A stretch of DNA of 64,000 bases from a virus (Duplodnaviria > Heunggongvirae > Uroviricota > Caudoviricetes), in the IMG/VR virus record IMGVR_UViG_2645727636_000004, positions 76,925 to 140,924 of that record. The stretch is one strand, 5' to 3'. The notes under the pieces are model-generated. The model was not told the DNA's origin. It searched no databases and saw only the letters and a program-made list of their open reading frames with translations. Within the stretch, counting starts at the first letter, position 1. Every line of letters starts with the position of its first letter. This document shows, piece by piece, positions 1 through 64,000 of the stretch. A program made the translations under genes and the position numbers.

Positions 1-2
1 AA

Positions 3-815
3 CAACGTATTACAAACTTAGTTTCGTACTTTAAAGGTGAATATGCTTTACATCCAGATACTCCATCAGTGAACGTTGATGGTACTTATTTTAGTATTGG
101 TAAAATGAAATACGAAGATTTACCTGAACCAGTTAAAATAGAATTTCAAACTAAGACATTAAATATGTATTATCTAAGCGATATAACAGAAGAACAGAAA
201 GTAGAATTATACTATCGTTTAAATAATGGTGTGTACCTAAGTGTTCACCAGAAGAATAAAGCAGTTATGGGTGTAAGCGCATCTATTAAACTAAATAAAT
301 TATCAGAACACCCATTTATGACGAAGAATGCATATTTTACTCCATCACAAAAACGTAAAGGAGAAGATCAAGCAGTATTACTTCAAACTTTAATGTTATT
401 TGATGAAGAATATGAGTTGAAGTCATTTGCTAGTGATGAATTAACAAAGTATGCTGAAAGACTACATGAAGAAGTGAATGAAGTGATTTTTGAAGCTTTA
501 GAAAAAGCTATGTCTGTTTTACATGATGCTTATGGAGATGATTCAGACAAGTTTTTATTAAGAAAGATCAATTTACCTACATTAATATATACAATGAAAC
601 ATTTTGATGATAAAGGCTATAATAAGCAACACCTTATTGAGTGGTTGAAACTTTTCTCCGACACAGTACAAGATAAATCGGATGAGATACCGACTAATTA
701 TAAAGAGTTTGCAGGTTCATGGGGAATTAAGAAGGTAAATGTGTTAGGACGATTAGAATCAATTACAAAGCATTTAGACGAGTTCTATATTCAAAAGGTA
801 AAGATTGAAGTGTAA
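3..815 (+). CDS. hypothetical protein; probably 5'-partial. Frame is open from nt 3, and the GTG at 69 is the first in-frame start but has no RBS.
   Basis: Open frame from the window edge; the ORF track gives 69..815 (248 aa); no Shine-Dalgarno before 69. Confidence 0.5.
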   Translation, partial: QRITNLVSYFKGEYALHPDTPSVNVDGTYFSIGKMKYEDLPEPVKIEFQTKTLNMYYLSDITEEQKVELYYRLNNGVYLSVHQKNKAVMGVSASIKLNKLSEHPFMTKNAYFTPSQKRKGEDQAVLLQTLMLFDEEYELKSFASDELTKYAERLHEEVNEVIFEALEKAMSVLHDAYGDDSDKFLLRKINLPTLIYTMKHFDDKGYNKQHLIEWLKLFSDTVQDKSDEIPTNYKEFAGSWGIKKVNVLGRLESITKHLDEFYIQKVKIEV

Positions 816-843
816 AATTAAATAATAAAATACACAAAATACA

Positions 844-873
844 TTGACTTGTAATTTGTGATTATGGTAATAT
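844..873 (+). promoter_or_regulatory. sigma-A-like promoter: TTGACT, 18-nt spacer, extended -10 TGgTAATAT
   Basis: -35 TTGACT at 844-849; TG at 865-866; -10 TAATAT at 868-873; preceded by AAATACACAAAATACAT at 827-843. Confidence 0.6.
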
Positions 874-1011
874 CAGGTTTAGAATAAATGGTGGCTTCGA
901 CTAATTATAAATACTAATTTAAATTTGTAGTTGGAAGTTGTATACCATTTCAGTATCAATTAAAATTGATCTATAAAAGTATAATATTATTTAAAATGGA
1001 GGAATGAAATA

Positions 1012-1266
1012 ATGGCAAAATTAACAAATGTTCAGTTAGAAAAAATTCAAAAAAATTTTGAAGTAGATGGAGATATACTTGTGATTAATCATGAAGAAAG
1101 TCAATATGTCGGTGATATTTATAAGATTAAACTTAAACCAAACTCATTGATTGATACAGAGCATCATCCAATTAACCTATCTAAGCACTGTATAGAAATG
1201 ATTAAACAAATTGTAGGCGATGGTATTTCATTTAACAACACTAATACTACGTTTTGGATTCAATGA
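1012..1266 (+). CDS. hypothetical protein (84 aa)
   Basis: ORF with RBS aaaatGGAGGaatgaaataATG. Confidence 0.6.
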   Translation: MAKLTNVQLEKIQKNFEVDGDILVINHEESQYVGDIYKIKLKPNSLIDTEHHPINLSKHCIEMIKQIVGDGISFNNTNTTFWIQ

Positions 1267-1302
1267 AATCAGCATTTTATAAAATATAAGGAGGAAGTAA
1301 TT

Positions 1303-1443
1303 ATGAATATCAAATGTGAAAATTGTAATTGGGAAGGTAAAGAAGAGGATTTAATTCACGTTGCTGATGATTACGGATCAGGGAAGTTAGAAACTTGCCC
1401 TAATTGTAAAGATAGTTGGCATTTACATGATGAGGAATACTAG
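1303..1443 (+). CDS. small Cys4 zinc-ribbon protein (46 aa)
   Basis: Translation MNIKCENCNWEGKEEDL...TCPNCKDSWHLHDEEY has CxxC...CxxC; RBS AAGGAGGaagtaattATG; below the 60-aa track cutoff. Confidence 0.45.
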   Translation: MNIKCENCNWEGKEEDLIHVADDYGSGKLETCPNCKDSWHLHDEEY

Positions 1444-1483
1444 ATAATAGAAGTCTTTTATCTAAACGATAGGGAGATACTTT

Positions 1484-1867
1484 ATGGCAGATATCAGATT
1501 TGCAGTGAGTGATGATTACCTAAGTGAATTTCAAAAACATTCGATGGAAGGATATATCACATCGTACACTTTAGAGCTAGACTTTTTCGATGAAGTAGAA
1601 GTAATTGGTGTTATTAATATAATTTTTGACGTAATTGGGTATGGAATAGATGGTTTTGATGGAGGTATTGATATTTCATATCAAGTTATGTATTTTCAAG
1701 ATCCATTGAACAAAGAAGATTATCTAGACGATAACGAGGCTTTCATTTATATTTTTTCAAACTATGGAAACGATATAATGACTGTAGTTAACTTAGCTTA
1801 TGATGCTTTAGATGATTTCTATACAAATGGTACTCCATTGAACAAATTTGCGTATCATTTCAAGTAA
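1484..1867 (+). CDS. hypothetical acidic protein (127 aa)
   Basis: ORF with RBS gatAGGGAGatactttATG. Confidence 0.6.
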   Translation: MADIRFAVSDDYLSEFQKHSMEGYITSYTLELDFFDEVEVIGVINIIFDVIGYGIDGFDGGIDISYQVMYFQDPLNKEDYLDDNEAFIYIFSNYGNDIMTVVNLAYDALDDFYTNGTPLNKFAYHFK

Positions 1868-1899
1868 AATAAAACAGTGATTTTATAGGAGTAGAGAAG

Positions 1900-2604
1900 A
1901 TGGATTTAAACAATATCATGAGTGAAGTAAGAGAAGCTCACTATAGAATTTATGAGCATTCAGTAGAAAATAAACAGGATATAAATGCATTAGATCAATC
2001 TTTAATATTCTTATCTAGCAATGCATTTTTGGAATTGAAATCATTGGTAGTATTGGTTGAAAATAAAGCTTATCATGGCACTTATAGTTTATGTAGGAGC
2101 ATATTAGAAAAATTTATTTATATGAGATACATTTTAGAAAAAGATTCAATGAACCGAGCTGAAGACTTTCAATTATCAAATTTAAAATCTTGGATCGAGA
2201 TATACGAAAAAACTAAAAAGATGTATCCAGAACAAGTGCCACCTATTGATAAAAACGAATTAAATGAATGTAAAAAACCATTCATTTCTTCTAAAGATAA
2301 ATATAAATGGTATTGTGGTAGTGGTACTAATTCAATTTCAAGGTTATTTAAATATTTTAAAAAAGATAAGTATGGATATTATTACATGAAGTATAGTGGT
2401 GAAACACACGGTAATGATTCGATCGCAAAATTTATAGATACTTTTAAATTAAATTATGACAAAGAACAATATGATAATTCAGAGGTTGTGTACATTGCGT
2501 TAGAGGCTTTTTGTGATATTTTAAAATCACTAATTGACCACTACAATCTCAAAGAGATAGTTACTTATTCTAATATTTATGAAGAATATACAGTGAAATT
2601 ATAA
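1900..2604 (+). CDS. hypothetical protein (234 aa)
   Basis: ORF with RBS atAGGAGtagagaagATG. Confidence 0.6.
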   Translation: MDLNNIMSEVREAHYRIYEHSVENKQDINALDQSLIFLSSNAFLELKSLVVLVENKAYHGTYSLCRSILEKFIYMRYILEKDSMNRAEDFQLSNLKSWIEIYEKTKKMYPEQVPPIDKNELNECKKPFISSKDKYKWYCGSGTNSISRLFKYFKKDKYGYYYMKYSGETHGNDSIAKFIDTFKLNYDKEQYDNSEVVYIALEAFCDILKSLIDHYNLKEIVTYSNIYEEYTVKL

Positions 2605-2642
2605 GATAAAATGAAGTTATTATTAAAAGGAAGGTGAAGCGA

Positions 2643-2870
2643 ATGTCAAAACAACCTGTGCCAAATTATATTTTAAAGAAGGCTTTACAACTGAATGAGC
2701 TAGATGCAAAACAGAAGAAATTGATCTCTGAAATTAAAAATTGGATGAATTTAAGTGGCTACTCTTATGATGATATTGTAAATGAAAATGGCATATTAAT
2801 GAAATTGGCGATTGGTGAATTTGAAAATATAGATGATATCAAACAAGCTTTTGATAACTTAAATAAATGA
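2643..2870 (+). CDS. hypothetical protein (75 aa)
   Basis: ATG at 2643 is preceded by AAAGGAAGGTG; the track's GTG at 2634 lies inside that RBS. Confidence 0.55.
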   Translation: MSKQPVPNYILKKALQLNELDAKQKKLISEIKNWMNLSGYSYDDIVNENGILMKLAIGEFENIDDIKQAFDNLNK

Positions 2871-2903
2871 TATAGAACTATTATTAAAATTAGGAGTGAT
2901 TAT

Positions 2904-3134
2904 ATGTATGAACGTGTTAAAGGTGTATTTAATCCAAAAAATTTAGATACTTTAAAAGAAGAATTTAAAAGTGAGATAGGTAAAACTTTAATATTTAGAT
3001 ATGCATGGTTAATGGATGATGACGATCCATTTCCTAATGAATGGGCTTTGATTTGTGAAAGTGAAAAATCAACACTGCATAGAATATGGATTCCTAAATT
3101 TGATTTAGATAATATTGAAATCCTAGAAGACTAA
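2904..3134 (+). CDS. hypothetical protein (76 aa)
   Basis: ORF with RBS attAGGAGtgattatATG. Confidence 0.55.
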   Translation: MYERVKGVFNPKNLDTLKEEFKSEIGKTLIFRYAWLMDDDDPFPNEWALICESEKSTLHRIWIPKFDLDNIEILED

Positions 3135-3170
3135 CATTAATAGAACTATTAGAAAAGGGGAGAAACAGTT

Positions 3171-3341
3171 ATGAAATTCGAAGTCCAATATGAGCAAAAG
3201 TCTACTCGTATAATGATAGTTGAAGCTGATTCATTAGAAGAAGCCGAGAAAAAGGCATTTGATGGTGAATACGAAGATGATTGGGAAGAGGATTCTTCAG
3301 AATTTAGAATCCTTGATATTAAAGAAAGTGAAAATCAGTAG
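3171..3341 (+). CDS. small acidic protein (56 aa)
   Basis: ORF MKFEVQYEQKSTRIMIVEADSLEEAEKKAFDGEYEDDWEEDSSEF... with RBS aaaaGGGGAGaaacagttATG. Confidence 0.45.
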   Translation: MKFEVQYEQKSTRIMIVEADSLEEAEKKAFDGEYEDDWEEDSSEFRILDIKESENQ

Positions 3342-3370
3342 AACTATTATCAAATAAAAAAGGAGAAATT

Positions 3371-3577
3371 ATGTCAAAAATAAAAGAAGTAAAATGCTCA
3401 TCTTGTGGTAAACCATTCAAAGATGATGGGAGTGATATTGTTTGTACTGATGTGCGAGGGGGCAGCTCAAAAGATTACTTACATGAAGGATGTCATTACG
3501 GATTCCTTGCTGAATGGACTACTAACAACTGGATGGATTATGAGGAATTTATAGATGCTACTACAGAAGATGAATAA
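3371..3577 (+). CDS. small Cys-rich, putatively zinc-binding protein (68 aa)
   Basis: CSSCGK...C...HEGCHY motif; RBS aaaaAGGAGaaattATG. Confidence 0.55.
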   Translation: MSKIKEVKCSSCGKPFKDDGSDIVCTDVRGGSSKDYLHEGCHYGFLAEWTTNNWMDYEEFIDATTEDE

Positions 3578-3622
3578 TTATCATAGTTAGATAAAACACA
3601 TCTATTATAGAAAGTGAGGTGA

Positions 3623-3910
3623 ATGATCTTGAGAAATATGCCGTATGAAATAAAACAAAAGCTACGTCAATATAACAAAGCGAATCTTAAGGCGAAGTCT
3701 TTACACGATGAATTGGTGGAAATTTTTGAAGAATACGGAGTCCCTTATGAAAACTTAACTGCAAATCAAGAGTATGGTGACTATCAGGAAGAAAATTCAA
3801 CAGAAGGTCTTGCATTTATTAATAACAACGAAGGGGATATTGAAGAGAATATTGCTGAAATTGAAGAAGTATTTTTGCACTTTGTTAATCGAAACAGCAG
3901 ATCGGTATGA
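3623..3910 (+). CDS. hypothetical protein (95 aa)
   Basis: ORF with RBS aGTGAGGTGaATG. Confidence 0.55.
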   Translation: MILRNMPYEIKQKLRQYNKANLKAKSLHDELVEIFEEYGVPYENLTANQEYGDYQEENSTEGLAFINNNEGDIEENIAEIEEVFLHFVNRNSRSV

Positions 3911-4116
3911 AAAAAATGTCAAGGAGGGTTTATGTGGGAGAAATTGTTTTTAATGATGGTAAATGGGGAATTGTCAAATTCGAAAATGGTGTTAGAGCGT
4001 TTAGTTATAGTGGTAGAACAACAAGAATTCATGACAATAGGTTTGAAATAATGAAACAAAGTTCTATTCCGAAGTACATAAAAGAGAAAATGATTGAAGT
4101 CCTTGATTCATATTGA
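3907..4116 (+). CDS. hypothetical protein (69 aa)
   Basis: ATGA overlap with the upstream gene; RBS-like GGAGGG at 3933. Confidence 0.5.
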   Translation: MKKMSRRVYVGEIVFNDGKWGIVKFENGVRAFSYSGRTTRIHDNRFEIMKQSSIPKYIKEKMIEVLDSY

Positions 4117-4145
4117 ATAAATATAGTATGTAGGAGCGATATACA

Positions 4146-4334
4146 GTGAATGCAAATATGAAAATAGTTAGAGATTGGATAATCACGCAGTCATACGAAA
4201 CTGCAATTATTGAATTAGAAGGAGAGTACGATACTGTTCCGAATGAAGTGTATAAAGCTTATTACTGCTTATCATACATAGAAAAATTAAAAGTTTTTAG
4301 AAATGCAGTAAATCATATTATTAAAAACTACTAA
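4146..4334 (+). CDS. hypothetical protein (62 aa)
   Basis: GTG start preceded by tAGGAGcgatatacaGTG. Confidence 0.5.
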   Translation: MNANMKIVRDWIITQSYETAIIELEGEYDTVPNEVYKAYYCLSYIEKLKVFRNAVNHIIKNY

Positions 4335-4368
4335 ACGAGAAAATTTATTTAAGAAAGGACGATTATAC

Positions 4369-4593
4369 ATGGCGTATCAAACACCCACATGTAGTTGTGG
4401 TGGAAAGCTGTTATTTGTCGAATTAGAATACACAGAAGTTCATTACAGAATAACTAAAAAGGGAGAAAAATCTAAAAAAGTTTACGATAAGGTTGATAAA
4501 ATTGGAGTAAATGAACAGTTGATGAAGTGTGAAGATTGTGGAAATCGTTATTCCTGGAATCATGATGATAAGGGAAGAATTATTATTGGTTAA
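4369..4593 (+). CDS. Cys4 zinc-ribbon protein (74 aa)
   Basis: CSCGG...CEDCGN motif; RBS AAAGGAcgattatacATG. Confidence 0.55.
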   Translation: MAYQTPTCSCGGKLLFVELEYTEVHYRITKKGEKSKKVYDKVDKIGVNEQLMKCEDCGNRYSWNHDDKGRIIIG

Positions 4594-4643
4594 AACAGTA
4601 AAATGTTATTAAAGTATAAAATACATAAAAGGATATTAATTGA

Positions 4644-5273
4644 ATGAGTAAGGAGAGTACAATTCGGCTACAAATACCAACTGAAGTTGTTAGAAATATT
4701 GGATTTAAAATTGATGAGAAGTCATTTGCTATTTATGCATTTTTACTTTATCAGAAATTTCGTTCTCGTGATAAGAATGACCCTATACTTCAAATTGATC
4801 ATGTCGTTATGAAGAATAATTTAGGTATCAATGACAATAGAACATTAAAAAGATGCTTTAAAGTGCTTTATGACCAAAAGTTAATTAAGAATGAGATAAG
4901 TAAATTTCCAACCAATGGACAATTAAAAGTTGAACTGTTGTATCCATACAGAAAAGATTGGTTCACGCAGCTACCTTTAAAATCACTAAATAGAATTGAA
5001 GAAATAGGTCATCATGGATATCGCTTGATGTATTACTATGAATCATACATAAACAGAAATGACATATCACAAGACTACTGTTATCCATCGTACATATCTA
5101 TTAGAGATGATTTAAAAATAAGTGACGATACTTTGACTAAATACAATACCCAATTAAAAAAGTTAAAGTTAATCACTATAACTAAACACGAGGTACAATT
5201 TGATAATCCATTAGATGAAAATAGATTCACAAGATTCAATAACCATTACCGTGTTAATTTATTTAATGTTTAA
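4644..5273 (+). CDS. putative DNA-binding protein; N-terminal domain is paralogous to that of the next gene
   Basis: Its segment GINDNRTLKRCFKVLYDQKLI parallels GVTDNRTVNKNLEIIKKMNII in the 5481 gene; the AAATACATAA motif at 4619-4628 lies 15 nt upstream. Confidence 0.55.
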   Translation: MSKESTIRLQIPTEVVRNIGFKIDEKSFAIYAFLLYQKFRSRDKNDPILQIDHVVMKNNLGINDNRTLKRCFKVLYDQKLIKNEISKFPTNGQLKVELLYPYRKDWFTQLPLKSLNRIEEIGHHGYRLMYYYESYINRNDISQDYCYPSYISIRDDLKISDDTLTKYNTQLKKLKLITITKHEVQFDNPLDENRFTRFNNHYRVNLFNV

Positions 5274-5406
5274 TTGTAGATAGAGGAGGAAGAAGAAAAA
5301 GGTAATTACGATTCTCACTTTTCGATAGAAAATGAAATCGTATATACTGGTTCTTAATGTATATTATGTATCTTGTTCTTTATACACCCCAATTTATGCA
5401 AGGGCG

Positions 5407-5440
5407 ATTAGCATATTTTATCCGTCGAATTAGCATTTTA
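5407..5440 (+). repeat. direct repeat ATTAGCAT(A)TTTTA x2 in a 207-bp leader
   Basis: Copies at 5407-5420 and 5429-5440, in the unusually long non-coding stretch 5274-5480. Confidence 0.45.
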
Positions 5441-5480
5441 ACTCCTTAAGGGTTGCAAGAATCGGGGTAAGGGAATTTCA

Positions 5481-6446
5481 ATGTTAAAAATGAACATAGA
5501 AAAGGAGGATTTAATGAAGTATAAAATGCCGTTAAAATACATCTTAAATGAAGATAGAATGATTACAGATGTCGTATTTACAATTATTTTCGCTATAATA
5601 AATAGCGAAAACTTTACCAATGGTTCTGATTATAAAATAAAAAATAGTGAATTAAAGTATCTATTGGGTGTAACTGATAATCGAACCGTTAATAAAAATT
5701 TAGAGATAATTAAAAAAATGAATATAATAGAAGATTACGTAATTACAAATAGAGGAATCTTAATTGTAAAAAGGATTACAGTACCAGAAGAGATGTGGAA
5801 GGTGGAATTACCTGATTTAATTTTCAATAAACACAGAGTAATATGGATTATTTTTTATTTAAATTATTATCGTACACTTCAATTAGAGAATCAGGATAAA
5901 TATTATTTTAGCTTTGTGTCTACTAAGAATATGTCTTCAGTTTTAAATTGTTCCGAGGAAACTATGACAAGAGCGTTAGAAGAATTAAAAGCAAATAATA
6001 ATTATAAAATTTTAACTGAAAAATTCATATTTCCAATAAAGGACAAACACAGGATAATCCTACCGAAGATCAAAAATAATCCAAGAACTACTGATGACGA
6101 ACGAAAACTAGAGGATTATTTACAAAATAACATAAGTTTAATTGAAGAAGGAATGACTTTTATCGATAGACAAGTACCTGTAGATCATGGATTTATCGAT
6201 ATCGTAGCGAGAGATAAAAACGGTAGTAAGTGTGTTATCGAGTTGAAATCTGTAAATAATGATAAAAGATTACCTTATCAATGCTTATATTATCCAACAC
6301 AAATAAAAGGAAATACTAGGATGTTAGTAGTAGCACCAGATTATCGTGAAGACATGTTGGTGAGCCTAAATAAGCTTGATGTTGAATTATATACATATGA
6401 AATGTCGAATGATGATTACATAATTAACAGATTTGGGGTTAGGTAA
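5481..6446 (+). CDS. DNA-binding domain fused to a C-terminal PD-(D/E)xK nuclease-like domain (alternative start ATG 5514)
   Basis: C-terminus VDHGFIDIVARDKNGSKCVIELKS fits a D...(D/E)xK nuclease core; the N-terminus is paralogous to the 4644..5273 product. Confidence 0.55.
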   Translation: MLKMNIEKEDLMKYKMPLKYILNEDRMITDVVFTIIFAIINSENFTNGSDYKIKNSELKYLLGVTDNRTVNKNLEIIKKMNIIEDYVITNRGILIVKRITVPEEMWKVELPDLIFNKHRVIWIIFYLNYYRTLQLENQDKYYFSFVSTKNMSSVLNCSEETMTRALEELKANNNYKILTEKFIFPIKDKHRIILPKIKNNPRTTDDERKLEDYLQNNISLIEEGMTFIDRQVPVDHGFIDIVARDKNGSKCVIELKSVNNDKRLPYQCLYYPTQIKGNTRMLVVAPDYREDMLVSLNKLDVELYTYEMSNDDYIINRFGVR

Positions 6447-6596
6447 AATAAGCTTTAATTAAACCGTAGAGAACGTATATTAATTGGATATATAAAGTGT
6501 ACCGAAAAGCATTAAGATAGCTAAAATCAATTGCAAATAATATTAAAAGTTAAATAAAAGATAGATATTATAAGAATGATTAGGAGGAGAGAACCT

Positions 6597-6749
6597 ATGA
6601 GCAATGATGTAGTGTATGAAGGAGATATTGTAATCATAAATGACAAAGAAAAAATATCGTCATCTGAAAATAGGAAAGCATTAGAAAATGGAGTGCCTTA
6701 TTTCGTTACAAAATTAGGAGTATCTAAAGGTGCCTTTTTATATTGAGGT
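6597..6749 (+). CDS. small hypothetical protein (50 aa)
   Basis: RBS ttAGGAGGAGagaacctATG; below the track cutoff. Confidence 0.4.
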
Positions 6750-7149
6750 TTATGGAAAAAGTATTCTGCTATTTGATTCAGATATGCCTAATATTGAACA
6801 TATAACAATTGCAGAAAGATGTGAATATAAAGTGGGAGATCACATAGCTATAGTGAACATTAATAGAGTAGATAATGCTGAAGAGAATGGATTTTACGAA
6901 GGAGTTGATTACAAAATAACTAATACTGTTGGAGATAGAGACATTATAATTACCAATAACAAAACAGAATTGTGGATAAAAGAAAATGAATTTCCATATA
7001 TCAAACAAGTAAATTCTCTTGCCCCAATTATAAGTGAAACGACTGTTGATAGCACAAAAGATATTCAAAAATTAATTGATGAAGCTTTAGATTGTAGGGA
7101 TTTTAAAACTCTTGAAAAATTAGTAACTAAGCTAAACGCAATTAAATAA
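6730..7149 (+). CDS. hypothetical protein; start uncertain (GTG 6730 or ATG 6784)
   Basis: Long ORF; no good RBS at either candidate start. Confidence 0.5.
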   Translation: MPFYIEVYGKSILLFDSDMPNIEHITIAERCEYKVGDHIAIVNINRVDNAEENGFYEGVDYKITNTVGDRDIIITNNKTELWIKENEFPYIKQVNSLAPIISETTVDSTKDIQKLIDEALDCRDFKTLEKLVTKLNAIK

Positions 7150-7198
7150 TAACTGAATATTATATAAAAAAATACATAACAAAAGGATTGAATGCACC

Positions 7199-7570
7199 TT
7201 GAATATATTAGAGTTAATCAATAAAAGTCCATACAATTGTGATTTAGTAGAGTGTGAATTTCTATTGAATCATTATAAAAGTTTAGACAATACATATGAT
7301 TTCAAGATGAAAGTTAGAGCAATAGAAAGACAAATAAAGAAGTTAACAAAACCGAAACAAAAACTACAATGGGAATTGGACGCAGAGGAATATATAGAAA
7401 TCACTAAAAGATGGGAATCTTTAGGTTGTTATTGGAAAGATAACTCATATTATTGTAAATGGTATTATAAAGATAAAGAGTTTTATATGTGGTGGAGTGG
7501 ATCTCATATTTCAGACAATATTATAAAAGCTAGAGAAGCTGATAAATTGCTAGACAAGTTTTTTACTTGA
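7199..7570 (+). CDS. hypothetical protein (123 aa), TTG start
   Basis: AAAGGAttgaatgcaccTTG; the AAATACATAA motif is at 7170-7179. Confidence 0.5.
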   Translation: MNILELINKSPYNCDLVECEFLLNHYKSLDNTYDFKMKVRAIERQIKKLTKPKQKLQWELDAEEYIEITKRWESLGCYWKDNSYYCKWYYKDKEFYMWWSGSHISDNIIKAREADKLLDKFFT

Positions 7571-7687
7571 TGGTGAGTTTGACATAGGTGATATTGCACC
7601 TTGTCCAGACGGATTCACATTTGATGATGTAAGTAAGGCAATTAACAATTATGAACAATTTGTAAGTAGAAAATAAGGGGGATTCAG

Positions 7688-7906
7688 GTGATTGAAACAA
7701 GTCCTACTAAAGAAGAATTAGCTAATGAGATAAAAGTTCTTAGAGGATATATTCATGAAATATCGGAAGTGTGGCACAGTTATCACATAGATGGTATTTC
7801 AAAGAAAAAGTATATCAATAAAGTAAATAAAGTTCTAAATAAATATTATTCAAATGAAGAAATCGATTTAGATATATCTGAATTAACGCATGAACTATTT
7901 CCATAA
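7688..7906 (+). CDS. hypothetical protein (72 aa)
   Basis: GTG start with RBS AAGGGGGattcagGTG. Confidence 0.5.
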   Translation: MIETSPTKEELANEIKVLRGYIHEISEVWHSYHIDGISKKKYINKVNKVLNKYYSNEEIDLDISELTHELFP

Positions 7907-7947
7907 AAGTGATTTATTATAAAAATACATAAATAAGGGGAATTAAT

Positions 7948-8400
7948 ATGAAGCCTTCAACACATAAGAAGATTAAAAAATTTAAATCAAAATCTCTCAA
8001 TACATATTACAAAATCATGTATCCGTTAGCATGGCTAATTGATAAATTTGAGAAGTATAAATACGAACGGCTTAAGCGTAAAGTGACTCCAGAATATGCT
8101 GCAAAGTTACTCTCAAAAGAAATTTATAAATATCAATGCAAAAGCATTTATGACAATGAATCATACGTAGTCATTGCTGATTATGTAGATACTGAAGAGT
8201 ATATTGATCCATATCGTGCAATCAAATATTTTACAAATTTCAAGTCTAAAGCAAGAAAGATAAGTAAAATATTGAATCGTAAGGATATCAACGAAAGTTT
8301 CTTTAATAAAGTCATGGAAGAGTTCAATAAGATAAATGAATATACATTCGTAAAGGTAATTGATAACAATGCACAATATAAATGGGGTAGACGAAGCTAA
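7948..8400 (+). CDS. hypothetical basic protein (150 aa)
   Basis: RBS aaGGGGaattaatATG; motif at 7923-7932. Confidence 0.55.
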   Translation: MKPSTHKKIKKFKSKSLNTYYKIMYPLAWLIDKFEKYKYERLKRKVTPEYAAKLLSKEIYKYQCKSIYDNESYVVIADYVDTEEYIDPYRAIKYFTNFKSKARKISKILNRKDINESFFNKVMEEFNKINEYTFVKVIDNNAQYKWGRRS

Positions 8401-8563
8401 ACGCTACATAGAATATCAACGACATAACTTACGTAAACCACGTACATATACATATTCAGCAGGATACTCTAATTACGGTGATTTTGTACCTTTTAGAAAT
8501 TTACTATTACAGATGGGTGAGCAATTAAATAAGGAAGAGGTAGTAGGTCAGTTAAGGTATTAA
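8369..8563 (+). CDS. hypothetical protein (64 aa), overlapping the upstream gene's 3' end
   Basis: ATG at 8369 preceded by AAAGGtaattgataacaATG. Confidence 0.4.
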   Translation: MHNINGVDEAKRYIEYQRHNLRKPRTYTYSAGYSNYGDFVPFRNLLLQMGEQLNKEEVVGQLRY

Positions 8564-8605
8564 ATAATAGGATAGTATTAAATAAAGATAAATATTTTTG
8601 AAGTT

Positions 8606-8650
8606 ACTGAGTACAGAACTTATAAATATCCTCTGTACTCAGTTTTGTTA
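8606..8650 (+). terminator. intrinsic terminator: 11-bp perfect stem (ACTGAGTACAG/CTGTACTCAGT) followed by TTTTGTT
   Basis: Stem arms at 8606-8616 and 8633-8643; a T-run follows; it overlaps the stop of the convergent minus-strand gene. Confidence 0.6.
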
Positions 8651-9177
8651 GCAACTCCTATATAACAGCACTTTTGGAATTTCTTCGCTATACTAAATTG
8701 TGCTAGATCATTAATACAAGTGAGCAAATGAATTCCAAGGATCATTACGAGCAGTGGTATGAAAGAAGTAAAAATAGTCATTAAAATAACTAAGAAGGAA
8801 GAAATAATCATTAATGGTGATATTGAAATAATCATCAAATCTTCTCTTTTTATTGCTCCGTTAACAGTGTTGGATAATATATTTAATTTAGGCTCATACC
8901 CAAACGCTTTAAAAGGAATATAATGACATAACTCATGTATGGGGATAACCAATAAAAAGGATAAAATAACAAGTATAAATGTTTTATTTAGTGATAATGA
9001 ATAATCGAACAATTCAATTTTCATCATATAACCAGAGGATAATACTAATGCATATGCAATTAATCTAACAGTAAAGCTTTCTTTAATTGTGGTTGAATTT
9101 ACACAATTATTTAAATTATATTTCTCTAACATTTGTTTATCTAAAGAATCTTGAGTAAGTATTTCCAAAGTTATCAC
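8620..9177 (-). CDS. polytopic membrane protein with an HExxH zinc-metallopeptidase motif (185 aa)
   Basis: PIHELCHYIP motif flanked by several hydrophobic segments; a lone minus-strand gene with its own upstream region (9178-9385). Confidence 0.6.
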   Translation of the reverse strand: MITLEILTQDSLDKQMLEKYNLNNCVNSTTIKESFTVRLIAYALVLSSGYMMKIELFDYSLSLNKTFILVILSFLLVIPIHELCHYIPFKAFGYEPKLNILSNTVNGAIKREDLMIISISPLMIISSFLVILMTIFTSFIPLLVMILGIHLLTCINDLAQFSIAKKFQKCCYIGVANKTEYRGYL

Positions 9178-9291
9178 ATCCTTTGATTTTAAAATTAAGA
9201 TATATCAACCTTTATTATATGCACTAAACAATTTAATTATGCTGCTTCAAAAAGGACATGTTTATTTTATATAATAAAATACATGAATATA

Positions 9292-9320
9292 TTGAAATGA
9301 GTAAAATGTGGTGTTAATAT
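9292..9320 (+). promoter_or_regulatory. sigma-A-like promoter: TTGAAA, 17-nt spacer, extended -10 TGtTAATAT
   Basis: -35 at 9292-9297; TG at 9312-9313; -10 at 9315-9320; the variant motif AAATACATGA lies 5 nt upstream of the -35. Confidence 0.55.
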
Positions 9321-9385
9321 GATTATAAGAAGTAATTAAATTAGTTAATAGAACCGTTTTATAAAACTAAAGGAGGAAGAGGTAA

Positions 9386-9628
9386 ATGAATGAAAAGCTG
9401 CAAGAGATTATCGATTATTTAAATGATGGTATTAATTATGATAAGCGAAATTTCATCAAGGAACTATCAATGAATTGTGATGATACAATGGGATTTTCTC
9501 CAGATGAATTACGTATTATGTGGGGCAGTAGGTTGACAGGAGATTTAGATTCGTATAATGAGGAATTCTTCAATAAAGTCATCGAATCGGTAGTAAAAGT
9601 AATCGGATCGTTTAAAGATAATTATTAA
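9386..9628 (+). CDS. hypothetical protein (80 aa)
   Basis: RBS AAAGGAGGAAGAGGtaaATG. Confidence 0.55.
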   Translation: MNEKLQEIIDYLNDGINYDKRNFIKELSMNCDDTMGFSPDELRIMWGSRLTGDLDSYNEEFFNKVIESVVKVIGSFKDNY

Positions 9629-9664
9629 GTAAAAGAGGAGTTTTATTAAAAGGAGGAATTATGA

Positions 9665-9865
9665 ATGAAACAAATAATGCATCAAGAGATATTGGAATTT
9701 ACATATAACACACGAGAAGAAAGAGATATGCATGTAGAAGCAATGGAAGCTCAAGGGTGGGAGAATGGTGGGAAAGTAAGAAGATTAAAAAACGGAGTTT
9801 CTATTTGGGATTCCGACAACAAAGATAATTACGAATGGTTTGCTGATTTTTGGAAGTATTATTAA
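9665..9865 (+). CDS. hypothetical protein (66 aa)
   Basis: RBS AAAGGAGGaattatgaATG. Confidence 0.55.
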   Translation: MKQIMHQEILEFTYNTREERDMHVEAMEAQGWENGGKVRRLKNGVSIWDSDNKDNYEWFADFWKYY

Positions 9866-9880
9866 AGGAGGAAATACATA

Positions 9881-10153
9881 ATGAAACGAAAATTAGTATT
9901 AGTAGGAATGTTAGGATTTACAATTTTATTTGGATGTAGTCAAAGTGATGAGGGAAATGTATACGCTAGTGATCAAGGTGAGATGAATGTAATGTCAGTA
10001 GATAGAGTACACAATGGTGACGCAGTTATACTAAAACATAAAGATACAGGTTGCTACTATACATATGTCAGAGGTACTGGTAGCAGCACATCTTCTGCTC
10101 CAACTCAAATGATGGTTGTGAAAGATGGAGTTGTTGTTCCGTATTGTGATTAA
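9881..10153 (+). CDS. putative lipoprotein (90 aa)
   Basis: Signal peptide MKRKLVLVGMLGFTILFGC with a lipobox-like LFGC, then a polar region; RBS AAAGGAGGaaatacataATG. Confidence 0.6.
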   Translation: MKRKLVLVGMLGFTILFGCSQSDEGNVYASDQGEMNVMSVDRVHNGDAVILKHKDTGCYYTYVRGTGSSTSSAPTQMMVVKDGVVVPYCD

Positions 10154-10212
10154 TTAAATAAATTGATTCTTTTATTAAAGTTTAAAAATACATAAAACGG
10201 AGGAATGGAGTA

Positions 10213-11226
10213 ATGGTTAATGATGTTATTGCAAAAGCAATTCAAATGGAAGTAGAAGCTCAAGTAGAGAGCTATGTTGGGAAATATGAGAATTTAAAAA
10301 AGAATTATGTAAAACTAAGTGATGATCATATAAAATTAAAAGCTGAAAGTAGTGAGCTACTTTCTAAATTAAAACAACTAGAAGCGATAAAATCATTCTC
10401 TGATAACATAACTATTGAGACAATTGAAAGTGCGGTTATTTGCAACTTGAATTATAATCCTACTGATATTTCATTTAGTGGTATGCGTAGTGAAGAAATT
10501 CCAATGTGGTTTAAAATCCTCTGTCGCTACTTTGACAATAAAAATGAAATTTTAAATCTATTTAACATTTTCAATATCGAGTACCCTAACTGGGCAAAAG
10601 ATATAATACTTCCTAGTCATTATAATAAACAGCAACTAAAGTTATGTTTGAATAATTCAGGTCAATTATATGTATGTAACGGTCAAATTTACGAAGGTAA
10701 CATGGGTTTTTATTATACGTACCATCGCAGACATAACTTTGATTTGGAGACTGTATTCAAGCGTGAGTCTTATGTAGAAATTCCTTTCCAATTACTTCTG
10801 AAAAATAAACTACTGATTGAAGATGATGAGTTATTCGATTTATTACTAGAAAAATTACATAACGAGGCATCACACATTTCGTATTTTATGAAGTTAGTTT
10901 ACTATCAAGACGTTCCTATAGATAAAGTATTAAAATTGCTGTCTCCAACTAAAAGTGGTGCTATTAATTACAAATCAATTGTCGGAAAGTATCCAGAACT
11001 CCTTAAAAGCGAGCATGTTGGTGAAAGTTTAAAACAAGGTATTTCAGAAAATGGATATTCTGAGTTGTACTTACTGAAGTTTAATAAAGAAGTCCAAAAA
11101 GAATACCTTTTGAATCGTGAGAATAAAGACTTGAAATTTGTAGAATTGATTGATAAATCTATGGAATTTAATACAGAAGAAAAAGCAGAGTTAATTAAAT
11201 TATGCTATATGAATAAAGTTAAATAA
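10213..11226 (+). CDS. hypothetical protein (337 aa)
   Basis: RBS acGGAGGaatggagtaATG; motif at 10187-10196. Confidence 0.6.
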   Translation: MVNDVIAKAIQMEVEAQVESYVGKYENLKKNYVKLSDDHIKLKAESSELLSKLKQLEAIKSFSDNITIETIESAVICNLNYNPTDISFSGMRSEEIPMWFKILCRYFDNKNEILNLFNIFNIEYPNWAKDIILPSHYNKQQLKLCLNNSGQLYVCNGQIYEGNMGFYYTYHRRHNFDLETVFKRESYVEIPFQLLLKNKLLIEDDELFDLLLEKLHNEASHISYFMKLVYYQDVPIDKVLKLLSPTKSGAINYKSIVGKYPELLKSEHVGESLKQGISENGYSELYLLKFNKEVQKEYLLNRENKDLKFVELIDKSMEFNTEEKAELIKLCYMNKVK

Positions 11227-11262
11227 TAGTCACGTTTTATAAAAAACTAAAGGAGTGATTTT

Positions 11263-11841
11263 TTGGCTAAATGGGAAAAAAGGTTTAAAGAAATCTTAAG
11301 TAGTGAAAGAAAAAAGCATTATGCTGTATGGGAACTGGCTGATAATCTTGAAAAGATAATTCATGGATTCAGTCCAATTAGTAGAGAAGAATTAAAGAAA
11401 GAGATTACGCCTATCATTGATAGTACAGAACTCGTAGAGTCAGTTATATCAGAAATTAAATATGAAAACAGATATGAGAAGTCTGATTGTGAAGAAAATA
11501 ATATGATACTAACTATTAATATAACTGGAGATTTTAAAGGTAGTATAGTAATTAAAACTGGTAGAGGTACTAGAGATAATGGGACAGAAAGAACCCCTAT
11601 ATTTTACGTATCTAGTTATGACAAAAATGTTTATTCAAATAAAATAAGTGAAATGAAGCGAATGTACAAGAAATATCATAATTATTCATTAGAGGTAATA
11701 ATTGATTTATTTTTTGATAGACAATCGTATCTAAGCTATGATGATCGTTTTAAGGTTTATGAAATAAGTAATAAAAAGCCATCTTCTTATGATGATTCAA
11801 TAAAAGGATACATAAAATCATACGATGATAAAAAGGATTGA
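11263..11841 (+). CDS. hypothetical protein (192 aa), TTG start
   Basis: RBS AAAGGAGtgattttTTG. Confidence 0.55.
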   Translation: MAKWEKRFKEILSSERKKHYAVWELADNLEKIIHGFSPISREELKKEITPIIDSTELVESVISEIKYENRYEKSDCEENNMILTINITGDFKGSIVIKTGRGTRDNGTERTPIFYVSSYDKNVYSNKISEMKRMYKKYHNYSLEVIIDLFFDRQSYLSYDDRFKVYEISNKKPSSYDDSIKGYIKSYDDKKD

Positions 11842-11983
11842 GAATTACAAAAAAGAGCTTTTGGTAATTTAAATAAATTAAAGCACAGTGAAGATATTAT
11901 GAAATTTGCTGAGGAAAATTTGGATGGGGTAAGTGAAAGTATTACATATGAATGGACTGAATATAGATTATAGGAGTGGGATA

Positions 11984-12244
11984 ATGGATTATAACAAGAT
12001 ATTGAAAAATACAATAACTGCAATAAATTATGAAAATCCAAATATAATTAAACTAAAATCAGATGGTAATGATAAGAAATTTGATTTAGATTGGAATACT
12101 TCCCAAAAGATATCAAAATTAATAAATAGACAGTACTATTTTGGAACAGATATTAAACTTGATACCGAAAAAGAATTTTTACAAACTTTTAAAGAATTGC
12201 TGAAAATTAAAAGAGCCTTAAAGATTATGAAGAGTGAAAACTAA
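11984..12244 (+). CDS. hypothetical protein (86 aa)
   Basis: ATG at 11984 preceded by atAGGAGtgggataATG; the track's upstream start at 11933 lacks an RBS. Confidence 0.5.
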   Translation: MDYNKILKNTITAINYENPNIIKLKSDGNDKKFDLDWNTSQKISKLINRQYYFGTDIKLDTEKEFLQTFKELLKIKRALKIMKSEN

Positions 12245-12288
12245 TACTTAATAATATATTTGTATTGTTTAATATTAATGATGTGAAA

Positions 12289-12317
12289 TTGACTCAAGAA
12301 GTTTAAAATGATATCTT
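12289..12317 (+). promoter_or_regulatory. candidate sigma-A promoter: TTGACT, 17-nt spacer, TGaTATCTT
   Basis: -35 at 12289-12294; extended -10 TG at 12309-12310; hexamer at 12312-12317; upstream of the XRE regulator gene. Confidence 0.4.
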
Positions 12318-12369
12318 CTACATAAACAGCTAGTTTATTTATTAGCTTTTTAAACAGAAGGGTGATTTT

Positions 12370-12837
12370 ATGTCAAATAATAAAAATGTTGATTCAAGAG
12401 AGTTTTATTATTTAAGTCCTATAATTGGGAGAAGTATAAAAGTGTTCCGTAAGTCAAATAAGCTTACTATGGAGGAAGTCTCTAATCGTACAGGATATTC
12501 AGCTCAAGCCATTAGTTTATGTGAACGTGCAAAGAGAATGCCGTCTTCAGACTTACTGCTTAAATTGGCTGCAGTTTATCAAGTTTCAGAAGAAGAATTA
12601 TTTAGACTAAGAGAAGAGACTATTATTGATACCGTTCAAACTTATGGAGAAAAATCACCAGTTAGTATACGTAACGAATTTGATACTATCATGAATACTA
12701 AATATAGCAAAAATACACATCCTAGCAATCGATCACAAAATGATCGTATTTCATTAGGTGATGGAGAGTATGCAACTGATGAAGAATTGATATTAGCTAA
12801 AGCCTTTATAATTACACTTCGTTCAATTAAGAAGTAG
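12370..12837 (+). CDS. XRE-family helix-turn-helix transcriptional regulator (155 aa)
   Basis: LTMEEVSNRTGYSAQAISLCERAKRMPSSDLLLKLAAVYQVSEEELF matches the HTH_XRE pattern. Confidence 0.65.
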   Translation: MSNNKNVDSREFYYLSPIIGRSIKVFRKSNKLTMEEVSNRTGYSAQAISLCERAKRMPSSDLLLKLAAVYQVSEEELFRLREETIIDTVQTYGEKSPVSIRNEFDTIMNTKYSKNTHPSNRSQNDRISLGDGEYATDEELILAKAFIITLRSIKK

Positions 12838-12875
12838 TTATGTTATAATCAACGGAAAAGGAGTGTTGTTATATT

Positions 12876-13079
12876 ATGGGTTTCTTTTCAAACAATTCTA
12901 ATACTAAGTCAGTTAATGTATTTAAATATCATGAAAAGGTAGCTAATAGTTTAAACGCAGGAAGAAAGTATTTGTCAGAAGTAGAAGGGGAAACAATTTG
13001 GGATAAGTACGAAAGCGCAGAATATTCACGTCGTTGTAAAAACGAGATGAAGCGTAATTTTGTGATATGGTCACGTTAA
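12876..13079 (+). CDS. hypothetical protein (67 aa)
   Basis: RBS aAAGGAGtgttgttatattATG. Confidence 0.5.
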   Translation: MGFFSNNSNTKSVNVFKYHEKVANSLNAGRKYLSEVEGETIWDKYESAEYSRRCKNEMKRNFVIWSR

Positions 13080-13102
13080 GTAAATTAAAATAAAGTATTG
13101 GG

Positions 13103-13134
13103 AGTAGGATGAATTTATCTTACTTCTTTTTTAT
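13103..13134 (+). terminator. intrinsic terminator (8-bp stem with one G-U pair, then TCTTTTTTAT)
   Basis: Stem AGTAGGAT at 13103-13110 pairs with ATCTTACT at 13117-13124; a T-run follows. Confidence 0.5.
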
Positions 13135-13156
13135 ATAATAAAATACATAAAATATG

Positions 13157-13185
13157 TTGTAATAAACAAATTTGTGTGGTAATAT
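13157..13185 (+). promoter_or_regulatory. sigma-A-like promoter: TTGTAA, 17-nt spacer, extended -10 TGgTAATAT
   Basis: -35 at 13157-13162; TG at 13177-13178; -10 at 13180-13185 (same extended -10 as at 865-873); AAATACATAA at 13141-13150 lies 6 nt upstream of the -35. Confidence 0.6.
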
Positions 13186-13214
13186 TTAGTTAAATAATAA
13201 AAGGAGTGATTGAA

Positions 13215-13424
13215 ATGATGAACGAACAAGAAAGAATTCAATACATAAAAGGATTATCAGAAAATGGGTTAATGAGTGAGATTAATTACGATGATATTAA
13301 TTTCTTAATTGATATTGCTAGTCGCTTGCAGCAATTTGCAACTGAATTTGATCCAGTACTTACTGAAGGACAGATGTCTAATTATGCTGAAGCATATCAA
13401 GAAGTTTTAGCAAATAGAAATTAA
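13215..13424 (+). CDS. hypothetical protein (69 aa)
   Basis: ATG at 13215 lies 8 nt after AAGGAG. Confidence 0.5.
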   Translation: MMNEQERIQYIKGLSENGLMSEINYDDINFLIDIASRLQQFATEFDPVLTEGQMSNYAEAYQEVLANRN

Positions 13425-13465
13425 ATGAAACCAATATATTATTTAAATTAAGAGGAGGAGTAAAC

Positions 13466-13714
13466 GTGACTGAGTTAAGAAGCTTTAGAGATGCTTCAGG
13501 TAATATTATTTACGAAGGAGATTATACGACAATTGAAGGGTCTGATAAAAAATGGATTATTACATGGGTAGATAACAGTGTAGAAGGTTGTCTTGGGATG
13601 CCTATAGGTTGGTATGAGCAGAGAGATGATTTTGAATCTTGGAGACAATTAGAATGTGGTGAGAGTTATGAAATTAAAGGAAATATCTATTTGGAAAAGG
13701 AAGAATCGAAATGA
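13466..13714 (+). CDS. hypothetical protein (82 aa), GTG start
   Basis: RBS GAGGAGGAGtaaacGTG. Confidence 0.55.
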   Translation: MTELRSFRDASGNIIYEGDYTTIEGSDKKWIITWVDNSVEGCLGMPIGWYEQRDDFESWRQLECGESYEIKGNIYLEKEESK

Positions 13715-14037
13715 GAGAATGGAAATCACAAGTTAACGGAAAGCACTTACGAGTATTGATTGATGAAGGAGAATCATTTAAAATTCTACAAGAATTAGAA
13801 AGTATAGTAAAACGTATTTCAAATAATTCAAATTCATTTAAGTTAGATGAGTATGACAAAGAAGAATTTGAAGAATTGCTTGGAACAATTGAATCTGACA
13901 CATATGCAGGAGAAGCTGCGTTAATGGATTATATAAAAGGTGAAAATTGGATTAGCAATATTGATGAATTAGTGGATGACAGGCTTTCACAGTTTTATGA
14001 CTTGTGCGATAAGCATGATATATGGGTTACTGTTTAA
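13711..14037 (+). CDS. hypothetical protein (108 aa)
   Basis: ATGA overlap with the upstream gene. Confidence 0.55.
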   Translation: MREWKSQVNGKHLRVLIDEGESFKILQELESIVKRISNNSNSFKLDEYDKEEFEELLGTIESDTYAGEAALMDYIKGENWISNIDELVDDRLSQFYDLCDKHDIWVTV

Positions 14038-14071
14038 TTAGATTGCATAAAAAGAAAGTGAGGAATTTAAA

Positions 14072-14311
14072 ATGAATAAAGAATCAACTTTAATGATGAT
14101 GGAAGCTGAAAGAGATCAGGCTGAACTTAGAGTATTAGCACAAATCAATTCCCTAAGAAATACTTTAAATAATTTAGAGAATGTAATTAAAAATGGTGAA
14201 GCAATAAGTGAATCACAAGGGTTACAAGGAAATGGGGATTATTTAGATATATATTTAACTAAATTAATTACTTACAATAAAGTAATTGAGCAAGTGAAGA
14301 ATATTAAGTAA
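14072..14311 (+). CDS. hypothetical protein (79 aa)
   Basis: RBS aGTGAGGaatttaaaATG. Confidence 0.55.
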   Translation: MNKESTLMMMEAERDQAELRVLAQINSLRNTLNNLENVIKNGEAISESQGLQGNGDYLDIYLTKLITYNKVIEQVKNIK

Positions 14312-14356
14312 TATCATGCTTTTATAAAATTAAATACATAATAAGGAGTGGTGTAG

Positions 14357-14749
14357 TTGAACGAAACAAAAGAAATGCGACTAGCAGCTATCAATAATCT
14401 AATAAAATTTATTTCAGAACGTGGTCGTAGGTTTTTCTATCGAGAGAGAAATAGGATGACTGGAGAACCACAAACAGCTTACCTGAAATTGAAAAATAAC
14501 AGAATTTATTTTGTAGACGCATACACGAGTAAAGAAGTTTATGCATACAGTGGATATCCACATGACGGATTCTCACATGGAGGTACTTTATGGGCATTGG
14601 TTTGCGATTTCAGTATATTCGTACGAACTGGTAAATCCAGTAATGGTAAACATGGTTATGGTGGTTTGTACAGTGGTGATTGGGGTCACGGTGATGAAAT
14701 ACAGGAAGAAATAATCAATTATGCTAAAGAGATCGGTTATTTAGAGTAA
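14357..14749 (+). CDS. hypothetical protein (130 aa), TTG start
   Basis: RBS AAGGAGtggtgtagTTG; motif at 14333-14342. Confidence 0.55.
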   Translation: MNETKEMRLAAINNLIKFISERGRRFFYRERNRMTGEPQTAYLKLKNNRIYFVDAYTSKEVYAYSGYPHDGFSHGGTLWALVCDFSIFVRTGKSSNGKHGYGGLYSGDWGHGDEIQEEIINYAKEIGYLE

Positions 14750-14794
14750 TTACGTAATACTAAACTTTCATGAAAGGAGAGTTGTGACGTGGAC

Positions 14795-14887
14795 TTGAAA
14801 GAAAGAGAGCGTTTCGGTTGTATGTTAGGAATGATAATAGCACTTATTCCTATTGTCATCGTTATATTAACCTTAAAAGGTTTCTAA
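14795..14887 (+). CDS. possible 30-aa hydrophobic membrane peptide (TTG start)
   Basis: Translation MKERERFGCMLGMIIALIPIVIVILTLKGF; RBS AAAGGAGAG at 14772-14780. Confidence 0.3.
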   Translation: MKERERFGCMLGMIIALIPIVIVILTLKGF

Positions 14888-14916
14888 TTACATAATTAAG
14901 GAGGAAGATTAATACA

Positions 14917-15216
14917 GTGAATCATATTGTAATTAATAAGTTAGAACATGTGTTAACTGGTAGCTGCGGAGTTATAGGTACGTACAGTGGATACAAGGAT
15001 TATCATGTTGGAGATATAGTAGAAATAAAAAGTTCAATTAGTGGGATATCTCTAAATGTCATTTGCGAAAGAGAGGGTAGTTATTTCCCTTATGGATGGA
15101 GAAGTGCTAGCTTGAAACGATTAGAAGAAAAACAAGAAATGAAGAAAATATACAGTTACACTCATTTGAATAAAAAGTTGATTAATAAGTGCAGGCATAA
15201 ACTATTTATTGTTTAA
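14917..15216 (+). CDS. hypothetical protein (99 aa), GTG start
   Basis: RBS AAGGAGGaagattaatacaGTG. Confidence 0.55.
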   Translation: MNHIVINKLEHVLTGSCGVIGTYSGYKDYHVGDIVEIKSSISGISLNVICEREGSYFPYGWRSASLKRLEEKQEMKKIYSYTHLNKKLINKCRHKLFIV

Positions 15217-15302
15217 CAAATGATGTAGTAGGAATGCTACTTTTTAATAACATTCCAAATGGTGATAATTTTATCAATCAATTCCTCGTCAGAGTGTAAT
15301 AA

Positions 15303-15560
15303 TTATTCATAAAAACTAGATAGTTTGGTGCTATCCAAATTTAAATTGCCGCAATTAGAATGTCTACCAAGAATTGAATCGACATTAATATTAAAATAAT
15401 CAGCTAGTTTAGTGAGAGTTGAAATATCTGGTTCACCTAAGCTGTTCTCATATTTAGCGTAACCTTGTCTTGGAATACTTAAAATATCAGCCATCTCTTG
15501 TTGAGTTAATGATTTAGATTTTCTTAGATATTTTAAATTATTTCCAAATTTATTATCCAA
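15303..15560 (-). CDS. XRE-family (Cro/CI-type) HTH transcriptional regulator (85 aa)
   Basis: LKYLRKSKSLTQQEMADILSIPRQGYAKYENSLGEPDISTLTKLADYFNINVD is a classic HTH_XRE signature; it is divergent from the + strand gene at 15603. Confidence 0.7.
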   Translation of the reverse strand: MDNKFGNNLKYLRKSKSLTQQEMADILSIPRQGYAKYENSLGEPDISTLTKLADYFNINVDSILGRHSNCGNLNLDSTKLSSFYE

Positions 15561-15602
15561 GTGAACACCTCAAATAAATTATAACATGTAAGGAGAGAGT
15601 TT

Positions 15603-15788
15603 ATGAATAAACCATATACAATTATTTTTAATCCAAAAGGAATTGCTGTCATAACAATTGATAATAGGATCGCAGATGACGAGAGTCGAATGATTCAACG
15701 TTTTAAAGATGTCGGATATATAGTAACGAATGTAACAGAAGAAACGTATAAAGAAATCACTAATAATAGAAACTTCTGTCCATTTTAA
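15603..15788 (+). CDS. hypothetical protein (61 aa)
   Basis: RBS AAGGAGAGAGtttATG. Confidence 0.5.
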   Translation: MNKPYTIIFNPKGIAVITIDNRIADDESRMIQRFKDVGYIVTNVTEETYKEITNNRNFCPF

Positions 15789-15811
15789 ATTAAAATAAGG
15801 TGGAAAAAATA

Positions 15812-15982
15812 ATGAAAATTAGATTATCATTAGAAAAAATAAAAAGAATAATACTTATTATATCTACGTTAATTATTGGATATAGTATTGGAGCTACTTG
15901 TGAAAATATCAAATTTCAAAACAAATTGAAAGACTTGGAAGAACAATTCGACAAATTAATTGAGATGTATGAGAATAATTAA
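15812..15982 (+). CDS. small single-pass membrane protein (56 aa)
   Basis: ATG preceded by AAGGTGGaaaaaataATG; hydrophobic segment IILIISTLIIGYSIGA. Confidence 0.5.
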   Translation: MKIRLSLEKIKRIILIISTLIIGYSIGATCENIKFQNKLKDLEEQFDKLIEMYENN

Positions 15983-16004
15983 AATTAATTAAAGAGACTT
16001 ATTA

Positions 16005-16331
16005 TTGAAATGGCAGGAGGTTATTGTAGTGAATACTTACGAATGGTTAGATGTTAATTTTCAAATAGTCCTAAGAAATCTTAATTTAAATGAGCACATT
16101 CCTTATTCTCAATCACTTATATCTTCAGATGCAGATAAATGTTATGGGTACGAGTCAATTTGGAATAAGAAAAATGTACCGTTCGAACATGGTTCTGCAC
16201 TTTACTTAATTTCAAAATTACCGCCATATGATAAAGAGGTTAGGTATACTTCTAATGGATGGGTAGCACCAGATAAATGGGTTATTGATAATTATGAAAG
16301 ATTTAAAGAGCACTTACCAAGAATTGAATAA
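16005..16331 (+). CDS. hypothetical protein; start uncertain (TTG 16005 or GTG 16029)
   Basis: GGAGG at 16014-16018 would serve a GTG start at 16029. Confidence 0.5.
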   Translation: MKWQEVIVVNTYEWLDVNFQIVLRNLNLNEHIPYSQSLISSDADKCYGYESIWNKKNVPFEHGSALYLISKLPPYDKEVRYTSNGWVAPDKWVIDNYERFKEHLPRIE

Positions 16332-16373
16332 ATTAGATTTATTATTAAAAATACATATTAAAGGATTGGCAAA

Positions 16374-17198
16374 ATGAAAGTAGACTACATTTCTGATTTG
16401 CATTTGGATTTTCATATTCGACATAACGGAAATTACGGTAAATGGGAAAACAAAACTCATTTATTTTTAGAGAAGTTGTTGCCGGATAACAAAGGGGAAG
16501 TATTAGTTATTGCAGGAGATTTATCTCATTACAATATTCAATCTAAGTGGTGCTTAGAATACTTTTCAAAGCAGTATGAGCATGTATTCTTTGTAATGGG
16601 TAATCATGATTACTATTTAATTAGTGGAGGTCAGAATAAAAAATATAAGAACAATAGTATAAATAGAGAGTTTGAATTAATGAAGCTGATACCATCTTTA
16701 AATAATGTAACTCATTTATATGATTTTGAAGAGTTCTCATATAATCGCATAAAAATAGCCGGATCAACTTTGTGGTATCCTCTGCAAGAACAAAAAGACA
16801 TTGACTTCTTTAACAATATTTCTAATGATTCTAAATTAATAAAAAAGCTTGATGTCGTTGCAGAACATTCATATGAAACTTTCAAATACGAGTACATGGA
16901 AGAAGTAGATATTCTTGTTACCCATGTTCCACCGGATATTTTGCAGAGTCATATTAAATATGATAGTACATCATGTTATTTAAATGAATTAGAAAATATC
17001 AAAGCTAAACATGTAGTAACAGGACATGTTCATGAACAAAATAAATATTACAATACGGATGGAACAAATATCTATATCAATGCATTAGGCTATCCAAATG
17101 AATGGTTGAATCATATGAACCCACTTGAATATAGTAAAGAAGAACGCCAGAAGTTCGCCTTAGAATGGAATGTAATTAAATCATTTGAAGTTAAATAA
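16374..17198 (+). CDS. calcineurin-like metallophosphoesterase (274 aa)
   Basis: Motifs SDLHLD, IAGDLSHY and MGNHDYY match the D-x-H / GD / GNH(D/E) series of metallophosphoesterases. Confidence 0.7.
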   Translation: MKVDYISDLHLDFHIRHNGNYGKWENKTHLFLEKLLPDNKGEVLVIAGDLSHYNIQSKWCLEYFSKQYEHVFFVMGNHDYYLISGGQNKKYKNNSINREFELMKLIPSLNNVTHLYDFEEFSYNRIKIAGSTLWYPLQEQKDIDFFNNISNDSKLIKKLDVVAEHSYETFKYEYMEEVDILVTHVPPDILQSHIKYDSTSCYLNELENIKAKHVVTGHVHEQNKYYNTDGTNIYINALGYPNEWLNHMNPLEYSKEERQKFALEWNVIKSFEVK

Positions 17199-17232
17199 TA
17201 TTGGATTTTTATAAAAAGAAATGGAGGAGTCA

Positions 17233-17691
17233 ATGAGAGATTGGTATGTACTAGCAAAATACATTGAAAATTACCCTAGTTACGATAAGAAAAATTATTT
17301 CAAATGTAACCGTGGGATAGATTATAAAGGTTCGGAATACTACGTACAATATGTGTATTTCGGCTCAATTAGATATGCTCTTTTTATAAAATATGTTAGA
17401 GAAGAAAAAGAGGAAAAGTGGTTATATACAGGAAATGAAATGAAGATAGGTGACAAATACATAAAAAATGATGTAGAACATAAAGTTGAAAGTATTTTAC
17501 ATAATGATGATGAGAACTACAGTGTTTATGTTATGAAGGATATAGTTAATAAAAATAAAGACCACAGTGAATTATTAAATGCAGAAATAGAAAAAATGAA
17601 TAACTTTATTCCAGAGTTTAGAAAAATGATTAGCGATAAATTATATAAGCGTTCTTTTTGGGAGATAGTTAAAGACACATTTTTTCAATGA
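17233..17691 (+). CDS. hypothetical protein (152 aa)
   Basis: ATG at 17233 lies after GGAGGAG; the track's start at 17221 falls inside that RBS. Confidence 0.55.
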   Translation: MRDWYVLAKYIENYPSYDKKNYFKCNRGIDYKGSEYYVQYVYFGSIRYALFIKYVREEKEEKWLYTGNEMKIGDKYIKNDVEHKVESILHNDDENYSVYVMKDIVNKNKDHSELLNAEIEKMNNFIPEFRKMISDKLYKRSFWEIVKDTFFQ

Positions 17692-17732
17692 TATCGCTCT
17701 ATCATTAAAAATACATAAAAGGAGTGTTTTGA

Positions 17733-18002
17733 GTGAGTACAGAAGAAGCAATTTTAGCTATTAATAAGATAGAGGAATTAAATAATGAACTATATGGAGT
17801 ATATAAATTTTTAGAAGGAACGAGCTTTAATGCTCCTAGTAATCAGGTTGCAATATGGTCGGATTTTTCTAATAAAATTAAATTTACTATTAATAAATAC
17901 GATGATTTTGACAAGGTATTCATTGTGCGTTCTGATTACGATAAGTATTACTTAGAACCAAAACAATTATTATCGTTAGTAAATAAATACGGTTTATTAT
18001 AA
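17733..18002 (+). CDS. hypothetical protein (89 aa), GTG start
   Basis: RBS AAAGGAGtgttttgaGTG; motif at 17709-17718. Confidence 0.55.
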   Translation: MSTEEAILAINKIEELNNELYGVYKFLEGTSFNAPSNQVAIWSDFSNKIKFTINKYDDFDKVFIVRSDYDKYYLEPKQLLSLVNKYGLL

Positions 18003-18037
18003 TACAGTCATTTTATAAAATTTAGGAGGTTAATTTT

Positions 18038-18151
18038 ATGCACGAGGAAATAATTTGTAAGAATTGCGGAGATGATTGTGAAGTACAAATATGGACTGAA
18101 CAGTATCATAGTGGATTATGCAGCTGTTGTTATGACGACTTGGAGGATTGA
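18038..18151 (+). CDS. Cys4 zinc-ribbon mini-protein (37 aa)
   Basis: Translation MHEEIICKNCGDDCEVQIWTEQYHSGLCSCCYDDLED; RBS ttAGGAGGttaattttATG. Confidence 0.45.
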   Translation: MHEEIICKNCGDDCEVQIWTEQYHSGLCSCCYDDLED

Positions 18152-18153
18152 CT

Positions 18154-18540
18154 ATGGAATTTTACGAGTTTAATGTATCAATTTTTAGTGGATTAAAAGG
18201 AGTTGGATATAAGAAGTTATGGAAGGATGTACGTGTAATTCTAAATAAGAACACTTCACCAGAAGACATTATTGATGAGGCATTACGTCAAGTAAAGTCT
18301 CACCCAAAGACACATCATTGTGAAGTATCAATTGTTAGGAAAATAGACGATATAGAATATGAGATAAAAGATAAAGTGAATGAAGTTTTACATAACATTG
18401 AGCAGATTATGATGAGTATTTCAGTTCGAAAAACAGAAAAAAGTAAAATTTGTTTTGAAAATAATTATAGAAAACCTGATTTTTCTGATTTAGATTGGTG
18501 TTTCGAGCAACTATATTATTTGAAGAAAGAGTTTCAATAA
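18154..18540 (+). CDS. hypothetical protein (128 aa)
   Basis: ATG just after, and overlapping, the mini-ORF stop; the track's alternative is TTG 18148. Confidence 0.55.
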   Translation: MEFYEFNVSIFSGLKGVGYKKLWKDVRVILNKNTSPEDIIDEALRQVKSHPKTHHCEVSIVRKIDDIEYEIKDKVNEVLHNIEQIMMSISVRKTEKSKICFENNYRKPDFSDLDWCFEQLYYLKKEFQ

Positions 18541-18577
18541 AAACAAAGTATTATGTAAACGAAAGAAGGTTGATGAT

Positions 18578-18820
18578 TTGAAGTACGCAATTCAATATGA
18601 GCACTTGGAAGATGAATTGGTGAAGGATACTTATTCGAAATGGCATTTCGATGAAGTGAAAAATTATGCTAACAAATACAGTTTAGAATTGTCAGATGAA
18701 GATTTTAATCGTTTTTTAAAACTTCAAAAATCAAATAAGGATATAGCTTGGATGATGCACATAATGAGTGTATATAAACAGTCATTTACAGACACTCTCA
18801 TATCTTATATTACTTATTAA
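18578..18820 (+). CDS. hypothetical protein (80 aa), TTG start
   Basis: RBS GAAAGAAGGttgatgatTTG. Confidence 0.5.
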   Translation: MKYAIQYEHLEDELVKDTYSKWHFDEVKNYANKYSLELSDEDFNRFLKLQKSNKDIAWMMHIMSVYKQSFTDTLISYITY

Positions 18821-18853
18821 TAATTACATAATACGAGCCTATTATGAAGTTGA

Positions 18854-19180
18854 ATGGAGAGAATTTTATTGAAAAAGTTTCCTGTCATTAGTTCCAAAGG
18901 TAATAAATATTTAATTGGAATTGAAAAATGGATAGATGCTATTGATCACAGCTATTCTAGTATAGATGTCACTATCTACAAAAAGAAATCATGGTTCTCG
19001 AACAAGTTAACAACTTTATACTTTAAAAAATATAAATCAAATACACAGGAATACTATGATTTTGTTTTAGCTACTGAAAGTGCTGTATTTGCATACGAAT
19101 CATCTTGTAGTTATCTGTTAAATAAAGAAGATGTTATTAACAAAAAGAAATTTAAAGAGTGGAACGGTATTGTTAGATAA
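18854..19180 (+). CDS. hypothetical protein (alternative start TTG 18869)
   Basis: GGAGAG at 18856-18861 would serve TTG 18869. Confidence 0.55.
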   Translation: MERILLKKFPVISSKGNKYLIGIEKWIDAIDHSYSSIDVTIYKKKSWFSNKLTTLYFKKYKSNTQEYYDFVLATESAVFAYESSCSYLLNKEDVINKKKFKEWNGIVR

Positions 19181-19306
19181 AATGAGAATATTATTAGAAA
19201 TAATGTATTTATAGGTAATACATAATGTAGAAATCAATAAAAAATCCTTTATTTACAATACAGCACTGTATTTATGGGAAGTACAAATTTAGGGGGAATA
19301 TACATA

Positions 19307-19795
19307 TTGAAGATTAAATCAGGTAGGAAGCTACTTTTAGAAAAGAGAGAAAAAAGTAAATATAAATTCCCTTTATTATTTACTAAAGAAGGTCAAGAAT
19401 ATATGGGATCACACATTGCATCTATTAAGTCTAAAACATTTAAAGTTGATTACTATTTTAAAAATGGATATATATCATCAATTACATATACGAATGGTAT
19501 TGGTGGATTCTTACTAGCATCAACTTATGCAATATTAGGATACGTACTTCAATTAATACCTGTTGAAGATGTTAAGAAGTTAGGCATGGAGATTAATGGA
19601 GAAATAATTGAATTAAAAAAGAAGTATGTTTATACAGGATCATCTGTGAATATAAGCAGCAGATTAAATCCTAACGAAACAAGCTTAAAAATTTGGTTAG
19701 ATTCATATTTGGTAAGAAATGACAAAGAGAAATACGTTAAAAAGATTAAATGGAATGATAAAAATATTTGTGATTTAAATGTTAAAAATACATAA
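19307..19795 (+). CDS. hypothetical protein (TTG start; the track's ATG at 19274 lacks an RBS)
   Basis: AGGGGGA at 19291-19297 lies 9 nt before TTG 19307. Confidence 0.5.
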   Translation: MKIKSGRKLLLEKREKSKYKFPLLFTKEGQEYMGSHIASIKSKTFKVDYYFKNGYISSITYTNGIGGFLLASTYAILGYVLQLIPVEDVKKLGMEINGEIIELKKKYVYTGSSVNISSRLNPNETSLKIWLDSYLVRNDKEKYVKKIKWNDKNICDLNVKNT

Positions 19796-19808
19796 AAGGT
19801 AGTGAGAT

Positions 19809-19976
19809 ATGAAGAAAACAAAATTTGAATGGTTAAAGTACCACATTGAATTATCACTAACACATACATATGATAATGCTAGATATGATAAGAAGGCAGA
19901 AATCAAAGCAGAAGTATATGAGGACTTACTGTACTTTATTGAAGGATTAGAAAACATTAAAAGGAGTAATACATAA
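19809..19976 (+). CDS. hypothetical protein (55 aa)
   Basis: RBS AAAAGGtagtgagatATG; motif at 19787-19796. Confidence 0.45.
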   Translation: MKKTKFEWLKYHIELSLTHTYDNARYDKKAEIKAEVYEDLLYFIEGLENIKRSNT

Positions 19977-20132
19977 TGAGCAATTTTGCAAAATCATGGA
20001 TTAGTGTAGGTTTGATTTCGGCTTTTATATTAGTGGCGTTGTTATCATTTATTGTAGGGGTATTCTTTACTGGATATTCAATAACAACAAATCCAGAAGC
20101 ATATGAAGATATAGTTTGTGAAAAACAATAAG
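19977..20132 (+). CDS. small membrane protein (51 aa)
   Basis: Translation MSNFAKSWISVGLISAFILVALLSFIVGVFFTGY...; RBS AAAAGGAGtaatacataATG. Confidence 0.45.
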
Positions 20133-20143
20133 GAGATGAAGTC

Positions 20144-20485
20144 ATGTTTGGAAAATCATTTAATTCAGTAACAATTAATGGTAAAACAGTAAATGTAAAA
20201 GGTAATAATATTTCAGTAATAAATAATAAAATATATGTTGATGGTAATGTCATTGAGACAGATGAATTATCAGGAGACGTACATATTATTGTAGATGGAA
20301 ATATAAATAAATTAGAAACAGGATCTTCTGCAACGATCAAAGGAGATGTACTTGGAGATGTTAAAAGTGGATCATCTATTACATGCCAAAATATAAAAGG
20401 TTCAGTTAAAGCAGGAACTTCAGTTAGCTGCGGTAATGTTGAAGGAGATGTAAAAGCAGGCACAAGCATTACAATGAAACGATAG
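20144..20485 (+). CDS. beta-helical Gly-repeat protein, bactofilin-like (113 aa)
   Basis: Periodic (V/I)xG(D/N)V and KAGTS(V/I) repeats; RBS AAGGAGatgaagtcATG; a 170-aa antisense ORF mirrors it. Confidence 0.5.
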   Translation: MFGKSFNSVTINGKTVNVKGNNISVINNKIYVDGNVIETDELSGDVHIIVDGNINKLETGSSATIKGDVLGDVKSGSSITCQNIKGSVKAGTSVSCGNVEGDVKAGTSITMKR

Positions 20486-20501
20486 AGGAGGAAATTATAA
20501 T

Positions 20502-21071
20502 ATGAATACGTGGCTTACAAGTGATTCGCATTTCCATCATAAGAACATTTTAACATTTGAAAATCGACCATACTCAACTTTAGAAGAAATGAACGTAGGT
20601 ATGATTGAAGCTTGGAATAAAGTTGTAAAGAAAGGTGACTTAGTTTACCATCTAGGCGATTTTGTATTTGGAGGATATTCAAAATGGATTGATATTTTAC
20701 CACGATTAAACGGAGATAAAGTGTTGATTCAAGGCAATCATGATGATGATAAAGTAGTCAAACGAATGTTAGAAGAAGGTTATATTAAGGAATTACATAC
20801 TGTAGGAATGAAAATGAAATATCAGAAGCAAAATATGTGGCTTACACATTACCCAATGGAAATTGGATTACGTCCTAATAAGTGGTCTGTTTCAGGTCAT
20901 ATTCACTCACAACCTAACAAATATGATAATCAGCTAAATTTAGGAGTTGATTCACCATTACTTAGTTATAAACCTTTTGGAGAACCGTTACATATTGATG
21001 AGCTGCTACAAATAATGAATGATCGAACTGAGTCAATTACAAATCAGTTTTTAGAAATGAGAGGTAATTAA
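20502..21071 (+). CDS. calcineurin-like metallophosphoesterase (189 aa)
   Basis: Motifs TSDSHFHH, HLGDFVFGG, QGNHDDD and GHIH; RBS GAGGAGGaaattataatATG. Confidence 0.7.
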   Translation: MNTWLTSDSHFHHKNILTFENRPYSTLEEMNVGMIEAWNKVVKKGDLVYHLGDFVFGGYSKWIDILPRLNGDKVLIQGNHDDDKVVKRMLEEGYIKELHTVGMKMKYQKQNMWLTHYPMEIGLRPNKWSVSGHIHSQPNKYDNQLNLGVDSPLLSYKPFGEPLHIDELLQIMNDRTESITNQFLEMRGN

Positions 21072-21073
21072 GT

Positions 21074-21250
21074 ATGATTGAAGTATTGTTGAATGTTGAA
21101 CATGTAGATGATGTAGAAATTGAAGATGGCAAACTAAGCATTACCAAATATGACGGTACAGATGATGTGTTGTTCTTCGCCTCACATGGTAAAGAAATTA
21201 GCATATCTTTGTCAGAATTAACCAAAGTGATTGAGATGATGAATAAGTGA
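21074..21250 (+). CDS. hypothetical acidic protein (58 aa)
   Basis: RBS GAGGtaattaagtATG; below the track cutoff. Confidence 0.45.
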   Translation: MIEVLLNVEHVDDVEIEDGKLSITKYDGTDDVLFFASHGKEISISLSELTKVIEMMNK

Positions 21251-21336
21251 TTTGATAATAGTTATCTTTTATTTAAATAAATACATATTTGGAGGATGGT
21301 CTTTTTGACTCTCTTTTTTTATTTGTAATATTTCCG

Positions 21337-21366
21337 TTGCATAAATCTGAACAAATACTCTATAAT
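21337..21366 (+). promoter_or_regulatory. sigma-A-like promoter: TTGCAT, 18-nt spacer, TATAAT
   Basis: -35 at 21337-21342; -10 at 21361-21366; lies in a 150-bp non-coding gap; the variant motif AAATACATAT is at 21279-21288. Confidence 0.5.
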
Positions 21367-21404
21367 ATATACAAACAAACGTTCTTTTTCTGGAGGAGAG
21401 AGTT

Positions 21405-21744
21405 TATGTTAAATGACCGTGGAAATATGAAATGGACAGCATTGATGCTGCCTGAGCATTTGGTGAAAATTAAGGAATGGAAGCAAGAGCAATTCCATGA
21501 TAAACAACGTGATTTAACTGAATGGGAACTAGAAGAGATTGAACAAACAGTGCAGAGAGCCTATAAATTACATGAAGAAGTCAAAATAACCTTGTGGAGT
21601 GACAATAAATTACATGATGTTGTAGGAATGATTACTGCTATTAATGCATTTCATAAGGAATTACTCTTGGATATGGATATTTCAATAAAACGTATTACAT
21701 TTGATCAGATACAAAAAGTATCAATGGTAAATATAGATGATTAA
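21405..21744 (+). CDS. hypothetical protein (112 aa)
   Basis: ATG at 21405 preceded by ctGGAGGAGAGAGtttATG; the track's upstream extension runs through the promoter region. Confidence 0.55.
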
Positions 21745-22090
21745 TTCAGAGCAACGACAGCTTGTACACAAATTTTTATTGTTAGATTTAGCTGTCAAAT
21801 CGTTGCAGGTTGATTATCTGAAGACAGAACAATTTAAATTGAAAAATGTATTTCTCCCATTAATGGATTCATTATTAAAGGATTTACGTAATGAATGTTT
21901 TAATCTGAAAAGACAGCTTGCACAGCAAAAAATACGAATTGTGGGATGGACTAAGATAGATGAGTACTTTAGTGATGTGAAAATTGCTACAGCAGGTGAT
22001 GATGTTGATTTACGATATGCTCAACAAGCCTTAAAAACAAAGGTTGAACAACTTATAAATAATTATATTAATGAAAAGTTGAATTTGTAA
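21737..22090 (+). CDS. hypothetical protein (117 aa)
   Basis: ATGA overlap with the upstream gene. Confidence 0.55.
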   Translation: MINSEQRQLVHKFLLLDLAVKSLQVDYLKTEQFKLKNVFLPLMDSLLKDLRNECFNLKRQLAQQKIRIVGWTKIDEYFSDVKIATAGDDVDLRYAQQALKTKVEQLINNYINEKLNL

Positions 22091-22167
22091 TTACCACTAG
22101 TACCTTCATTTACATGTGTTTTTAGTATATATGGCATGAGATAATGGTTTATGAGGGGGAAATAGTA

Positions 22168-23070
22168 ATGTTATTTACTCCAATTAAACCAATGTTACTT
22201 CACATGGGTAACAATAATGAAATAATAGATAATCCAGAGTGGATTTACGATATAAAATGGGATGGTTGGCGCATCCTTTTGCATAAACAAGGTGAGCGAG
22301 TAGAGGCATATACACGACATGGCAACAATGTAACTTCTAAGTTTCCAGAGCTACAAACTGTTGGAAAGTCAATTAAGGAAGACACAGCAATTATTGATTG
22401 TGAAGGCGTAGTACTGAGAAATGGTGTATCAGTATTTGAAGATTTTGCTTACAGAGGTAGACTTTCAAATAAAGATAAGATTGATCAAGCAACTTTAACT
22501 AATGCGGCTACTTTTATAGCATTTGATGTATTAGCTACTGGTAAGTCACATATGAATAAAACACTTATAGAACGTAAGGAAATATTATCATCAATAATCG
22601 AACCTTCAAATAGTTTACTTGTTACTCCATCGGTCACAGGCAATGGCAACGATATATTTCAGTTAACTAAGGATAGAGGTATGGAAGGTATCGTAGGAAA
22701 GCGAAGTAATTCGACTTACAAAACTAACCATCGATCACATGATTGGTTGAAGTATAAACACTTTAAAGTAATGGATACTGTTATCTTAGGATATAAAGAG
22801 AATCCTTTTACAATGATAGTGGGTACTCAATTAAGTAACGGTAAATATAGACCTCTTGCGAATGTAGAGTTTGGCTTTAAACCTGAAGAGAAAACAGCTT
22901 TCAGGGAAATTGCTAAACAGATAATAACAAATGTAGAACGTGATATAATGTGGATAGAACCAAGCTTATTCTGTAAAGTACAGTATCTTGAGAAAACGAG
23001 TACTGGTTCATTGAGAATCGTTTCGTTTAAAGGATTTAATTTTAATAAAGCTCATGAAGAAAGTATCTAA
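22168..23070 (+). CDS. ATP-dependent DNA ligase (300 aa)
   Basis: Adenylation motif I (KxDGxR) appears as DIKWDGWRI; IAFDVL resembles motif III; RBS GAGGGGGaaatagtaATG. Confidence 0.8.
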   Translation: MLFTPIKPMLLHMGNNNEIIDNPEWIYDIKWDGWRILLHKQGERVEAYTRHGNNVTSKFPELQTVGKSIKEDTAIIDCEGVVLRNGVSVFEDFAYRGRLSNKDKIDQATLTNAATFIAFDVLATGKSHMNKTLIERKEILSSIIEPSNSLLVTPSVTGNGNDIFQLTKDRGMEGIVGKRSNSTYKTNHRSHDWLKYKHFKVMDTVILGYKENPFTMIVGTQLSNGKYRPLANVEFGFKPEEKTAFREIAKQIITNVERDIMWIEPSLFCKVQYLEKTSTGSLRIVSFKGFNFNKAHEESI

Positions 23071-23087
23071 AATAGATGATTAACAGT

Positions 23088-23120
23088 CACTCATTATTAA
23101 ATGGGTGGCTTTTCTTTTTA
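23088..23120 (+). terminator. intrinsic terminator (8-bp stem with one G-U pair, then GCTTTTCTTTTTA)
   Basis: CACTCATT at 23088-23095 pairs with AATGGGTG at 23100-23107; a T-run follows. Confidence 0.5.
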
Positions 23121-23151
23121 TAATATTTCCCTTTTATAAAATTAAATAAAG

Positions 23152-23197
23152 AAATACATAATTAATACTTGATTTTATGTATTTTGTTAATTATACT
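23152..23197 (+). promoter_or_regulatory. perfect palindrome of the AAATACATAA motif overlapping a sigma-A-like promoter (TTGATT, 17-nt spacer, TATACT)
   Basis: Arms at 23152-23161 and 23175-23184 (TTATGTATTT) with a 13-nt spacer; -35 at 23169-23174; -10 at 23192-23197. Confidence 0.5.
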
Positions 23198-23241
23198 TAG
23201 GTTAAGAAGTCAAACATTACTAAATATTAGGAGGAGAGCAC

Positions 23242-23595
23242 GTGATTGAAATTAAAGAAGGGTTCGGAGTGGACAATAAAGTATGGGCATTTACTTTCAG
23301 TAAACCTTATCAAATTGTACCAATTGGAGAAAATAAGCTTGGAGAGAATCATCTAAATAGACGATTAAAAAAGCTCAAAGAATATGATACACCAAAATAT
23401 CTTGGGAATGTCGGATCATTATTGCCTCACAGATACAGTAATATCAAAGAAATTAAAAAAGAGATTATTCTAGTAAAAAAGTTCATCAGTAGAAAAGGAA
23501 CTGATGATGAAGAAATTTATTATGATAAGGAATTTGAGGTATTTGTAATTCACTTCGATGATAATGAAAATTTAATGGTGCTAAATAAGAATTAA
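23242..23595 (+). CDS. hypothetical protein (117 aa), GTG start
   Basis: RBS ttAGGAGGAGAGcacGTG. Confidence 0.55.
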   Translation: MIEIKEGFGVDNKVWAFTFSKPYQIVPIGENKLGENHLNRRLKKLKEYDTPKYLGNVGSLLPHRYSNIKEIKKEIILVKKFISRKGTDDEEIYYDKEFEVFVIHFDDNENLMVLNKN

Positions 23596-23650
23596 AGCAT
23601 TAAACGATATTCGTATTTTACAAAATAAAAAATAGAATGGAGAAATTAAA

Positions 23651-23872
23651 ATGAAAAATGGCAAAAACTTTTTTGAGTATTATGTATACGTAGATAAGAG
23701 ATCAGGAAGTAAGGAGAATAACTGCTTCACTATTTTTAGTTCAGACATTTTAAATGAGAATGACATTATCGTAAACAACAATGAGTATTTCAAAATTACA
23801 GAAGTCTATGAAGATAACTTAACTGTTGAAAGTATTACAGTTAATGCAGTTAATGTATATAAGGTAATTTAA
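23651..23872 (+). CDS. hypothetical protein (73 aa)
   Basis: RBS aatGGAGaaattaaaATG. Confidence 0.5.
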   Translation: MKNGKNFFEYYVYVDKRSGSKENNCFTIFSSDILNENDIIVNNNEYFKITEVYEDNLTVESITVNAVNVYKVI

Positions 23873-23899
23873 TAATATTCGAATTTATGAAAGGAGAGT

Positions 23900-24248
23900 T
23901 TGTCAATAGATAATAATGATGTTGGAAATGACTGTAAGAAGGAATTTATAATCGATAAGGATTCCATGGTTAAAGAAGTTACAATGTGGATTTATAAAAA
24001 TACCTTCATGGGTGGTAATTTAGATAAAACATTTAAATTAAATATAGAAATTGAGAAAATAAATGATAATTAGAAAGGTTATATAAACTAGGACTTAGTG
24101 AAAACGATGTAAATACTCTTAATTCAATTAATGATTCAGTAATAAAAATAGATTTCTTTAATCAATTACTTATTCAAGTCCATAACAATGGATTTAGGAA
24201 AGGAGTAGACGAAACAATAGGTTATGTGAAAGAAATCACCAACCAATA
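23900..24248 (+). pseudogene. possible frameshifted or disrupted gene
   Basis: A 400-bp stretch has no intact ORF of 60 aa or more on either strand; two adjacent open frames (23900-24073, then 24070-24248) would join with a -1 shift near 24065-24072; the first has only a TTG start 3 nt after GGAG. Confidence 0.25.
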
Positions 24249-24271
24249 ATACTTTTGGAAAGAGGTAGTCA

Positions 24272-24676
24272 ATGGATAATAAAATTACAAAAGAAGCTGC
24301 ACTTCAATTAAATCAGGCAAAGGATGTAATTTGGAGCGCAATGAACTTAATGATCAAAAAGCAAGGATATAGTGATTTAACTTTACACTTGGAAGGTTCT
24401 TATTATGAAATAAGTGATATTTTAAGTAATTCAGAAGTGGTAAGTAATGATATTAAATTGTTTTATGTCTACAAAAAAGATTGGTACTGTAACACTGAAG
24501 AAAAAGGATTTATTGTAAAATCTACGGATTGGAAAAGCGCAAAAGCTATTGCTATGAAAAATATCAATTTTAAAGAAGAAAGTAGAATAAATGTAATTGT
24601 TGAAGAAGTTGACAGTATTGAAGAAAATATACTGTATTCTACTGTTAATATAAGAAATAATATTACGTGCAATTAA
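24272..24676 (+). CDS. hypothetical protein (134 aa)
   Basis: RBS gAAAGAGGtagtcaATG. Confidence 0.55.
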   Translation: MDNKITKEAALQLNQAKDVIWSAMNLMIKKQGYSDLTLHLEGSYYEISDILSNSEVVSNDIKLFYVYKKDWYCNTEEKGFIVKSTDWKSAKAIAMKNINFKEESRINVIVEEVDSIEENILYSTVNIRNNITCN

Positions 24677-24711
24677 ATAAGAAATACATATTTGAAGAAA
24701 GGGGTTTATAT

Positions 24712-25086
24712 TTGAAGGTAATTAATTCTAAAATTTATTTTCAAGTTGGAATGTTGTACGTAAAGGATCTAGACACCTTTGATATTCAATTCACAAAAGA
24801 AATTAAAGAGGCATACTATGTTGATCTATTGGTAGATTTTCAATATAAGGTTGCTAAAATAGTAAGTTCAATAAAAAGATTAGTGGAAACAGAGCCGAAG
24901 TTGATATTTCATAGAGAATTAATCGATGAATACTGCTTAGATGATTATACAGTTTGGTTAAATGGCGGTTTCATTAATGGAGTAGAAGTCGACAAGATGT
25001 ATTGGACTCAAATTACTGTTTTAGACAAAGAAAAAGATGAACATTTTCATAAGTGGTTAAATAAGGATTACCTACATAATAAATAA
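24712..25086 (+). CDS. hypothetical protein (TTG start; the track's GTG at 24667 would place the AAATACATAT motif inside the coding region)
   Basis: GAAAGGGG lies 8 nt before TTG 24712; motif at 24682-24691. Confidence 0.5.
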   Translation: MKVINSKIYFQVGMLYVKDLDTFDIQFTKEIKEAYYVDLLVDFQYKVAKIVSSIKRLVETEPKLIFHRELIDEYCLDDYTVWLNGGFINGVEVDKMYWTQITVLDKEKDEHFHKWLNKDYLHNK

Positions 25087-25119
25087 TAAATAATTCGATA
25101 TTATAAAGGAGAATAAAGA

Positions 25120-25275
25120 ATGAGTTTGAATTACAATAAAGAACGATCAAGCTGCGGCTCAGGAGGATGTGTTACATGTCCATTTTCTCAAAATGAGGAT
25201 GCGTTTTATGCAGAAAACACAGGATGTCTGCCAACAGTAAATGAAATTTTGGATTTACCTGAAAACAAAATGTAA
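25120..25275 (+). CDS. small Cys-rich protein (51 aa)
   Basis: Translation MSLNYNKERSSCGSGGCVTCPFSQ...; RBS AAAGGAGaataaagaATG. Confidence 0.4.
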   Translation: MSLNYNKERSSCGSGGCVTCPFSQNEDAFYAENTGCLPTVNEILDLPENKM

Positions 25276-25295
25276 ATTGGGGATGTCATGGTGAA

Positions 25296-25523
25296 GTGGG
25301 CGTAGTTTGTAGAGGGTTCGCTAAAGAGTACAAAAGGTTAGTAAATAAAGTAAATAAAGATTTGCCAATCGTAGATTTTGATGAGTTTACACATTTAGGA
25401 ATGGATGTAGCTATTGCATTAGCTAAAGTTAGAAAAGGAATTAATCCATTGAAAGACGAGTTAAGTAAGTATAAAGGATGTTATTCGGAGCTGAACTACT
25501 TTGATTACAGTAAAATTAAATAA
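25296..25523 (+). CDS. hypothetical protein (75 aa), GTG start
   Basis: GGGGATG lies about 10 nt upstream of the GTG. Confidence 0.5.
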   Translation: MGVVCRGFAKEYKRLVNKVNKDLPIVDFDEFTHLGMDVAIALAKVRKGINPLKDELSKYKGCYSELNYFDYSKIK

Positions 25524-25545
25524 ATACATAAATGAGGATAGGTAG

Positions 25546-25770
25546 ATGGTAACGATACTTATATTTTTGTTTGGAGCAAGTTTGTTTTCAACTGTATTTC
25601 ATTTTCTTTATATCATGGGTGCTATGGACGAAGATGGATATCCTCCTAAGAAAAAGAAGCGAAGAAGAGGATTTATCAGAATGGTTATCTCTGCATTCAT
25701 CTGTGCTGTATTTCTTGGTTTATTGAACGATTATCATAATGGGTTAATTGAATTAAACTGGTGGCAATAA
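25546..25770 (+). CDS. two-TM membrane protein with a KKKKRRR loop (74 aa)
   Basis: Two hydrophobic segments flank PPKKKKRRRG; RBS atGAGGAtaggtagATG; motif at 25522-25531. Confidence 0.55.
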   Translation: MVTILIFLFGASLFSTVFHFLYIMGAMDEDGYPPKKKKRRRGFIRMVISAFICAVFLGLLNDYHNGLIELNWWQ

Positions 25771-25817
25771 GATTATTATATAAAAAGTTGATATTATAAA
25801 AATAGGAGGAATGAACA

Positions 25818-26003
25818 ATGTCAATTTGTTATGAATGTCAAATGGATAAGATAGTTAGTGGGTGTGGAGTTTCAGTTAAAGATACTAAGGTCGTAAATGG
25901 AATTGGTGTAGTTGAATGTAAATATTTTATGGAGCTAAGTGGAGACTTATTAAAAGCTCAAAAAAATAAAAACGAAATGATTAATAATGCTAAATTTAAG
26001 TGA
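25818..26003 (+). CDS. small Cys-rich protein (61 aa)
   Basis: CYEC...SGCG...C spacing; RBS atAGGAGGaatgaacaATG. Confidence 0.5.
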   Translation: MSICYECQMDKIVSGCGVSVKDTKVVNGIGVVECKYFMELSGDLLKAQKNKNEMINNAKFK

Positions 26004-26042
26004 AACAATGATGTTTTGAAAATATAAATTGGAGGTAACTAT

Positions 26043-26399
26043 ATGTTTAAATTTGAGTGTGGAGATAGTATTAAATTTGGTGAAGAATACTGTAAAGAGT
26101 TTGAACGAGAAGATTTAATTAGTAAAACCATCATGATGACTCCTCAATACTTTGAAGAAGATAATGGGATATACGTTTATACATCTACGTATGCAGGTAT
26201 TTATGATAAAGAAAATAAGGAAGCTCACAGTATTTATCATTTATTTGGTAACGATTTTGAGTATTTCATGGACTGCGAATTAGTCAAAGGGTCTAATGAA
26301 GATAAGAAAAAATATGAAGAAATTATTAATTTACACAACAAAGTATTAGAAGACGAAGCTGCTAGATGGATTGAATTCACCTCGGAAAAAGGATTTTAG
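26043..26399 (+). CDS. hypothetical protein (118 aa)
   Basis: RBS ttGGAGGtaactatATG. Confidence 0.55.
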   Translation: MFKFECGDSIKFGEEYCKEFEREDLISKTIMMTPQYFEEDNGIYVYTSTYAGIYDKENKEAHSIYHLFGNDFEYFMDCELVKGSNEDKKKYEEIINLHNKVLEDEAARWIEFTSEKGF

Positions 26400-26461
26400 A
26401 AGAAATATTAAATAATAATTTCATTTTATAAAAACAAATACATAATAAAGGAGTGTTCAAA

Positions 26462-26722
26462 TTGCAATTTGCATACAGGTTAGTTGATTCAAAAGGAGCT
26501 TCTATTGATTGGAGTCAGAACACAAAAACGTTGAAGGTAGATATTTCAGTTATTAAAGATAATGACTATTTTGAAGGTGGTAATTTAGATTATTTTAAGA
26601 CTGTTTGTACTTTTCTTAATGAGGTATCTGTAAAAGGATTGGAAGGCAATATTGATGTTGAGATGCCAATTAGGATTGCAAAAATTAAAATCACAAAGAC
26701 TATAGGTGCCTATATAAAGTAA
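26462..26722 (+). CDS. hypothetical protein (TTG start)
   Basis: AAAGGAGTG, then TTG at 26462; motif at 26437-26446. Confidence 0.5.
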   Translation: MQFAYRLVDSKGASIDWSQNTKTLKVDISVIKDNDYFEGGNLDYFKTVCTFLNEVSVKGLEGNIDVEMPIRIAKIKITKTIGAYIK

Positions 26723-26764
26723 ATATCTAAATGATAGTCGCATTTTATAGAGAGGAGATGGATT

Positions 26765-26947
26765 ATGGAAGAAGTATATAGTGAAGTTATTAGAAAACGT
26801 AGAGAATTATTTGCTCAAAAATATAAAGAGCATTTCGGCATAGAGTTAGATTTTAAAATATTAGAGAAGCAAAATCAAGAAAAAATTAAGAATGGCGAAT
26901 ATACATTTGTGTTAAATTATTATGGTATTAAATCCAACTGGATGTAA
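26765..26947 (+). CDS. hypothetical protein (60 aa)
   Basis: RBS agAGAGGAGatggattATG. Confidence 0.5.
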   Translation: MEEVYSEVIRKRRELFAQKYKEHFGIELDFKILEKQNQEKIKNGEYTFVLNYYGIKSNWM

Positions 26948-26985
26948 ATAAAATGTATACAATAAAAGAAGGAGCTGATATTATT

Positions 26986-27738
26986 ATGATGAAAATTGAG
27001 TATTTAAAACCGTTTTATACAAAAGTCACTGGTAATAAATTACGTTTAGTTTTTGCTCATCAATACTTAACCGTTTCAAAAGATAATGAGATTTTCCATT
27101 TCATTCCCATCGAATGTAAAGAGATGATCGTTAACTTGGATACAGAGCAAGTTGAAAATTTATCTGAGGTTTTTGTTTTCCAGAAAGATAAACGTTTTAT
27201 TCGACTACCGTTATATCAATTATTATTAATTACAAATATACATAGTTTTATAAATCCAATAATACATAATGAAAAGAATAAAAATAATCAGAACAATTTA
27301 AAGGCATTTGATAAAATTTTAATTGCTAAAGTCAACTTTGAAGGATTGAGTGATTTGCCAACAAGTGAGAAAACATATTACTTTAGATCGTATGATACTG
27401 ATCTTAAGATAAATGATATTGTATGGGTAGATAGTCAACGCAAACAACAACTAGCAAATTTCCTAGGGTATATTAATGAGTCTGAGATCAATTGCAACCC
27501 AACAAAGTTCATTATTAGAAAGGCGAATGCTGCTGAAGTAACAGGTCGAGAAGATTTTACTATAGATATTCAGGAGTCAAGAAAATGCGAACACACTATG
27601 CCAGACAAGTTCAGTCATGAAATTATCAAGTTACTTTCTGAAATAATGCAATTTAATAAAGAAAATATGATTGATAGATATCTAGATAATAAGGATTTTG
27701 ATGGCTTAAATGAATTCCTAAGTGTTCAAGTATCATAA
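26986..27738 (+). CDS. hypothetical protein (250 aa)
   Basis: ATG at 26986 preceded by GAAGGAGctgatattattATG. Confidence 0.55.
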   Translation: MMKIEYLKPFYTKVTGNKLRLVFAHQYLTVSKDNEIFHFIPIECKEMIVNLDTEQVENLSEVFVFQKDKRFIRLPLYQLLLITNIHSFINPIIHNEKNKNNQNNLKAFDKILIAKVNFEGLSDLPTSEKTYYFRSYDTDLKINDIVWVDSQRKQQLANFLGYINESEINCNPTKFIIRKANAAEVTGREDFTIDIQESRKCEHTMPDKFSHEIIKLLSEIMQFNKENMIDRYLDNKDFDGLNEFLSVQVS

Positions 27739-27777
27739 AAGCCATCTATTACGAAAATAAATAACAGGGAAGGGACG

Positions 27778-27921
27778 ATGACATCGGATAAATCAATGTG
27801 TTTTAGATGTGATGAGTTCACGGAGTCAATTGAGTATAAATGTGTTAAGTGTATGCAATTCAAGTTAATTGATACTATGTATGTATTAGATAAAGAAGAA
27901 ATTGTAGAGGATGATATGTAA
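27778..27921 (+). CDS. Cys4 zinc-ribbon mini-protein (47 aa)
   Basis: Translation MTSDKSMCFRCDEF...YKCVKCMQF; RBS caGGGAAGGGAcgATG. Confidence 0.4.
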   Translation: MTSDKSMCFRCDEFTESIEYKCVKCMQFKLIDTMYVLDKEEIVEDDM

Positions 27922-27923
27922 AA

Positions 27924-28094
27924 ATGAGTTATGAATTATTTAGAGGAGATGACCATATTTACACGTATGACCACAAACATGTAGCTGAAAAACAAGCATC
28001 AACTCTTGGTTCAGAGTTCTATGTAAGGGAAATAACATTTGATGAGTATTACAAACAGATGAAAGAAATATATGTAGAAGGGAGATATAAATAA
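27924..28094 (+). CDS. hypothetical protein (56 aa)
   Basis: Begins 3 nt after the previous stop; frame open to 28094. Confidence 0.4.
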   Translation: MSYELFRGDDHIYTYDHKHVAEKQASTLGSEFYVREITFDEYYKQMKEIYVEGRYK

Positions 28095-28136
28095 TTACAT
28101 AAATTAGATGTATTATGAAAAATGAGGAGGATATTA

Positions 28137-28412
28137 ATGTATAAAATTAAATTAGAGGAATATGAATTTACTAATAATAATGGTGTAATTACAGTAAAGC
28201 GTTATGGAGAGCATTGGAGAAATTATATAGGAGATAATGCAGTATTAGCTTTGCTGCATAAGATTGAAGACTTAGAAGAAGGAAATAAGAAATTAATCAG
28301 TTCATTAGAAGAAATTGCACATCATGTATCTGTACCAATAGATGAACCTGAAAACTATGAAAATACAGTGTATGAATTCATAGATATTGCAAAAAGAGCT
28401 TTAGGATATTAA
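28137..28412 (+). CDS. hypothetical protein (91 aa)
   Basis: ATG at 28137 preceded by aatGAGGAGGatattaATG. Confidence 0.55.
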   Translation: MYKIKLEEYEFTNNNGVITVKRYGEHWRNYIGDNAVLALLHKIEDLEEGNKKLISSLEEIAHHVSVPIDEPENYENTVYEFIDIAKRALGY

Positions 28413-28435
28413 AAGAAATAAAAAGGGGAATACAT

Positions 28436-28603
28436 TTGAAAAAGAAATTAATTGATTATATTAGAGAAGAAAGTCAGTGTAATTATGTAGATTTGATTGA
28501 CTACATTATGGAATTAAATACATTAGGTTCAGATGAATTAAAAGCTAAGTGTTTATTGGATTTAATTTGGTATATACATAATGTAGAGTCAAGTGAAGAT
28601 TAA
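28436..28603 (+). CDS. hypothetical protein (55 aa), TTG start
   Basis: RBS aaAAGGGGaatacatTTG. Confidence 0.4.
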   Translation: MKKKLIDYIREESQCNYVDLIDYIMELNTLGSDELKAKCLLDLIWYIHNVESSED

Positions 28604-28654
28604 ATATCAACATGTTTACATAAAAGAGATATATTAATGAAGGGAGTTATTACA

Positions 28655-28831
28655 ATGAAAAAAGAAATAGATGAACACTATCTAACAATTATTGAAAAAG
28701 AACGAGCTAGGACTTGTGAATTGATTGATCTAATTAAGAGACTACGTGAAAATTGTGAAATACCTTACAATGGTCTAAGAAAAGAAGTGAGAATGGTGAT
28801 AAAAAAATTTGATAATGAACTAAATATTTAA
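28655..28831 (+). CDS. hypothetical protein (58 aa)
   Basis: ATG preceded by GAAGGGAGttattacaATG. Confidence 0.5.
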   Translation: MKKEIDEHYLTIIEKERARTCELIDLIKRLRENCEIPYNGLRKEVRMVIKKFDNELNI

Positions 28832-28872
28832 TAATAGGAATCTTTGATTGAAATGGAGTGTGTAGAAAAGCC

Positions 28873-29034
28873 ATGACAAAAGAAAACAAGCTAAGTGTAC
28901 GCTTAAATGGCTCGCTAACAAATCGATGTTCTAAAAGAAAATTAGATAATTTACTGTTTGCTATAAATGATTATATTGGGTTAAAGGATCAATTGAAGAC
29001 ACAGGAGATGGGAGCTGCTTCTACTTATGAGTAA
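28873..29034 (+). CDS. hypothetical protein (53 aa); weak RBS
   Basis: ORF MTKENKLSVRLNGSLTNRCSKRKLDNLLF...; only agaaaag upstream. Confidence 0.35.
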   Translation: MTKENKLSVRLNGSLTNRCSKRKLDNLLFAINDYIGLKDQLKTQEMGAASTYE

Positions 29035-29221
29035 TGGTGTACGATTTGGATTGCAGTATCTAGAAGAAGGAGAATATACTCTGAATGGAGGTCTAGGGAA
29101 TAAAATACTCAGTGAATTTGAAGTAAAAAACGGTCAATTATTCTTTAATGGCGAGAAAGAACCGACTGTACCGCCTACTATGTATGAGTTTTTAAAAAGT
29201 AAATCCAGTAATGTTAAATAA
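29027..29221 (+). CDS. hypothetical protein (64 aa)
   Basis: Overlaps the previous ORF by 8 nt; from the ORF track. Confidence 0.45.
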   Translation: MSNGVRFGLQYLEEGEYTLNGGLGNKILSEFEVKNGQLFFNGEKEPTVPPTMYEFLKSKSSNVK

Positions 29222-29258
29222 AAACTAAATATTATTAAATACATAAAAGGAGAATAGT

Positions 29259-29582
29259 ATGTCAGAAAAAGTGAAAGTATCGAAAGAGGTTGCAGAGGCT
29301 CTGAAAACAGTTTTGCCAAATGGAAATATTAGCGCTTGTATCGAAAAGCATGTGAAAGGTTGGGATTACGAACCTAAATTGCCTTTGAAAAAACTTTCAA
29401 CAGAAGAGTTTGCAAGATGTTGTTTGATAGGCTACGTGATCGAAGAATCGCCAGAAGAAAAGTTGTTATCGACTTATAAGTTAGGAGATATGGAAGTTGA
29501 ACCTTGTGGTGCTTGTTACCAAAGTGGCATTAGAGACACTCTTAATATATTAGACATGAAGATTAAAGGTATCAACTCTTAA
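29259..29582 (+). CDS. hypothetical protein (107 aa)
   Basis: RBS AAAGGAGaatagtATG; motif at 29238-29247. Confidence 0.55.
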   Translation: MSEKVKVSKEVAEALKTVLPNGNISACIEKHVKGWDYEPKLPLKKLSTEEFARCCLIGYVIEESPEEKLLSTYKLGDMEVEPCGACYQSGIRDTLNILDMKIKGINS

Positions 29583-29658
29583 CTTAATGATATTCATGGT
29601 GTTATCAACAAAACTGCATAAAAGGTAAGTATTATGGAAAGTGAAAAGGAGAGTTAGA

Positions 29659-29973
29659 ATGCAAATAAATTTTGAAAATGGATCAACTTTGACATCGATT
29701 GATACAAATGACGTAATACGTGGTCATTTATTTAGTCATGTGATTGCTCCAAAAGATTTTGAATACATATTATGTGAGCGAAAAAACGGCAAGAAGTTCA
29801 TTAAAGTAATCATGTACTATAATGATGCTAACGGTTATATCGAAGTAGCAAGGATAAATCCAATTAAGAATGACTTCAGTGAAGATGGTTACGGTGACAT
29901 TGACCATTTATTCAGTTACTTAGAAGACAATCAGAAAGTCATCAGTAACATTAAACAACAATTAATTAAATAG
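29659..29973 (+). CDS. hypothetical protein (104 aa)
   Basis: ATG at 29659 preceded by AAAAGGAGAGttagaATG. Confidence 0.55.
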   Translation: MQINFENGSTLTSIDTNDVIRGHLFSHVIAPKDFEYILCERKNGKKFIKVIMYYNDANGYIEVARINPIKNDFSEDGYGDIDHLFSYLEDNQKVISNIKQQLIK

Positions 29974-29993
29974 TAAAGGAACTGATGTAATTT

Positions 29994-30173
29994 ATGAAGA
30001 AACGTGTAATTATTGCAAATATCATCAGAAAATTAGAAAGTGATTCAAGACGTTCTCCGAACCCTTTCGCTTCAACTCTTTCTGAGGACGATTATATACA
30101 ACTAGGGAAGAGTTACTATGCTGATGAGCTATTACGTGAAATTAGAATTATGTTGGATAGTAACTTTTCATAA
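29994..30173 (+). CDS. hypothetical protein (59 aa)
   Basis: RBS AAAGGAactgatgtaatttATG. Confidence 0.45.
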   Translation: MKKRVIIANIIRKLESDSRRSPNPFASTLSEDDYIQLGKSYYADELLREIRIMLDSNFS

Positions 30174-30205
30174 AATTTAACTTTTACTGAAAGGGTGTCA
30201 TTATA

Positions 30206-30475
30206 ATGATCAAAAATTATTTAGATACTATGTATGAAAAACATAAGAAGTATTTAGATTCTTTAAATCAACTAGAAGAATATCTTGAGAATGGTATTTT
30301 TAAATACAAAGGAATTGAAGTAGTAGTAAGTAACTTTGACAAAGAAGGATGGGTTTTGGAAATCACATCTCTGGACAGCAAATCATCATTATGGAATGAT
30401 AGTCCAAATATCTATATGTCAGTATACGAGTTTAATGATGAAATTGAACTTTCTAGACAGAAAGCAATTAATTGA
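30206..30475 (+). CDS. hypothetical protein (89 aa)
   Basis: RBS GAAAGGGtgtcattataATG. Confidence 0.55.
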   Translation: MIKNYLDTMYEKHKKYLDSLNQLEEYLENGIFKYKGIEVVVSNFDKEGWVLEITSLDSKSSLWNDSPNIYMSVYEFNDEIELSRQKAIN

Positions 30476-30506
30476 AGATTAAATAATAGGAACATATTAC
30501 AAAACG

Positions 30507-30538
30507 TTAAGAGTCGATCATCAAAAGTCGGCTCTTAA
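30507..30538 (+). repeat. inverted repeat: 11-bp arms (one G-U/mismatch) around a 10-nt spacer, just upstream of the recombinase gene
   Basis: Arms TTAAGAGTCGA at 30507-30517 and TCGGCTCTTAA at 30528-30538; no T-run follows. Confidence 0.45.
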
Positions 30539-30635
30539 ATAAAATAAATAATAAAATACATAAAAAATGCTTTACAATACACAAAATAATGGATATACTA
30601 TTATTAATAAAGAAATTATAAAGGGGTTGCAAATA

Positions 30636-31709
30636 ATGGTTATGGTTAATCACAATACTTCATATATGGGCAACTACATAGGAGATTATATAGAAGAGTT
30701 TTTAAAAGTAAAAGGTAAAAAGTCTTTTAATACAGAAAAAACTTATAGGTCTAGTTTGAATCAAGTGTTTAAGGACATCTTAGGTAACAATGATTATATT
30801 TATATAACAGATAAAAATATTGAACATGACTTACGTTCAGAAATTTTGTTTGAATATTTCGATTCATTATATGATGCAGAAAAAGAAGATGGTACTAGGA
30901 TGTATGCTAATCAGACGATTAATAGTAGACAATCTGCGATTAAGTCATTGATCACTTATTTAAAGACAAAGAAAATAGATGGAGAAAATTTAATAAAGTA
31001 TGATTTAGATGATTTGAAAGTAATTGAATCGCTTAAGAACATAGGCGAAGAAATAGAAATGATACCATTTGAATTATCAATGGAATACATTGAATATTTT
31101 GGAAAAGAAGAACAGGGCTTAGAGAAATCATTAATTATTGAATTAGCTATAGACTCCGCACTTAGAGCATCTGAATTATTAAAGATAGAATGGTCAAATT
31201 TCACACCAGTAGAAGACGGAGTTATTATGAAGTCTCATGGTTACAATAAAGGAAAAGGCAATGAAGAATGGATAGACAAGATATCCTTTGAACTATATAA
31301 TAAGTTGTTACAACTAAAAGAAATTGGAAATACGAATAAATTATTTACTTTGACTTACAAAAAATTAGTCGGGATGATGGATAGGGCTAATAAGCTATTA
31401 AATAATACAGATTTAGAATACTCTTTCCATTCATTTAAAAAATTATCCGTTACGATGTGTTATTTAAACAATGGAAATTGCATAGATTCAGCAATGAAAA
31501 AGGCTCGACATAAAAATGTAAATACCACTATGAGATATCTAAGATTAACCAATCTGAATGTTACAGGTATTATATCTGCAAAAATGACTACTGCTGAAGA
31601 ATTATATAAAACAGCTTCACATGAATTATTATTAGAATGTTTAGAAGAAATGCGTCCAGAGATGCTTTTATTACTAAATAATAAAATCAAGAATAAAATA
31701 ACAAAATGA
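30636..31709 (+). CDS. tyrosine site-specific recombinase (integrase/Xer-like), catalytic residues intact (357 aa)
   Basis: R in ALRASEL; H in FHSFKK; RHKNVNTTMRYLRL matches the box II R-H...Y signature; ATG at 30636 preceded by AAAGGGGttgcaaataATG (the track's start at 30567 has no RBS). Confidence 0.75.
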   Translation: MVMVNHNTSYMGNYIGDYIEEFLKVKGKKSFNTEKTYRSSLNQVFKDILGNNDYIYITDKNIEHDLRSEILFEYFDSLYDAEKEDGTRMYANQTINSRQSAIKSLITYLKTKKIDGENLIKYDLDDLKVIESLKNIGEEIEMIPFELSMEYIEYFGKEEQGLEKSLIIELAIDSALRASELLKIEWSNFTPVEDGVIMKSHGYNKGKGNEEWIDKISFELYNKLLQLKEIGNTNKLFTLTYKKLVGMMDRANKLLNNTDLEYSFHSFKKLSVTMCYLNNGNCIDSAMKKARHKNVNTTMRYLRLTNLNVTGIISAKMTTAEELYKTASHELLLECLEEMRPEMLLLLNNKIKNKITK

Positions 31710-31776
31710 ATAAATTTATGTGACATTATAGATGATAAATGGTAAAATCAACATAGTATTGAAAGGAGTTTTTTAA

Positions 31777-33123
31777 ATGAAAATCAATAAAGATAGAGAA
31801 TCTTTAGAGACAGAAGTAAAAAGTCTAATTTCTTTATTTGCTACAACTGTAGATAAAAAAGAATTTGACTTAATTGTAGAGCATTTAAATAGTAAACATG
31901 GAATTAAAAAGTCTAATGTTTATATGTTACTTAACAACTCAAATAATGTATCTAAATTAACATTAGAAGAATTAGCATTATTCGGAAAACAATTAACTGT
32001 AAAATTAGGAATTGATAATATTGAATGGATGAATACTTGGTTCACTGAAAGAGAAATTAAAGAATTCGAAAGATTTCAATTTGTTGATATGCAATCAATT
32101 GATGATCTAGATTTCCCTATAACGCTTTCCAATGTAACTTATCTTGGAAATGGATACTATAATTTAACAATTACAAGACAATTGCTTGGTAGGTTATATA
32201 AATACGGTAAATTAAACTACAATCCAAATGTACAACGTGGAATGAGAAAAGTCTATCGTTATGGTAAAGAGATGGAAGAACCAATTGTATTTAAAAGTAA
32301 AGTAACTGAAATGAGTAAATTGACATTAGAAGATAAATTAGAACCATCAACAATAACATTAAATGCAGCACAAATGTCGTCTGATGAAGGTGAAGAACTA
32401 ATTTACGATGAAAAATCGCACAAATTAACAATAAATTCAGGGACAATTTTAGATATCGTAGACGGAATGCATAGAACGTTAGCAACATATAGTGCATATT
32501 CAAAAGATAAAGACATTAACGGATCTTATCCAATTACTATTTCTAACAAATCAGATGAAGAAATTCAGAGATATCAAGTAAATATGGATAAACAAACTCC
32601 ATTAACAAGAAGTAAGATTGTCGAGTATTCAGGTGGGCATGTTAGTAATGTGATTAATATTTTAAAATCTAAAGGTGAATTAAAAGACAGAATTAGTTCA
32701 GTAGGAGACAGTAAGGCAACTTTACGCGGTAGTGATATTATCCCTTATAAAATGCTACATGCTGCTATTAGTAATGTTTATAATATTGATTCTGTACTTC
32801 AATCAAGAAAAGTTGCAGATGAAATAAATGAATATCTAGTATATCTATTTGGGTATTTTGGTAAGCACGAAAGAGATGAATATAAAGTATTGTTTGATGC
32901 AGATTTATTCGAAGCTCATTTAACTTTGGCTAGTAAGATGAAAGAGAATAAAATTCCGTATGACAAACTGTCTGAAATAATTAAAATTGAAGCATTTAAT
33001 ATAGAGAATAAATTCTGGAAAGATACAAATGTAATCAATAATGAAGGTAAAGTAGTAAACAAGAAAATGAGAAGGAAGATAAGTGATTTCTTTGAAGGTA
33101 TGTTAGAGGAGGCAGAATTGTAG
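31777..33123 (+). CDS. DGQHR-domain (DndB-like, ParB/Srx-fold) protein with an extra N-terminal domain (448 aa)
   Basis: NVQRGMRKVYRYGKEM followed about 70 aa later by ILDIVDGMHRTLA, paralleling the QR...DGQHR layout of the DndB family; RBS GAAAGGAGttttttaaATG. Confidence 0.55.
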   Translation: MKINKDRESLETEVKSLISLFATTVDKKEFDLIVEHLNSKHGIKKSNVYMLLNNSNNVSKLTLEELALFGKQLTVKLGIDNIEWMNTWFTEREIKEFERFQFVDMQSIDDLDFPITLSNVTYLGNGYYNLTITRQLLGRLYKYGKLNYNPNVQRGMRKVYRYGKEMEEPIVFKSKVTEMSKLTLEDKLEPSTITLNAAQMSSDEGEELIYDEKSHKLTINSGTILDIVDGMHRTLATYSAYSKDKDINGSYPITISNKSDEEIQRYQVNMDKQTPLTRSKIVEYSGGHVSNVINILKSKGELKDRISSVGDSKATLRGSDIIPYKMLHAAISNVYNIDSVLQSRKVADEINEYLVYLFGYFGKHERDEYKVLFDADLFEAHLTLASKMKENKIPYDKLSEIIKIEAFNIENKFWKDTNVINNEGKVVNKKMRRKISDFFEGMLEEAEL

Positions 33124-34100
33124 TGTATAACAGAGAATATAAAATGAAATTTATTGAAACTTTAGATGTTAAAGAAATAAGTGAGGAGCGTTATGTTTAT
33201 CTTTTTGAAAAAACAGCGGAAGTTGAATTTAAAATTAATAAAGATTTGTTTGATATGAATTTCGAAGAATTGGAAATTACTTTTTATGCAGCTAAGAGAA
33301 GTAAGCATCGATCACTAATTTCATATATTACAACTATAAAAAATTACATTACATGGGCTAAAGATAATGGTTATGGCGTATCACCAGTTCATCCAATCGT
33401 GGAATCTATCAATACTTCTTTTGTTGATAAATACTTATATAAAGAAGGATTAACTTATTATACAAGAGAAGCTTTACTTATGAATATTGAAAAGCTTATA
33501 AATGTTCGTGATAAAGCAATCGTTTTAGCAGTGTTTGAGGGGATCAGAGGTAAGGCTTTATCTGAATTAACTAATTTACGATATGAAGATTTATCTGAAA
33601 AAGAAGGTAAATATTATGCATCATTGCTTTCTGATGAAATTAATTTAGATAATCGTCAAATTGAAATATCTAAAGAGTTATACGACTTATTTGTTCAAAC
33701 TTATAGAAAAACAGAGTACATTGGAAAGAAAGGAAATGTTACTCGTGTTGCTGATGGAGAATATATATTAAGAAAGAATCGAGTAGGTGAAGGTGATATT
33801 AGATTTACAGTCAGTATGATTAATAGTTTATTCTCGGGCATCATTAAAACTGAGTTTGAAGATGCTCAAATAACAGTAACCTCATTAATTGAATCTGGGG
33901 CAATGTGGTATACAAATTCATTACTAAAAGATGACAGAGTTATTACTAAAGAAATAGCTACCAATGTAATGAATAGATACGGTTTATACTCGTTCAAAGG
34001 TGAAAAGAAAAGTTATCCTTCATTTATGAGATATAAAGAAGTTATAAATGATGAATTTTTTGAAGATAACTATGGCAGCTTTAAATATGAATTTAAATAA
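33123..34100 (+). CDS. tyrosine-recombinase-like protein, apparently degenerate (box I Arg retained, box II His/Arg/His not found); GTG start with stop/start overlap (325 aa)
   Basis: DKAIVLAVFEGIRGKALSELTNLRYEDL resembles recombinase box I; no HxxR...Y found downstream; RBS GAGGAGG lies 9 nt before the GTG. Confidence 0.5.
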   Translation: MYNREYKMKFIETLDVKEISEERYVYLFEKTAEVEFKINKDLFDMNFEELEITFYAAKRSKHRSLISYITTIKNYITWAKDNGYGVSPVHPIVESINTSFVDKYLYKEGLTYYTREALLMNIEKLINVRDKAIVLAVFEGIRGKALSELTNLRYEDLSEKEGKYYASLLSDEINLDNRQIEISKELYDLFVQTYRKTEYIGKKGNVTRVADGEYILRKNRVGEGDIRFTVSMINSLFSGIIKTEFEDAQITVTSLIESGAMWYTNSLLKDDRVITKEIATNVMNRYGLYSFKGEKKSYPSFMRYKEVINDEFFEDNYGSFKYEFK

Positions 34101-34110
34101 ATTTAAAAAG

Positions 34111-34142
34111 GACTGAATGTTTACCATTCGGTTTCCTTTATA
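34111..34142 (+). terminator. intrinsic terminator ending the recombinase module
   Basis: Stem GACTGAATG at 34111-34119 pairs with CATTCGGTT at 34125-34133 (G-U pairs), then TCCTTTAT. Confidence 0.5.
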
Positions 34143-34267
34143 CATAAAAATAAATAAATGATTGTACAATGTTTGATTTTTGCTAAATTTATTCAAAGAA
34201 ATAGAAATGGAGAATATTTCTAGGAACAATCAAACGAAAAATAAGAACAAATGTTTGCATTTCTATA

Positions 34268-34296
34268 TTGACAATACTGTATATGGTTGGTAAAAT
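34268..34296 (+). promoter_or_regulatory. strong sigma-A-like promoter: TTGACA, 17-nt spacer, TAAAAT
   Basis: Consensus -35 at 34268-34273; -10 at 34291-34296; lies in a 250-bp non-coding gap. Confidence 0.6.
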
Positions 34297-34367
34297 TGTA
34301 TCAATAGAGATGATAGTAGATGCTACATCTATACTAAAATTAATGGAAAATGGAGGAATATTACAAT

Positions 34368-34817
34368 ATGAGTGCACTTTTAGTATCATTTGAAGCTAAT
34401 CTAGTAATAAAAGATAAAAGTCCAGAAGAGTTGGAGGAGTTGTTTGATGGATTGCTACCGTCAAACGGACTCCATATGAAAAACATAAAGGGTAGAAAAT
34501 TATTAGTTGAATGTATGGATTCGCAATTTACAGAGATTTTAGAAATCGATGAAGATGGACAAGAAGTAACTTTTTTAAATCGTAAACCAGAATTAAAATA
34601 TTATCCTTCAACAAATAATACTTTTAAAACTAATGATATGATTAGGATTAATGGGAAAGGTGACTACAATATCATCTTGACTCCTATGTTTGCATTTTTA
34701 TACAACGGCGAAACACAGACTACTATTGAGATGGACAACGTAAAAAATATCAATGATACGAAGCTATATCTAGAACAAAACTATCCGGAATACATAGTGC
34801 TTCGTAAGATTACCTGA
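34368..34817 (+). CDS. hypothetical protein (149 aa)
   Basis: ATG at 34368 preceded by aaatGGAGGaatattacaatATG. Confidence 0.55.
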   Translation: MSALLVSFEANLVIKDKSPEELEELFDGLLPSNGLHMKNIKGRKLLVECMDSQFTEILEIDEDGQEVTFLNRKPELKYYPSTNNTFKTNDMIRINGKGDYNIILTPMFAFLYNGETQTTIEMDNVKNINDTKLYLEQNYPEYIVLRKIT

Positions 34818-34922
34818 TCAGATTAATTAATGATGATTAATGTTAGGGTGTGGTATTAGGGGTGTTTCTAATGTCGCACCTTGAAATTAATAAACAATAA
34901 AATACATAAAGGTGGTATGTTC

Positions 34923-35132
34923 ATGATTAAAAAGTATAGTAAAAAGCGATATGAAGATTTTGGACTGTTCATTTCTCCTAATAGACGTGGAGATGGGTTT
35001 AAAATAATAAGAGATGAGGATGGTTGGATATTTGACAAAACTTACAAAGATAAAGACTCAGCGCAAAGATGGATAGATGAAATGATTGATCTTATAGATA
35101 ATTCAAAAGCTAAATGGGAAGCAAATACATAA
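34923..35132 (+). CDS. hypothetical protein (69 aa)
   Basis: AAAGGTGG lies 7 nt before ATG 34923; motif at 34900-34909. Confidence 0.5.
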   Translation: MIKKYSKKRYEDFGLFISPNRRGDGFKIIRDEDGWIFDKTYKDKDSAQRWIDEMIDLIDNSKAKWEANT

Positions 35133-35159
35133 AATACATAATGACTGAGGTAAATATAT

Positions 35160-35549
35160 ATGATTAAAATTTATACAGATAGTAGTTACAAGGATGGATC
35201 ATCCACACACCACTACTTTGTCATGAAAGGAAACAGAAGAATTAAAAGAAGAACATTTATTGGATTTGATGAATCTTCTATGAAAGCAGAAGCAACAACG
35301 ATAATTAAGGCTTTACAGATGGTATTAAAGAAAGAATGGAAAGGAGTAACAGTTTATACAGATTCATTAACTACTGTATTTGGAGTTAAGCATGATAAAT
35401 TTAATAATGAGGATTTTCGATACATAGCACATTTACTTAAAGTAACAAATTCAAAAATACAGTGGAAGAATAGACGACATTATAGAATTAAATTAGCTGA
35501 CACTGAATGTCGTAAGATGATGAAGACTAAATTGAGACGAGTAGTTTAA
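35160..35549 (+). CDS. ribonuclease H (RNase HI-like, 129 aa)
   Basis: IKIYTDSSYKDGSS (cf. TDGS), KAEATTIIKAL, VTVYTDSL and KLADTEC align with the RNase H active-site segments; tandem AAATACATAA at 35123-35141 upstream. Confidence 0.65.
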   Translation: MIKIYTDSSYKDGSSTHHYFVMKGNRRIKRRTFIGFDESSMKAEATTIIKALQMVLKKEWKGVTVYTDSLTTVFGVKHDKFNNEDFRYIAHLLKVTNSKIQWKNRRHYRIKLADTECRKMMKTKLRRVV

Positions 35550-35578
35550 AAATACATATACATAAAGGTGAGATAAGA

Positions 35579-35818
35579 ATGAGTAGTGATGTTACAAACT
35601 TAAAGAATACTTTTGATTCAATTATTAATGAATACGATAAAGGTTCGATGTTTAATGATGACGATAGCATAAAGTCTTGGATTGCTAGATGTGATTGGCT
35701 TGTTAAACAGATGGTAGACATTAAAGTAGGAGCAGGATTCAAATATTTTGAGCTGCAAAAAGAGTATAATCCTCTTCAGGAAAATAGCAACATTGGTGAG
35801 GGTGAAGAAACTGAATAA
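35579..35818 (+). CDS. hypothetical acidic protein (79 aa)
   Basis: RBS AAAGGTGAGataagaATG. Confidence 0.5.
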   Translation: MSSDVTNLKNTFDSIINEYDKGSMFNDDDSIKSWIARCDWLVKQMVDIKVGAGFKYFELQKEYNPLQENSNIGEGEETE

Positions 35819-35993
35819 TTGGATTGAACCTAAAGAATATAATGTAATTGGACGTTGTGTAAACAAAGAATGCTTAAATGAAATAACTAGAGAAGATGAG
35901 TATCTGGTAGATGATCACAATTTATATTGTGACTCAATTTGTTATACTAAATATATGTTGGAACAAGGTGCAGTCAAGGAAATTAAATATTAA
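35748..35993 (+). CDS. Cys-rich hypothetical protein; start unclear, with a large overlap and no canonical start near the overlap end
   Basis: From the ORF track; CVNKEC...CDSICY motif. Confidence 0.35.
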   Translation: MSCKKSIILFRKIATLVRVKKLNNWIEPKEYNVIGRCVNKECLNEITREDEYLVDDHNLYCDSICYTKYMLEQGAVKEIKY

Positions 35994-36053
35994 AATACAT
36001 AATTTAAATAAATATATATTTAAAATTAATTATACATAAAAGAGGATGCAGAT

Positions 36054-36227
36054 ATGGACTTTAATAAATTTAACGGAAAGAAGATTCTTAAGGCAAGCAA
36101 TGAAATTGAGTTACATGAAAACATTATAGAATGTAATAGGAATGGATGGCAAGTTGGTAGTAATATGCGATACATATCAAACGATTATCGTCCATTTCAA
36201 ATACTAATGAAATACACAGGATTTTAA
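36054..36227 (+). CDS. hypothetical protein (57 aa)
   Basis: RBS AAAGAGGatgcagatATG. Confidence 0.4.
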   Translation: MDFNKFNGKKILKASNEIELHENIIECNRNGWQVGSNMRYISNDYRPFQILMKYTGF

Positions 36228-36256
36228 AATACATATACATAATGAGGAGAATTAGT

Positions 36257-36844
36257 ATGCGAAAAGATATTATGGTTGATATTGAAACACTAGGTACTGG
36301 AGAAAATGCAACAGTATTTCAAATTTCAGCAATGAGCTTTGATATTCAAACAGGGGACAAGCATGACTCAATTAATTTGATCGGCGATATTGAAAAATAC
36401 AGCAGCTTAAATGTTGATGGTTCAACTCTAAAATGGTGGTTAAATACAGATAAAGAACTACTTACTGAATTGTTGAATAAAGGTACGTGTAATGAATACG
36501 ATTTATTTGAAATTTTACACACATGGTTATTATCTCAATCAGAGACAGGCGATATGAAGGATGTCTACTTATGGGGTAACGGTATCCTATTCGATAATGC
36601 AAAGTTGCAAACTAACTTAAATGGGTGTAATGATCTGAAGTATCCAATTTATTATAAAAATGATCGTGATGTACGGACAATTTTAGAGTTAGCAAGTATG
36701 AAGTCAGGACTAAGTGAAGATGAAATTAAAGCGTCTGTAACAGATGAAAATGAGCGTAAGCATGATGCTTTTGATGATATTGCTTATCAAATTAGATTAA
36801 TAGTTAAGTGTTACGAAATTTTAATGAATAAAGAGGCAGAGTAA
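36257..36844 (+). CDS. DEDDh 3'-5' exonuclease (DnaQ/epsilon-like), candidate proofreading subunit (195 aa)
   Basis: Exo I MVDIETLG, Exo II WGNGILFDNAKL, Exo III HDAFDDIAY; ATG at 36257 preceded by aatGAGGAGaattagtATG. Confidence 0.7.
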   Translation: MRKDIMVDIETLGTGENATVFQISAMSFDIQTGDKHDSINLIGDIEKYSSLNVDGSTLKWWLNTDKELLTELLNKGTCNEYDLFEILHTWLLSQSETGDMKDVYLWGNGILFDNAKLQTNLNGCNDLKYPIYYKNDRDVRTILELASMKSGLSEDEIKASVTDENERKHDAFDDIAYQIRLIVKCYEILMNKEAE

Positions 36845-37227
36845 TGCGAGAGAAAAAATTTCGATATACATTTATGCATGTTCAAACAGGAAATATTGAA
36901 CAGAAGATTTATACATTGAATCAATTAGAAGAACGGAACACAAAGGATTTATCACCATGTTTCAATGCTGAATTTGGATATAAATTGATTGGCAGAGATG
37001 AATTTACTGGCTTAAAAGATAAGAATAGTAAGGATATTTATGAAGGAGATGTAACTAAAGGACACTTGTGGAGAAAAGGAAAAGGGTATAGACACGTTGG
37101 TAGAGTCGCTTATGTACATAGTGCGTTTAAAGTTCGTGGTGTTAAACAGTATTTCGGCATGGATGATGAGCTTAATATGACTTATGAAATTATTGGCAAC
37201 ATCTACGAAAATCCAGAGATGCTGTAA
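36844..37227 (+). CDS. YopX-family protein (127 aa)
   Basis: The C-terminal EIIGNIYENPEML is the characteristic YopX ending; ATGA overlap with the upstream gene. Confidence 0.65.
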   Translation: MREKKFRYTFMHVQTGNIEQKIYTLNQLEERNTKDLSPCFNAEFGYKLIGRDEFTGLKDKNSKDIYEGDVTKGHLWRKGKGYRHVGRVAYVHSAFKVRGVKQYFGMDDELNMTYEIIGNIYENPEML

Positions 37228-37280
37228 GTTTTATAATACCACTCTATTACAAAATATTAAAAATCAGGAGGAATGTATTT

Positions 37281-37463
37281 ATGGATAAGAAATTAATTAA
37301 GGAAGCAGTAATTGAAATGTTTAAGAGCGGTGAGTTACAGTTGGATGTTGGCTGCGGATGTATTGGAGACGAAACATTTATAGAAGTTGAACTATACAAC
37401 GTGACACAAGACGGTGTAAAGATTAGTTTAGCTAAAGATTATGACTATATTCCAGTAAAATAA
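37281..37463 (+). CDS. hypothetical protein (60 aa)
   Basis: RBS caGGAGGaatgtatttATG. Confidence 0.5.
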   Translation: MDKKLIKEAVIEMFKSGELQLDVGCGCIGDETFIEVELYNVTQDGVKISLAKDYDYIPVK

Positions 37464-37505
37464 TTAATTAAAAGTGGAATATTATAGAAAGAAGGAGAGA
37501 GTTAT

Positions 37506-37919
37506 ATGAAAAAATTTAAAAAACATAAATTTATATCAATGGAAAAGTTGTGTAGAATTTTTGATAAAAAAGAATTAAACATTCATTTGTATCGTGACGA
37601 ACTGAGCTATTGGGATTATGTAATATGGAAAAAAGATATTGTCAAAGTAGGATATGGACAATATACATTTTTAAATGTTGATCAGACATATTTTGATATA
37701 AAATTTAAAAATAATGATTGTGAAAAAGTTGAGTTCATGAATATACGTAGAAAATTAAAAGAAATAATTACTTTAGAAGAATTAAAAGAGTTTTCTCAAT
37801 ATAGTAAAATAAAACCCATTTATAAATTTACTGATTTTGATGATATTCCTCTTAATTGTGAATCTGGTGAATTAGGTGGTAAATATTCGGTGACCTTAGT
37901 AGGATTGCTAATGAAATAA
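37506..37919 (+). CDS. hypothetical protein (137 aa)
   Basis: RBS GAAGGAGAGAGttatATG. Confidence 0.55.
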   Translation: MKKFKKHKFISMEKLCRIFDKKELNIHLYRDELSYWDYVIWKKDIVKVGYGQYTFLNVDQTYFDIKFKNNDCEKVEFMNIRRKLKEIITLEELKEFSQYSKIKPIYKFTDFDDIPLNCESGELGGKYSVTLVGLLMK

Positions 37920-38116
37920 AAGCGAATATCGTAAATTAAATAATAAAATACATAAAATGCACTTGAAATTAATAAGTTGTTAGATTAAGATATATTTAAC
38001 AAATGAAACGAAGAAATGATAATTATAACATTCTCATTATAAATAAATAGTTGTTATGTAGCAAAAGTCGGTGATTAATTAATAAAATACATAATAATGA
38101 AATGGAGATGTTGACG

Positions 38117-38308
38117 ATGTATGAAGAGATAAAGCAGGTTAGTAGTGACCCCATAATAGATGATAAACTAAGACAAGCTATGATTAAGCAAATGGAAATA
38201 GGTTATCAACAAATGTATGAAATCAATCTTCAAATGGCAAACGACATGTTTCATCTGGAAAGTGAAGCTGAAACAATTAATGATAATATTGTAAAAGGTG
38301 AATGGTAA
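38117..38308 (+). CDS. hypothetical protein (63 aa)
   Basis: ATG at 38117 preceded by aatGGAGatgttgacgATG; motif at 38085-38094. Confidence 0.5.
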   Translation: MYEEIKQVSSDPIIDDKLRQAMIKQMEIGYQQMYEINLQMANDMFHLESEAETINDNIVKGEW

Positions 38309-38435
38309 GTTAACTAAAGAAGACTATGTTGCTTTAATAGTAAATACTATAAATTAATATTAACTGTTAAAGCAATGTGGATTTTAATAAACGGATGTTT
38401 TTAATTTAAAAATACATAAGAATAGAGGTGTAAAA

Positions 38436-38687
38436 ATGGTTATACATTTATTAGATGAAATGCGATTCAATAGAAAGACATCTCAGCAATACATTATTAC
38501 ATACGAAACTAAAGAAACTATTAAAGAAATATCTAAGTTAGGTTCAATTACATACAAATCACCAGTATTAAATGTTTTATTTATTGATACATATAAAAGT
38601 AAAAATGAGTTACTTAAGATCGAAGGAGTGATGAGTGTAACCGTACCAACGAAAGGTAAGTTATTAAATAATAAGGAAAGATATTGA
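38436..38687 (+). CDS. hypothetical protein (83 aa)
   Basis: RBS atAGAGGtgtaaaaATG; motif at 38410-38419. Confidence 0.55.
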   Translation: MVIHLLDEMRFNRKTSQQYIITYETKETIKEISKLGSITYKSPVLNVLFIDTYKSKNELLKIEGVMSVTVPTKGKLLNNKERY

Positions 38688-38708
38688 TATGGAAAGGTGG
38701 GATCTGTA

Positions 38709-39017
38709 GTGAGTAAAATTACACTAAATCAGTTTATATATGATAAAATTAATGAATTACTAAATACATATAAAGAAGTAGAATTTCATAGTGCGAACGA
38801 TGTAATGTTAACAAAAGGCGGATGTTCAGAACAATTTACATCCAAAGCAACAGATTTAAATAAGATAGGACAAGGTATTAGTATTCATGACGTTGATAAT
38901 ACAGAACGTTTCCCATTTAAAGAAAATGGAACTAAGGTATTGTTTAATATAAAGCGTCCACGTAAACGAAAGTTTGAATTACATACTGAATACTTTATCT
39001 GGGATCGAGAAGGGTAA
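38709..39017 (+). CDS. hypothetical protein (GTG start; the track's start at 38697 abuts the RBS)
   Basis: AGGTGGG at 38693-38699, then GTG 38709. Confidence 0.5.
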   Translation: MSKITLNQFIYDKINELLNTYKEVEFHSANDVMLTKGGCSEQFTSKATDLNKIGQGISIHDVDNTERFPFKENGTKVLFNIKRPRKRKFELHTEYFIWDREG

Positions 39018-39021
39018 ATAG

Positions 39022-39648
39022 ATGGATAAATTAACAAATGAAGAATTAGTGGAGTTATATAAGAAAGGCAAAGAAGAGGCAGGAAATGAATTATTTAATA
39101 GGAATAAAGGTTTAATCTATGAAATCGTAAGAAAGTTTAATAATAAGTCTAGGTTGAGCGAAGAAGATATAATAAGTGCATCTTACTATGGATTTGCAAA
39201 AGCTATTAAAACTTTTAATGAATCAAAAGGAATAAAATTCTCTACATACTGTTACACTGTTATGAAAAATGAAGTATGTAAAAGTTTAGAATACTACAAA
39301 TATAAGAAGAATGATGACTCAGATTTTATTATTTCATCATTAGACCTTAAGATATCTTTAGAAAATAAAAAATCTTCTTTGATAGAAATATTGGACGCTT
39401 CAGATAACGATGTATTACATAAAAATGACTATACATACTTACATAATGCAATAGAATACGCAAGGACACTGATAATTGAAAAGTATCATCCGTACTTATT
39501 ACCATTGCTATTTAGAGAAACAACTACGTATGAAGTAGCTCCAATTATTGGGGTAAGTCCAAGAACAGTGCATTATACAACTACAATGTTTAGAGAGCAT
39601 GTGCGTGAATATATTTATCATTATTCAAATGGTGAAATAGTTTCCTAG
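39022..39648 (+). CDS. phage-encoded sigma-70-family RNA polymerase sigma factor (208 aa)
   Basis: Region 2-like LVELYKKGKEEAGNELFNRNKGLIYEIVRKF...DIISASYYGFAKAIKTFNESKGIKFSTYCYTVMKNEV; C-terminal HTH-like TYEVAPIIGVSPRTVHYTTTMFREHV (region 4). Confidence 0.7.
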   Translation: MDKLTNEELVELYKKGKEEAGNELFNRNKGLIYEIVRKFNNKSRLSEEDIISASYYGFAKAIKTFNESKGIKFSTYCYTVMKNEVCKSLEYYKYKKNDDSDFIISSLDLKISLENKKSSLIEILDASDNDVLHKNDYTYLHNAIEYARTLIIEKYHPYLLPLLFRETTTYEVAPIIGVSPRTVHYTTTMFREHVREYIYHYSNGEIVS

Positions 39649-39690
39649 TTTTAAATGAAAGAATGATATTAATGAAAGGATTTGATAAAC

Positions 39691-39948
39691 GTGAAATTTA
39701 ATAGAGGTACATATAACAGAATTAGTGAGGAAGCAAGTCTACTTAGTATGACAGCGTCTCAATTATCACTAGCTTTTGAATTAGATGATAAAGAACATTT
39801 GAAGGATAAAGAACTACTTAGTGGATATGAAGAACGTCAATTAGTCTTAATCAAAGATAGTATTGCTCGTATATATGCGACTCTAGAGTTATGGGAGGTA
39901 GAAGGGCATATTGACCATGCATTTGAGCATAAAGGAGAAGAAAAATAA
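39691..39948 (+). CDS. hypothetical protein (GTG start)
   Basis: AAAGGA lies 9 nt before GTG 39691. Confidence 0.5.
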   Translation: MKFNRGTYNRISEEASLLSMTASQLSLAFELDDKEHLKDKELLSGYEERQLVLIKDSIARIYATLELWEVEGHIDHAFEHKGEEK

Positions 39949-39951
39949 AAA

Positions 39952-39969
39952 AAGGATGATTTCATCCTT
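39952..39969. terminator. bidirectional hairpin AAGGATGA-TT-TCATCCTT flanked by an A-run (5' side) and T-rich sequence (3' side)
   Basis: Perfect 8-bp stem; AAAAAAA precedes it, so the minus-strand reading gives stem plus T-run; it lies at the convergent junction of the + gene ending at 39948 and the minus gene ending at 39962. Confidence 0.55.
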
Positions 39970-40123
39970 TAGGTTTATTCTCAGACTTCTTATTAAGATG
40001 TTCTAGTGCTTCAATATACTTCTTGGCGATTTCTAATTCATCTTTAGAAATATCATTGAACAAATTTTTCAATGCAAGATGCTCATCACAATTAACTTTA
40101 TTAGTATTAAGTTTTTCAGACAT
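39962..40123 (-). CDS. small minus-strand protein (53 aa) with its own promoter-like sequence and terminator
   Basis: Translation MSEKLNTNKVNCDEHLALKNLFNDISKDELEIAKKYIEALEHLNKKSENKPKG; RBS AAAGGA lies 12 nt upstream on the minus strand; an extended -10 TGaTATAAG on the minus strand sits near + coordinates 40144-40152. Confidence 0.5.
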   Translation of the reverse strand: MSEKLNTNKVNCDEHLALKNLFNDISKDELEIAKKYIEALEHLNKKSENKPKG

Positions 40124-40214
40124 ACATAATCAATCCTTTACAACTTATATCACAGTTAATGTTAGCATTTCACATTGATTATTTTCAAATAAAACGATTA
40201 TATGGGAGGGATTT

Positions 40215-40403
40215 ATGATGAGTAGCACTGTAACATTTATGGATGCTATGGAGGCAAGTAAGAATGGTAAAGTTGTAAGATTTTATGACAAAGAAGGTTT
40301 TTATAATTCAGTATTTAAATACAATTATCCAATCAATGAAAACGGAATTGAACTATACTCATTTGAAGATTTAATTGAAGGAACTTGGGTTATTTTAGAT
40401 TGA
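40215..40403 (+). CDS. hypothetical protein (62 aa)
   Basis: RBS tGGGAGGGatttATG. Confidence 0.5.
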   Translation: MMSSTVTFMDAMEASKNGKVVRFYDKEGFYNSVFKYNYPINENGIELYSFEDLIEGTWVILD

Positions 40404-40438
40404 TAAAACTAAAATAAAAAATAAGTATTATTGAAGGG

Positions 40439-40699
40439 ATGAGAGTCATATTGGAAGTAAATAATACAGTTCAATTAATTATTGATTTAATCAATGAATA
40501 TGATAACAACGGAGGCATTTTAACTCAAAAATTAACATTAAAATATGCTAAAAAGATTAATGAATTAGATGAGTATAAGAAGTTAGAAAGCAAATTAGAT
40601 AAAATACATAAAGATTTGCTTCAGATGAAAAAGGTCAATGACTGTAAATATGTAGATATTGATTATATGTTAAATGCTATTGAAAATGAAAAATATTAA
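40439..40699 (+). CDS. hypothetical protein (86 aa)
   Basis: From the ORF track; GAAGGG is adjacent to the start. Confidence 0.5.
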   Translation: MRVILEVNNTVQLIIDLINEYDNNGGILTQKLTLKYAKKINELDEYKKLESKLDKIHKDLLQMKKVNDCKYVDIDYMLNAIENEKY

Positions 40700-40711
40700 G
40701 GAGAGATTTTA

Positions 40712-40885
40712 ATGAATGATAAAGAAATAGAAATGACATTACCAAATGGATTCACTGTTGCAATTTTTGAATATGAAGGAAATATTGTTTTGGATTTGAT
40801 AAACGATAGAGGGTACTCAGTTTCAGATACAAAATTACATAAATCAGAAATAGCGAAAATACATGAGATAACTGCTATTAAATAA
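40712..40885 (+). CDS. hypothetical protein (57 aa)
   Basis: RBS AAGGAGAGattttaATG; preferred over the antisense 40696..40917 track ORF. Confidence 0.45.
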   Translation: MNDKEIEMTLPNGFTVAIFEYEGNIVLDLINDRGYSVSDTKLHKSEIAKIHEITAIK

Positions 40886-40916
40886 TAATTCACTTTTATA
40901 AAAGGAGAATAAAACA

Positions 40917-41219
40917 ATGAATGTAAATCACATCATTGCCGAAAAGATAATGAAATGGGAGACTGATGAGGAGTCTGGCCGTTGGAAAGTTAAGCATATG
41001 CTTCTAGGTAAGTCGTATTGGAATCCTACCCACACTATTAGTGATGCTTGGGAAGTGCTAGAAACTTTCGAAGAAGGTTTAGTCAGAAAGAGAATGAATG
41101 GTTTAAATTATCGTGCGTGGGTTATACATGAAAATAAAGAATGCTCAGCATTTGGTAATACACCTAGCGAAGCTATTGTTAATGTTGCATTAAAAGCACA
41201 TAATATTGAAATTAAGTAA
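40917..41219 (+). CDS. hypothetical protein (100 aa)
   Basis: RBS AAAGGAGaataaaacaATG. Confidence 0.55.
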   Translation: MNVNHIIAEKIMKWETDEESGRWKVKHMLLGKSYWNPTHTISDAWEVLETFEEGLVRKRMNGLNYRAWVIHENKECSAFGNTPSEAIVNVALKAHNIEIK

Positions 41220-41255
41220 TAGTACGATATCATCTAAAAAAAAGGAGATGTTACA

Positions 41256-41681
41256 ATGTTTAAAAATATTTTTAAGAAATTCAAAAAGAAAAATAATACT
41301 CAACAAATAAATAAGGCTGTTGTTCCTGAAGAGAAATACATTTTCAATAATGATGTAATTGCATACAAAACTAAGAATGTTATTGATGAAATTAAGTCAA
41401 AGTATAAAAATATTGTTATGACATCAGTAGTAGATGTTAAATTTGAAATTTATAATAAAGATATTGAGTTCATCACACTTATGCCAACCATTTCTAACTC
41501 AACTGGTGAAGTGAATGTGAGAATTGAAGACATACTAATTGAAGGCGATTTACTTGTATCAATTAGTGCGTTTGATGGAAATGGGAATAAGATTGAGGAT
41601 GATATTAAACTAAAGTTTAAAAATGCCAAAATTGATACACATTCAAATAAAATTACTGTAGATCCAAATAACATTATTTAA
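41256..41681 (+). CDS. hypothetical protein (141 aa)
   Basis: RBS AAAAGGAGatgttacaATG. Confidence 0.55.
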   Translation: MFKNIFKKFKKKNNTQQINKAVVPEEKYIFNNDVIAYKTKNVIDEIKSKYKNIVMTSVVDVKFEIYNKDIEFITLMPTISNSTGEVNVRIEDILIEGDLLVSISAFDGNGNKIEDDIKLKFKNAKIDTHSNKITVDPNNII

Positions 41682-41730
41682 TATAGAAAATACATAAAAT
41701 ACACGTATTATCGAAAAGAGGAGGTTTAAA

Positions 41731-42312
41731 TTGAATACTGAATACCTAAAAGAACAACTTGATAATATTATGTCTTTCCGTGATACATATAAAACTTCTA
41801 CAACAGAAGATAAATATTTACATAATGAACTATCTAAGATGATTAGAGTGATTAAAAGTAAAATTTGGGATGAAGAACATGATGAATACAATAGGAATAG
41901 ACTGAAAACAAAAACTATTGATGGTGTAGAGATTGTTATTCCAGAATTTATAAGTGGTCTTGATGACGATTATGAGTTTAAACATGTCGACAATACTTTA
42001 TATGCTCTACCAAGTAAGTGCTCAAAAGACGAAGATGGTTCATTTCATGAGTACGTATATGCGTATATTAAAGAGAATGATAATAAACATGTTCGATTTC
42101 TTGTTAGATTACTAGGAGGAGATAGGTTTGGAGATCGAATTTTTACAGAGGCAAATTATTATAAAAAGATAGAAAGTAATTATAAGTATCTAAATAAAAA
42201 CTACGGAAAAGATGATCGTTTTCCAGAGAAGTTTAGAAAGCAAGTTGAAACAATTATTAATGAATTTAATAAGTTAGATGGAGTTAATGATTTCAATCCA
42301 ATTACAAAATAA
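41731..42312 (+). CDS. hypothetical protein (193 aa), TTG start
   Basis: RBS AAGAGGAGGtttaaaTTG; motif at 41688-41697. Confidence 0.55.
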   Translation: MNTEYLKEQLDNIMSFRDTYKTSTTEDKYLHNELSKMIRVIKSKIWDEEHDEYNRNRLKTKTIDGVEIVIPEFISGLDDDYEFKHVDNTLYALPSKCSKDEDGSFHEYVYAYIKENDNKHVRFLVRLLGGDRFGDRIFTEANYYKKIESNYKYLNKNYGKDDRFPEKFRKQVETIINEFNKLDGVNDFNPITK

Positions 42313-42341
42313 AATACATAGCGAAAAGGAGAATAAACATA

Positions 42342-43589
42342 TTGAATACACAATTTGAAGAAAAGAAGTTGCTGAAATTACTAGGAAGTGAATTAGTAGA
42401 TTTATTTAAAAAGTACAATGTATTTGTAGCAGGTGGAGCTATTACAAGTATTTTTACTAATAGTGAAATTAATGATATTGATGTTTACACTCGTAATGAA
42501 GATGATTTATTGGGACTTATCGAAGAACTATTTGATCACTGTGGAAATAAAGTTTTAAGTAGTACGAAAAAATCTACATTATTTGCAGATGGAGAGTTAT
42601 TAGTTCAAGCAATACATTTCAAATGCTTTGATACAGCAGAAGATATTTTTGATTCATTTGACTTCACATCAGTTATGGGAGCATATGATTTCAAAGATAA
42701 TAAGTATTATTTCCATGATGATTTCATGAAACATAACTCTCAAAAAATTATCAAGTTTAATTCAAATACTGCATACCCATTAATTTCAGCATTACGTGTT
42801 CAAAAGTATGAAGATAAAGGGTATAAGATTTCCAAAGCTGAATATCTACGAATTGTCATGACATGTATGAAATTAGAAATTAACTCATATGAGGAATTAC
42901 AGGAACATTTAGGTGGAATGTATGGTGTTAATCTAGACAAACTGTTTGAAGATATTAAAGATGATGAGTTTAGTTTACAAGCAGCTATTGAAAAGTTGGC
43001 AGAAATTACATTGTCAGATGAGTACTTTGAGAAACCTGAGCTTGAGTTCATTTTAGAATTAGACGAAGTAATTAGTAAAATTTCACCTAAAGCAATTAAA
43101 TATGTTGAGTTTAAAGGTAAGATTTATCGTGTACATAATAGTGGAGAAATTGATGAAGAAAGTGTCAAATACGACAATCACACAATGTTAGATATTAAAG
43201 ACATATTCAAAGATAATAAGTTATATAAATTTGTTAAAAAGAATGAAGATGGTACATACAGTAGTTACTACGATGATAAATTTACATATAAGATTGGCGA
43301 AATAGCAGAAGCAAATGGAGCAGTTGGTACATATTCTTGTGATAAAGGTAAATTGCACTTTAACACAAAAGAGAAAATTAAAAAGTCTACATATTTTGAT
43401 AAGAAAGATAAAGTTTTATTAGAAGTAATGTTCAATACAGATGATTTGCTTGATATTGATCATTCTACAAAAGTGACAGCTCGTAAAGTATATGTTGTTC
43501 GTGAAGTGCCAGAATTGGAATGGAAAATGTGGATCGGGAATAAACATGTCTCAAAAGAAGGAGCATATTGTGATTCACCTCTGTTTTAA
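42342..43589 (+). CDS. Pol-beta-superfamily nucleotidyltransferase-like protein (head domain resembling CCA-adding/poly(A) polymerase), 415 aa
   Basis: The N-terminal VFVAGGAITSIFTNSEINDIDVYT parallels the GGxVRD...DxD motif of class II nucleotidyltransferases; TTG start after AAAAGGAGaataaacataTTG. Confidence 0.45.
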   Translation: MNTQFEEKKLLKLLGSELVDLFKKYNVFVAGGAITSIFTNSEINDIDVYTRNEDDLLGLIEELFDHCGNKVLSSTKKSTLFADGELLVQAIHFKCFDTAEDIFDSFDFTSVMGAYDFKDNKYYFHDDFMKHNSQKIIKFNSNTAYPLISALRVQKYEDKGYKISKAEYLRIVMTCMKLEINSYEELQEHLGGMYGVNLDKLFEDIKDDEFSLQAAIEKLAEITLSDEYFEKPELEFILELDEVISKISPKAIKYVEFKGKIYRVHNSGEIDEESVKYDNHTMLDIKDIFKDNKLYKFVKKNEDGTYSSYYDDKFTYKIGEIAEANGAVGTYSCDKGKLHFNTKEKIKKSTYFDKKDKVLLEVMFNTDDLLDIDHSTKVTARKVYVVREVPELEWKMWIGNKHVSKEGAYCDSPLF

Positions 43590-43647
43590 TTAAGTAATAT
43601 TCTGCTTTTATGAAAGTATCTTCAATGGGAATAGGAGGGCTTACAGT

Positions 43648-43932
43648 TTGATTAAACTTATAAAGAAATTGATTAAAGGTGACGGAGAATTAAGTTTTTG
43701 GTTCAATAAAGGGAATAAAAACACTTCAATTCATGATTATCGTTATATTCGTAAGCAGAATTATTTAGAGTATGGGAATGATCCAGATATCAATATTAAG
43801 CGTAAATGGGGAATTCATACCAACGGAGCTATCAAAGGCAACAAAGAACATAAATGTTTAGATTGGCAGCTTAATTTAGGTCATATTCATTTTAACTATA
43901 CTAATTTCAACTACAATAAAAGGGTTATATAA
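43648..43932 (+). CDS. hypothetical protein (94 aa), TTG start
   Basis: RBS atAGGAGGGcttacagTTTG. Confidence 0.5.
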   Translation: MIKLIKKLIKGDGELSFWFNKGNKNTSIHDYRYIRKQNYLEYGNDPDINIKRKWGIHTNGAIKGNKEHKCLDWQLNLGHIHFNYTNFNYNKRVI

Positions 43933-43934
43933 TC

Positions 43935-44159
43935 ATGATTAAACTAACTAAAACACAACAAAGAATTCTATTCACAATGTATAAAGACTCTATCCTGAGG
44001 AATATAAGTATCGATGATTTGATATCATCAGGTTATTATAATAATCCATCAAACAAGAGGTTATATGAAAATGTACAGAAAGAATTACGCAAATTTATAA
44101 GAGTTTTTGAAACTAGCATTATAAAAGAACTCACAATTGAAATAGAAAACATTAAATAA
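43935..44159 (+). CDS. hypothetical protein (74 aa)
   Basis: From the ORF track; immediately follows the previous stop. Confidence 0.5.
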   Translation: MIKLTKTQQRILFTMYKDSILRNISIDDLISSGYYNNPSNKRLYENVQKELRKFIRVFETSIIKELTIEIENIK

Positions 44160-44204
44160 TATTTCAGTTTTATTTAAGAAAATATATAAAAGGAGATTGA
44201 TTAA

Positions 44205-44363
44205 TTGAGGGCAATATTATCGTTATTGATTATAACAGTAATAATTACATATGTAATAACATTTATATTTCCATCATTAAAGAATTATATTAAATCAGAA
44301 GTAAATAGAATTAACAAAGTATACAATACAAAATCAAACGATGAAGAGGAGAATGTAAAATGA
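44205..44363 (+). CDS. small single-TM membrane protein (52 aa), translationally coupled to the SPFH gene
   Basis: Translation MRAILSLLIITVIITYVITFIFPSL... with an acidic tail; RBS AAAGGAGattgattaaTTG; its stop overlaps the ATG of the next gene. Confidence 0.45.
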   Translation: MRAILSLLIITVIITYVITFIFPSLKNYIKSEVNRINKVYNTKSNDEEENVK

Positions 44364-45181
44364 GCTTAAAAGGTATTTTAGGTTTAGTAGGCACAGGAAT
44401 TGGAGTATTAGGTTTATCAATTGGACTTATGGTATTTGTCGAAAAAGTACCTGAAGGTAAGGTTGCTGTAGTCTATAGTCCATCTAATGGAGCTAAAGAA
44501 GTGTTAAATCCAGGATGGCACTTAGTAGGATTATTAGAGAAGACTCAAGAATATCCAACACGTGTTACTATCGTGAAAGATAATATTAGTGTAACTACAG
44601 AAGATGGAAAGAAAATCACTATGCCTGTTCGTTATGAAATGAAAGTTGATAAATCTAAAGTATTAGATATTTTTAAAGAGTTAGGATCACAAAAAATCGA
44701 ACAAATTCAAGAAGGTTATCTAGCACAAAAACTTTTTAAATCAGCACGAGAAGTTGTTTCAGGTTACTCTGTATTAGATATTTATGGAACTAAAACTTCT
44801 GAAGCATCTGCAAAAGTAACTGAATTAATGGCTAAAGAATCTGATAAACTAGGATTCATCATTGCAGATGTAACACTTGGTACTCCTGAACTGGATGAAA
44901 ACACACAAAAAGCAATTGATGCACGAGTACAAGCTTCACAAGAATTAGAAAAGTTAAAATTAGAGAAACAAATTGCAGCTGAACAAGCAGAGAAGAAACG
45001 TATTGAAGCCAAAGGTACTGCCGATGCTAAAATTGAAAAAGCTAAAGGTGAATCAGAGGCAAATAAATTATTAAGCAACTCTATTACTCCTGAATTACTT
45101 AAACTTAAAGAAATGGAAGCACGAATGGAGCATGGTTGGGTTTCTGTACAAGGAGCTAATACTACAGTAGTGAAGGAATAG
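44360..45181 (+). CDS. SPFH/band-7 (stomatin/prohibitin/HflC-like) membrane protein (273 aa)
   Basis: An N-terminal TM segment, then VAVVYSPSNGAKEVLNPGWHLVGLLEKTQEYPTRV... and a long coiled-coil Ala/Glu/Lys-rich C-terminus, typical of band-7 proteins. Confidence 0.7.
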   Translation: MSLKGILGLVGTGIGVLGLSIGLMVFVEKVPEGKVAVVYSPSNGAKEVLNPGWHLVGLLEKTQEYPTRVTIVKDNISVTTEDGKKITMPVRYEMKVDKSKVLDIFKELGSQKIEQIQEGYLAQKLFKSAREVVSGYSVLDIYGTKTSEASAKVTELMAKESDKLGFIIADVTLGTPELDENTQKAIDARVQASQELEKLKLEKQIAAEQAEKKRIEAKGTADAKIEKAKGESEANKLLSNSITPELLKLKEMEARMEHGWVSVQGANTTVVKE

Positions 45182-45193
45182 AGATATACATAT

Positions 45194-45225
45194 ATTGTGG
45201 TCGATTAGAAATAGTTGACCACAAT
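45194..45225 (+). repeat. perfect 9-bp inverted repeat (ATTGTGGTC/GACCACAAT) with a 14-nt loop; no T-run
   Basis: Arms at 45194-45202 and 45217-45225; lies between the SPFH gene and the next gene. Confidence 0.45.
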
Positions 45226-45265
45226 TAATTAAAAATCACATTTTATAAAAATTGGAGGAAGATAG

Positions 45266-45817
45266 ATGCATAAATTTTACGAGGATCTAAAAGTATTCAT
45301 TCTAAATCAAGATCAAGAGACGAAGAAGACACTAATTCCGTATTATGAAACATTATTGCAGCTAGAGTCATACTCAGAAATGAAGGAGTTGCTAAATGAC
45401 TATACTTGCTTAGACGACATTGAGTTTGTAGAAAGTGATAATGGTTGGTTAATTGGAACGTTTGAAATACATAATAATTCATTAGGAGTAGTTTACAAAA
45501 TCCATTTAGAGTTGGGTAACATGTCAGGTAGTTATTGTGAATGCAGTACAACTGATGAACTCTACAATATAGAACATGATTGTTGCGGAAATGGATGTGA
45601 CTTCTACGCTCCTAGAATTTCGATCACTAAAGAAATAAGTATTGTTAGCCATGATTTTCAGGGATATGCACGTGATTTATGGGCTTTAGAGGAAAAATGG
45701 ACGACTGATTATGAAAAAGAAGCATTACATAAAAAGAACTTAGAAAAAGCTTTAGAAATAGAAGCACAAATCGAAAGGTTACAAAATGATTTACGCATGG
45801 TACAAACACAGTTATAA
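45266..45817 (+). CDS. hypothetical Cys-rich protein (183 aa)
   Basis: CECSTTDELYNIEHDCCGNGCDF cluster; RBS attGGAGGaagatagATG. Confidence 0.55.
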   Translation: MHKFYEDLKVFILNQDQETKKTLIPYYETLLQLESYSEMKELLNDYTCLDDIEFVESDNGWLIGTFEIHNNSLGVVYKIHLELGNMSGSYCECSTTDELYNIEHDCCGNGCDFYAPRISITKEISIVSHDFQGYARDLWALEEKWTTDYEKEALHKKNLEKALEIEAQIERLQNDLRMVQTQL

Positions 45818-45846
45818 AAATTAAATAATAAAATACATAAAAATAC

Positions 45847-45874
45847 TTGTAATATTAAAATAAGATGTTATAAT
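45847..45874 (+). promoter_or_regulatory. sigma-A-like promoter: TTGTAA, 16-nt spacer, extended -10 TGtTATAAT
   Basis: -35 at 45847-45852; TG at 45866-45867; -10 at 45869-45874; AAATACATAA at 45831-45840 lies 6 nt upstream. Confidence 0.6.
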
Positions 45875-45900
45875 AAATATATAAGTTAAGAAAGGGAGTG

Positions 45901-46074
45901 ATGACGATGGTCAGTAGATTGACTTATGAACATGAGATGGAGATTTTGAACGAGCTAGACTTATTGAATGAACAACAAGAATTTACTCGTGATAATGTTG
46001 TTTGGTGTAATAAGACGATCAAGAAACTGCTACTAGAATTACATTTTATAAGAAATGATATTATTAATCAATAA
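45901..46074 (+). CDS. hypothetical protein (57 aa)
   Basis: AAAGGGAG at 45891-45898; ATG at 45901 or 45907. Confidence 0.4.
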   Translation: MTMVSRLTYEHEMEILNELDLLNEQQEFTRDNVVWCNKTIKKLLLELHFIRNDIINQ

Positions 46075-46096
46075 AATACATAAAAAGTTAGGTGAT

Positions 46097-46471
46097 TTGA
46101 TATTGGTAGAAACTCCAGTGGAAGAAAAGAATGCAGTACAGTTAACTGAAGACTACAGAATTACAAGTGATCAACGTAACATCATTTTGCAGAAACGTTA
46201 TCAGAAGCGTGAAGGTCGTGGGAAGAATTCTCCTCTAATTGATAGTTACGACTACAAGGATGTAGGATACTTTGGTAATTTAAAATCATTACTAAATGGA
46301 TTAGTGAATTATGAAGTTCCTTTATCAGCTACAATGACAGGAAAAATTGAAGATGCACATCTACAAATTGAAAAGTTACGAGATGAGATTGTGCAGCATG
46401 TTTTGGATAAGGTGACTATTCTTCAATACAATCCTAAGTTAAAAGAAAATGTAGACGGTGATGCTGATTGA
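46097..46471 (+). CDS. hypothetical protein (TTG start; the track's start at 46055 would place the AAATACATAA motif in the coding region)
   Basis: AGGTGA at 46086-46091, then TTG 46097; motif at 46074-46083. Confidence 0.5.
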   Translation: MILVETPVEEKNAVQLTEDYRITSDQRNIILQKRYQKREGRGKNSPLIDSYDYKDVGYFGNLKSLLNGLVNYEVPLSATMTGKIEDAHLQIEKLRDEIVQHVLDKVTILQYNPKLKENVDGDAD

Positions 46472-46884
46472 CCAAGTACGGAGCTAAAAAAGTAGTAGAA
46501 GATGATATTCGGTTTGACTCGAAAATGGAACGTGACTACTATTTATACTTAAAGCAACAACGATCACAAGGTGAGATCAAAGGTTTTACTTTACAACCGT
46601 CTTTCGAATTACAATCCAAGTTTGAAAAGGATGGTAAAAAGTACAGAGCAATTACATATAAGGCTGATTTCAAAGTAATACATAATGATGAAAGTATAGA
46701 GATAATTGATGTAAAAGGAATGACTACACCTTTATTCAATATGAAGGAGAAAATGTATCATTATCATCATGGTCATCCATTAACTCTTATTACATACAGT
46801 AAAATTGATGGCGGATGGATAACATTAGAAGCATTGAAACAAGCTAGAGCATTACGGAAAAAGAATAAAAGCAAGAAAAAGTAA
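46468..46884 (+). CDS. DUF1064-family protein (putative PD-(D/E)xK-type nuclease/resolvase-like), 138 aa
   Basis: The N-terminal MTKYGAKKV...IRFDSKMERDYYLYL...GEIKGFTLQPSFEL...YKADFKV...IEIIDVKG matches the DUF1064 pattern recalled from phage genomes. Confidence 0.55.
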   Translation: MTKYGAKKVVEDDIRFDSKMERDYYLYLKQQRSQGEIKGFTLQPSFELQSKFEKDGKKYRAITYKADFKVIHNDESIEIIDVKGMTTPLFNMKEKMYHYHHGHPLTLITYSKIDGGWITLEALKQARALRKKNKSKKK

Positions 46885-46963
46885 TTAAAATTAACTATCG
46901 AACCTTGAGCGATGTAAATAATTGAAGCTTAAATTAATGAAGGTAAAAATAACTAACATTCGC

Positions 46964-47011
46964 ATGTTCTCAAACAATAAGTTTCGCCAAAGCTTATTAC
47001 ATATGTTCTCA
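46964..47011 (+). repeat. direct repeat ATGTTCTCA x2 flanking the imperfect palindrome AATAAGTTTCGCCAAAGCTTATT
   Basis: Copies at 46964-46972 and 47003-47011; palindrome at 46976-46998; lies in the 225-bp gap upstream of the SSB-like gene. Confidence 0.4.
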
Positions 47012-47110
47012 GTAAAATCCTAATATTATTTAAACTTTTAGTTAGGTACATTGTGATTGGTTCGATAATTAATAATTAAAATACATAATTGAAATGGAGA
47101 GATTTATTTA

Positions 47111-48130
47111 ATGGCTAAAACAACTCATGGATTACCGGAAACAAAAGGATTCTTCCGATTACGAGGAATTGCAACAGGATTAAAAAAGGAAGATGCCCTT
47201 AAACCACAAACATTCCCATCAGGTGCAGAAAAGAATACAGCAAAATTCGGTGTAAAGGTAGACCAAGAATCAACTGTCTTTATTAATGTAGAAGGTTTTA
47301 AAAGTAAGAATGCATATCTTTTCAAACAGTCTGAAGTTAAAGGAGAAAAACCGCAACAAAAAATTGTACCTTGGGATGATCGATACAACTACGAAGAAGA
47401 AGGATTTAAAGTTATCGGTACTCGCTTAGGATTAGAAAAAGATGAGAAAGGTAAGAACGTCATTTCTACATTTGCACAATACGATGCAGCAGAAGAAGTA
47501 GTTAGCGGTTTAAGTGATGATACTTCTATTTATATACAAGGTCAAATTGAATACTCTTCATTTAGAAATCGTGAAGGCGATGCCATTCGTAATAAAAAGC
47601 TGCTTGCTGATGCAGTATTCTTAAATACTAAAGATATTGATTTTGAAGAAGAAGGATTTGAATCATTATCAGATTTTAAACAAAAAATTGTGTTTATCGG
47701 AATTGAAAAAGCTGAAAATGGAGATAAATTCTTAATCGAAGCAAAAATCATTACTCAAAATTCAATCGAAAATGTAGAGTTTGTAGTTTATGAAAAGTCT
47801 CTAGCAAATATGATCAAGAAGAATTTAAAACCATACACATCTATTGATGTTAGTGGGAAAATCGTCAATAAGGCTGATGTAGAAGAAGTAAAAGAAACTG
47901 ACTCTTGGGGCAAAACAAATTCATTTGACAGAGCAAATACATCATATACTCGTGAATATGTAATCGAAGGTGCTAATCCAGAAACAATTGATACTGAAAC
48001 GTATACCCAATCAATTGTAGATGAAGCGTTAGAGAAATTAAATGCAGAAGGTCAACAGAAGTCATCTGAAACTTGGGGCAAAGGCAAAAAAGAAGAAGTT
48101 GAGATTGAGGAAGACTCATTACCTTGGTAA
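47111..48130 (+). CDS. putative single-stranded DNA-binding protein (function tentative), 339 aa
   Basis: Position ahead of the replication genes; acidic C-terminal tip EEVEIEEDSLPW resembles SSB tails (D/E-rich with an aromatic end); motif at 47078-47087 upstream. Confidence 0.4.
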   Translation: MAKTTHGLPETKGFFRLRGIATGLKKEDALKPQTFPSGAEKNTAKFGVKVDQESTVFINVEGFKSKNAYLFKQSEVKGEKPQQKIVPWDDRYNYEEEGFKVIGTRLGLEKDEKGKNVISTFAQYDAAEEVVSGLSDDTSIYIQGQIEYSSFRNREGDAIRNKKLLADAVFLNTKDIDFEEEGFESLSDFKQKIVFIGIEKAENGDKFLIEAKIITQNSIENVEFVVYEKSLANMIKKNLKPYTSIDVSGKIVNKADVEEVKETDSWGKTNSFDRANTSYTREYVIEGANPETIDTETYTQSIVDEALEKLNAEGQQKSSETWGKGKKEEVEIEEDSLPW

Positions 48131-48171
48131 CAGACATTATAGAAGATATAAAAAATATTACCTTATACATA

Positions 48172-48879
48172 ATGGATGAATTAAATATTGATAGAATGCC
48201 AACAATTGAAGAAATAAGGCGTTCAAATTATCGTGAATTGGAAAGAATGATATATTCTAATGGTGGTATGACTTTGTGGGCGAAAAAATTAAATTTGCCC
48301 ACAAAGAAAAAGATATATAGAGATTCCAGTTTGACAAAAGAAGAAGAGATAATCAGAGGCATCAAACAGGTTCAGGAAATATTAAAGATAAACTGTATGC
48401 CAACATATAGTCAAATTAGAACAACTTTAGAGAATGGTTACAGCATAACAGGATTAATCTCTAAAGGTAATGGATATAGATATTACGCTAACTTATTAAA
48501 CTTAGATTTACAAACTTCTGAAACCAATTTTGGAATAGATTATGAATTTAAAACACTAGACATGCTATTAAACAAAGGTTTTGAAGTTGAAAAAATGAGT
48601 GTTAAGCATCCATACGATATATTAGTAAATAAAGAAACTAAAATCGATGTTAAGACATCTAATTTACATAATACTAAAACTGGTTCGTTCTTCAAGTTTA
48701 ATATCTGGAGTAAAAAGCATAATTGCGATTATTATATAGCACATTGCGTTCTTGATGAGAAAATATTTAAAACTTTAATTATTCCTTCTAAGGAACTTCG
48801 ATCTTATAATTTTAGCGTAGGAATGAGAAGTAAATATGACGTGTATAAAGATAAGTGGGACTTAATAAAACAGGCATAA
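48172..48879 (+). CDS. PD-(D/E)xK nuclease-like protein with duplicated N-terminal approximately 35-aa repeats; possible free-standing or homing endonuclease
   Basis: Repeats MPTIEEIRRSNYRELERMIYSNGGMTLWAKKLNL and MPTYSQIRTTLENGYSITGLISKGNGYRYYANLLNL; C-terminal YDILVNKETKIDVKTS (D...D-x-K); weak RBS; the track's start at 48124 overlaps the upstream stop. Confidence 0.45.
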   Translation: MDELNIDRMPTIEEIRRSNYRELERMIYSNGGMTLWAKKLNLPTKKKIYRDSSLTKEEEIIRGIKQVQEILKINCMPTYSQIRTTLENGYSITGLISKGNGYRYYANLLNLDLQTSETNFGIDYEFKTLDMLLNKGFEVEKMSVKHPYDILVNKETKIDVKTSNLHNTKTGSFFKFNIWSKKHNCDYYIAHCVLDEKIFKTLIIPSKELRSYNFSVGMRSKYDVYKDKWDLIKQA

Positions 48880-48930
48880 CATTTGTAATTAAAATAAAAA
48901 ATACATAATTAATAGGAGTGTAATTTATTC

Positions 48931-50073
48931 ATGGCAAAAGCTAAACGTGGTAGTACAGTAAAAAAAGGTTTAAAGTTCTTTAATTTTGGTGAAGCAGGAA
49001 CTTGGAAATCTACATTTGCATTAGACTTCATGAAGATGAAAGGCGAAAACGGAAAGCCGTTACGTGTATTATATATCGATTGTGAAGCAGGTAGTGTAGA
49101 TAACTACCTTGAATCGCTTGAAGAGCAAGGTATTAACTTAGACAACCTTTTACTTGTTTATACAACATCTTATTCAGAGGTTGAAGAGTGGGCGCAAAAA
49201 GCCATGCAAGAGGAGACATTGTATATCGAAGATGATGAAGGAAATCTTGAAGAAGTATTCGATGCAGATGGAAATCCTTTCATTGCAGATGTAATTGTAG
49301 TAGATGGCATTACGGTAATTAGTGATAATGTAAAATTTGCTGCAATCAATGTATCAGAAAAACGTGCTAAGTTAAAAGCGAAATCTCAAGATAAAACAGC
49401 TACAGAGCAGTTTGTGGCTGAGTCCACTGCAGGATTAGAATTTAAAGACCACGACAAAATCAAAATGAAGGGTAAGAATTTGTTACGTAGCCTTATTACA
49501 GGAACAGATAAATATGTAGTAGTGACTTCTCGTGAGAAAACTAAAAAGCAAATGGTTGATGTTGATGGAAAAATGCAATTAGTTGAAGTTGGCAAAGTCC
49601 CTGATACATGGGATGGAGTAGAGTACGAGTTCTTTACAGTACTACGTCATTTCGAAGATGATATGGGACAAATTAAAGCACAAGTAATGCGTAAAGATAG
49701 AACACAAGTTTATGCTCAAAATGTTGTAATTGACGATCCTTCGCCTTTATTATGGCAAGATGTAATTGATAAAAACAAAGGTAAAAAATCGAATGTTGTA
49801 GGAAATAGTATGTCAGATTCTATCAAAAAAGATGAAGACTTATTATCTGAATCAATGACAAATAAAAAAGAAAAAGCGCAAGAAGAAGAAGCTCTTCCAG
49901 AAGTGGCTGTAGATAGTTTGCGTGACGAGATCGGAAAGTTAATTTCAGCATTAACTCCACTGAAAAAGAAATCGTTAGGTGCAAAAGTTAAGGCTTCTGG
50001 TTTGGATATTGACTTTAACCAAATTGAAGCTATTTCAGATTTAGAGAAATTCTTAAAATTAATTAAAGAATAA
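48931..50073 (+). CDS. RecA-superfamily ATPase (Sak4-like/AAA-like), function tentative; 380 aa
   Basis: P-loop-like FGEAGTWKST, Walker-B-like ADVIVVDGIT, acidic C-terminus; motif at 48898-48907 upstream. Confidence 0.5.
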   Translation: MAKAKRGSTVKKGLKFFNFGEAGTWKSTFALDFMKMKGENGKPLRVLYIDCEAGSVDNYLESLEEQGINLDNLLLVYTTSYSEVEEWAQKAMQEETLYIEDDEGNLEEVFDADGNPFIADVIVVDGITVISDNVKFAAINVSEKRAKLKAKSQDKTATEQFVAESTAGLEFKDHDKIKMKGKNLLRSLITGTDKYVVVTSREKTKKQMVDVDGKMQLVEVGKVPDTWDGVEYEFFTVLRHFEDDMGQIKAQVMRKDRTQVYAQNVVIDDPSPLLWQDVIDKNKGKKSNVVGNSMSDSIKKDEDLLSESMTNKKEKAQEEEALPEVAVDSLRDEIGKLISALTPLKKKSLGAKVKASGLDIDFNQIEAISDLEKFLKLIKE

Positions 50074-50086
50074 TACATACAACATT

Positions 50087-50120
50087 AGGGGATTGAATTT
50101 TTTCTTTCCCCTTATTTTTT
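50087..50120 (+). terminator. intrinsic terminator (AGGGGA/TCCCCT stem, then TTATTTTTT)
   Basis: Arms at 50087-50092 and 50107-50112; T-run at 50113-50120. Confidence 0.55.
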
Positions 50121-50139
50121 AAAATGAGGTGTAGCTATT

Positions 50140-50820
50140 ATGAAGTACAAATGTCATTCATGTGATACAAAAAAGCTAAAAGAATTAAAATTGCAAGGAT
50201 TAGATAAAGATAAACATGGAAAGTCAATTAGATTACAGTCAATCGACACTGAAAGAGATTCTTACTTAAAAATAAACGGAAGGTATTACCATGAGGAGTG
50301 TTTTAAAAATGAATTAACTAAGAAAGGCAAGATGAGTAAGGAGGAAATAGACGGCATGATTGTCGGTTATCAATTAGAACAACATAAAGACAAACAATTA
50401 GCTGAATCTAAAAATAGATTTTATGAATGGATCAAAGAACATTATCAAGTTACATTGCCTAATTATTATTGTATGAGGGTTGATAAGATCACACAAGGGA
50501 GAGACGACAAGGTTTACGGTTCGATTTCCTATGATGAGTTTTTAGAAATGTACTCTATGTTGATTAATTACCTAGCAAAGCAAACATTAAATAAGAAATT
50601 CAAAAACACTTCTCAGAGAATGAATTATGAATTAGCTATTGTTATTAGTAAATATGAAGATTATAAGAATTACAAAGAAAGATTAGAAGAAAAGAATCAT
50701 CAAACAGTTGATATCAAGTCAAAAATCGACTCCTCTAATAAGTTCAATCAAGTAGTTGAAAAAGCCAGAAAGGATACTGACGATTTTAGAGTAGCAGATA
50801 TTCACGATGAGTTGATCTAG
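50140..50820 (+). CDS. hypothetical protein with an N-terminal Cys/His zinc-finger-like motif (226 aa)
   Basis: CHSCD...HEEC motif; RBS aatGAGGtgtagctattATG; sits just upstream of the helicase (possible loader, speculative). Confidence 0.55.
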   Translation: MKYKCHSCDTKKLKELKLQGLDKDKHGKSIRLQSIDTERDSYLKINGRYYHEECFKNELTKKGKMSKEEIDGMIVGYQLEQHKDKQLAESKNRFYEWIKEHYQVTLPNYYCMRVDKITQGRDDKVYGSISYDEFLEMYSMLINYLAKQTLNKKFKNTSQRMNYELAIVISKYEDYKNYKERLEEKNHQTVDIKSKIDSSNKFNQVVEKARKDTDDFRVADIHDELI

Positions 50821-50830
50821 GAGGAAGCAA

Positions 50831-52285
50831 ATGGTTGAAAAAAGAAAAGATAATGACTACGCATCTGAAGCATTATTAGTTGGTTCATTATATAAAAACG
50901 TAGATTTATACATAGAATATGCGGATTTAATTAAATCAAAATACGATTTTCACGATGAAGAACTTCGTTATTTATACGATATGTTTGAGCTGTTTTATAT
51001 GACGTTCTCACAAGAAATGAACGAGTCAAAATTCACTATCTTTATGAGTCAGGATAGCGAACGTGCAAAGAGATATAAAGATATAGGTGGTTGGCGAACA
51101 ATCGAATATCAAATGAGCCTAGCAGACGATAAAGATATTGATAGGTATTTTGATACAGTGAAGAAGTATTCATTAATACGTGAATTCGCAAGAAAGAACT
51201 TCCCAACAGATAAAATGTTACAACATCCTAAGTTTCCCCAGATGAAAGCTGAAGATATTATCAGTACAATGCGTTATGCAGTAGATAATATTAATACTGT
51301 TATTGGTGGAGGAAAACAAGCAACACTATTAGGTAGTAAATTTAAAGATAAATTAGAGTCATGGAAACAGACTCCAGACATCGGGCATCCATTACCTTTC
51401 CCTAAGTGGGATGAGTACTTTAGAGGGTTACGTAAAAAGAAAGTATTGGTCGATGGTATGTTATCGAATGAAGGTAAAAGTAGACGTATGGCTAAGGTAG
51501 TAAACTTCATTGGGGTATTAAAGCGAGTTCCTATCTTAGTATTGGTTAATGAGCAAGATGAAGATGAGTGGTACGCAATGCAAGCATCTACAATTTGCAA
51601 TAACTATGAGTTTAATTTTTTAAATACGAATCATGACAATAAAGAATCACTTACGAATATCACAGAGTCAGACATACTGAACGGTGTTTACGAGTCAGAG
51701 GAACAGTATCATTTGATTACAGAAATTGTAGGAGAATGGATTAAAGAAAACACAAGGGTTTATTTCTTAGAGCTTAATCAGTATTCAGATGAAGACTTAC
51801 AACGTGAAATTAAAAAGCACGTATTAGGATTAGGTGTAGAAGTAATTTATTACGATACTTTAAAAGGCTTTAAGGGCGATCAATGGGAGACAGTTAAGCA
51901 GACAACAACAATGATTAAAAATGTTTGTGGAGAAATGAATGTCGCAGGATACTGTACAATTCAATTAACTGATGAGACTCATAATATCGATATCTTTGAT
52001 TTGAATTCAAATAATATTGCCAATGCTAAACAGCTATATCACGTAGTCGATCATATGATTTTGGAGAAACGGTTGAATCCTAATGATTATCATAAGTACA
52101 GAATTACTAACGAATGGGGTACATACGAATTGGATAAAAATAAAACGTACTATGGTCAAAAAATAGCAAAGAATCGTGGTACAGGTAAGGGAACTGTCTT
52201 AGTTACAGAGGTGAATTTAGATAGGAATACATGGTATGAAGTAGGATTTCTAACTAAGGTATTTAAACCGAAGAACGATAAATAA
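50831..52285 (+). CDS. replicative DNA helicase, DnaB-like (484 aa)
   Basis: DnaB-N-like ASEALLVGSLYKNVDLY; Walker A VDGMLSNEGKSRR; length and adjacency to the primase. Confidence 0.7.
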   Translation: MVEKRKDNDYASEALLVGSLYKNVDLYIEYADLIKSKYDFHDEELRYLYDMFELFYMTFSQEMNESKFTIFMSQDSERAKRYKDIGGWRTIEYQMSLADDKDIDRYFDTVKKYSLIREFARKNFPTDKMLQHPKFPQMKAEDIISTMRYAVDNINTVIGGGKQATLLGSKFKDKLESWKQTPDIGHPLPFPKWDEYFRGLRKKKVLVDGMLSNEGKSRRMAKVVNFIGVLKRVPILVLVNEQDEDEWYAMQASTICNNYEFNFLNTNHDNKESLTNITESDILNGVYESEEQYHLITEIVGEWIKENTRVYFLELNQYSDEDLQREIKKHVLGLGVEVIYYDTLKGFKGDQWETVKQTTTMIKNVCGEMNVAGYCTIQLTDETHNIDIFDLNSNNIANAKQLYHVVDHMILEKRLNPNDYHKYRITNEWGTYELDKNKTYYGQKIAKNRGTGKGTVLVTEVNLDRNTWYEVGFLTKVFKPKNDK

Positions 52286-52311
52286 CTTTATATGTAATTG
52301 AGGTGAATACT

Positions 52312-53349
52312 TTGGATGCTTTAGATTTAAAAGAAAGGATTATTGATGATGATAAAGTTAGATTAATCCTAGAAGAATTAGGTATGCATTCAATAGAATC
52401 AAACAGTAGGTACTATTCTTGTGGTATGCCTGACGGAGACAATCAAAACTCGACTATTATATATAGGGATAATTTAAATGTTGATGCATATACAAGAAAC
52501 ATAAAAGACGCTTACGGTAATAGCGATATCATTTCATTAGTATCATATGTAAATGAAGCTTATTTCTCCGATAGCTTAAAGTGGATATGTGATGTTTGTG
52601 GTTATGATTATTATGAAAAACAAAAGCCAAAATCAAAATTAGCAACATGGGCTAGAGATATGATGCGGATAAAAAATAGAGAAAAAGAATCTGTTGACGA
52701 ACACCTTGAACCTATAGATGAAGAAATCCTTAATTATTACGGTCTTTATGTGACTGATTTATTTAAAAATGATGGAATAGGTTATCATACACAAGAGGAA
52801 TTTGAGTTGGGTTACGATATAGAGTCAAACATGATCGCCATGCCAATTCGAGATGAATTAGGGAATTTAGTGGGAATTAAAGGAAGATTGAATAGTGAAG
52901 TTGTTAAACCGCACGAAAATAAGTACATATATCTGCATCCTTGCGCTAAGACAAAAATCTTGTATGGTCTAGACAAGGCAAAACATAACATATTAAAACA
53001 AAAAGAAGTGATAGTACTAGAGGCTGAAAAGAGCGTTCAACAACTTTGGGATAAAGGAGTAAAGAATGCGGTTGCTATTGGTGGTCATAAATTATCAAAA
53101 ACACAAGTGAAAAAGTTGACTTTGTTAGGTGTGAGAATTGTAATTGCATACGACAAAGGTGTAGAGATAGGTAGGGATGGACTCGTAGATAAAAACTTCT
53201 ATACTAATGAATTTGATAAATTTATGAAGAATCAAGAGTTGTATTGCATCTATGATACAAAAGGTTTACTTAAAGATAAGGAAAGCCCTAGTGATAATTT
53301 TGATAACTGGAACAAGCTTTATGAAACGAAAAGAAAGGTGAGAGGTTGA
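52312..53349 (+). CDS. DNA primase (Toprim domain)
   Basis: VIVLEAEKSV (Toprim E) and VIAYDKGVE (DxD-like); TTG at 52312 lies 7 nt after GAGGTG; adjacent to the helicase. Confidence 0.5.
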   Translation: MDALDLKERIIDDDKVRLILEELGMHSIESNSRYYSCGMPDGDNQNSTIIYRDNLNVDAYTRNIKDAYGNSDIISLVSYVNEAYFSDSLKWICDVCGYDYYEKQKPKSKLATWARDMMRIKNREKESVDEHLEPIDEEILNYYGLYVTDLFKNDGIGYHTQEEFELGYDIESNMIAMPIRDELGNLVGIKGRLNSEVVKPHENKYIYLHPCAKTKILYGLDKAKHNILKQKEVIVLEAEKSVQQLWDKGVKNAVAIGGHKLSKTQVKKLTLLGVRIVIAYDKGVEIGRDGLVDKNFYTNEFDKFMKNQELYCIYDTKGLLKDKESPSDNFDNWNKLYETKRKVRG

Positions 53350-55023
53350 TTGTTTAAATACGAACTAATCGGAGACAATGACTATATATTTGATATTATT
53401 GGTACTCTTTCACAAAACAGAGATGTTTCAAACCTTAATGATTATCTTGATTTAGATAAATCAGTTACTCAGGATTGGAAAATATTAAAGAATATACATA
53501 ATGTTAAAAATGCAATTGCTAAACATATTGATAATGGTTCAAAAATACATATAGTTGTAGACTCAGATGCTGATGGTTATACAAGTGCATCAATATTGTA
53601 TCAATATTTAAAATTACAAAACGAAGAATTAGACATTGCTTATCACATTCACGACAAAAAAACACATGGCATTGCAAATGTAAGTGATGGCTTAGAAATA
53701 GATTTATTATTAATTCCAGATGCTTCATCAAATGAAGAAAAAGAACATAAACGGTTTTATGATAAAGGCATAGATGTTGTAGTAATTGATCACCATGAAA
53801 TAGATTGTGAAGAAAGTAAGTACGCAGCAATCGTTAATCCATATTTAAATAATGAAGGCAATATGTCATTAAGTGGTGCAGGGATGGTATACAAAGTATG
53901 CCAAGCATTAGATGAACACTACGATACCGATTTTGCCGATTATTTCTTAGACTTAGTGGCAGTAGGAAATGTTGCAGATATGATGTCATTGAAAGAATTA
54001 GAGACACGTTACTTAATTAATGAAGGTTTACTAAATATAAATAATTCATTTCTACAAGCATTAATAACCAAACAAGAATACTCAATGAAGAGTAAATTAA
54101 ATCCAACTACTATTGGTTTCTATATTGCGCCTCTCATTAATGCTGTTACTAGGATAGGAACTATTGAAGAAAGAGAAGACATGTTTAAGGCGTTTATCGA
54201 GTATAAAGAGCTAGTTGAATATACTCCTAGAGGAAAAGATAAGTCAGAGTTAGTTCCTTTTGTAAGTGACTTTGCCAGACAATGTGTAAACATAAAGTCA
54301 CGACAAGACAGAATGAAAAATAAGATGGTAGAAGCTATTATTGAAAAAGCATCAGTGAATGACGAAGATAAGGTTTTATTCCTAAAGGACATGAATATTG
54401 ATAATGGATCAAAAGGTTTGATAGCTAACCAACTAGCAAGTAAATTTATGAAGCCGATTATTATTGTTGACTACAATAGCAAAGAGGGTTTGTATACTGG
54501 TAGTGGGAGAAGTTATGGTGGATTTGATGAGTTAAGGGATATCTTAAACGATAGCGAACACATTGAATACGCTAAGGGTCATGGATCAGCATTTGGATTA
54601 GGAATCAGTAAGGAAAATATTGAAGGTATTACAACGCATCTAAATGACCTGATGTCTAAAGTTGATTTTAGTAAGAAGTATAAAGTTGATTTTTTAATAC
54701 CTTTAAAATCAATGAACTCATCTGTTATCGAAGAAATTAGTGAGCTTTCTCCTGTATGGGGAAAAGATTTATCTGAGCCAAAGATAGTAATTAATGATTT
54801 TAAATTAAATGATGTAAACTTAGAAATCATTGGTTCTAAATTAGATACGATTCAAATGCAACGTGGAAATATTACGTACATAATGTTTAAACAGAATGAA
54901 GAAGCTATTTTAAATATAAAAAATGCAAAAGAAATTGAAATAGTTGGAACTTGTAGTATTAATAAATATAAGGGAATCAAGCAATATCAATTTATTATTG
55001 ATGATATAAATATTATTAAGTAA
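53350..55023 (+). CDS. DHH-family phosphoesterase, RecJ-like ssDNA exonuclease (557 aa)
   Basis: IHIVVDSDADGYTSASILYQYL (DHH motif I/II), VVVIDHHEID (DHH), AKGHGSAFGLGI (GGH-like motif). Confidence 0.75.
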   Translation: MFKYELIGDNDYIFDIIGTLSQNRDVSNLNDYLDLDKSVTQDWKILKNIHNVKNAIAKHIDNGSKIHIVVDSDADGYTSASILYQYLKLQNEELDIAYHIHDKKTHGIANVSDGLEIDLLLIPDASSNEEKEHKRFYDKGIDVVVIDHHEIDCEESKYAAIVNPYLNNEGNMSLSGAGMVYKVCQALDEHYDTDFADYFLDLVAVGNVADMMSLKELETRYLINEGLLNINNSFLQALITKQEYSMKSKLNPTTIGFYIAPLINAVTRIGTIEEREDMFKAFIEYKELVEYTPRGKDKSELVPFVSDFARQCVNIKSRQDRMKNKMVEAIIEKASVNDEDKVLFLKDMNIDNGSKGLIANQLASKFMKPIIIVDYNSKEGLYTGSGRSYGGFDELRDILNDSEHIEYAKGHGSAFGLGISKENIEGITTHLNDLMSKVDFSKKYKVDFLIPLKSMNSSVIEEISELSPVWGKDLSEPKIVINDFKLNDVNLEIIGSKLDTIQMQRGNITYIMFKQNEEAILNIKNAKEIEIVGTCSINKYKGIKQYQFIIDDINIIK

Positions 55024-55036
55024 TGGAGGTTATAAC

Positions 55037-58000
55037 TTGGACAACTATACTGTTTACCACCTTCATAGTGATGTATCTAATTTAACCGCAGGTACAGGAG
55101 CAGACAGTATAACTAAATTTACTGATTACCTTGATAAAGCTCAAGAGTTAGGAATGCATTCAATTGCCTTTTCTGAGCATGGAAGTGTAATGAATTGGGT
55201 AAAGAAGAAGCAAGAGGTAGAAAAGCGTGGATTAAAATATATTCATGCCAATGAAATTTATTTAACTAAGGGGATAGGAGTAGAAGAAGTAAAAGGAAAA
55301 GACAAATTAATCCTTCAACGTGATAATTATCATTTTATGACTATTGCTAAGAACTATGAAGGAGTAAAAGAATTAAATGAATTAACTTCAAGGTCTTTTA
55401 ACCGAGAAGATGGTCACTTTTATTACAATCCACGTTTAACATTTGATGACTTAAAGAACACATCAGACAATATCATTATGACATCTGCATGTTTGGCTTC
55501 TCCAATTTGGCGGTTATATAACAATGCATATGAAGTTATAGGTGGTAACAAGGTAATTAAAGACGATAGTTTACATATTGAATACGAAGAGTTGATGCAA
55601 TGGTTTATCCAAAATAAACATAGAATGTTTTTTGAGGTTCAATATCATACACATCCAGAGCAAGTTAAGTTTAATCAAATGTTATCATACCTATCAAAAG
55701 AGACAGGGATTCCATTGATTGCAGGAACAGATACACATTGTTTGAATAATATTCATGCAAAAGGTCGTGAAACACTTCTTAAAGCTAAAGGTGCTAGTTA
55801 TGGTGATGAAGATCAATTTGATTTAACAATGAAATCATTTGATGAATTAGTAGAAATGTTTGAAGTTCAGGGTGCTTTATCACGTAATGAGTATTTAGAG
55901 GCTATTGAAAATACAAATGTAATGTCAAATATGATAGATGGTTTTGAATTAGATAGAAAACCCAAGTACCCTAAGTTGTATGAAAATCCAATTGAGGTAT
56001 TTAAAAGTAAGATAAACGAAGGTTTCATAAAACGTGGATTTAATAAGCTGCCAAAAGAAGAAAGAAAAGTTTACTTAGACCGTGTGCATGAAGAATTTGA
56101 TACATATGAAAAGCTAGATGCAGTTGACTACATGTTGCTGCAAACTAACATTATTGAGTGGTGTCACGAAAATGACATTTATCAAGGATACGGACGTGGT
56201 TCTGTAAATGGCTCACTTATTGCTTATCTGTTAGGTGTTACTGAGATGGATAGCGTCAAGCATAACTTAAACTTTTTCCGTTTCTTAAATCCAGATCGAG
56301 TTTCAATGCCAGATATAGATGTTGATTTTGAGCCATCTCGTAGACAAGACGTAATTGATTACTTGGCATCAATTAAAGGAATTGATTTTGCAGAAATTAT
56401 CACATTTAATACAATTGCAACTAAAGGAGCTATTCGAGATGTATCTCGTGCCTTAAATATTCCTTTAAATGAAGTAGATGAAATATCAAAAGCTGTAGAT
56501 AACAACACATTGGACAGATATAGAAGTAAATACAAAGAACTATTTGAATTTGTCGATCTATTAGAAGGTACTATAGTTTCTATGGGTAGTCATCCTTCAG
56601 GATTTGTAGTTTCTCCTATTGACCTTAATAGTCATATATCAACAATCTACACTAAGGAAAGTAATTATAAAGTAACTTCAATCAACATGAAGGAATTAGA
56701 TGGTCAATCATATGTAAAACTAGATATATTGGGTCTAGATAATATCGAGATAATAAACGAGACTTGTAAATTAGCTAATATTGAACGGCTTACACCAGAT
56801 AATATAGATGTAAACGATATGAATGTTTGGAGATCGCTTCGTGACTCTACGCTTGGTGTGTTCCAATTTGAATCTGATACTGCGTTTGATTATGTACAAC
56901 AGTTGTTTAGTGATAAGACACTCTCAAATATAAAGAGTGATATTGGAGAGATTGACTATATCAGCTTGTTAAGTTTAGCTAATGGTGCGATCAGACCTGC
57001 AGGCGATTCTTACAGAAGTAAATTGTCTAATGGTATTACGAATGATAACGGGCATGTATCTTTAAACGAATTTCTTAAATCAAACTTAGGCTATTTAGTT
57101 TTCCAAGAAGATATTATGCGGTTCTTAACTGACTTCTGCAATCACTCTGGTTCTGAATCTGACAGTGTAAGACGAGGGTTAAGTAAGAAAGAGGGGACAG
57201 AACAGTTCTTACCCAAAATTAGAGAAGGATTTATAGAAATAATGACAACTCAGTATGGGGAAACAGTTGAAAAGTCAGAAGAAATACTTCAGAGCTTCTT
57301 AAAGGTAATTGAGGATGCTTCAGATTATGGATTTTCTCTAAACCATTCGCAACCATATTCATTTATTGGTTATGTGTGCGCATACTTAAGATATCATTAT
57401 CCACATGAATTCATTACAACAATATTAAATGTACGAGAAGATAAGATGGATAAGAGTGCAAAAGTAATTGCTTATGCTAAACAAAAAGGAATAAAAATTA
57501 AGCCAATCAAGTTTGGCAAATCTAAGTCTAAATATGAGTATAGTAGCAGTGATAAATCTATATATAAAGGGTTAAAATCAATTAAATTCATTAATGATAA
57601 TATATCTGAAGAGCTATTTGAATTAGCACAATCTAAGAAGCATACGGATTTTCTAGAATTACTTATTGATATAACAGAAAATACATCAGTTAACACTAGG
57701 CAGCTCAATATTCTTATTCGATTAGGATTCTTTAGTGATTTTGGCAATAGTCGATATTTAGAGCTAATTGCAGAAAAATTTAATGATCGATATAAAAAAA
57801 ATCATAAAGATAATACGAAAGCCAAACGAATTCAAGAGGTTCAGGAGTTTATCTCAACTCTAATTGATATCAATGACTACTCAATTAATGAAAAAATAAT
57901 GTTTGAAGTAGAGGTATTGGGATACCCACAGAGTACAGATGATTCTTATGATAAATCGTTTGCTGTAATTACTGATGTAGAAACTAGGTATTCTCCTACC

Positions 58001-58222
58001 ATAAAGTTATATATTGTAAACAATGGCAGTGAAGTAGAAGTTAAAATTAATAAAAAATTGTTTACAGACAACAAGGGTAAAGCGCTATTAATTAAAGGTG
58101 ACTTAATCAAGGTGTTAAAAGTTGATCGTAGACCTAAACAACAGTTAATAGGAGGTAAATGGATACCGACTGATATAATGCAGAATTGGTTGTCGGCATG
58201 GGAGTTAACTAAGAAGGCTTAA
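55037..58222 (+). CDS. DNA polymerase III alpha-type (DnaE-like) replicative polymerase with an N-terminal PHP domain (1061 aa)
   Basis: YHLHSDVSNL...HSIAFSEHGSV PHP signature at the N-terminus; size over 1000 aa; polymerase-core-like middle region; TTG start after taatGGAGGttataacTTG. Confidence 0.8.
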   Translation: MDNYTVYHLHSDVSNLTAGTGADSITKFTDYLDKAQELGMHSIAFSEHGSVMNWVKKKQEVEKRGLKYIHANEIYLTKGIGVEEVKGKDKLILQRDNYHFMTIAKNYEGVKELNELTSRSFNREDGHFYYNPRLTFDDLKNTSDNIIMTSACLASPIWRLYNNAYEVIGGNKVIKDDSLHIEYEELMQWFIQNKHRMFFEVQYHTHPEQVKFNQMLSYLSKETGIPLIAGTDTHCLNNIHAKGRETLLKAKGASYGDEDQFDLTMKSFDELVEMFEVQGALSRNEYLEAIENTNVMSNMIDGFELDRKPKYPKLYENPIEVFKSKINEGFIKRGFNKLPKEERKVYLDRVHEEFDTYEKLDAVDYMLLQTNIIEWCHENDIYQGYGRGSVNGSLIAYLLGVTEMDSVKHNLNFFRFLNPDRVSMPDIDVDFEPSRRQDVIDYLASIKGIDFAEIITFNTIATKGAIRDVSRALNIPLNEVDEISKAVDNNTLDRYRSKYKELFEFVDLLEGTIVSMGSHPSGFVVSPIDLNSHISTIYTKESNYKVTSINMKELDGQSYVKLDILGLDNIEIINETCKLANIERLTPDNIDVNDMNVWRSLRDSTLGVFQFESDTAFDYVQQLFSDKTLSNIKSDIGEIDYISLLSLANGAIRPAGDSYRSKLSNGITNDNGHVSLNEFLKSNLGYLVFQEDIMRFLTDFCNHSGSESDSVRRGLSKKEGTEQFLPKIREGFIEIMTTQYGETVEKSEEILQSFLKVIEDASDYGFSLNHSQPYSFIGYVCAYLRYHYPHEFITTILNVREDKMDKSAKVIAYAKQKGIKIKPIKFGKSKSKYEYSSSDKSIYKGLKSIKFINDNISEELFELAQSKKHTDFLELLIDITENTSVNTRQLNILIRLGFFSDFGNSRYLELIAEKFNDRYKKNHKDNTKAKRIQEVQEFISTLIDINDYSINEKIMFEVEVLGYPQSTDDSYDKSFAVITDVETRYSPTIKLYIVNNGSEVEVKINKKLFTDNKGKALLIKGDLIKVLKVDRRPKQQLIGGKWIPTDIMQNWLSAWELTKKA

Positions 58223-58314
58223 ACATTTATATTACAAAATACATAATTTTGATAAAAATTAAATATTATTAAATGTAAAAAAGGAAGTGGGTTATTCTGC
58301 AAACAAAACACGTT

Positions 58315-59337
58315 GTGATGTTCTCAACAGGAGCAGGAAGTGCATGGTTAACTAAGTATGTAGTAGACAAGTATGGTAAGGAAAATACGATCATCTTAAT
58401 TACAGACACTAAATGGGAAGATGAAGACAATTACCGTTTCATGAAAGAAGTTGCTGATTACATTGGAATAGAAATTACTGAGAAATCAGATGGACGTACT
58501 CCAGAGGATATATTTAGAAAGGATTTGTATTTTGGAAACTTCGGAACAGCTCCATGTAGTAAAGAGTTGAAGATGAAGCAAACATTTTTATACATACAAG
58601 AATTAATTGAACAGGGTATTTTACCAATCTTATATTTTGGCATTGATTATAAAGAAGCTAGACGTGCTCCTAGGTTGGCTTATAACTATAAACATAATGT
58701 AGACGTGTTTGAGGATGGAGTAGAGTTACGTTTCCCTCTGATAGCTGAAATTGATGGTGAACCAGTAAATGGCAAACAATTAATACATAATAGAGATTTT
58801 CTAAATTCTGATAAAATGCCTAAAGTATACAATAAGGAAATTTATGAATCATTAGAATCCCAAGGAGCTACTATTTGTACTGCTAATCCGAAGCACGAAA
58901 TCGAGAATAATTGGGGAATTAAATTACCAAGAATGTATAGTGCTGTTGAAGAAGCTGCTAAAGATAAGAGTAATATGAAAGCAAATGAACTTTTAGAAAA
59001 AGGAGTCAAAGGTTTTTCTCATGCAAATTGTGGAGGAATTTGTGTTAAGGGAGGTATGGGGCATTACTCTGTATTATATGCTGTTTGGGAAGATCGGTAT
59101 TTAAAAATGGAAAAGTTAGAGCGAGAAATCAATGATGCCCAAATTGCAAAGAATGGTAGACGTTATACAATTTTAAGTAAGTTGATTCCTACTGGTGAGC
59201 TTGATGAGAAAGGTAAAGAGAAGAAAAAGAAAGTACCTTATTCATTAGAAGAATATCGATTAGAAGTTTTAGAAGGAGATATTAACTCAAACGTAGAGGT
59301 AGAAGAAAATACGATAGCATGTGAGTGCGTATTCTAA
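58315..59337 (+). CDS. PAPS-reductase/DndC-like PP-loop ATP pyrophosphatase-family protein; start uncertain (frame is open from 58279 with no canonical start before GTG 58315)
   Basis: HVVMFSTGAGSAW resembles the vvvSFSGGKDS PP-loop; C-terminal Cys cluster HANCGGICVKGG; RBS AAGGAAGTGG at 58282-58290 is too far from 58315. Confidence 0.5.
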   Translation: MMFSTGAGSAWLTKYVVDKYGKENTIILITDTKWEDEDNYRFMKEVADYIGIEITEKSDGRTPEDIFRKDLYFGNFGTAPCSKELKMKQTFLYIQELIEQGILPILYFGIDYKEARRAPRLAYNYKHNVDVFEDGVELRFPLIAEIDGEPVNGKQLIHNRDFLNSDKMPKVYNKEIYESLESQGATICTANPKHEIENNWGIKLPRMYSAVEEAAKDKSNMKANELLEKGVKGFSHANCGGICVKGGMGHYSVLYAVWEDRYLKMEKLEREINDAQIAKNGRRYTILSKLIPTGELDEKGKEKKKKVPYSLEEYRLEVLEGDINSNVEVEENTIACECVF

Positions 59338-59400
59338 TCAAGAAAATACATAATTTGATTTAAATAAAAGAAACCTATTATGAAAAGGAGAAGGTGTAAT

Positions 59401-59640
59401 ATGAATAATGAAGTTGAATTAATTAAAGTAAATACAGATGACTATGAAGTTTTATATGCAAATGGAAAGTTAGTATTTGAAGAAGATTCTTTAAATTTAT
59501 CAGAAGTGATTAATTACTTGGTTAATAAACATATCGTTAAGTATGTTACATATTACATAAAACAAAATAAATTAGCTGAAGTTTATAATTGGAGCTTTCC
59601 AAACGATTTTAATGAGTTTGATGTTAGTCATTTGAAATAA
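59401..59640 (+). CDS. hypothetical protein (79 aa)
   Basis: ATG at 59401 preceded by AAAAGGAGAAGGtgtaatATG; motif at 59344-59353. Confidence 0.5.
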   Translation: MNNEVELIKVNTDDYEVLYANGKLVFEEDSLNLSEVINYLVNKHIVKYVTYYIKQNKLAEVYNWSFPNDFNEFDVSHLK

Positions 59641-59670
59641 AAGGAGTATATCGTTGAAGGGATTGATGTT

Positions 59671-59880
59671 GTGGAAACTAAAGAATCTATGATTCAAAGT
59701 ATTTTAGATAATAATTTCAACAATGACGGATTTACGGTAGAAGGAATCATAAGAGTGCTACCTAGACGTTATGATAGATATGGACGAATGTATGGTTGGG
59801 ATGACGAGGAATTTTATATCAGAGCATTCATTTACATAAGGCATATTAAAGGATTTAAAGAGTATTTGAAGGATAAGTAG
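59671..59880 (+). CDS. hypothetical protein (69 aa), GTG start
   Basis: GAAGGGA lies 9 nt before the GTG. Confidence 0.5.
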   Translation: METKESMIQSILDNNFNNDGFTVEGIIRVLPRRYDRYGRMYGWDDEEFYIRAFIYIRHIKGFKEYLKDK

Positions 59881-59928
59881 TATCAAATAGAAGGAACATA
59901 AAATAAATATAATAGGAGACATGATAGT

Positions 59929-60204
59929 ATGATTAAAATTGATACAAGTGGAATGGATGACCTTATAAAAAAGTTAGATAATGCTCAAAAGCACATTAGT
60001 TTTACTATGGGAGAAATGTTAATTGACACATTAGGACATCATGTATTCAATGAATTTGAACTCAAATGTAATACGAATAATATTGAATTTGAAAGCGACG
60101 AGTTTATTTCAGAATTAGATAACGTAGTTAAAGTTAATACTAATTACGCTAACTGGGAGGAACTTCGTAGTGACTATATGTTTAAACGTCTTGGTTTGAA
60201 ATAA
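59929..60204 (+). CDS. hypothetical protein (91 aa)
   Basis: RBS atAGGAGacatgatagtATG. Confidence 0.55.
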   Translation: MIKIDTSGMDDLIKKLDNAQKHISFTMGEMLIDTLGHHVFNEFELKCNTNNIEFESDEFISELDNVVKVNTNYANWEELRSDYMFKRLGLK

Positions 60205-60210
60205 ATAGAT

Positions 60211-60282
60211 GAAAGTTTGTGAAATCTGACACCTTGTAAACCTTGTTATATCAACATTCTTGATTCGATTTCACAAACTTTC
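60211..60282 (+). repeat. perfect 16-bp inverted repeat (GAAAGTTTGTGAAATC/GATTTCACAAACTTTC) with a 40-nt loop
   Basis: Arms at 60211-60226 and 60267-60282; intergenic; the downstream sequence is not a clean T-run. Confidence 0.55.
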
Positions 60283-60339
60283 TTTAAATAATATTCATCT
60301 TTTATTTAAATAAATATATAAAATTAGGAGGATCAATTT

Positions 60340-60828
60340 ATGAAAGAAGTATATGTTGTTACTTATGGAACTTATTCGGATTATGGGATTGACTGTATAT
60401 TTACAGATTTAGAAAAGGCAAATAAATATGTGAAGTTGCAAAATAATGGAGGAAGTGATGATTATAGAATCGAAACATATCCGTTAGATCAAGTTGTGAT
60501 TGACTCAGTTAAAATAATTAAAGTTTACGCAGAAAAAGAATTAAATAATGATGATTATAAATTTAAATATGAAATTGTTGATGTTATAAATGAAGACTTT
60601 AACATCAATCGTACTCGGGTTAGTGTCAAGGATTACAGTCATAAGAAAAGTTCTAATATTACATTACGTAGGAAATTTAAAGGTGACGAAATAGGAATTG
60701 TAAATAAATATAAAAAAGTAGTAGAAGATTACTTCTTTAAGATTGAATCTAATTGGGACATATATAAAAGTTATGAAGGTGAAGAATCAATATCTGCAGA
60801 CTTAGAAAAAGATATTAATATTATTTAA
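60340..60828 (+). CDS. hypothetical protein (162 aa)
   Basis: RBS ttAGGAGGatcaatttATG. Confidence 0.55.
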   Translation: MKEVYVVTYGTYSDYGIDCIFTDLEKANKYVKLQNNGGSDDYRIETYPLDQVVIDSVKIIKVYAEKELNNDDYKFKYEIVDVINEDFNINRTRVSVKDYSHKKSSNITLRRKFKGDEIGIVNKYKKVVEDYFFKIESNWDIYKSYEGEESISADLEKDINII

Positions 60829-60878
60829 ATAATAAATACACGCATATTATTTAAAGTTAAAGAAAAAGGAGTCATTTT

Positions 60879-61058
60879 ATGAAATTTAAAGAATTACTAA
60901 ATCTAGTGAGTGCTTCTGAAACGATTGTAGTTGAGGGCACTAATAACCTTTACAATACTACATATAATGATCTTGATTATGATGAAATATTAAGGAATGC
61001 TGATGTTAAAGGTATTTATGTGAACAAAGAAGGAATTTTAACAATTAGCTTTCAATAA
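60879..61058 (+). CDS. hypothetical protein (59 aa)
   Basis: RBS AAAAGGAGtcattttATG. Confidence 0.45.
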   Translation: MKFKELLNLVSASETIVVEGTNNLYNTTYNDLDYDEILRNADVKGIYVNKEGILTISFQ

Positions 61059-61095
61059 AATCACACTATTATTATAAGAATGGAGAGATCAACCA

Positions 61096-61383
61096 ATGAA
61101 TAAAGAGTATGAATATAATATCGAACTAGAAAATGGGAAGTATAATATGGTTTTAACTAATGATTACAAGGTTCAATACTTACGAGGAGGAGATATTTGG
61201 GTAGAAGACCCTCCTGCGCCTAAAATGTTGATATCCTTTATGGACAAATTTGAACAATTAGAGAATCAGTTAATAGAAGCTAAAAATTTATTGGACTATG
61301 CGCAAGATGTCCTTAGCAATGTACATATGGATGACAGCGAAGTATATCAAGAAATTAGTGACTTTCTAAATAAAGGAGAATGA
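61096..61383 (+). CDS. hypothetical protein (95 aa)
   Basis: RBS aatGGAGAGatcaaccaATG. Confidence 0.55.
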   Translation: MNKEYEYNIELENGKYNMVLTNDYKVQYLRGGDIWVEDPPAPKMLISFMDKFEQLENQLIEAKNLLDYAQDVLSNVHMDDSEVYQEISDFLNKGE

Positions 61384-61386
61384 TTC

Positions 61387-61533
61387 ATGACAAAAGAAAT
61401 GATTACAATTGCTAAAGAAGAGTATGATTCCTTATTGGAGTCATCTGAATTTCTATCTTGCTTAGAAGCCTGTGGAGTGGATAATTGGGGTGGATACAGT
61501 GATGCTTATGAAATGATGAATAACGAGGATTAA
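61387..61533 (+). CDS. hypothetical protein (48 aa)
   Basis: Begins 3 nt after the previous stop; translation MTKEMITIAKEEYDSLLESSEFLSCLEACGVDNWGGYSDAYEMMNNED. Confidence 0.4.
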   Translation: MTKEMITIAKEEYDSLLESSEFLSCLEACGVDNWGGYSDAYEMMNNED

Positions 61534-61594
61534 TAAGTATTCTATAAAAGATTAGTATTATAAAAACAAATACATAAAAGGAGATTTATTAATC

Positions 61595-61831
61595 ATGGAG
61601 CAATTCATCATTGTATCTGGAGAAGTAGGAGACTGGGAAGGACTATATTTTAAAGGTAAATTGTTTAAAGAAAGTCATCGTATCACTACTTATGACATCA
61701 TGAATCTATTGAAAGACCATTACAAAGAGTTAGATGGTACTTTTGGTAAGTATACAATTAATCAGGACTACTTAGAGACTAATGGATTATTACCTAGCAA
61801 TTTTAAAGATATCAATAAGAATATGCTTTAA
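61595..61831 (+). CDS. hypothetical protein (78 aa)
   Basis: RBS AAAGGAGatttattaatcATG; motif at 61568-61577. Confidence 0.55.
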   Translation: MEQFIIVSGEVGDWEGLYFKGKLFKESHRITTYDIMNLLKDHYKELDGTFGKYTINQDYLETNGLLPSNFKDINKNML

Positions 61832-61857
61832 TAAATATATAAATGGAGTTGAGTCTT

Positions 61858-62067
61858 ATGCAGGATGGGAAAACAGTAACCGAACAAAATGTGTGGGAAC
61901 ATTACAAAAGGGTGGAAGCAGAAAACTTTCACCTAAAGAAACAACTTGTCAATAAGAATAGACAAATTAACCAGCTTAAGCGTGTGATTAGTCAATGGAA
62001 AAGTAAGTATGAAAAACTTATGGAGAATCGTAAGCCTAAGTACAAAAATACAATCAGAAGAAAGTAA
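61858..62067 (+). CDS. hypothetical basic protein (69 aa)
   Basis: ATG at 61858 preceded by aatGGAGttgagtcttATG. Confidence 0.5.
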   Translation: MQDGKTVTEQNVWEHYKRVEAENFHLKKQLVNKNRQINQLKRVISQWKSKYEKLMENRKPKYKNTIRRK

Positions 62068-62081
62068 GGAGATGGATATTA

Positions 62082-62237
62082 ATGGATAGTGTAAAAGTTA
62101 GTATTAGATGTGAGACAGGGATTTTCAATCGTAATGAAGTGGATATGAATCAATATCTAGAATTAGTAAATGAAGATGTAAGTGTTTTACTACCAGAGAA
62201 TCAATTCATTGGTGTTAAGGTTACGGTTGAAAAATAA
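62082..62237 (+). CDS. hypothetical protein (51 aa)
   Basis: RBS gtAAGGAGatggatattaATG. Confidence 0.4.
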   Translation: MDSVKVSIRCETGIFNRNEVDMNQYLELVNEDVSVLLPENQFIGVKVTVEK

Positions 62238-62274
62238 GATAGGTGGCAACTTACGCCAGAGGAGAATAATTAAT

Positions 62275-62754
62275 ATGAAAAATTTCTTAATGAATGTAAT
62301 GGACTTAAAAGTTTTTGATGAGAAAGGTAAATTTATCACAAAGTTAGATACTGCTACAAAAGGTGAATTAGTACATAGTGATCAAGCATCATATTTCGCA
62401 ATTAACATTTCGGATTTTAATATTGATATGATAAAAGCCATTGGAGAAGTTGAAAATACTGAATCATTATCTGATTTCGAAAAAGAATTAGCTCCTAAGT
62501 CAACTAAGATTAAATTTAAACCATTGTATCGCAATGAAAATGAGAAGAAGTTTAAGTTGGTTGCTGAAGGTGAGTTATATAATAGCTCTGGAGACGTTTC
62601 TCATGACTTTAAAGTGATTATTAATGAGTCAGTATTGATGTCTGGATTAGAATTTGAATTTAGTAATGTCGATATCAGTGAATATACACATGTATTTGCT
62701 ATTCGTGTAGATGATAATGGAAATAGCTTTGAATTAGAATTGATTGAAAAATAA
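62275..62754 (+). CDS. hypothetical protein (159 aa)
   Basis: ATG at 62275 preceded by caGAGGAGaataattaatATG. Confidence 0.55.
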   Translation: MKNFLMNVMDLKVFDEKGKFITKLDTATKGELVHSDQASYFAINISDFNIDMIKAIGEVENTESLSDFEKELAPKSTKIKFKPLYRNENEKKFKLVAEGELYNSSGDVSHDFKVIINESVLMSGLEFEFSNVDISEYTHVFAIRVDDNGNSFELELIEK

Positions 62755-62763
62755 GTAGTAAAT

Positions 62764-62812
62764 ATAGTAGGAATATGGTGGAAATATCACTTTATTATCA
62801 TATTCCTACTAT
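62764..62812 (+). repeat. perfect 14-bp inverted repeat (ATAGTAGGAATATG/CATATTCCTACTAT) with a 21-nt loop
   Basis: Arms at 62764-62777 and 62799-62812; intergenic; not followed by a T-run. Confidence 0.55.
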
Positions 62813-62881
62813 AGAATTTAGATAAAATGACAATATTATTTAAATAATAAAAATACATAAACAGAATGGAGAAATTAATGT

Positions 62882-63706
62882 ATGACGATTTTACAAAACG
62901 CTTATAATGCCTATTTATCTAAGAAGTACGAGAAAGAGATTAATGAGTTTAAAGACTACGCTTTGAATAAATTAGACAAATCGATCACAAATACAGAAAA
63001 TAATTTATTACGTTACGTCACTAATGATCATTACGGTTACGATAAAATTCAAAGCGAGAAAGAAACTTTAAAAACATTACAGAAATTAAAAAGCTGCGTA
63101 TCAGGAAATATATTGTCATTAAATATTAATTACGGAGAGTATCCAGTATATATCACATATGAGTTAGAAGAAAAGTACAATAAATTGAACGGCTTGATTG
63201 TAAAAGGTGAAACAGTGCAATTTGATGAAAATAAGTATAAATGGGATTTGACTAATACCAACGCAGCAACAGACATTATCAATAAACACTTTGAAGAAGT
63301 GAAAAATATTATTGATGAACAAACAAACGATCTTGCTGAAATTAAAGATGATAACAAGAATAACTTAAATGGTGACATTGATTTAAAAGCTTATATTCAA
63401 GAACGTAAAGATGAGCATATGAAGATGATTGAGGAAGAAAAGAATAAGCAACAAGAAATACATGATAAGCTTATGAAAAATATTAAATTTACAATGGATT
63501 ATTGGGAGAAATACTATAAAGATAAGCTGAGTGAAATTGATAGTAATTTCAATATCTCAGTATCAATAAATGAACTGTCGCAAGGAACGAAATTGGCTCT
63601 CAAAATCATCAAACCCGAAGCCTTAGGTTTAAGTAATGAAGAAGCAAAAATGTTTGCAGATATTATTGTGGATAAAATTAAGAAGAATAAGGGTGGATTG
63701 TATTAA
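62882..63706 (+). CDS. hypothetical protein (274 aa)
   Basis: RBS aatGGAGaaattaatgtATG; motif at 62851-62860. Confidence 0.55.
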   Translation: MTILQNAYNAYLSKKYEKEINEFKDYALNKLDKSITNTENNLLRYVTNDHYGYDKIQSEKETLKTLQKLKSCVSGNILSLNINYGEYPVYITYELEEKYNKLNGLIVKGETVQFDENKYKWDLTNTNAATDIINKHFEEVKNIIDEQTNDLAEIKDDNKNNLNGDIDLKAYIQERKDEHMKMIEEEKNKQQEIHDKLMKNIKFTMDYWEKYYKDKLSEIDSNFNISVSINELSQGTKLALKIIKPEALGLSNEEAKMFADIIVDKIKKNKGGLY

Positions 63707-63754
63707 ATAATATTTTGATTTTATAAAACACATAAATCGAAGGGAAATAAAATA

Positions 63755-64000
63755 ATGGTAAATGAAAAGTCATGGAAAGAGTTTAGAGAGTCTGGACTAT
63801 TTTGGTGGATTAACATGCTACTACACACCTTCGGATGGGCTATAGTTATGGAATTTGAAGACGAAGAAATTAAACGAGTTTATCCTGCTAGAGTAAAGTT
63901 TAGAGGCTTTGACGAGGATTCAAATACAGACGGCTACATTAAAGTTAGTGAGTATATGAAGGAAAATGTAGAACAGTTAGCTAAAGAGGCTAAAGAGTAA
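63755..64000 (+). CDS. hypothetical protein, 3'-partial (runs off the window)
   Basis: RBS GAAGGGAaataaaataATG; frame open to the window end. Confidence 0.5.
   Translation: MVNEKSWKEFRESGLFWWINMLLHTFGWAIVMEFEDEEIKRVYPARVKFRGFDEDSNTDGYIKVSEYMKENVEQLAKEAKE

Follow-up and report, generated by a model that had tools for sequence, protein, structure and literature searches.

Families related to DndB and DndC occur together in Dnd systems of DNA phosphorothioation. The stretch of DNA analyzed here (hereafter the window; 64,000 nt), an SPβ-like prophage of Lysinibacillus agricola, carries 25 kb apart a gene for a DndB-like protein and a gene for a PAPS-reductase-like PP-loop protein, raising the question of whether the two act together on the phage DNA. 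A preliminary description made from the sequence alone had suggested that they do; both open reading frames (ORFs) that it reported, their motifs and the anomalous start of the second were found where it had placed them (Table 1). In the joint explanation that we favor with moderate confidence, the two genes are unrelated features: ORF 31777-33123 encodes a YopQ-homolog lysogeny accessory, and ORF 58297-59337 a solitary PP-loop protein with a sulfur-modifying or counter-defense function. The family membership of the PP-loop protein, its solitary status, its conservation and its independence from YopQ are established by the present analysis.

Table 1. Positions of the genes, motifs and translation signals discussed in the text
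Feature	Position	Strand	Basis or remark
YopP-like tyrosine recombinase, cassette gene 1	30567..31709	+	Pfam Phage_integrase 1.6e-09; phrog_1 integrase 5e-22
YopQ homolog, DndB-family, ParB/Srx-fold, 448 aa, ATG start	31777..33123	+	tblastn, phrog_5732, family Pfam matches
Q153-R154 codons, DndB-like protein	32233..32238	+	Invariant in alignment A4 (91 sequences), near-invariant in A3
D229-G-M-H-R233 codons, DGxHR variant of DGQHR	32461..32475	+	Conservation in 125 sequences
MrpR/YopR-like master-repressor homolog, tyrosine-recombinase fold, GTG start	33123..34100	+	Pfam MrpR_N_CB 1.4e-15, MrpR_C_cat 3.3e-05
DnaE-type DNA polymerase III alpha, last replication-module gene before PP-loop gene	55037..58222	+	Pfam DNA_pol3_alpha 1.5e-57, PHP, finger, HHH_6
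Shine-Dalgarno AAAGGAAGTG for PP-loop gene	58280..58289	+	Read from sequence; only Shine-Dalgarno there
PP-loop protein, PAPS-reductase-like, SspD/PptA-type, 346 aa from putative CTG start	58297..59337	+	Alternative start ATT 58294; GenBank start ATG 58318
S10-T-G-A-G-S15 codons, modified PP-loop (SxGxxS)	58324..58341	+	S10, G12, S15 invariant in 89 homologs
Cys87 codon, motif APCSKELK	58555..58557	+	Invariant; kept in SspD-clade proteins and PptA
C245-G-G-I-C249 codons, motif HANCxxxC	59029..59043	+	H242, A243, N244, C249 invariant; C245 at least 90%
C342-E-C344 codons, C-terminal dyad	59320..59328	+	C344 invariant; C342 at least 90%

The DndB-like gene and its lysogeny cassette

The 448-aa protein is homologous to SPβ YopQ, with which it shares only 25% identity in SPBc2 (tblastn E 3e-21 against yopQ), and it matches phrog_5732 at 5.9e-69; its own family numbers about 1214 representatives at 50% clustering. 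The protein itself matched no Pfam (E ≤ 1), NCBIfam or PADLOC model, while the Pfam DndB model PF14072 was matched by 83 of 91 sampled family members, all collected with a profile of this ORF, with a best E value of 4.1e-22. DndB and the window protein have the QR and DGxHR motifs in common; of the latter motif, D229, G230 and R233 never vary across 125 sequences and H232 is kept in at least 90% of them, and the window protein carries M in place of the motif Q (DGMHR versus DGQHR). An AlphaFold model (pLDDT 91.9) gave top fold matches that were all weak, to Noc, ParB, sulfiredoxin (Srx) and PadC, the first three with probabilities of 0.85-0.96 and weak E values. The protein belongs to the DndB / ParB-Srx superfamily, and its original label as a DndB-like protein of ParB fold holds.

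Unlike DndB, which is linked to dndCDE, this ORF sits between genes for a tyrosine recombinase and for an MrpR-like repressor, at the center of a conserved recombinase-like / DndB-like / repressor lysogeny cassette. Its placement between YopP-like and YopR/MrpR-like genes is identical to that of yopQ in the equivalent yopP-yopQ-yopR cassette of SPβ, and the same trio makes up ORF64-66 of phage Perkons, where ORF64 is the recombinase homolog upstream of the YopQ-like gene. At all of 16 related viral loci the YopQ-like gene is followed immediately by an MrpR-like gene, and at 13 of them it is immediately preceded by an integrase-like gene. The YopQ-like gene ends in a TAG that shares one base with the GTG start of the repressor gene (TAGTG at 33121-33125), an arrangement in which the two would be translationally coupled. 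In the dormant SPβ prophage yopQ is co-transcribed with yopR; it encodes a ParB_N_Srx domain and is deletable (10.1101/2021.11.22.469490; PMC8612738). The YopQ-like protein stands outside any DNA-modification pathway; in the lysogen it is most likely an accessory or regulator that binds DNA under modulation by NTP and acts in concert with the repressor.

These observations bear on the proposal that the DndB-like and PP-loop proteins constitute a two-component system for DNA backbone or base modification, which we consider highly improbable. The joint occurrence of their families in Dnd systems gives the idea its appeal, and the Psychrobacillus phage Perkons carries both genes, about 28 kb apart; its PP-loop protein, however, is only 26% identical to that of the window and occupies a separate branch of the tree. 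In SPβ-type phages (24 Bacillus records) YopQ is present and a PP-loop match is absent, the YopQ scan and the PP-loop scan have no viral contig in common, and contigs of 132-155 kb with a 61-62% identical YopQ also lie outside the PP-loop scan matches. The DndB-like gene is locked in its cassette, flanked without exception by the repressor gene, and according to the literature is expressed in the lysogen, whereas the PP-loop gene belongs to a lytic replication module. The pairing is therefore rejected. Nor did the expected ParB-like neighbors of viral PP-loop genes appear among the 25 listed of 52 neighbor families, in which DNA methyltransferases were the most frequent.

Relationship of the PP-loop protein to SspD

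In the window, RecJ-like, primase and DnaB-like helicase genes precede the DnaE gene, which is followed directly, as first described, by the PP-loop gene 75 nt after it; the PP-loop gene probably shares a transcript with the replication genes. A PolB-like polymerase gene takes the position of DnaE in contigs L013 and L014, and in Perkons DnaE and one further gene come before the PP-loop gene. The FSTGAGSAW loop and the cysteine cluster that had drawn attention to the protein are both present, S10, G12 and S15 being invariant and C87, C245, C249, C342 and C344 invariant or nearly so in 89 homologs. The loop (STGAGS) is without the canonical Asp of SGGxDS and has Thr at its second position. In one homolog (P0015), an intein is inserted immediately before the first Cys of the CxxxC motif. 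The fold is nearest to those of APS/PAPS reductases and Fe-S-dependent thiolases (TtuA, NcsA, LarE), with a C-terminal tail (residues 330-346) modeled at pLDDT below 50. The protein matches phrog_424 at 2e-26, and dN/dS is 0.05-0.07 versus relatives, a sign that its function has been kept.

The preliminary description had regarded this protein as a distant member of the DndC family. Its kinship with DNA-phosphorothioation sulfurtransferases, as opposed to assimilatory CysH, was upheld, but the relative is SspD, the sulfur-inserting PP-loop subunit of the Firmicutes SspBCD(-E/FGH) systems of single-strand phosphorothioation, and not DndC. SspD was the sole PADLOC match (1.8e-8), a weak one confined to the N-terminal half; an operon-encoded SspD (P0056) scores alike against the same model (9e-10). 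With P0056, whose gene is preceded by genes for SspB (6.6e-51) and SspC (1.2e-122), the window protein shares 41% identity over its full length (E 3e-81). Its nearest cellular relatives, 36-42% identical over the full length, are likewise encoded by the third gene of sspB-sspC-sspD operons, and in 80 species-level genomes with cellular homologs sspB was adjacent in 75 and sspC in 74. Beyond the PAPS-reductase-like PP-loop fold, the modified PP-loop and the five cysteines, SspD and the window protein have in common the HANCxxxC and PRMY motifs and an insertion between PRMY and GFSHANC.

The window protein differs from SspD in its setting within a phage replication module and in having no sspB/sspC partner genes, which encode a DUF4007 protein (SspB) and a BrxC/PglY-like ATPase (SspC). 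A PP-loop subunit of an Ssp or a Dnd system depends on DNA-targeting partners, SspB/SspC or DndD/DndE respectively. The viral PP-loop gene is solitary in all 26 viral contigs, and neither SspB nor SspC was found beside it at any of these 26 loci. The 64-kb window contains no homolog of SspB or SspC (tblastn, all E > 0.5), and a search of it for SspB, SspC, DNA methyltransferase and IscS-like proteins likewise returned none (tblastn, all E > 0.3). An extra insertion of ~40 residues (about residues 150-195) is found in the phage clade only and is absent from SspD. In a neighbor-joining tree, constructed without support values, the phage clade is sister to the SspD operon clade and not inside it.

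DndC, the PP-loop ATP pyrophosphatase of the DndABCDE systems of double-strand phosphorothioation, resembles the window protein in its PAPS-reductase-like PP-loop with a cysteine cluster; it is the functional analog of SspD (PMC10853773, PMC12707154). A DndC identity was rejected, with no PADLOC or NCBIfam DndC match even at E ≤ 1, and no DndD- or DndE-like protein was present among the ORFs tested near the PP-loop gene. That the gene is instead an auxiliary metabolic gene for a CysH-type PAPS/APS reductase, boosting host sulfate assimilation during infection, is barely credible. Both family models fall short of their cutoffs (Pfam PAPS_reduct, 16.1 bits versus 22.5; NCBIfam CysH PRK02090, 14.1 bits versus 154), and superposition is limited to the N-terminal domain (TM 0.28/0.40). 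The C-terminal catalytic motif of the CysH family is ECGLH, in place of which the window protein ends in IACECVF. The location of the gene beside a polymerase within the replication module and the membership of its cellular relatives in sspBCD defense operons also argue against an assimilatory enzyme.

Start codon of the PP-loop gene

The reading frame of the PP-loop gene is open from 58279 with no ATG, GTG or TTG upstream of 58315, an anomaly for which a frameshift between 58279 and 58320 had been suspected. Re-examination bore out the anomaly, in that no canonical start stands behind the only Shine-Dalgarno (SD) sequence, but showed that no frameshift is needed, the start codon being non-canonical and conserved. 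Contig L013, 97% identical, has retained this SD, which also aligns with that of ATG-start homologs (L007, L008), and homologs carry ATG or GTG exactly at the position of the CTG at 58297 of the window. L013 keeps the CTG start at a dS of 0.37 and a dN/dS of 0.049 versus the window gene. As read from this comparison, the ancestral ATG appears to have become CTG with the SD left intact, and conservation suggests that translation starts at this CTG or at the nearby ATT.

The same substitution could be taken as a sign of decay, the gene then being a pseudogene that yields a truncated, non-functional product from the internal ATG at 58318. The lack of a canonical start after the SD would fit such decay, as would the 339-aa form annotated in GenBank from that ATG, which is without strand β1 (model residues 2-8). 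Against it, an independent viral contig, L013, shares both CTG and SD at the divergence given above, and the ORF is intact from end to end with every motif retained; we regard decay as very unlikely. Because L013 keeps the CTG and dN/dS is 0.05, we take the gene to be neither frameshifted nor decayed.

Phage relatives and possible roles of the PP-loop protein

The PP-loop ORF is a fresh example of an already known class of phage PAPS-reductase-like proteins. The nearest solved structure is PptA (21fy_C; 2.5e-23 in a PDB profile search), from the T7-like phage vB_VhaP_VH-5 of a proteobacterial host, Vibrio, co-deposited in PDB entry 21fy with E. coli IscS; a literature search found no publication on PptA. 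The two proteins align by hhalign (99.5%, E 1.9e-22, 28% identity over 215 columns) through the PP-loop (FSCGAPSA in PptA) and the CxxLK, PxMY and NCxxC-VKGG motifs, both match phrog_424, and both genes are solitary and lie just after a polymerase gene, that of an RNA polymerase in VH-5. PptA is nevertheless distant, with 250 aa, neither of the two insertions, and CxxC where the window protein has CxxxC.

DNA methyltransferases were the commonest neighbors of viral PP-loop genes, with 6 of 80 neighbor ORFs at 21 viral loci (among the 25 listed of 52 families), and directly adjoin the gene in contigs L002, L010 and L013. This is a minority pattern, and the window itself is without a methyltransferase. 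In a vibriophage, a PAPS-domain::Dam fusion together with a neighboring gene confers anti-Dnd activity (Piel et al.; bioRxiv 10.1101/2021.05.05.442762), a case of a PAPS-reductase-like domain directed against phosphorothioation-based defense whose link to Dam is mirrored by the methyltransferases beside relatives of the window gene. The vibriophage protein is a fusion from a podovirus, and no methyltransferase accompanies the window gene. Together with the crystallization of a phage homolog with IscS, this activity makes the anti-restriction role first proposed for the protein plausible. In keeping with that theme, host genera carry SspBCD systems, as seen in Lysinibacillus antri (L107), Psychrobacillus (L094) and Rossellomorea marisflavi (L099). 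Sulfur modification of DNA against restriction is a plausible candidate role, and the lone copy of an SspD-like enzyme is probably used for counter-defense.

We infer the sulfur source, substrate and biological role of the protein from its sequence and relatives. A cysteine desulfurase of the host would supply it with persulfide sulfur, ATP would be used at the modified PP-loop, and the five conserved cysteines would probably form an Fe-S or persulfide relay site. The phage DNA would receive a sulfur modification as it replicates, phosphorothioate being the likeliest kind; or else the protein may subvert host phosphorothioate-based immunity in some other way. By either route the phage would evade restriction. 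Several of the observations above count against this explanation: the departures of the loop from SGGxDS, the weak, half-length PADLOC match, the lack of DNA-targeting partners in the window, and the minority status of the methyltransferase association. The desulfurase partner is extrapolated, because Bacillales use desulfurases of the SufS, NifZ or YrvO type and not IscS.

An alternative that is unlikely, yet deserves more weight than those above, holds that the protein modifies nothing and acts as a decoy or sponge: by binding either SspB/SspC or the cysteine desulfurase of the host, it would starve or poison phosphorothioation-dependent immunity or another sulfur-dependent process. The structure of PptA with bound IscS and the solitary state of the gene in phages are what such a decoy would predict, and 41% identity to a true operon SspD could permit competition for SspB/SspC. 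A pure binder, however, would have no need of the catalytic-looking residues that the phage clade strongly conserves (the S/G/S of the PP-loop, the five cysteines and HAN); the intein at the CxxxC site also speaks against a decoy, and the repeated adjacency of methyltransferases points toward DNA modification.

Within the reading that we favor, of a solitary sulfur-modifying or counter-defense protein, a more specific and decidedly doubtful possibility is that the lone SspD-type enzyme dispenses with SspB/SspC and phosphorothioates nascent phage DNA in cooperation with a cysteine desulfurase of the host and perhaps also with the replisome of the phage. Were this so, a single viral protein would carry out replication-coupled backbone modification, SPβ-like phages would pass as "self" to phosphorothioate-sensing defenses, and the operon SspD of Firmicutes might have descended from such phage enzymes.

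Prophage setting and the YopQ-like gene

Judged from its sequence, the gene content of the window fits an SPbeta-like prophage. All large ORFs lie on the + strand and include a replication module (DnaB-like helicase, primase, RecJ-like exonuclease and DnaE), an MrpR/YopR-like repressor, a sigma-factor-like gene and an ATP-dependent ligase, among others. No near-identical DNA was found among the records of the phage collection searched. The PP-loop protein and a 448-aa protein, both encoded where the preliminary description had located them, are each 100% identical to Lysinibacillus agricola hypothetical proteins (FJQ98_15945 and FJQ98_16130) on a 5.29-Mb contig.

Locations of the features discussed, in the window and in related loci
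Feature	Window	Other loci
NucS_C-like nuclease	5481-6446	
Metallophosphoesterase	16374-17198	
ATP-dependent DNA ligase	22144-23070	
Tyrosine recombinase	30567-31709	
YopQ-like gene	31777-33123	Geobacillus virus E3 (KP144388) 107046-108365
GGAGG ahead of MrpR-like start	33107-33111	
Stop/start overlap, YopQ-like and MrpR-like genes	33121-33125	
MrpR/YopR-like repressor	33123-34100	
Rv2179c-like 3'-5' exoribonuclease	36242-36844	
Sigma-70 region-2 protein	39022-39648	
SPFH/Band-7 protein	44360-45181	
Polymerase plus PP-loop gene	55037-59337	L013 5240-8237; L014 8031-11041; L009 2129-6927
Non-canonical start (CTG with in-frame ATT one codon upstream)	58294-58299	L013 7194-7199
PP-loop gene	58297-59337	
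Small ORFs with no assigned function, downstream of PP-loop gene	59380-60204	
N6/N4 DNA methyltransferase after PP-loop gene		L013 8404-9186
ORF with C-terminal part of PP-loop family		L038 9146-10282
Tandem-duplicated SspD		L004 10001-11527 (P0042); also L061, L062, L069, L075, others

The 448-aa protein matched no Pfam, NCBIfam or PADLOC model and belongs to phrog_5732 (5.9e-69). A profile search recovered 1214 cluster representatives, mostly full-length at ~440 aa; 83 of 91 sampled members matched Pfam DndB, and residues Q153, R154, D229, G230 and R233 are invariant in the family. For the AlphaFold model (pLDDT 91.9), the fold matches were Noc, ParB, sulfiredoxin and PadC, each weak yet consistent with one another. 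A PDB sequence-profile search with the family returned no match. The Pfam matches, the invariant residues and the predicted Noc/ParB/sulfiredoxin fold therefore confirm the earlier assignment to the DndB/ParB-fold superfamily.

Within that superfamily, the gene is the YopQ component of an SPbeta-type repressor cassette. It is homologous to SPbeta yopQ by tblastn (3e-21); the gene before it encodes a tyrosine recombinase, and the product of the gene after it contains both MrpR Pfam domains. In SPbeta, yopQ encodes a ParB_N_Srx domain and shares a transcript with yopR while the prophage is dormant, and its deletion does not cause induction (10.1101/2021.11.22.469490; PMC8612738); MrpR has been described in PMC10516654. 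The TAG stop of the YopQ-like gene overlaps the GTG start of the MrpR-like gene by one base, and this arrangement, together with the GGAGG preceding the start, indicates that the two genes would be translationally coupled. The same trio constitutes ORF64-66 of the Psychrobacillus phage Perkons. A viral scan with the shallower alignment A2 gave 16 contigs in all of which the YopQ-like gene, at identities as low as 22%, is directly followed by an MrpR-like gene; in 13 of the 16 it is directly preceded by an integrase-like gene. Members of the YopQ family in Geobacillus virus E3 and Perkons (ORF65) are labeled “DNA sulfur modification protein”. Since the repressor-cassette context is conserved, this label is probably misleading for YopQ-family phage genes, and a mis-annotation is averted: the DndB-like gene of SPbeta-like phages belongs to a repressor cassette and is no marker of DNA sulfur modification.

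The DndB-like and PP-loop proteins, encoded 25 kb apart, had been proposed to form a DNA-modification pair, a proposal against which the scans, the phage records and the operon placement all speak. IMG/VR scans for the two genes had no contig in common; those absent from the PP-loop scan include contigs of 132-155 kb with YopQ proteins at 61-62% identity to that of the window. YopQ is carried by 24 Bacillus records, which are SPbeta-type phages; from Bacillus, the PP-loop searches recovered just three records, two of phage Stills and one of EZ-2018a, neither phage being among the 30 of 37 YopQ records listed. ParBc was likewise absent among the 25 of 52 neighbor families listed for viral PP-loop genes. 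Perkons was the only phage found with both genes, and its PP-loop protein is 26% identical to that of the window and lies on another branch of the neighbor-joining tree. The YopQ-like gene is part of the lysogeny operon, and the PP-loop gene is part of the lytic replication module; the original observation is one of two separate features, ordinary to moderately interesting.

Identity of the PP-loop protein

“PAPS reductase” (cysH) is among the auxiliary metabolic genes most often reported in phage genomes and viromes. The PP-loop protein scored 16.1 bits against Pfam PAPS_reduct (curated cut-off, 22.5) and 14.1 bits against the CysH model (curated cut-off, 154), and an auxiliary CysH was rejected. 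The DndC-like identity put forward earlier also found no support, as no DndC model matched. The protein instead matched phrog_424 (2e-26) and PADLOC SspD (1.8e-8), a subunit of the SspBCD phosphorothioation defense. We conclude that the gene encodes a solitary phage enzyme of the SspD/PptA type with a conserved non-canonical start.

Genomic context proved decisive. Three homologues, P0056 (292 aa), P0080 (280 aa) and P0042 (508 aa), are encoded by the third gene of operons that also encode SspB (DUF4007; PADLOC 6.6e-51) and SspC (1.2e-122) and lie within defense islands; P0056 is 41% identical to the window protein over its full length (E 3e-81). A scan of one cellular genome per species yielded 80 loci at 36-42% identity, sspB adjoining 75 and sspC 74 of them. 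By contrast, the PP-loop gene is solitary in all 26 viral contigs, as well as in the metagenomic phage contigs L001, L002 and L010, and homologue searches of the 64-kb window detected no encoded SspB, SspC, IscS-like protein or DNA methyltransferase. The window protein contains an insertion otherwise present only in the SspBC-operon clade. In a neighbor-joining tree of 107 sequences, rooted on PptA and carrying no support values, the SspBC-linked proteins group in a single clade. The window protein falls in a phage clade that is sister to it, and the two clades nest within a grade made up of further phage sequences. Because the operon-linked Firmicutes SspD clade nests within this phage-borne grade, the tree suggests that genes may have flowed between phages and Ssp defense systems.

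A PDB sequence profile search with the PP-loop family identified chain C of entry 21fy, “PptA” (E 2.5e-23), and hhalign aligned all motifs of the two at 99.5% probability. By tblastn, Vibrio phage vB_VhaP_VH-5 encodes PptA as a hypothetical protein, its gene lying just after that of the phage RNA polymerase. The E. coli IscS sequence of entry 1p3w is present identically in 21fy; therefore, a phage member of the PP-loop family has been solved in complex with IscS, the cysteine desulfurase supplying Dnd and Ssp systems. No paper on PptA or the PptA-IscS complex was found in the full-text literature searched, and Foldseek against the PDB (entries to 2026-04-08) returned only generic PP-loop enzymes, 21fy being absent from the results.

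Conserved residues, position and start codon

Alignment of 89 homologues bore out the FSTGAGSAW loop, with S10, G12 and S15 (residues counted from CTG 58297) invariant; C87, H242, A243, N244, C249 and C344 are also invariant, and C245 and C342 are kept in at least 90%. In P0015, a 480-aa metagenomic homologue of the phage clade, an intein (PF14890) interrupts HANCxxxC directly ahead of its first Cys, marking this site as functionally critical. The gene does lie directly after dnaE, 75 nt downstream, and DnaE was confirmed by Pfam DNA_pol3_alpha (1.5e-57). Scans found no terminator-like site in this interval or around the PP-loop gene, and promoter-like matches there were at chance level. In relatives, the PP-loop gene directly follows, or is one gene removed from, DNA polymerase genes that are unlike one another: DnaE in the window and Perkons, a PolB-like 632-aa ORF in L013 and L014. 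The gene preceding it in Vibrio phage VH-5 is that of the RNA polymerase.

The anomalous start noted earlier is real: an open frame extends from 58279, with no canonical start ahead of GTG 58315. Close homologues, at 82-86% identity, are proteins of 347 aa whose N-terminus reads M-[KQI]-TKHVVMFS, and in DNA alignments CTG 58297 of the window occupies the position of their ATG (L007, L008) or GTG (L014). This CTG lies 9 nt past the core of a Shine-Dalgarno sequence, AAAGGAAGTG, that agrees with the Bacillus consensus AAAGGAGGTG in 9 of its 10 positions. The same CTG, Shine-Dalgarno sequence and in-frame ATT recur in L013, an independent viral contig from a metagenome, whose PP-loop protein is 97% identical. 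The gene appears to use a non-canonical start, which we infer to be the CTG or the adjacent ATT. The frameshift suspected at 58279-58320 is contradicted by the reading frame and protein N-terminus, which align codon for codon with the homologues. Nor is the gene decaying: between the window and L013, dS is 0.37 and dN/dS 0.049, and it has therefore been under strong purifying selection while carrying CTG, on which ground a pseudogene was rejected. The GenBank form, 339 aa with ATG 58318 as its start, is probably 7-8 residues too short; in the model, strand beta-1 (residues 2-8) would be lost from a confidently predicted Rossmann-like domain.

Genomic neighbors and possible function

DNA methyltransferases were the most frequent Pfam families (N6_N4_Mtase, 4; C-5 DNA_methylase, 2) among 80 immediate neighbors at 21 non-redundant viral loci. 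In L002 and L010 the PP-loop gene adjoins or overlaps a methyltransferase gene, and in mycobacteriophage Maravista a methyltransferase gene lies ~650 bp upstream of it. In L013 a methyltransferase with a DPPY motif follows the PP-loop gene directly, whereas the window has small ORFs there; searches of the window found no counterpart of a 3D-domain protein or of the relatives' small downstream ORFs. In L038, a 378-aa viral ORF appears to join a DNA-methyltransferase-like region to a part of the PP-loop family, the C-terminal ~100 residues (242-346) alone. The neighboring methyltransferase genes echo a vibriophage PAPS-domain::Dam fusion that is reported to confer, with a neighboring gene, resistance to host Dnd (10.1101/2021.05.05.442762; cited for this in PMC13551039).

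SspBCD systems are present in genera that host PP-loop-bearing phages (Lysinibacillus, Psychrobacillus and Rossellomorea). In the mechanism with most support, the enzyme would catalyze ATP-dependent transfer of sulfur supplied by a host cysteine desulfurase, either onto phage DNA or in a manner that interferes with host phosphorothioation, and the outcome would be counter-defense. We are confident of the family to which the protein belongs, that its gene is solitary and that it is independent of YopQ; an anti-defense role in general is somewhat favored, and phosphorothioation of phage DNA itself is a tentative proposal with rather less than even chances. For at least this branch of phage “PAPS reductases”, the results add evidence against sulfate assimilation; what it represents is the sulfur-inserting subunit of phosphorothioation defense, in either captured or donor form. 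Should phage DNA indeed be modified by the enzyme, this would provide a compact counter-defense against Ssp- and Dnd-type immunity in Bacillales, and DNA phosphorothioation would be achieved more simply than by the four-protein bacterial machines.

In many Bacillaceae sspBCD operons, SspD is 490-510 aa long and has the PP-loop domain duplicated in tandem; the loop is degenerate in the N-terminal copy, reading GGGVASA or FGGIYSA.

Follow-up and report, generated by a model that had tools for sequence, protein, structure and literature searches.

The window, a stretch of 64 kb, belongs to a Lysinibacillus prophage of the SPbeta-like kind and represents its early region, as recognized from its yopP-yopQ-yopR(SroF/MrpR) and yorF-yorG-yorH-yorI-yorJ-yorK-yorL synteny. 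It contains an open reading frame (39022-39648, plus strand) that starts with ATG and encodes a protein of 208 aa, a member of the sigma-70 family. The gene is the third of four in a cassette whose order (83 aa - 102/106 aa - sigma - 85/88 aa) is conserved in relatives. The three partners of the sigma gene in this cassette (83, 106 and 88 aa) had no PHROG or Pfam match; judged solely by conserved adjacency, the 106-aa protein is a possible partner of the sigma factor. The operon is headed by a sigma-A-type promoter that stands between two copies of a repeated 20-bp box, and its first gene encodes a MazE mimic (Table 1). Four or more relatives have kept this promoter, and L130-L132 apparently have it as TTGATT-17-TAAGAT. 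Since a further box precedes the 83-aa gene, the sigma gene itself sits behind a copy of the motif. Elsewhere, the phage codes for a YonO-like RNA polymerase in a divergent cluster (Pfam RdRP, 60.6 bits), for its own sliding clamp and for an alpha-CTD protein.

Table 1 Genes, boxes and promoters of the sigma operon, the repressor operon and other box-associated sites in the window
Feature	Position	Strand	Basis or remark
Box (AAATACACAA variant), 6 nt, then promoter TTGACT-17-TAATAT	818..872	+	
Box, 6 nt, then promoter TTGTAA-17-TAATAT	13131..13185	+	
Box, 7 nt, then promoter TTGATT-17-TATACT	23142..23197	+	Inverted second box (23175-23184, minus strand) in promoter spacer
Box upstream of the yopP/Q/R-like (SroD/E/F-like) operon promoter, 7 nt from its -35	30544..30563	+	
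Sigma-A-type promoter TTTACA-17-TATACT of the repressor operon	30571..30599	+	Kept in relatives
YopP/SroD-like protein	30636..31709	+	Tyrosine-recombinase fold
YopQ/SroE-like protein	31777..33123	+	phrog_5732
SroF/MrpR(YopR)-family master-repressor homolog	33123..34100	+	Proposed box reader
SOS/LexA-like box GAACAAATGTTT, 11 nt 5' of the -35 at 34268	34245..34256	+	Compared with SPbeta SOS-box table, PMC8270828
Strong sigma-A-type promoter TTGACA-17-(TG)TAAAAT, boxless	34268..34296	+	Drives ORF 34350-34817
Perfect-consensus 20-bp box TTAAATAATAAAATACATAA, 7 nt 5' of the -35 of the sigma-operon promoter	37936..37955	+	
Sigma-A-type promoter TTGAAA-17-TAAGAT heading the sigma operon	37963..37991	+	
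Second box, in leader, directly before the Shine-Dalgarno of the MazE-like gene	38075..38094	+	Box-promoter-box
AimX/YosL-like antitoxin of 63 aa that mimics MazE; opens the operon	38117..38308	+	Pfam PF27083 MazE_antitoxin_C; BLASTP to SPbeta YosL C-terminus and phi3T AimX
Box directly before the Shine-Dalgarno of the 83-aa gene	38400..38419	+	
83-aa protein, first gene of the cassette	38436..38687	+	No Pfam/PHROG match
106-aa protein just upstream of sigma, 4-nt gap	38697..39017	+	
Sigma-70-family factor, 208 aa: sigma-2 (aa 1-96), disordered linker, sigma-4-like HTH (aa 138-202)	39022..39648	+	Profiles, PDB, AlphaFold/Foldseek
88-aa protein, closes the cassette behind sigma	39682..39948	+	
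Hairpin (8 bp) separating the cassette from the convergent 53-aa gene (39962-40123, minus strand)	39951..39970	.	T-run on minus strand only
Perfect 20-bp box, 6 nt, then promoter TTGTAA-16-(TG)TATAAT	45821..45874	+	Kept in all relatives

Domain structure of the sigma factor

The earlier note had assigned to the 208-aa product a sigma-70 region 2 and a region-4-like helix-turn-helix (HTH), and both parts of this assignment were borne out. Pfam Sigma70_r2 (PF04542) matched aa 24-88 with 40.3 bits (cut-off 24), a segment that spans the KFSTYCYTVMKNEV block. Whereas the region 2 profile was thus found, Pfam Sigma70_r4 gave no match, so that the region-4-like call rests on NCBIfam TIGR02937, the structure 3mzy and the fold, and the sigma-4-like domain must be regarded as divergent. 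The TIGR02937 profile (sigma70-ECF superfamily) scored 57.8 bits (cut-off 42.9) over aa 20-197 and was matched from position 2 to 164 of 165; the C-terminal HTH thus lies inside the match. PHROG 351 'RNA polymerase sigma factor' matched as well (1e-25), and a profile built from 24 homologs retrieved sigma factors from the PDB, with sigma-H (3mzy) aligned over aa 48-198. The AlphaFold model consists of two helical domains (aa 1-96 and 138-202, pLDDT ~85) with a disordered linker between them, and the C-terminal domain is predicted to form helices at 138-163, 169-176 and 180-202. The top matches of this model in a Foldseek search of the PDB were all sigma factors. Among the homologs, the sigma-4-like HTH is nearly invariant and the most conserved part of the protein.

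We conclude from the profiles and the model that this open reading frame encodes a genuine two-domain (sigma-2 and sigma-4) sigma-70-family factor, for which core binding and promoter specificity are predicted. As such, the sigma factor is ordinary and already annotated: an identical protein encoded on the Lysinibacillus agricola chromosome is listed at NCBI as 'sigma-70 family RNA polymerase sigma factor [Lysinibacillus agricola]'.

Sequence and placement of the repeated box

The recurrent motif that the earlier note had described in front of most genes is real. AAATACATAA occurs in 35 exact copies in the window (33 on the plus strand), compared with 1.36 expected, and none of 100 shuffles reached 35; about a dozen further copies with one mismatch stand in the same context. 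AAATACATAA forms the core of a longer, asymmetric box of 20 bp, TTA-N7-AAATACATAA, whose consensus was found with up to four mismatches 30 times on the plus strand and twice on the minus strand of the window (4.0 in shuffles). Altogether, the window has roughly 45-50 boxes in its 64 kb. The anatomy of the box was derived from 117 sites, comprising the window and seven related loci. Conserved in these sites are TTA at -10 to -8 and A at -3; T3 is invariant, A is found at -1 in 80 sites, and the box contains wAAAAT. Upstream of position -11 the 117 sites carry no information content, and a -35-like block before the motif is absent at every spacing. A search for a shared -35 or other upstream k-mers returned enriched k-mers that stem only from orthologous flanks. 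A natural C5-to-T variant, AAATATATAA, is present at 44180, 60312 and 61833. The orientation of the box follows that of the genes, and in the divergent cluster the strand flips with them.

Two kinds of position dominate. In 69 of the 117 sites a Shine-Dalgarno sequence follows within 0-10 nt of the box (within 0-3 nt in 29 of these), and in 21 of the 117 a sigma-A-type promoter starts 4-8 nt downstream, where ~1.5 would be expected. Both are combined in box-promoter-box composites at 37946/38085 and, in the related locus L140, at 7120/7178 and 16543/16591. Since sigma-A promoters upstream of the boxes that precede Shine-Dalgarno sequences were not above shuffled controls, these boxes are not hidden host promoters; most boxes lie between cistrons, with no recognizable promoter to repress. 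A generic promoter and terminator scan gave counts not above shuffles in this DNA of 29% GC, with very few intrinsic terminators.

The promoters at 844, 13157, 34268 and 45847 had been taken for those of host-sigma-A-dependent early units. Their sigma-A-type character was confirmed, and 844, 13157 and 45847 indeed head early units. However, the motif stands immediately 5' of the -35 in three of the four, and an SOS-like box is found at the remaining one. This arrangement of motif and SOS box is the repressor/antirepressor wiring of the SPbeta type and not a division into early and middle genes. The open reading frame behind the boxless promoter (34350-34817) occupies the sar/yopT antirepressor position; it has no sequence similarity to phi3T Sar and no PHROG or Pfam match.

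Close phage relatives were not found at the DNA level, walking viral contigs with the DnaN protein yielded nothing, and a scan of IMG/VR with the 14-mer AATAAAATACATAA gave single chance matches only, among the matches listed. The nearest DnaE relatives, PBC2 and LC76P1, were uninformative as comparators: they are not syntenic and have neither the motif nor the sigma gene. In every Lysinibacillus relative found, the sigma gene and the box were both present, and when box carriers devoid of sigma were sought via SroF, both further contigs (2/2) carried the sigma cassette. Since all these relatives have both, co-occurrence does not speak against the sigma factor as reader of the box.

Possible readers of the box

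On balance, we lean towards the view that the sigma gene belongs to a box-flanked early operon in which the AAATACATAA box is an SroF/MrpR-type operator with a MazF site as its core, and most likely not a promoter of the sigma factor. The 20-bp box would be the counterpart, in this lineage, of the 'repeated element' SPBRE/Phi3TRE and would serve as operator for a monomer of the SroF/MrpR homolog encoded at 33123-34100. This protein matched Pfam MrpR_N_CB with 58.1 bits (cut-off 27) and MrpR_C_cat with 24.1 bits, just under 27, and was aligned with phi3T SroF over its full length (E 8e-19). Binding of MrpR to SPBRE in SPbeta was demonstrated by ChAP-seq and EMSA (PMC10516654), and SroF binds as a monomer, reading 24 of the 26 bp of CAGTAATTTTATTTTTATTCTTAATG (bioRxiv 10.1101/2025.11.27.690993). 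The window resembles the Phi3TRE/SroF system of phi3T in its asymmetric, AT-rich box of 20-26 bp, present in many copies co-oriented with early genes, in a SroF-family gene in yopP-yopQ-yopR synteny and in an SOS-box promoter right after the repressor gene. The phi3T box CAGTAATTTTATTTTTATTCTTAATG was found in 13 copies in 42 kb (58-100 kb stretch), all co-oriented with genes and placed before Shine-Dalgarno sequences, before -35 elements or in box-promoter-box arrangements. The boxes of phi3T and the window are identical at 13 of 20 positions when aligned by eye, a similarity that is unconvincing alone in DNA this AT-rich, and the two repressors share only 26% identity.

The SPBRE/MrpR system, which controls the repressor operon and early promoters (PMC10516654), has in common with the window box the sequence AAATACA, the orientation rule and the two positions, as the SPBRE copies of SPbeta are placed like the window boxes. 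However, SPBRE is a quasi-palindrome (ATACA-N7-TGTAT) with only ~10 sites bound, whereas palindromes of this type (ATACA-N6-8-TGTAT) are absent from the window. The density of boxes in the window is about twice that in phi3T and above the 10 ChAP-seq peaks of SPbeta. The Mammaliicoccus phage phi36 has 72 co-oriented ATAAAATAT boxes at the same positions, nearly all of them in early regions. Among the Lysinibacillus loci, the box subtypes ..AATAAAATACATAA and ..AAATAAATACATAA split with the SroF clades {L130, L132} and {L004, L005, L133, L134} and cut across sigma similarity, a co-variation that amounts to one split. By analogy with these systems, initiation would be prevented by boxes that adjoin the -35 of a sigma-A-type early promoter, and boxes that immediately precede ribosome-binding sites, in leaders or between cistrons, would serve as roadblocks.

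The earlier note had instead proposed AAATACATAA as the recognition element of the phage sigma factor, and this part of it is not supported. Phage sigmas with promoters of their own are familiar: T4 gp55, which lacks sigma-4, uses the -10-only promoter TATAAATA, and SPO1 gp28 and gp33/34 use bipartite ones. As in these phages, the window combines a small early sigma-70-family protein with an abundant gene-proximal motif as its possible target; unlike gp55, the window sigma has a conserved sigma-4-like domain, and unlike the bipartite SPO1 promoters, the motif has no -35. We consider it quite unlikely that the box is a -10-only, T4-late-like middle/late promoter read by the sigma factor, with TAAAAT (-2 to 3) as the -10 and ACATAA as the discriminator. 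Transcription would then start at the 3' end of the box and produce very short leaders beginning at the Shine-Dalgarno, and SroF might bind an overlapping operator. The abundance, gene adjacency and strict co-orientation of the motif would suit such a phage promoter, as would its wAAAAT with the frequent A at -1 and the invariant T3, which could place the start at the 3' end; the joint presence of sigma and box in the relatives, the lack of another recognizable promoter at the boxes before Shine-Dalgarno sequences and the phage-encoded sliding clamp and alpha-CTD protein point the same way. However, no -35 block precedes any of the 117 sites although the sigma-4-like HTH is nearly invariant, and the closeness of the Shine-Dalgarno would place the start at the 3' end of the motif, which is possible only with TAAAAT as the -10, so that the invariant ACATAA, and with it the most conserved bases, would fall in the discriminator, which is unusual. 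In 29 of the 69 sites, the Shine-Dalgarno even begins within 0-3 nt. The box subtype follows the SroF clades and not the sigma clades, and the motif precedes both the sigma gene itself and three of the four supposed host promoters. Moreover, phi3T, SPbeta and phi36 share the box layout, and a sigma homolog was not found in the parts of them that were searched: the profile detected none in SPbeta (126 of 134 kb) or phi36 (47 kb searched), and tblastn against the whole phage collection, the only search that covered phi3T, found no SPbeta-like or Mammaliicoccus phage with a homolog. As to another polymerase, the box was rejected as a YonO-type promoter: SPbeta YonO uses one late promoter, and the boxes fill early clusters, including that of the YonO homolog.

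A different target for the sigma factor is suggested by its similarity to sporulation sigmas. Sigma homologs of other Bacillus phages have been proposed to alter host dormancy or sporulation, and the window protein might likewise mimic the host factors with its SigK/E/F/G-like region 2 and reprogram host dormancy and sporulation genes in place of phage promoters, which appears very unlikely to us. Its best NCBIfam matches were indeed SigK, SigE, SigF and SigG, and the sigma-2 domain superposes on pro-sigma-K with an rmsd of 1.6 A and on the N-terminal domain of SigE with 1.3 A. The nearest phage matches came from large Bacillus myoviruses, whose sporulation-like sigmas are 34-36% identical to it in region 2. 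With B. subtilis SigK and SigE it shares the sequence and fold of region 2 and the ..TY..x.NE(I/V) signature of regions 2.3-2.4. However, these matches fall well short of the equivalog cut-offs (61 versus 252-299 bits), with 61.5/298.65 bits for SigK, 50.7/348.6 for SigE and 49.3/321.45 for SigF. The phage-borne protein has no pro-sequence, its C-terminal domain differs from those of the sporulation sigmas by sequence (Sigma70_r4 unmatched), and its gene lies within a lytic early operon.

MazF sites and a possible role in the regulation of lytic genes

Positions 3-8 of the box read UACAUA on the sense strand, which is the exact strict MazF site, with flanks of A/U only. Because this hexamer is the core of the box, each transcribed box puts a strict MazF site just upstream of a ribosome-binding site. 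U^ACAUA is the strict site of Bacillota MazF (EndoA), a specificity demonstrated only in B. subtilis, Listeria and S. aureus; one copy placed in the 5'UTR is enough to render a reporter MazF-sensitive (bioRxiv 10.64898/2026.08.06.743204). In the window, TACATA occurs 130 times in sense and 36 times in antisense orientation. Inside sense-strand open reading frames it was found 70 times, compared with 36 expected from synonymous shuffles (z = 8.0, top of 60 hexamers of the same composition), and the yopQ/yopR-like genes contain none. On SPbeta and phi3T transcripts, MazF sites are enriched as well, scattered in open reading frames (bioRxiv 10.1101/2023.04.27.537455), whereas the window has ~40 sites at a fixed leader position inside a longer box. 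The hexamer, its sense-strand enrichment, its depletion in repressor genes and the MazE mimic all recall the MazF/AimX/YosL systems of arbitrium phages.

All these observations, together with the sufficiency of one 5'UTR copy in the reporter and the MazE mimic at 38117-38308, would fit a motif selected mainly as RNA, in which UACAUA in unstructured leaders lets host MazF (EndoA) cut before almost every lytic gene and ties lytic expression to MazF activity, tuned by the AimX/YosL-like antitoxin of the phage. Nevertheless, we regard this as unlikely: MazF requires no more than 6 nt, but conservation extends over 20 nt and takes in the TTA 10 nt upstream; UACAUA is broken in half of the variant boxes in context; the boxes 4-8 nt 5' of -35 elements are left unexplained; and sense-strand UACAUA is missing from the corresponding boxes of phi3T, SPbeta and phi36. 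More tentatively than the operator reading itself, we suggest a dual use, in which the box might act on DNA as the operator of an SroF-like repressor and on RNA as a MazF site 5' of the ribosome-binding site of ~40 lytic genes, with the MazE mimic encoded in the sigma operon and the sigma cassette as a third, lineage-specific layer.

Returning to the box as an SroF/MrpR-type operator, the promoter at 37963 would be the likely source of sigma-operon transcription once repression is lifted. Since this promoter is of the sigma-A type and flanked by two boxes, the sigma factor is most likely made by host RNA polymerase after prophage derepression. It would then steer the host core polymerase to promoters other than the AAATACATAA box; inspection of the 25 longest intergenic regions revealed no second, sigma-specific promoter motif.

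The most conspicuous repeat of the window is thus better explained by the recently described monomeric SroF/MrpR repressor than by a sigma switch. If the operator reading holds, the range of the SroF/MrpR system goes beyond Bacillus and takes in Lysinibacillus and apparently Mammaliicoccus, with an operator density far above that in SPbeta. That one SPbeta-like genome encodes a YonO-type polymerase as well as a sigma factor and an alpha-CTD protein suggests that transcription is more layered here than in SPbeta. The MazF hexamer in the operator and its 2-fold enrichment in open reading frames raise the idea that sensitivity to MazF may be hard-wired into the lytic transcripts of SPbeta-like phages, and if the dual use is true, one element would put nearly every early gene under both prophage repression and host MazF.

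The sigma factor and its prophage

The ORF at 39022-39648 on the + strand encodes a 208-aa protein, for which the earlier note had proposed a sigma-70 region 2 and a region-4-like helix-turn-helix. Indeed, an HMM search confirmed the former with a Pfam Sigma70_r2 match at aa 24-88 (40.3 bits; gathering cut-off 24). The latter is borne out by the NCBIfam sigma-70 family model TIGR02937, which matched aa 20-197 and was covered almost whole (57.8 vs cut-off 42.9), by a PDB search with a profile of 24 homologs, which returned sigma factors and whose alignment to sigma-H (3mzy) covers aa 48-198, and by the second helical domain of the AlphaFold model, in which a disordered linker joins helical domains at aa 1-96 and 138-202. 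The top specific NCBIfam models, SigK, SigE, SigF and SigG, were each far under their own cut-off, and PHROG 351 ('RNA polymerase sigma factor') matched with 1e-25. The top Foldseek matches of the model were all sigma factors, and its sigma-2 domain superposed on pro-sigma-K and SigE at 1.3-1.6 Å. From the profile matches, the PDB alignment and the fold, we conclude that this is a sigma factor with both a sigma-2 and a sigma-4 part (hereafter sigma). As an annotation this is not new: an identical Lysinibacillus agricola protein is already so named by NCBI.

Since the L. agricola chromosome (5.29 Mb) and a 199.5-kb contig of GCA_001278875.1 both encode the identical sigma, the window belongs to a prophage. 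Its gene content and order, including a YopX gene, match the SPbeta early region. A divergent early cluster upstream of the window encodes an alpha-CTD protein, a DnaN clamp and a YonO-like RNA polymerase with RdRP fold, the gene of the latter being preceded by one for a CoiA-like nuclease. The alpha-CTD gene is the first of this cluster, ~2.4 kb before the window begins, and is preceded by the promoter TTGACG-17-(TG)TAATAT and a copy of the box described below. Its product might bind UP-like DNA, or mimic or replace the host alpha-CTD. One prophage thus combines a sigma, an alpha-CTD protein and a YonO-type polymerase. Several accessory or defence-like genes of the early region have boxes in front; the truncated ORF at window 69-815 is the 3' part of the one at 7867-8916 in the comparison locus L129.

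Coordinates of features in the window and in comparison loci (L-handles)
Feature	Position	Remarks
YopP-like, YopQ-like and MrpR/YopR(SroF)-like genes	30636-34100	
SOS-like box GAACAAATGTTT and strongest canonical promoter	34245-34296	TTGACA-17-TGnTAAAAT
155-aa ORF	34350-34817	driven by promoter 34268; first gene after the repressor
AimX/YosL-like mimic of the MazE C-terminus, 63 aa	38117-38308	GY..M..IN...E.EAE.I; first gene of the sigma operon
YorF, Sak4-like YorG, YorH, DnaB-like helicase, primase, RecJ-like exonuclease, DnaE	47.1-58.2 kb	
Accessory/defence-like Gad2 (PF26128)	42342-43589	
Accessory/defence-like GmrSD_N	L129 7867-8916	
Accessory/defence-like Band_7/lipoprotein-like	44360-45181	
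205-aa phage protein with C-terminal RNA polymerase alpha-subunit CTD	L140 5407-6024 = L129 5050-5667, minus	Pfam RNA_pol_A_CTD 72.5 bits
YonO-like single-chain RNA polymerase, 924 aa by gene call	L140 18252-20444, runs off locus	Pfam RdRP PF05183 60.6 bits
Box-promoter-box-Shine-Dalgarno composites	37946/38085; L140 7120/7178; L140 16543/16591	
Sole inverted box pair	23152-23161 (+), 23175-23184 (-)	
Slipped/duplicated boxes	35123-35141, 35550-35565, 36227-36242	AAATACATAAAATACATAA once, AAATACATATACATAA twice
Natural box variants AAATATATAA	44180, 60312, 61833	perfect pre-Shine-Dalgarno context
phi36 oriented repeat aaAGATAAAATATAAa	L136-L138, PV389078	72 early-region copies

Sequence and placement of the box

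The window has 35 exact copies of the conserved 10-mer motif where 1.36 would be expected, and 33 lie on the + strand. We aligned 117 exact sites, drawn from the window and from seven related loci, and found that conservation reaches beyond this core to TTA at -10 to -8 and A at -3, which gives a 20-bp asymmetric box, TTAaatAAtAAAATACATAA; there was no conservation further upstream of the TTA in these sites. The box is always oriented like the gene, and its strand flips in the divergent cluster. A Shine-Dalgarno sequence starts 0-10 nt 3' of the box in 69 of the 117 sites, and a good sigma-A-type promoter starts 4-8 nt 3' of it in 21, where ~1.5 would be expected by chance. Intergenic regions with a box before the ribosome-binding site have short flanks on both sides, and sigma-A-like promoters upstream of such boxes were not above shuffled controls.

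One box of the inverted pair lies 5' of the -35 of the promoter TTGATT-17-TATACT, and its partner within the spacer of that promoter, directly 3' of a terminator-like T-run after the DNA ligase gene. The sequences of the slipped and duplicated boxes suggest local expansion of an ACATA(A/T) unit.

Candidate readers of the box

The earlier note took the motif to be the candidate recognition element of sigma, a pairing that is probably wrong. The sigma-4-like domain is the best-conserved part of the sigma family, but no -35 partner accompanies the box. The Shine-Dalgarno sequence is so close that a sigma start site could only fall at the last base of the box, in which case the -10 would be wAAAAT and the invariant ACATAA the discriminator. 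Upstream of the sigma gene itself lie a box (38410) and a conserved sigma-A-type promoter (37963), an arrangement that also makes this reading unlikely, as does the constancy of the core 10-mer across relatives although sigma identity varies from 50 to 74%. The sole box variation observed among the relatives, AATAAAATACATAA vs AAATAAATACATAA, parallels the clades of SroF (MrpR, YopR), the master repressor of the SPbeta family ({L130, L132} vs {L004, L005, L133, L134}), instead of sigma similarity: the sigma closest to that of the window is from L130, but L130 carries the other box type, and the sigmas of L004 and L132 group together, but their box types differ. Furthermore, an equal box layout is found in phages that yielded no sigma homolog. 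A profile search found none in SPbeta (126 of 134 kb) and 47 kb of the SPbeta-like Mammaliicoccus phage phi36, and tblastn of the whole phage collection with sigma gave no match in SPbeta-like or Mammaliicoccus phages; the protein at the YonO position of phi36, 496 aa long and annotated as sigma factor (phrog_5767), is unrelated.

The family offers precedents for the repressor as reader. For SPbeta, in vivo as well as in vitro data show MrpR (YopR) bound to the SPBRE repeat (PMC10516654); SPBRE, retrieved from the SPBc2 record as CAAATACAAAWAATATGTATATA, is gene-oriented and lies just 5' of a Shine-Dalgarno sequence or of a -35, like the window box. The phi3T box, CAGTAATTTTATTTTTATTCTTAATG, is bound by an SroF monomer, which reads 24 of its 26 bp (bioRxiv 10.1101/2025.11.27.690993). 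The reverse complement of this box occurs 13 times in 42 kb of phi3T (0 on the other strand) at positions equal to those of the window box (pre-Shine-Dalgarno, pre--35 and box-promoter-box), among them sites before aimR and the sro operon. In phi36, 72 co-oriented ATAAAATAT copies lie in the early regions, compared with a handful in the late region, and they too occupy equal positions. The window SroF homolog aligns full-length with phi3T SroF (26% identity, E 8e-19), and its MrpR N-terminal domain is over the Pfam cut-off. The simplest reading, by family precedent, is therefore that the AAATACATAA box is a candidate repeated-element operator of the Lysinibacillus lineage. The 13/20 identity of the window and phi3T boxes comes from a by-eye alignment of AT-rich DNA and alone is not evidence, and we found no published proof of SroF occupancy at intercistronic copies.

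Besides its own SPBRE, SPbeta (NC_001884) carries ~12 phi3T-type boxes (aGAATAAAAATAAAaTTA) before ribosome-binding sites; AAAATAAAAT has a strand bias of 14:0 there, and yosL is preceded by one half-SPBRE. A conserved leader, GTTACAAATACATTWCAAAG, lies between the repeat and some promoters of phi36. A different 13-mer, ATAATGATATAAT, is repeated in Bacillus phage PBC2 (L001, 60-101 kb), with 8 copies in 41 kb; it probably serves as a promoter and is unrelated to the window box.

The promoters at 844, 13157, 34268 and 45847, for which dependence on host sigma-A had been proposed, are indeed sigma-A-type, but a division into host-sigma and phage-sigma units does not follow: a box lies 6-7 nt 5' of the -35 at 844, 13157 and 45847, and likewise at 23169, 30571 and 37963, and 34268 has instead an SOS-like box 11 nt upstream of its -35. 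The ORF behind 34268 shows no sequence similarity to Sar; its position is that of the LexA-controlled antirepressor Sar/YopT of phi3T and SPbeta. We conclude that the promoter set is an SPbeta-type switch.

Probable role of sigma and the MazF site within the box

The window and both extra contigs whose gene maps were checked share the conserved sigma cassette (83 aa, 102/106 aa, sigma, 85/88 aa, followed by a convergent 53-aa gene). It would be transcribed from a box-flanked sigma-A-type promoter, so that sigma would be expected early after derepression. By analogy with SPbeta, the late genes are probably transcribed by the YonO-like polymerase; sigma would then most likely be a middle-phase or accessory specificity factor for the host core polymerase, possibly acting together with the alpha-CTD protein. 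Inspection of the 25 longest intergenic regions revealed no promoter motif specific to sigma. It is also possible that sigma mimics a sporulation sigma and acts on host genes. Within the 127 nt that separate the MazE-like gene from the next box (38309-38435) lies a 9-bp inverted repeat, TTGCTTTAA ... TTAAAGCAA; its loop is ~30 nt, and it is a possible attenuator.

On RNA, the invariant core of the box reads UACAUA, the strict 6-nt site of Bacillota MazF, of which a single 5'UTR copy is enough to render a reporter sensitive to MazF (bioRxiv 10.64898/2026.08.06.743204). The counts of TACATA in the window are 130 for the sense and 36 for the antisense strand. Within sense-strand ORFs there are 70 copies vs 36 expected (z = 8.0, synonymous-codon shuffles), the top enrichment among all 60 same-composition hexamers, and the yopQ-like and yopR-like genes have 0. 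This parallels the MazF-site enrichment published for SPbeta and phi3T transcripts (bioRxiv 10.1101/2023.04.27.537455). MazF alone cannot account for the box, because 20 nt are conserved, some boxes adjoin promoters and half of the variant boxes found in context lack an intact hexamer. The AAATATATAA variants have lost the MazF hexamer with the remaining box intact, and are thus useful built-in controls. Since each transcribed box would be a MazF site, a dual role as putative SroF operator and MazF site is a real possibility, and a repeat that is a putative SroF-type operator containing a MazF site is a more interesting result than sigma itself.
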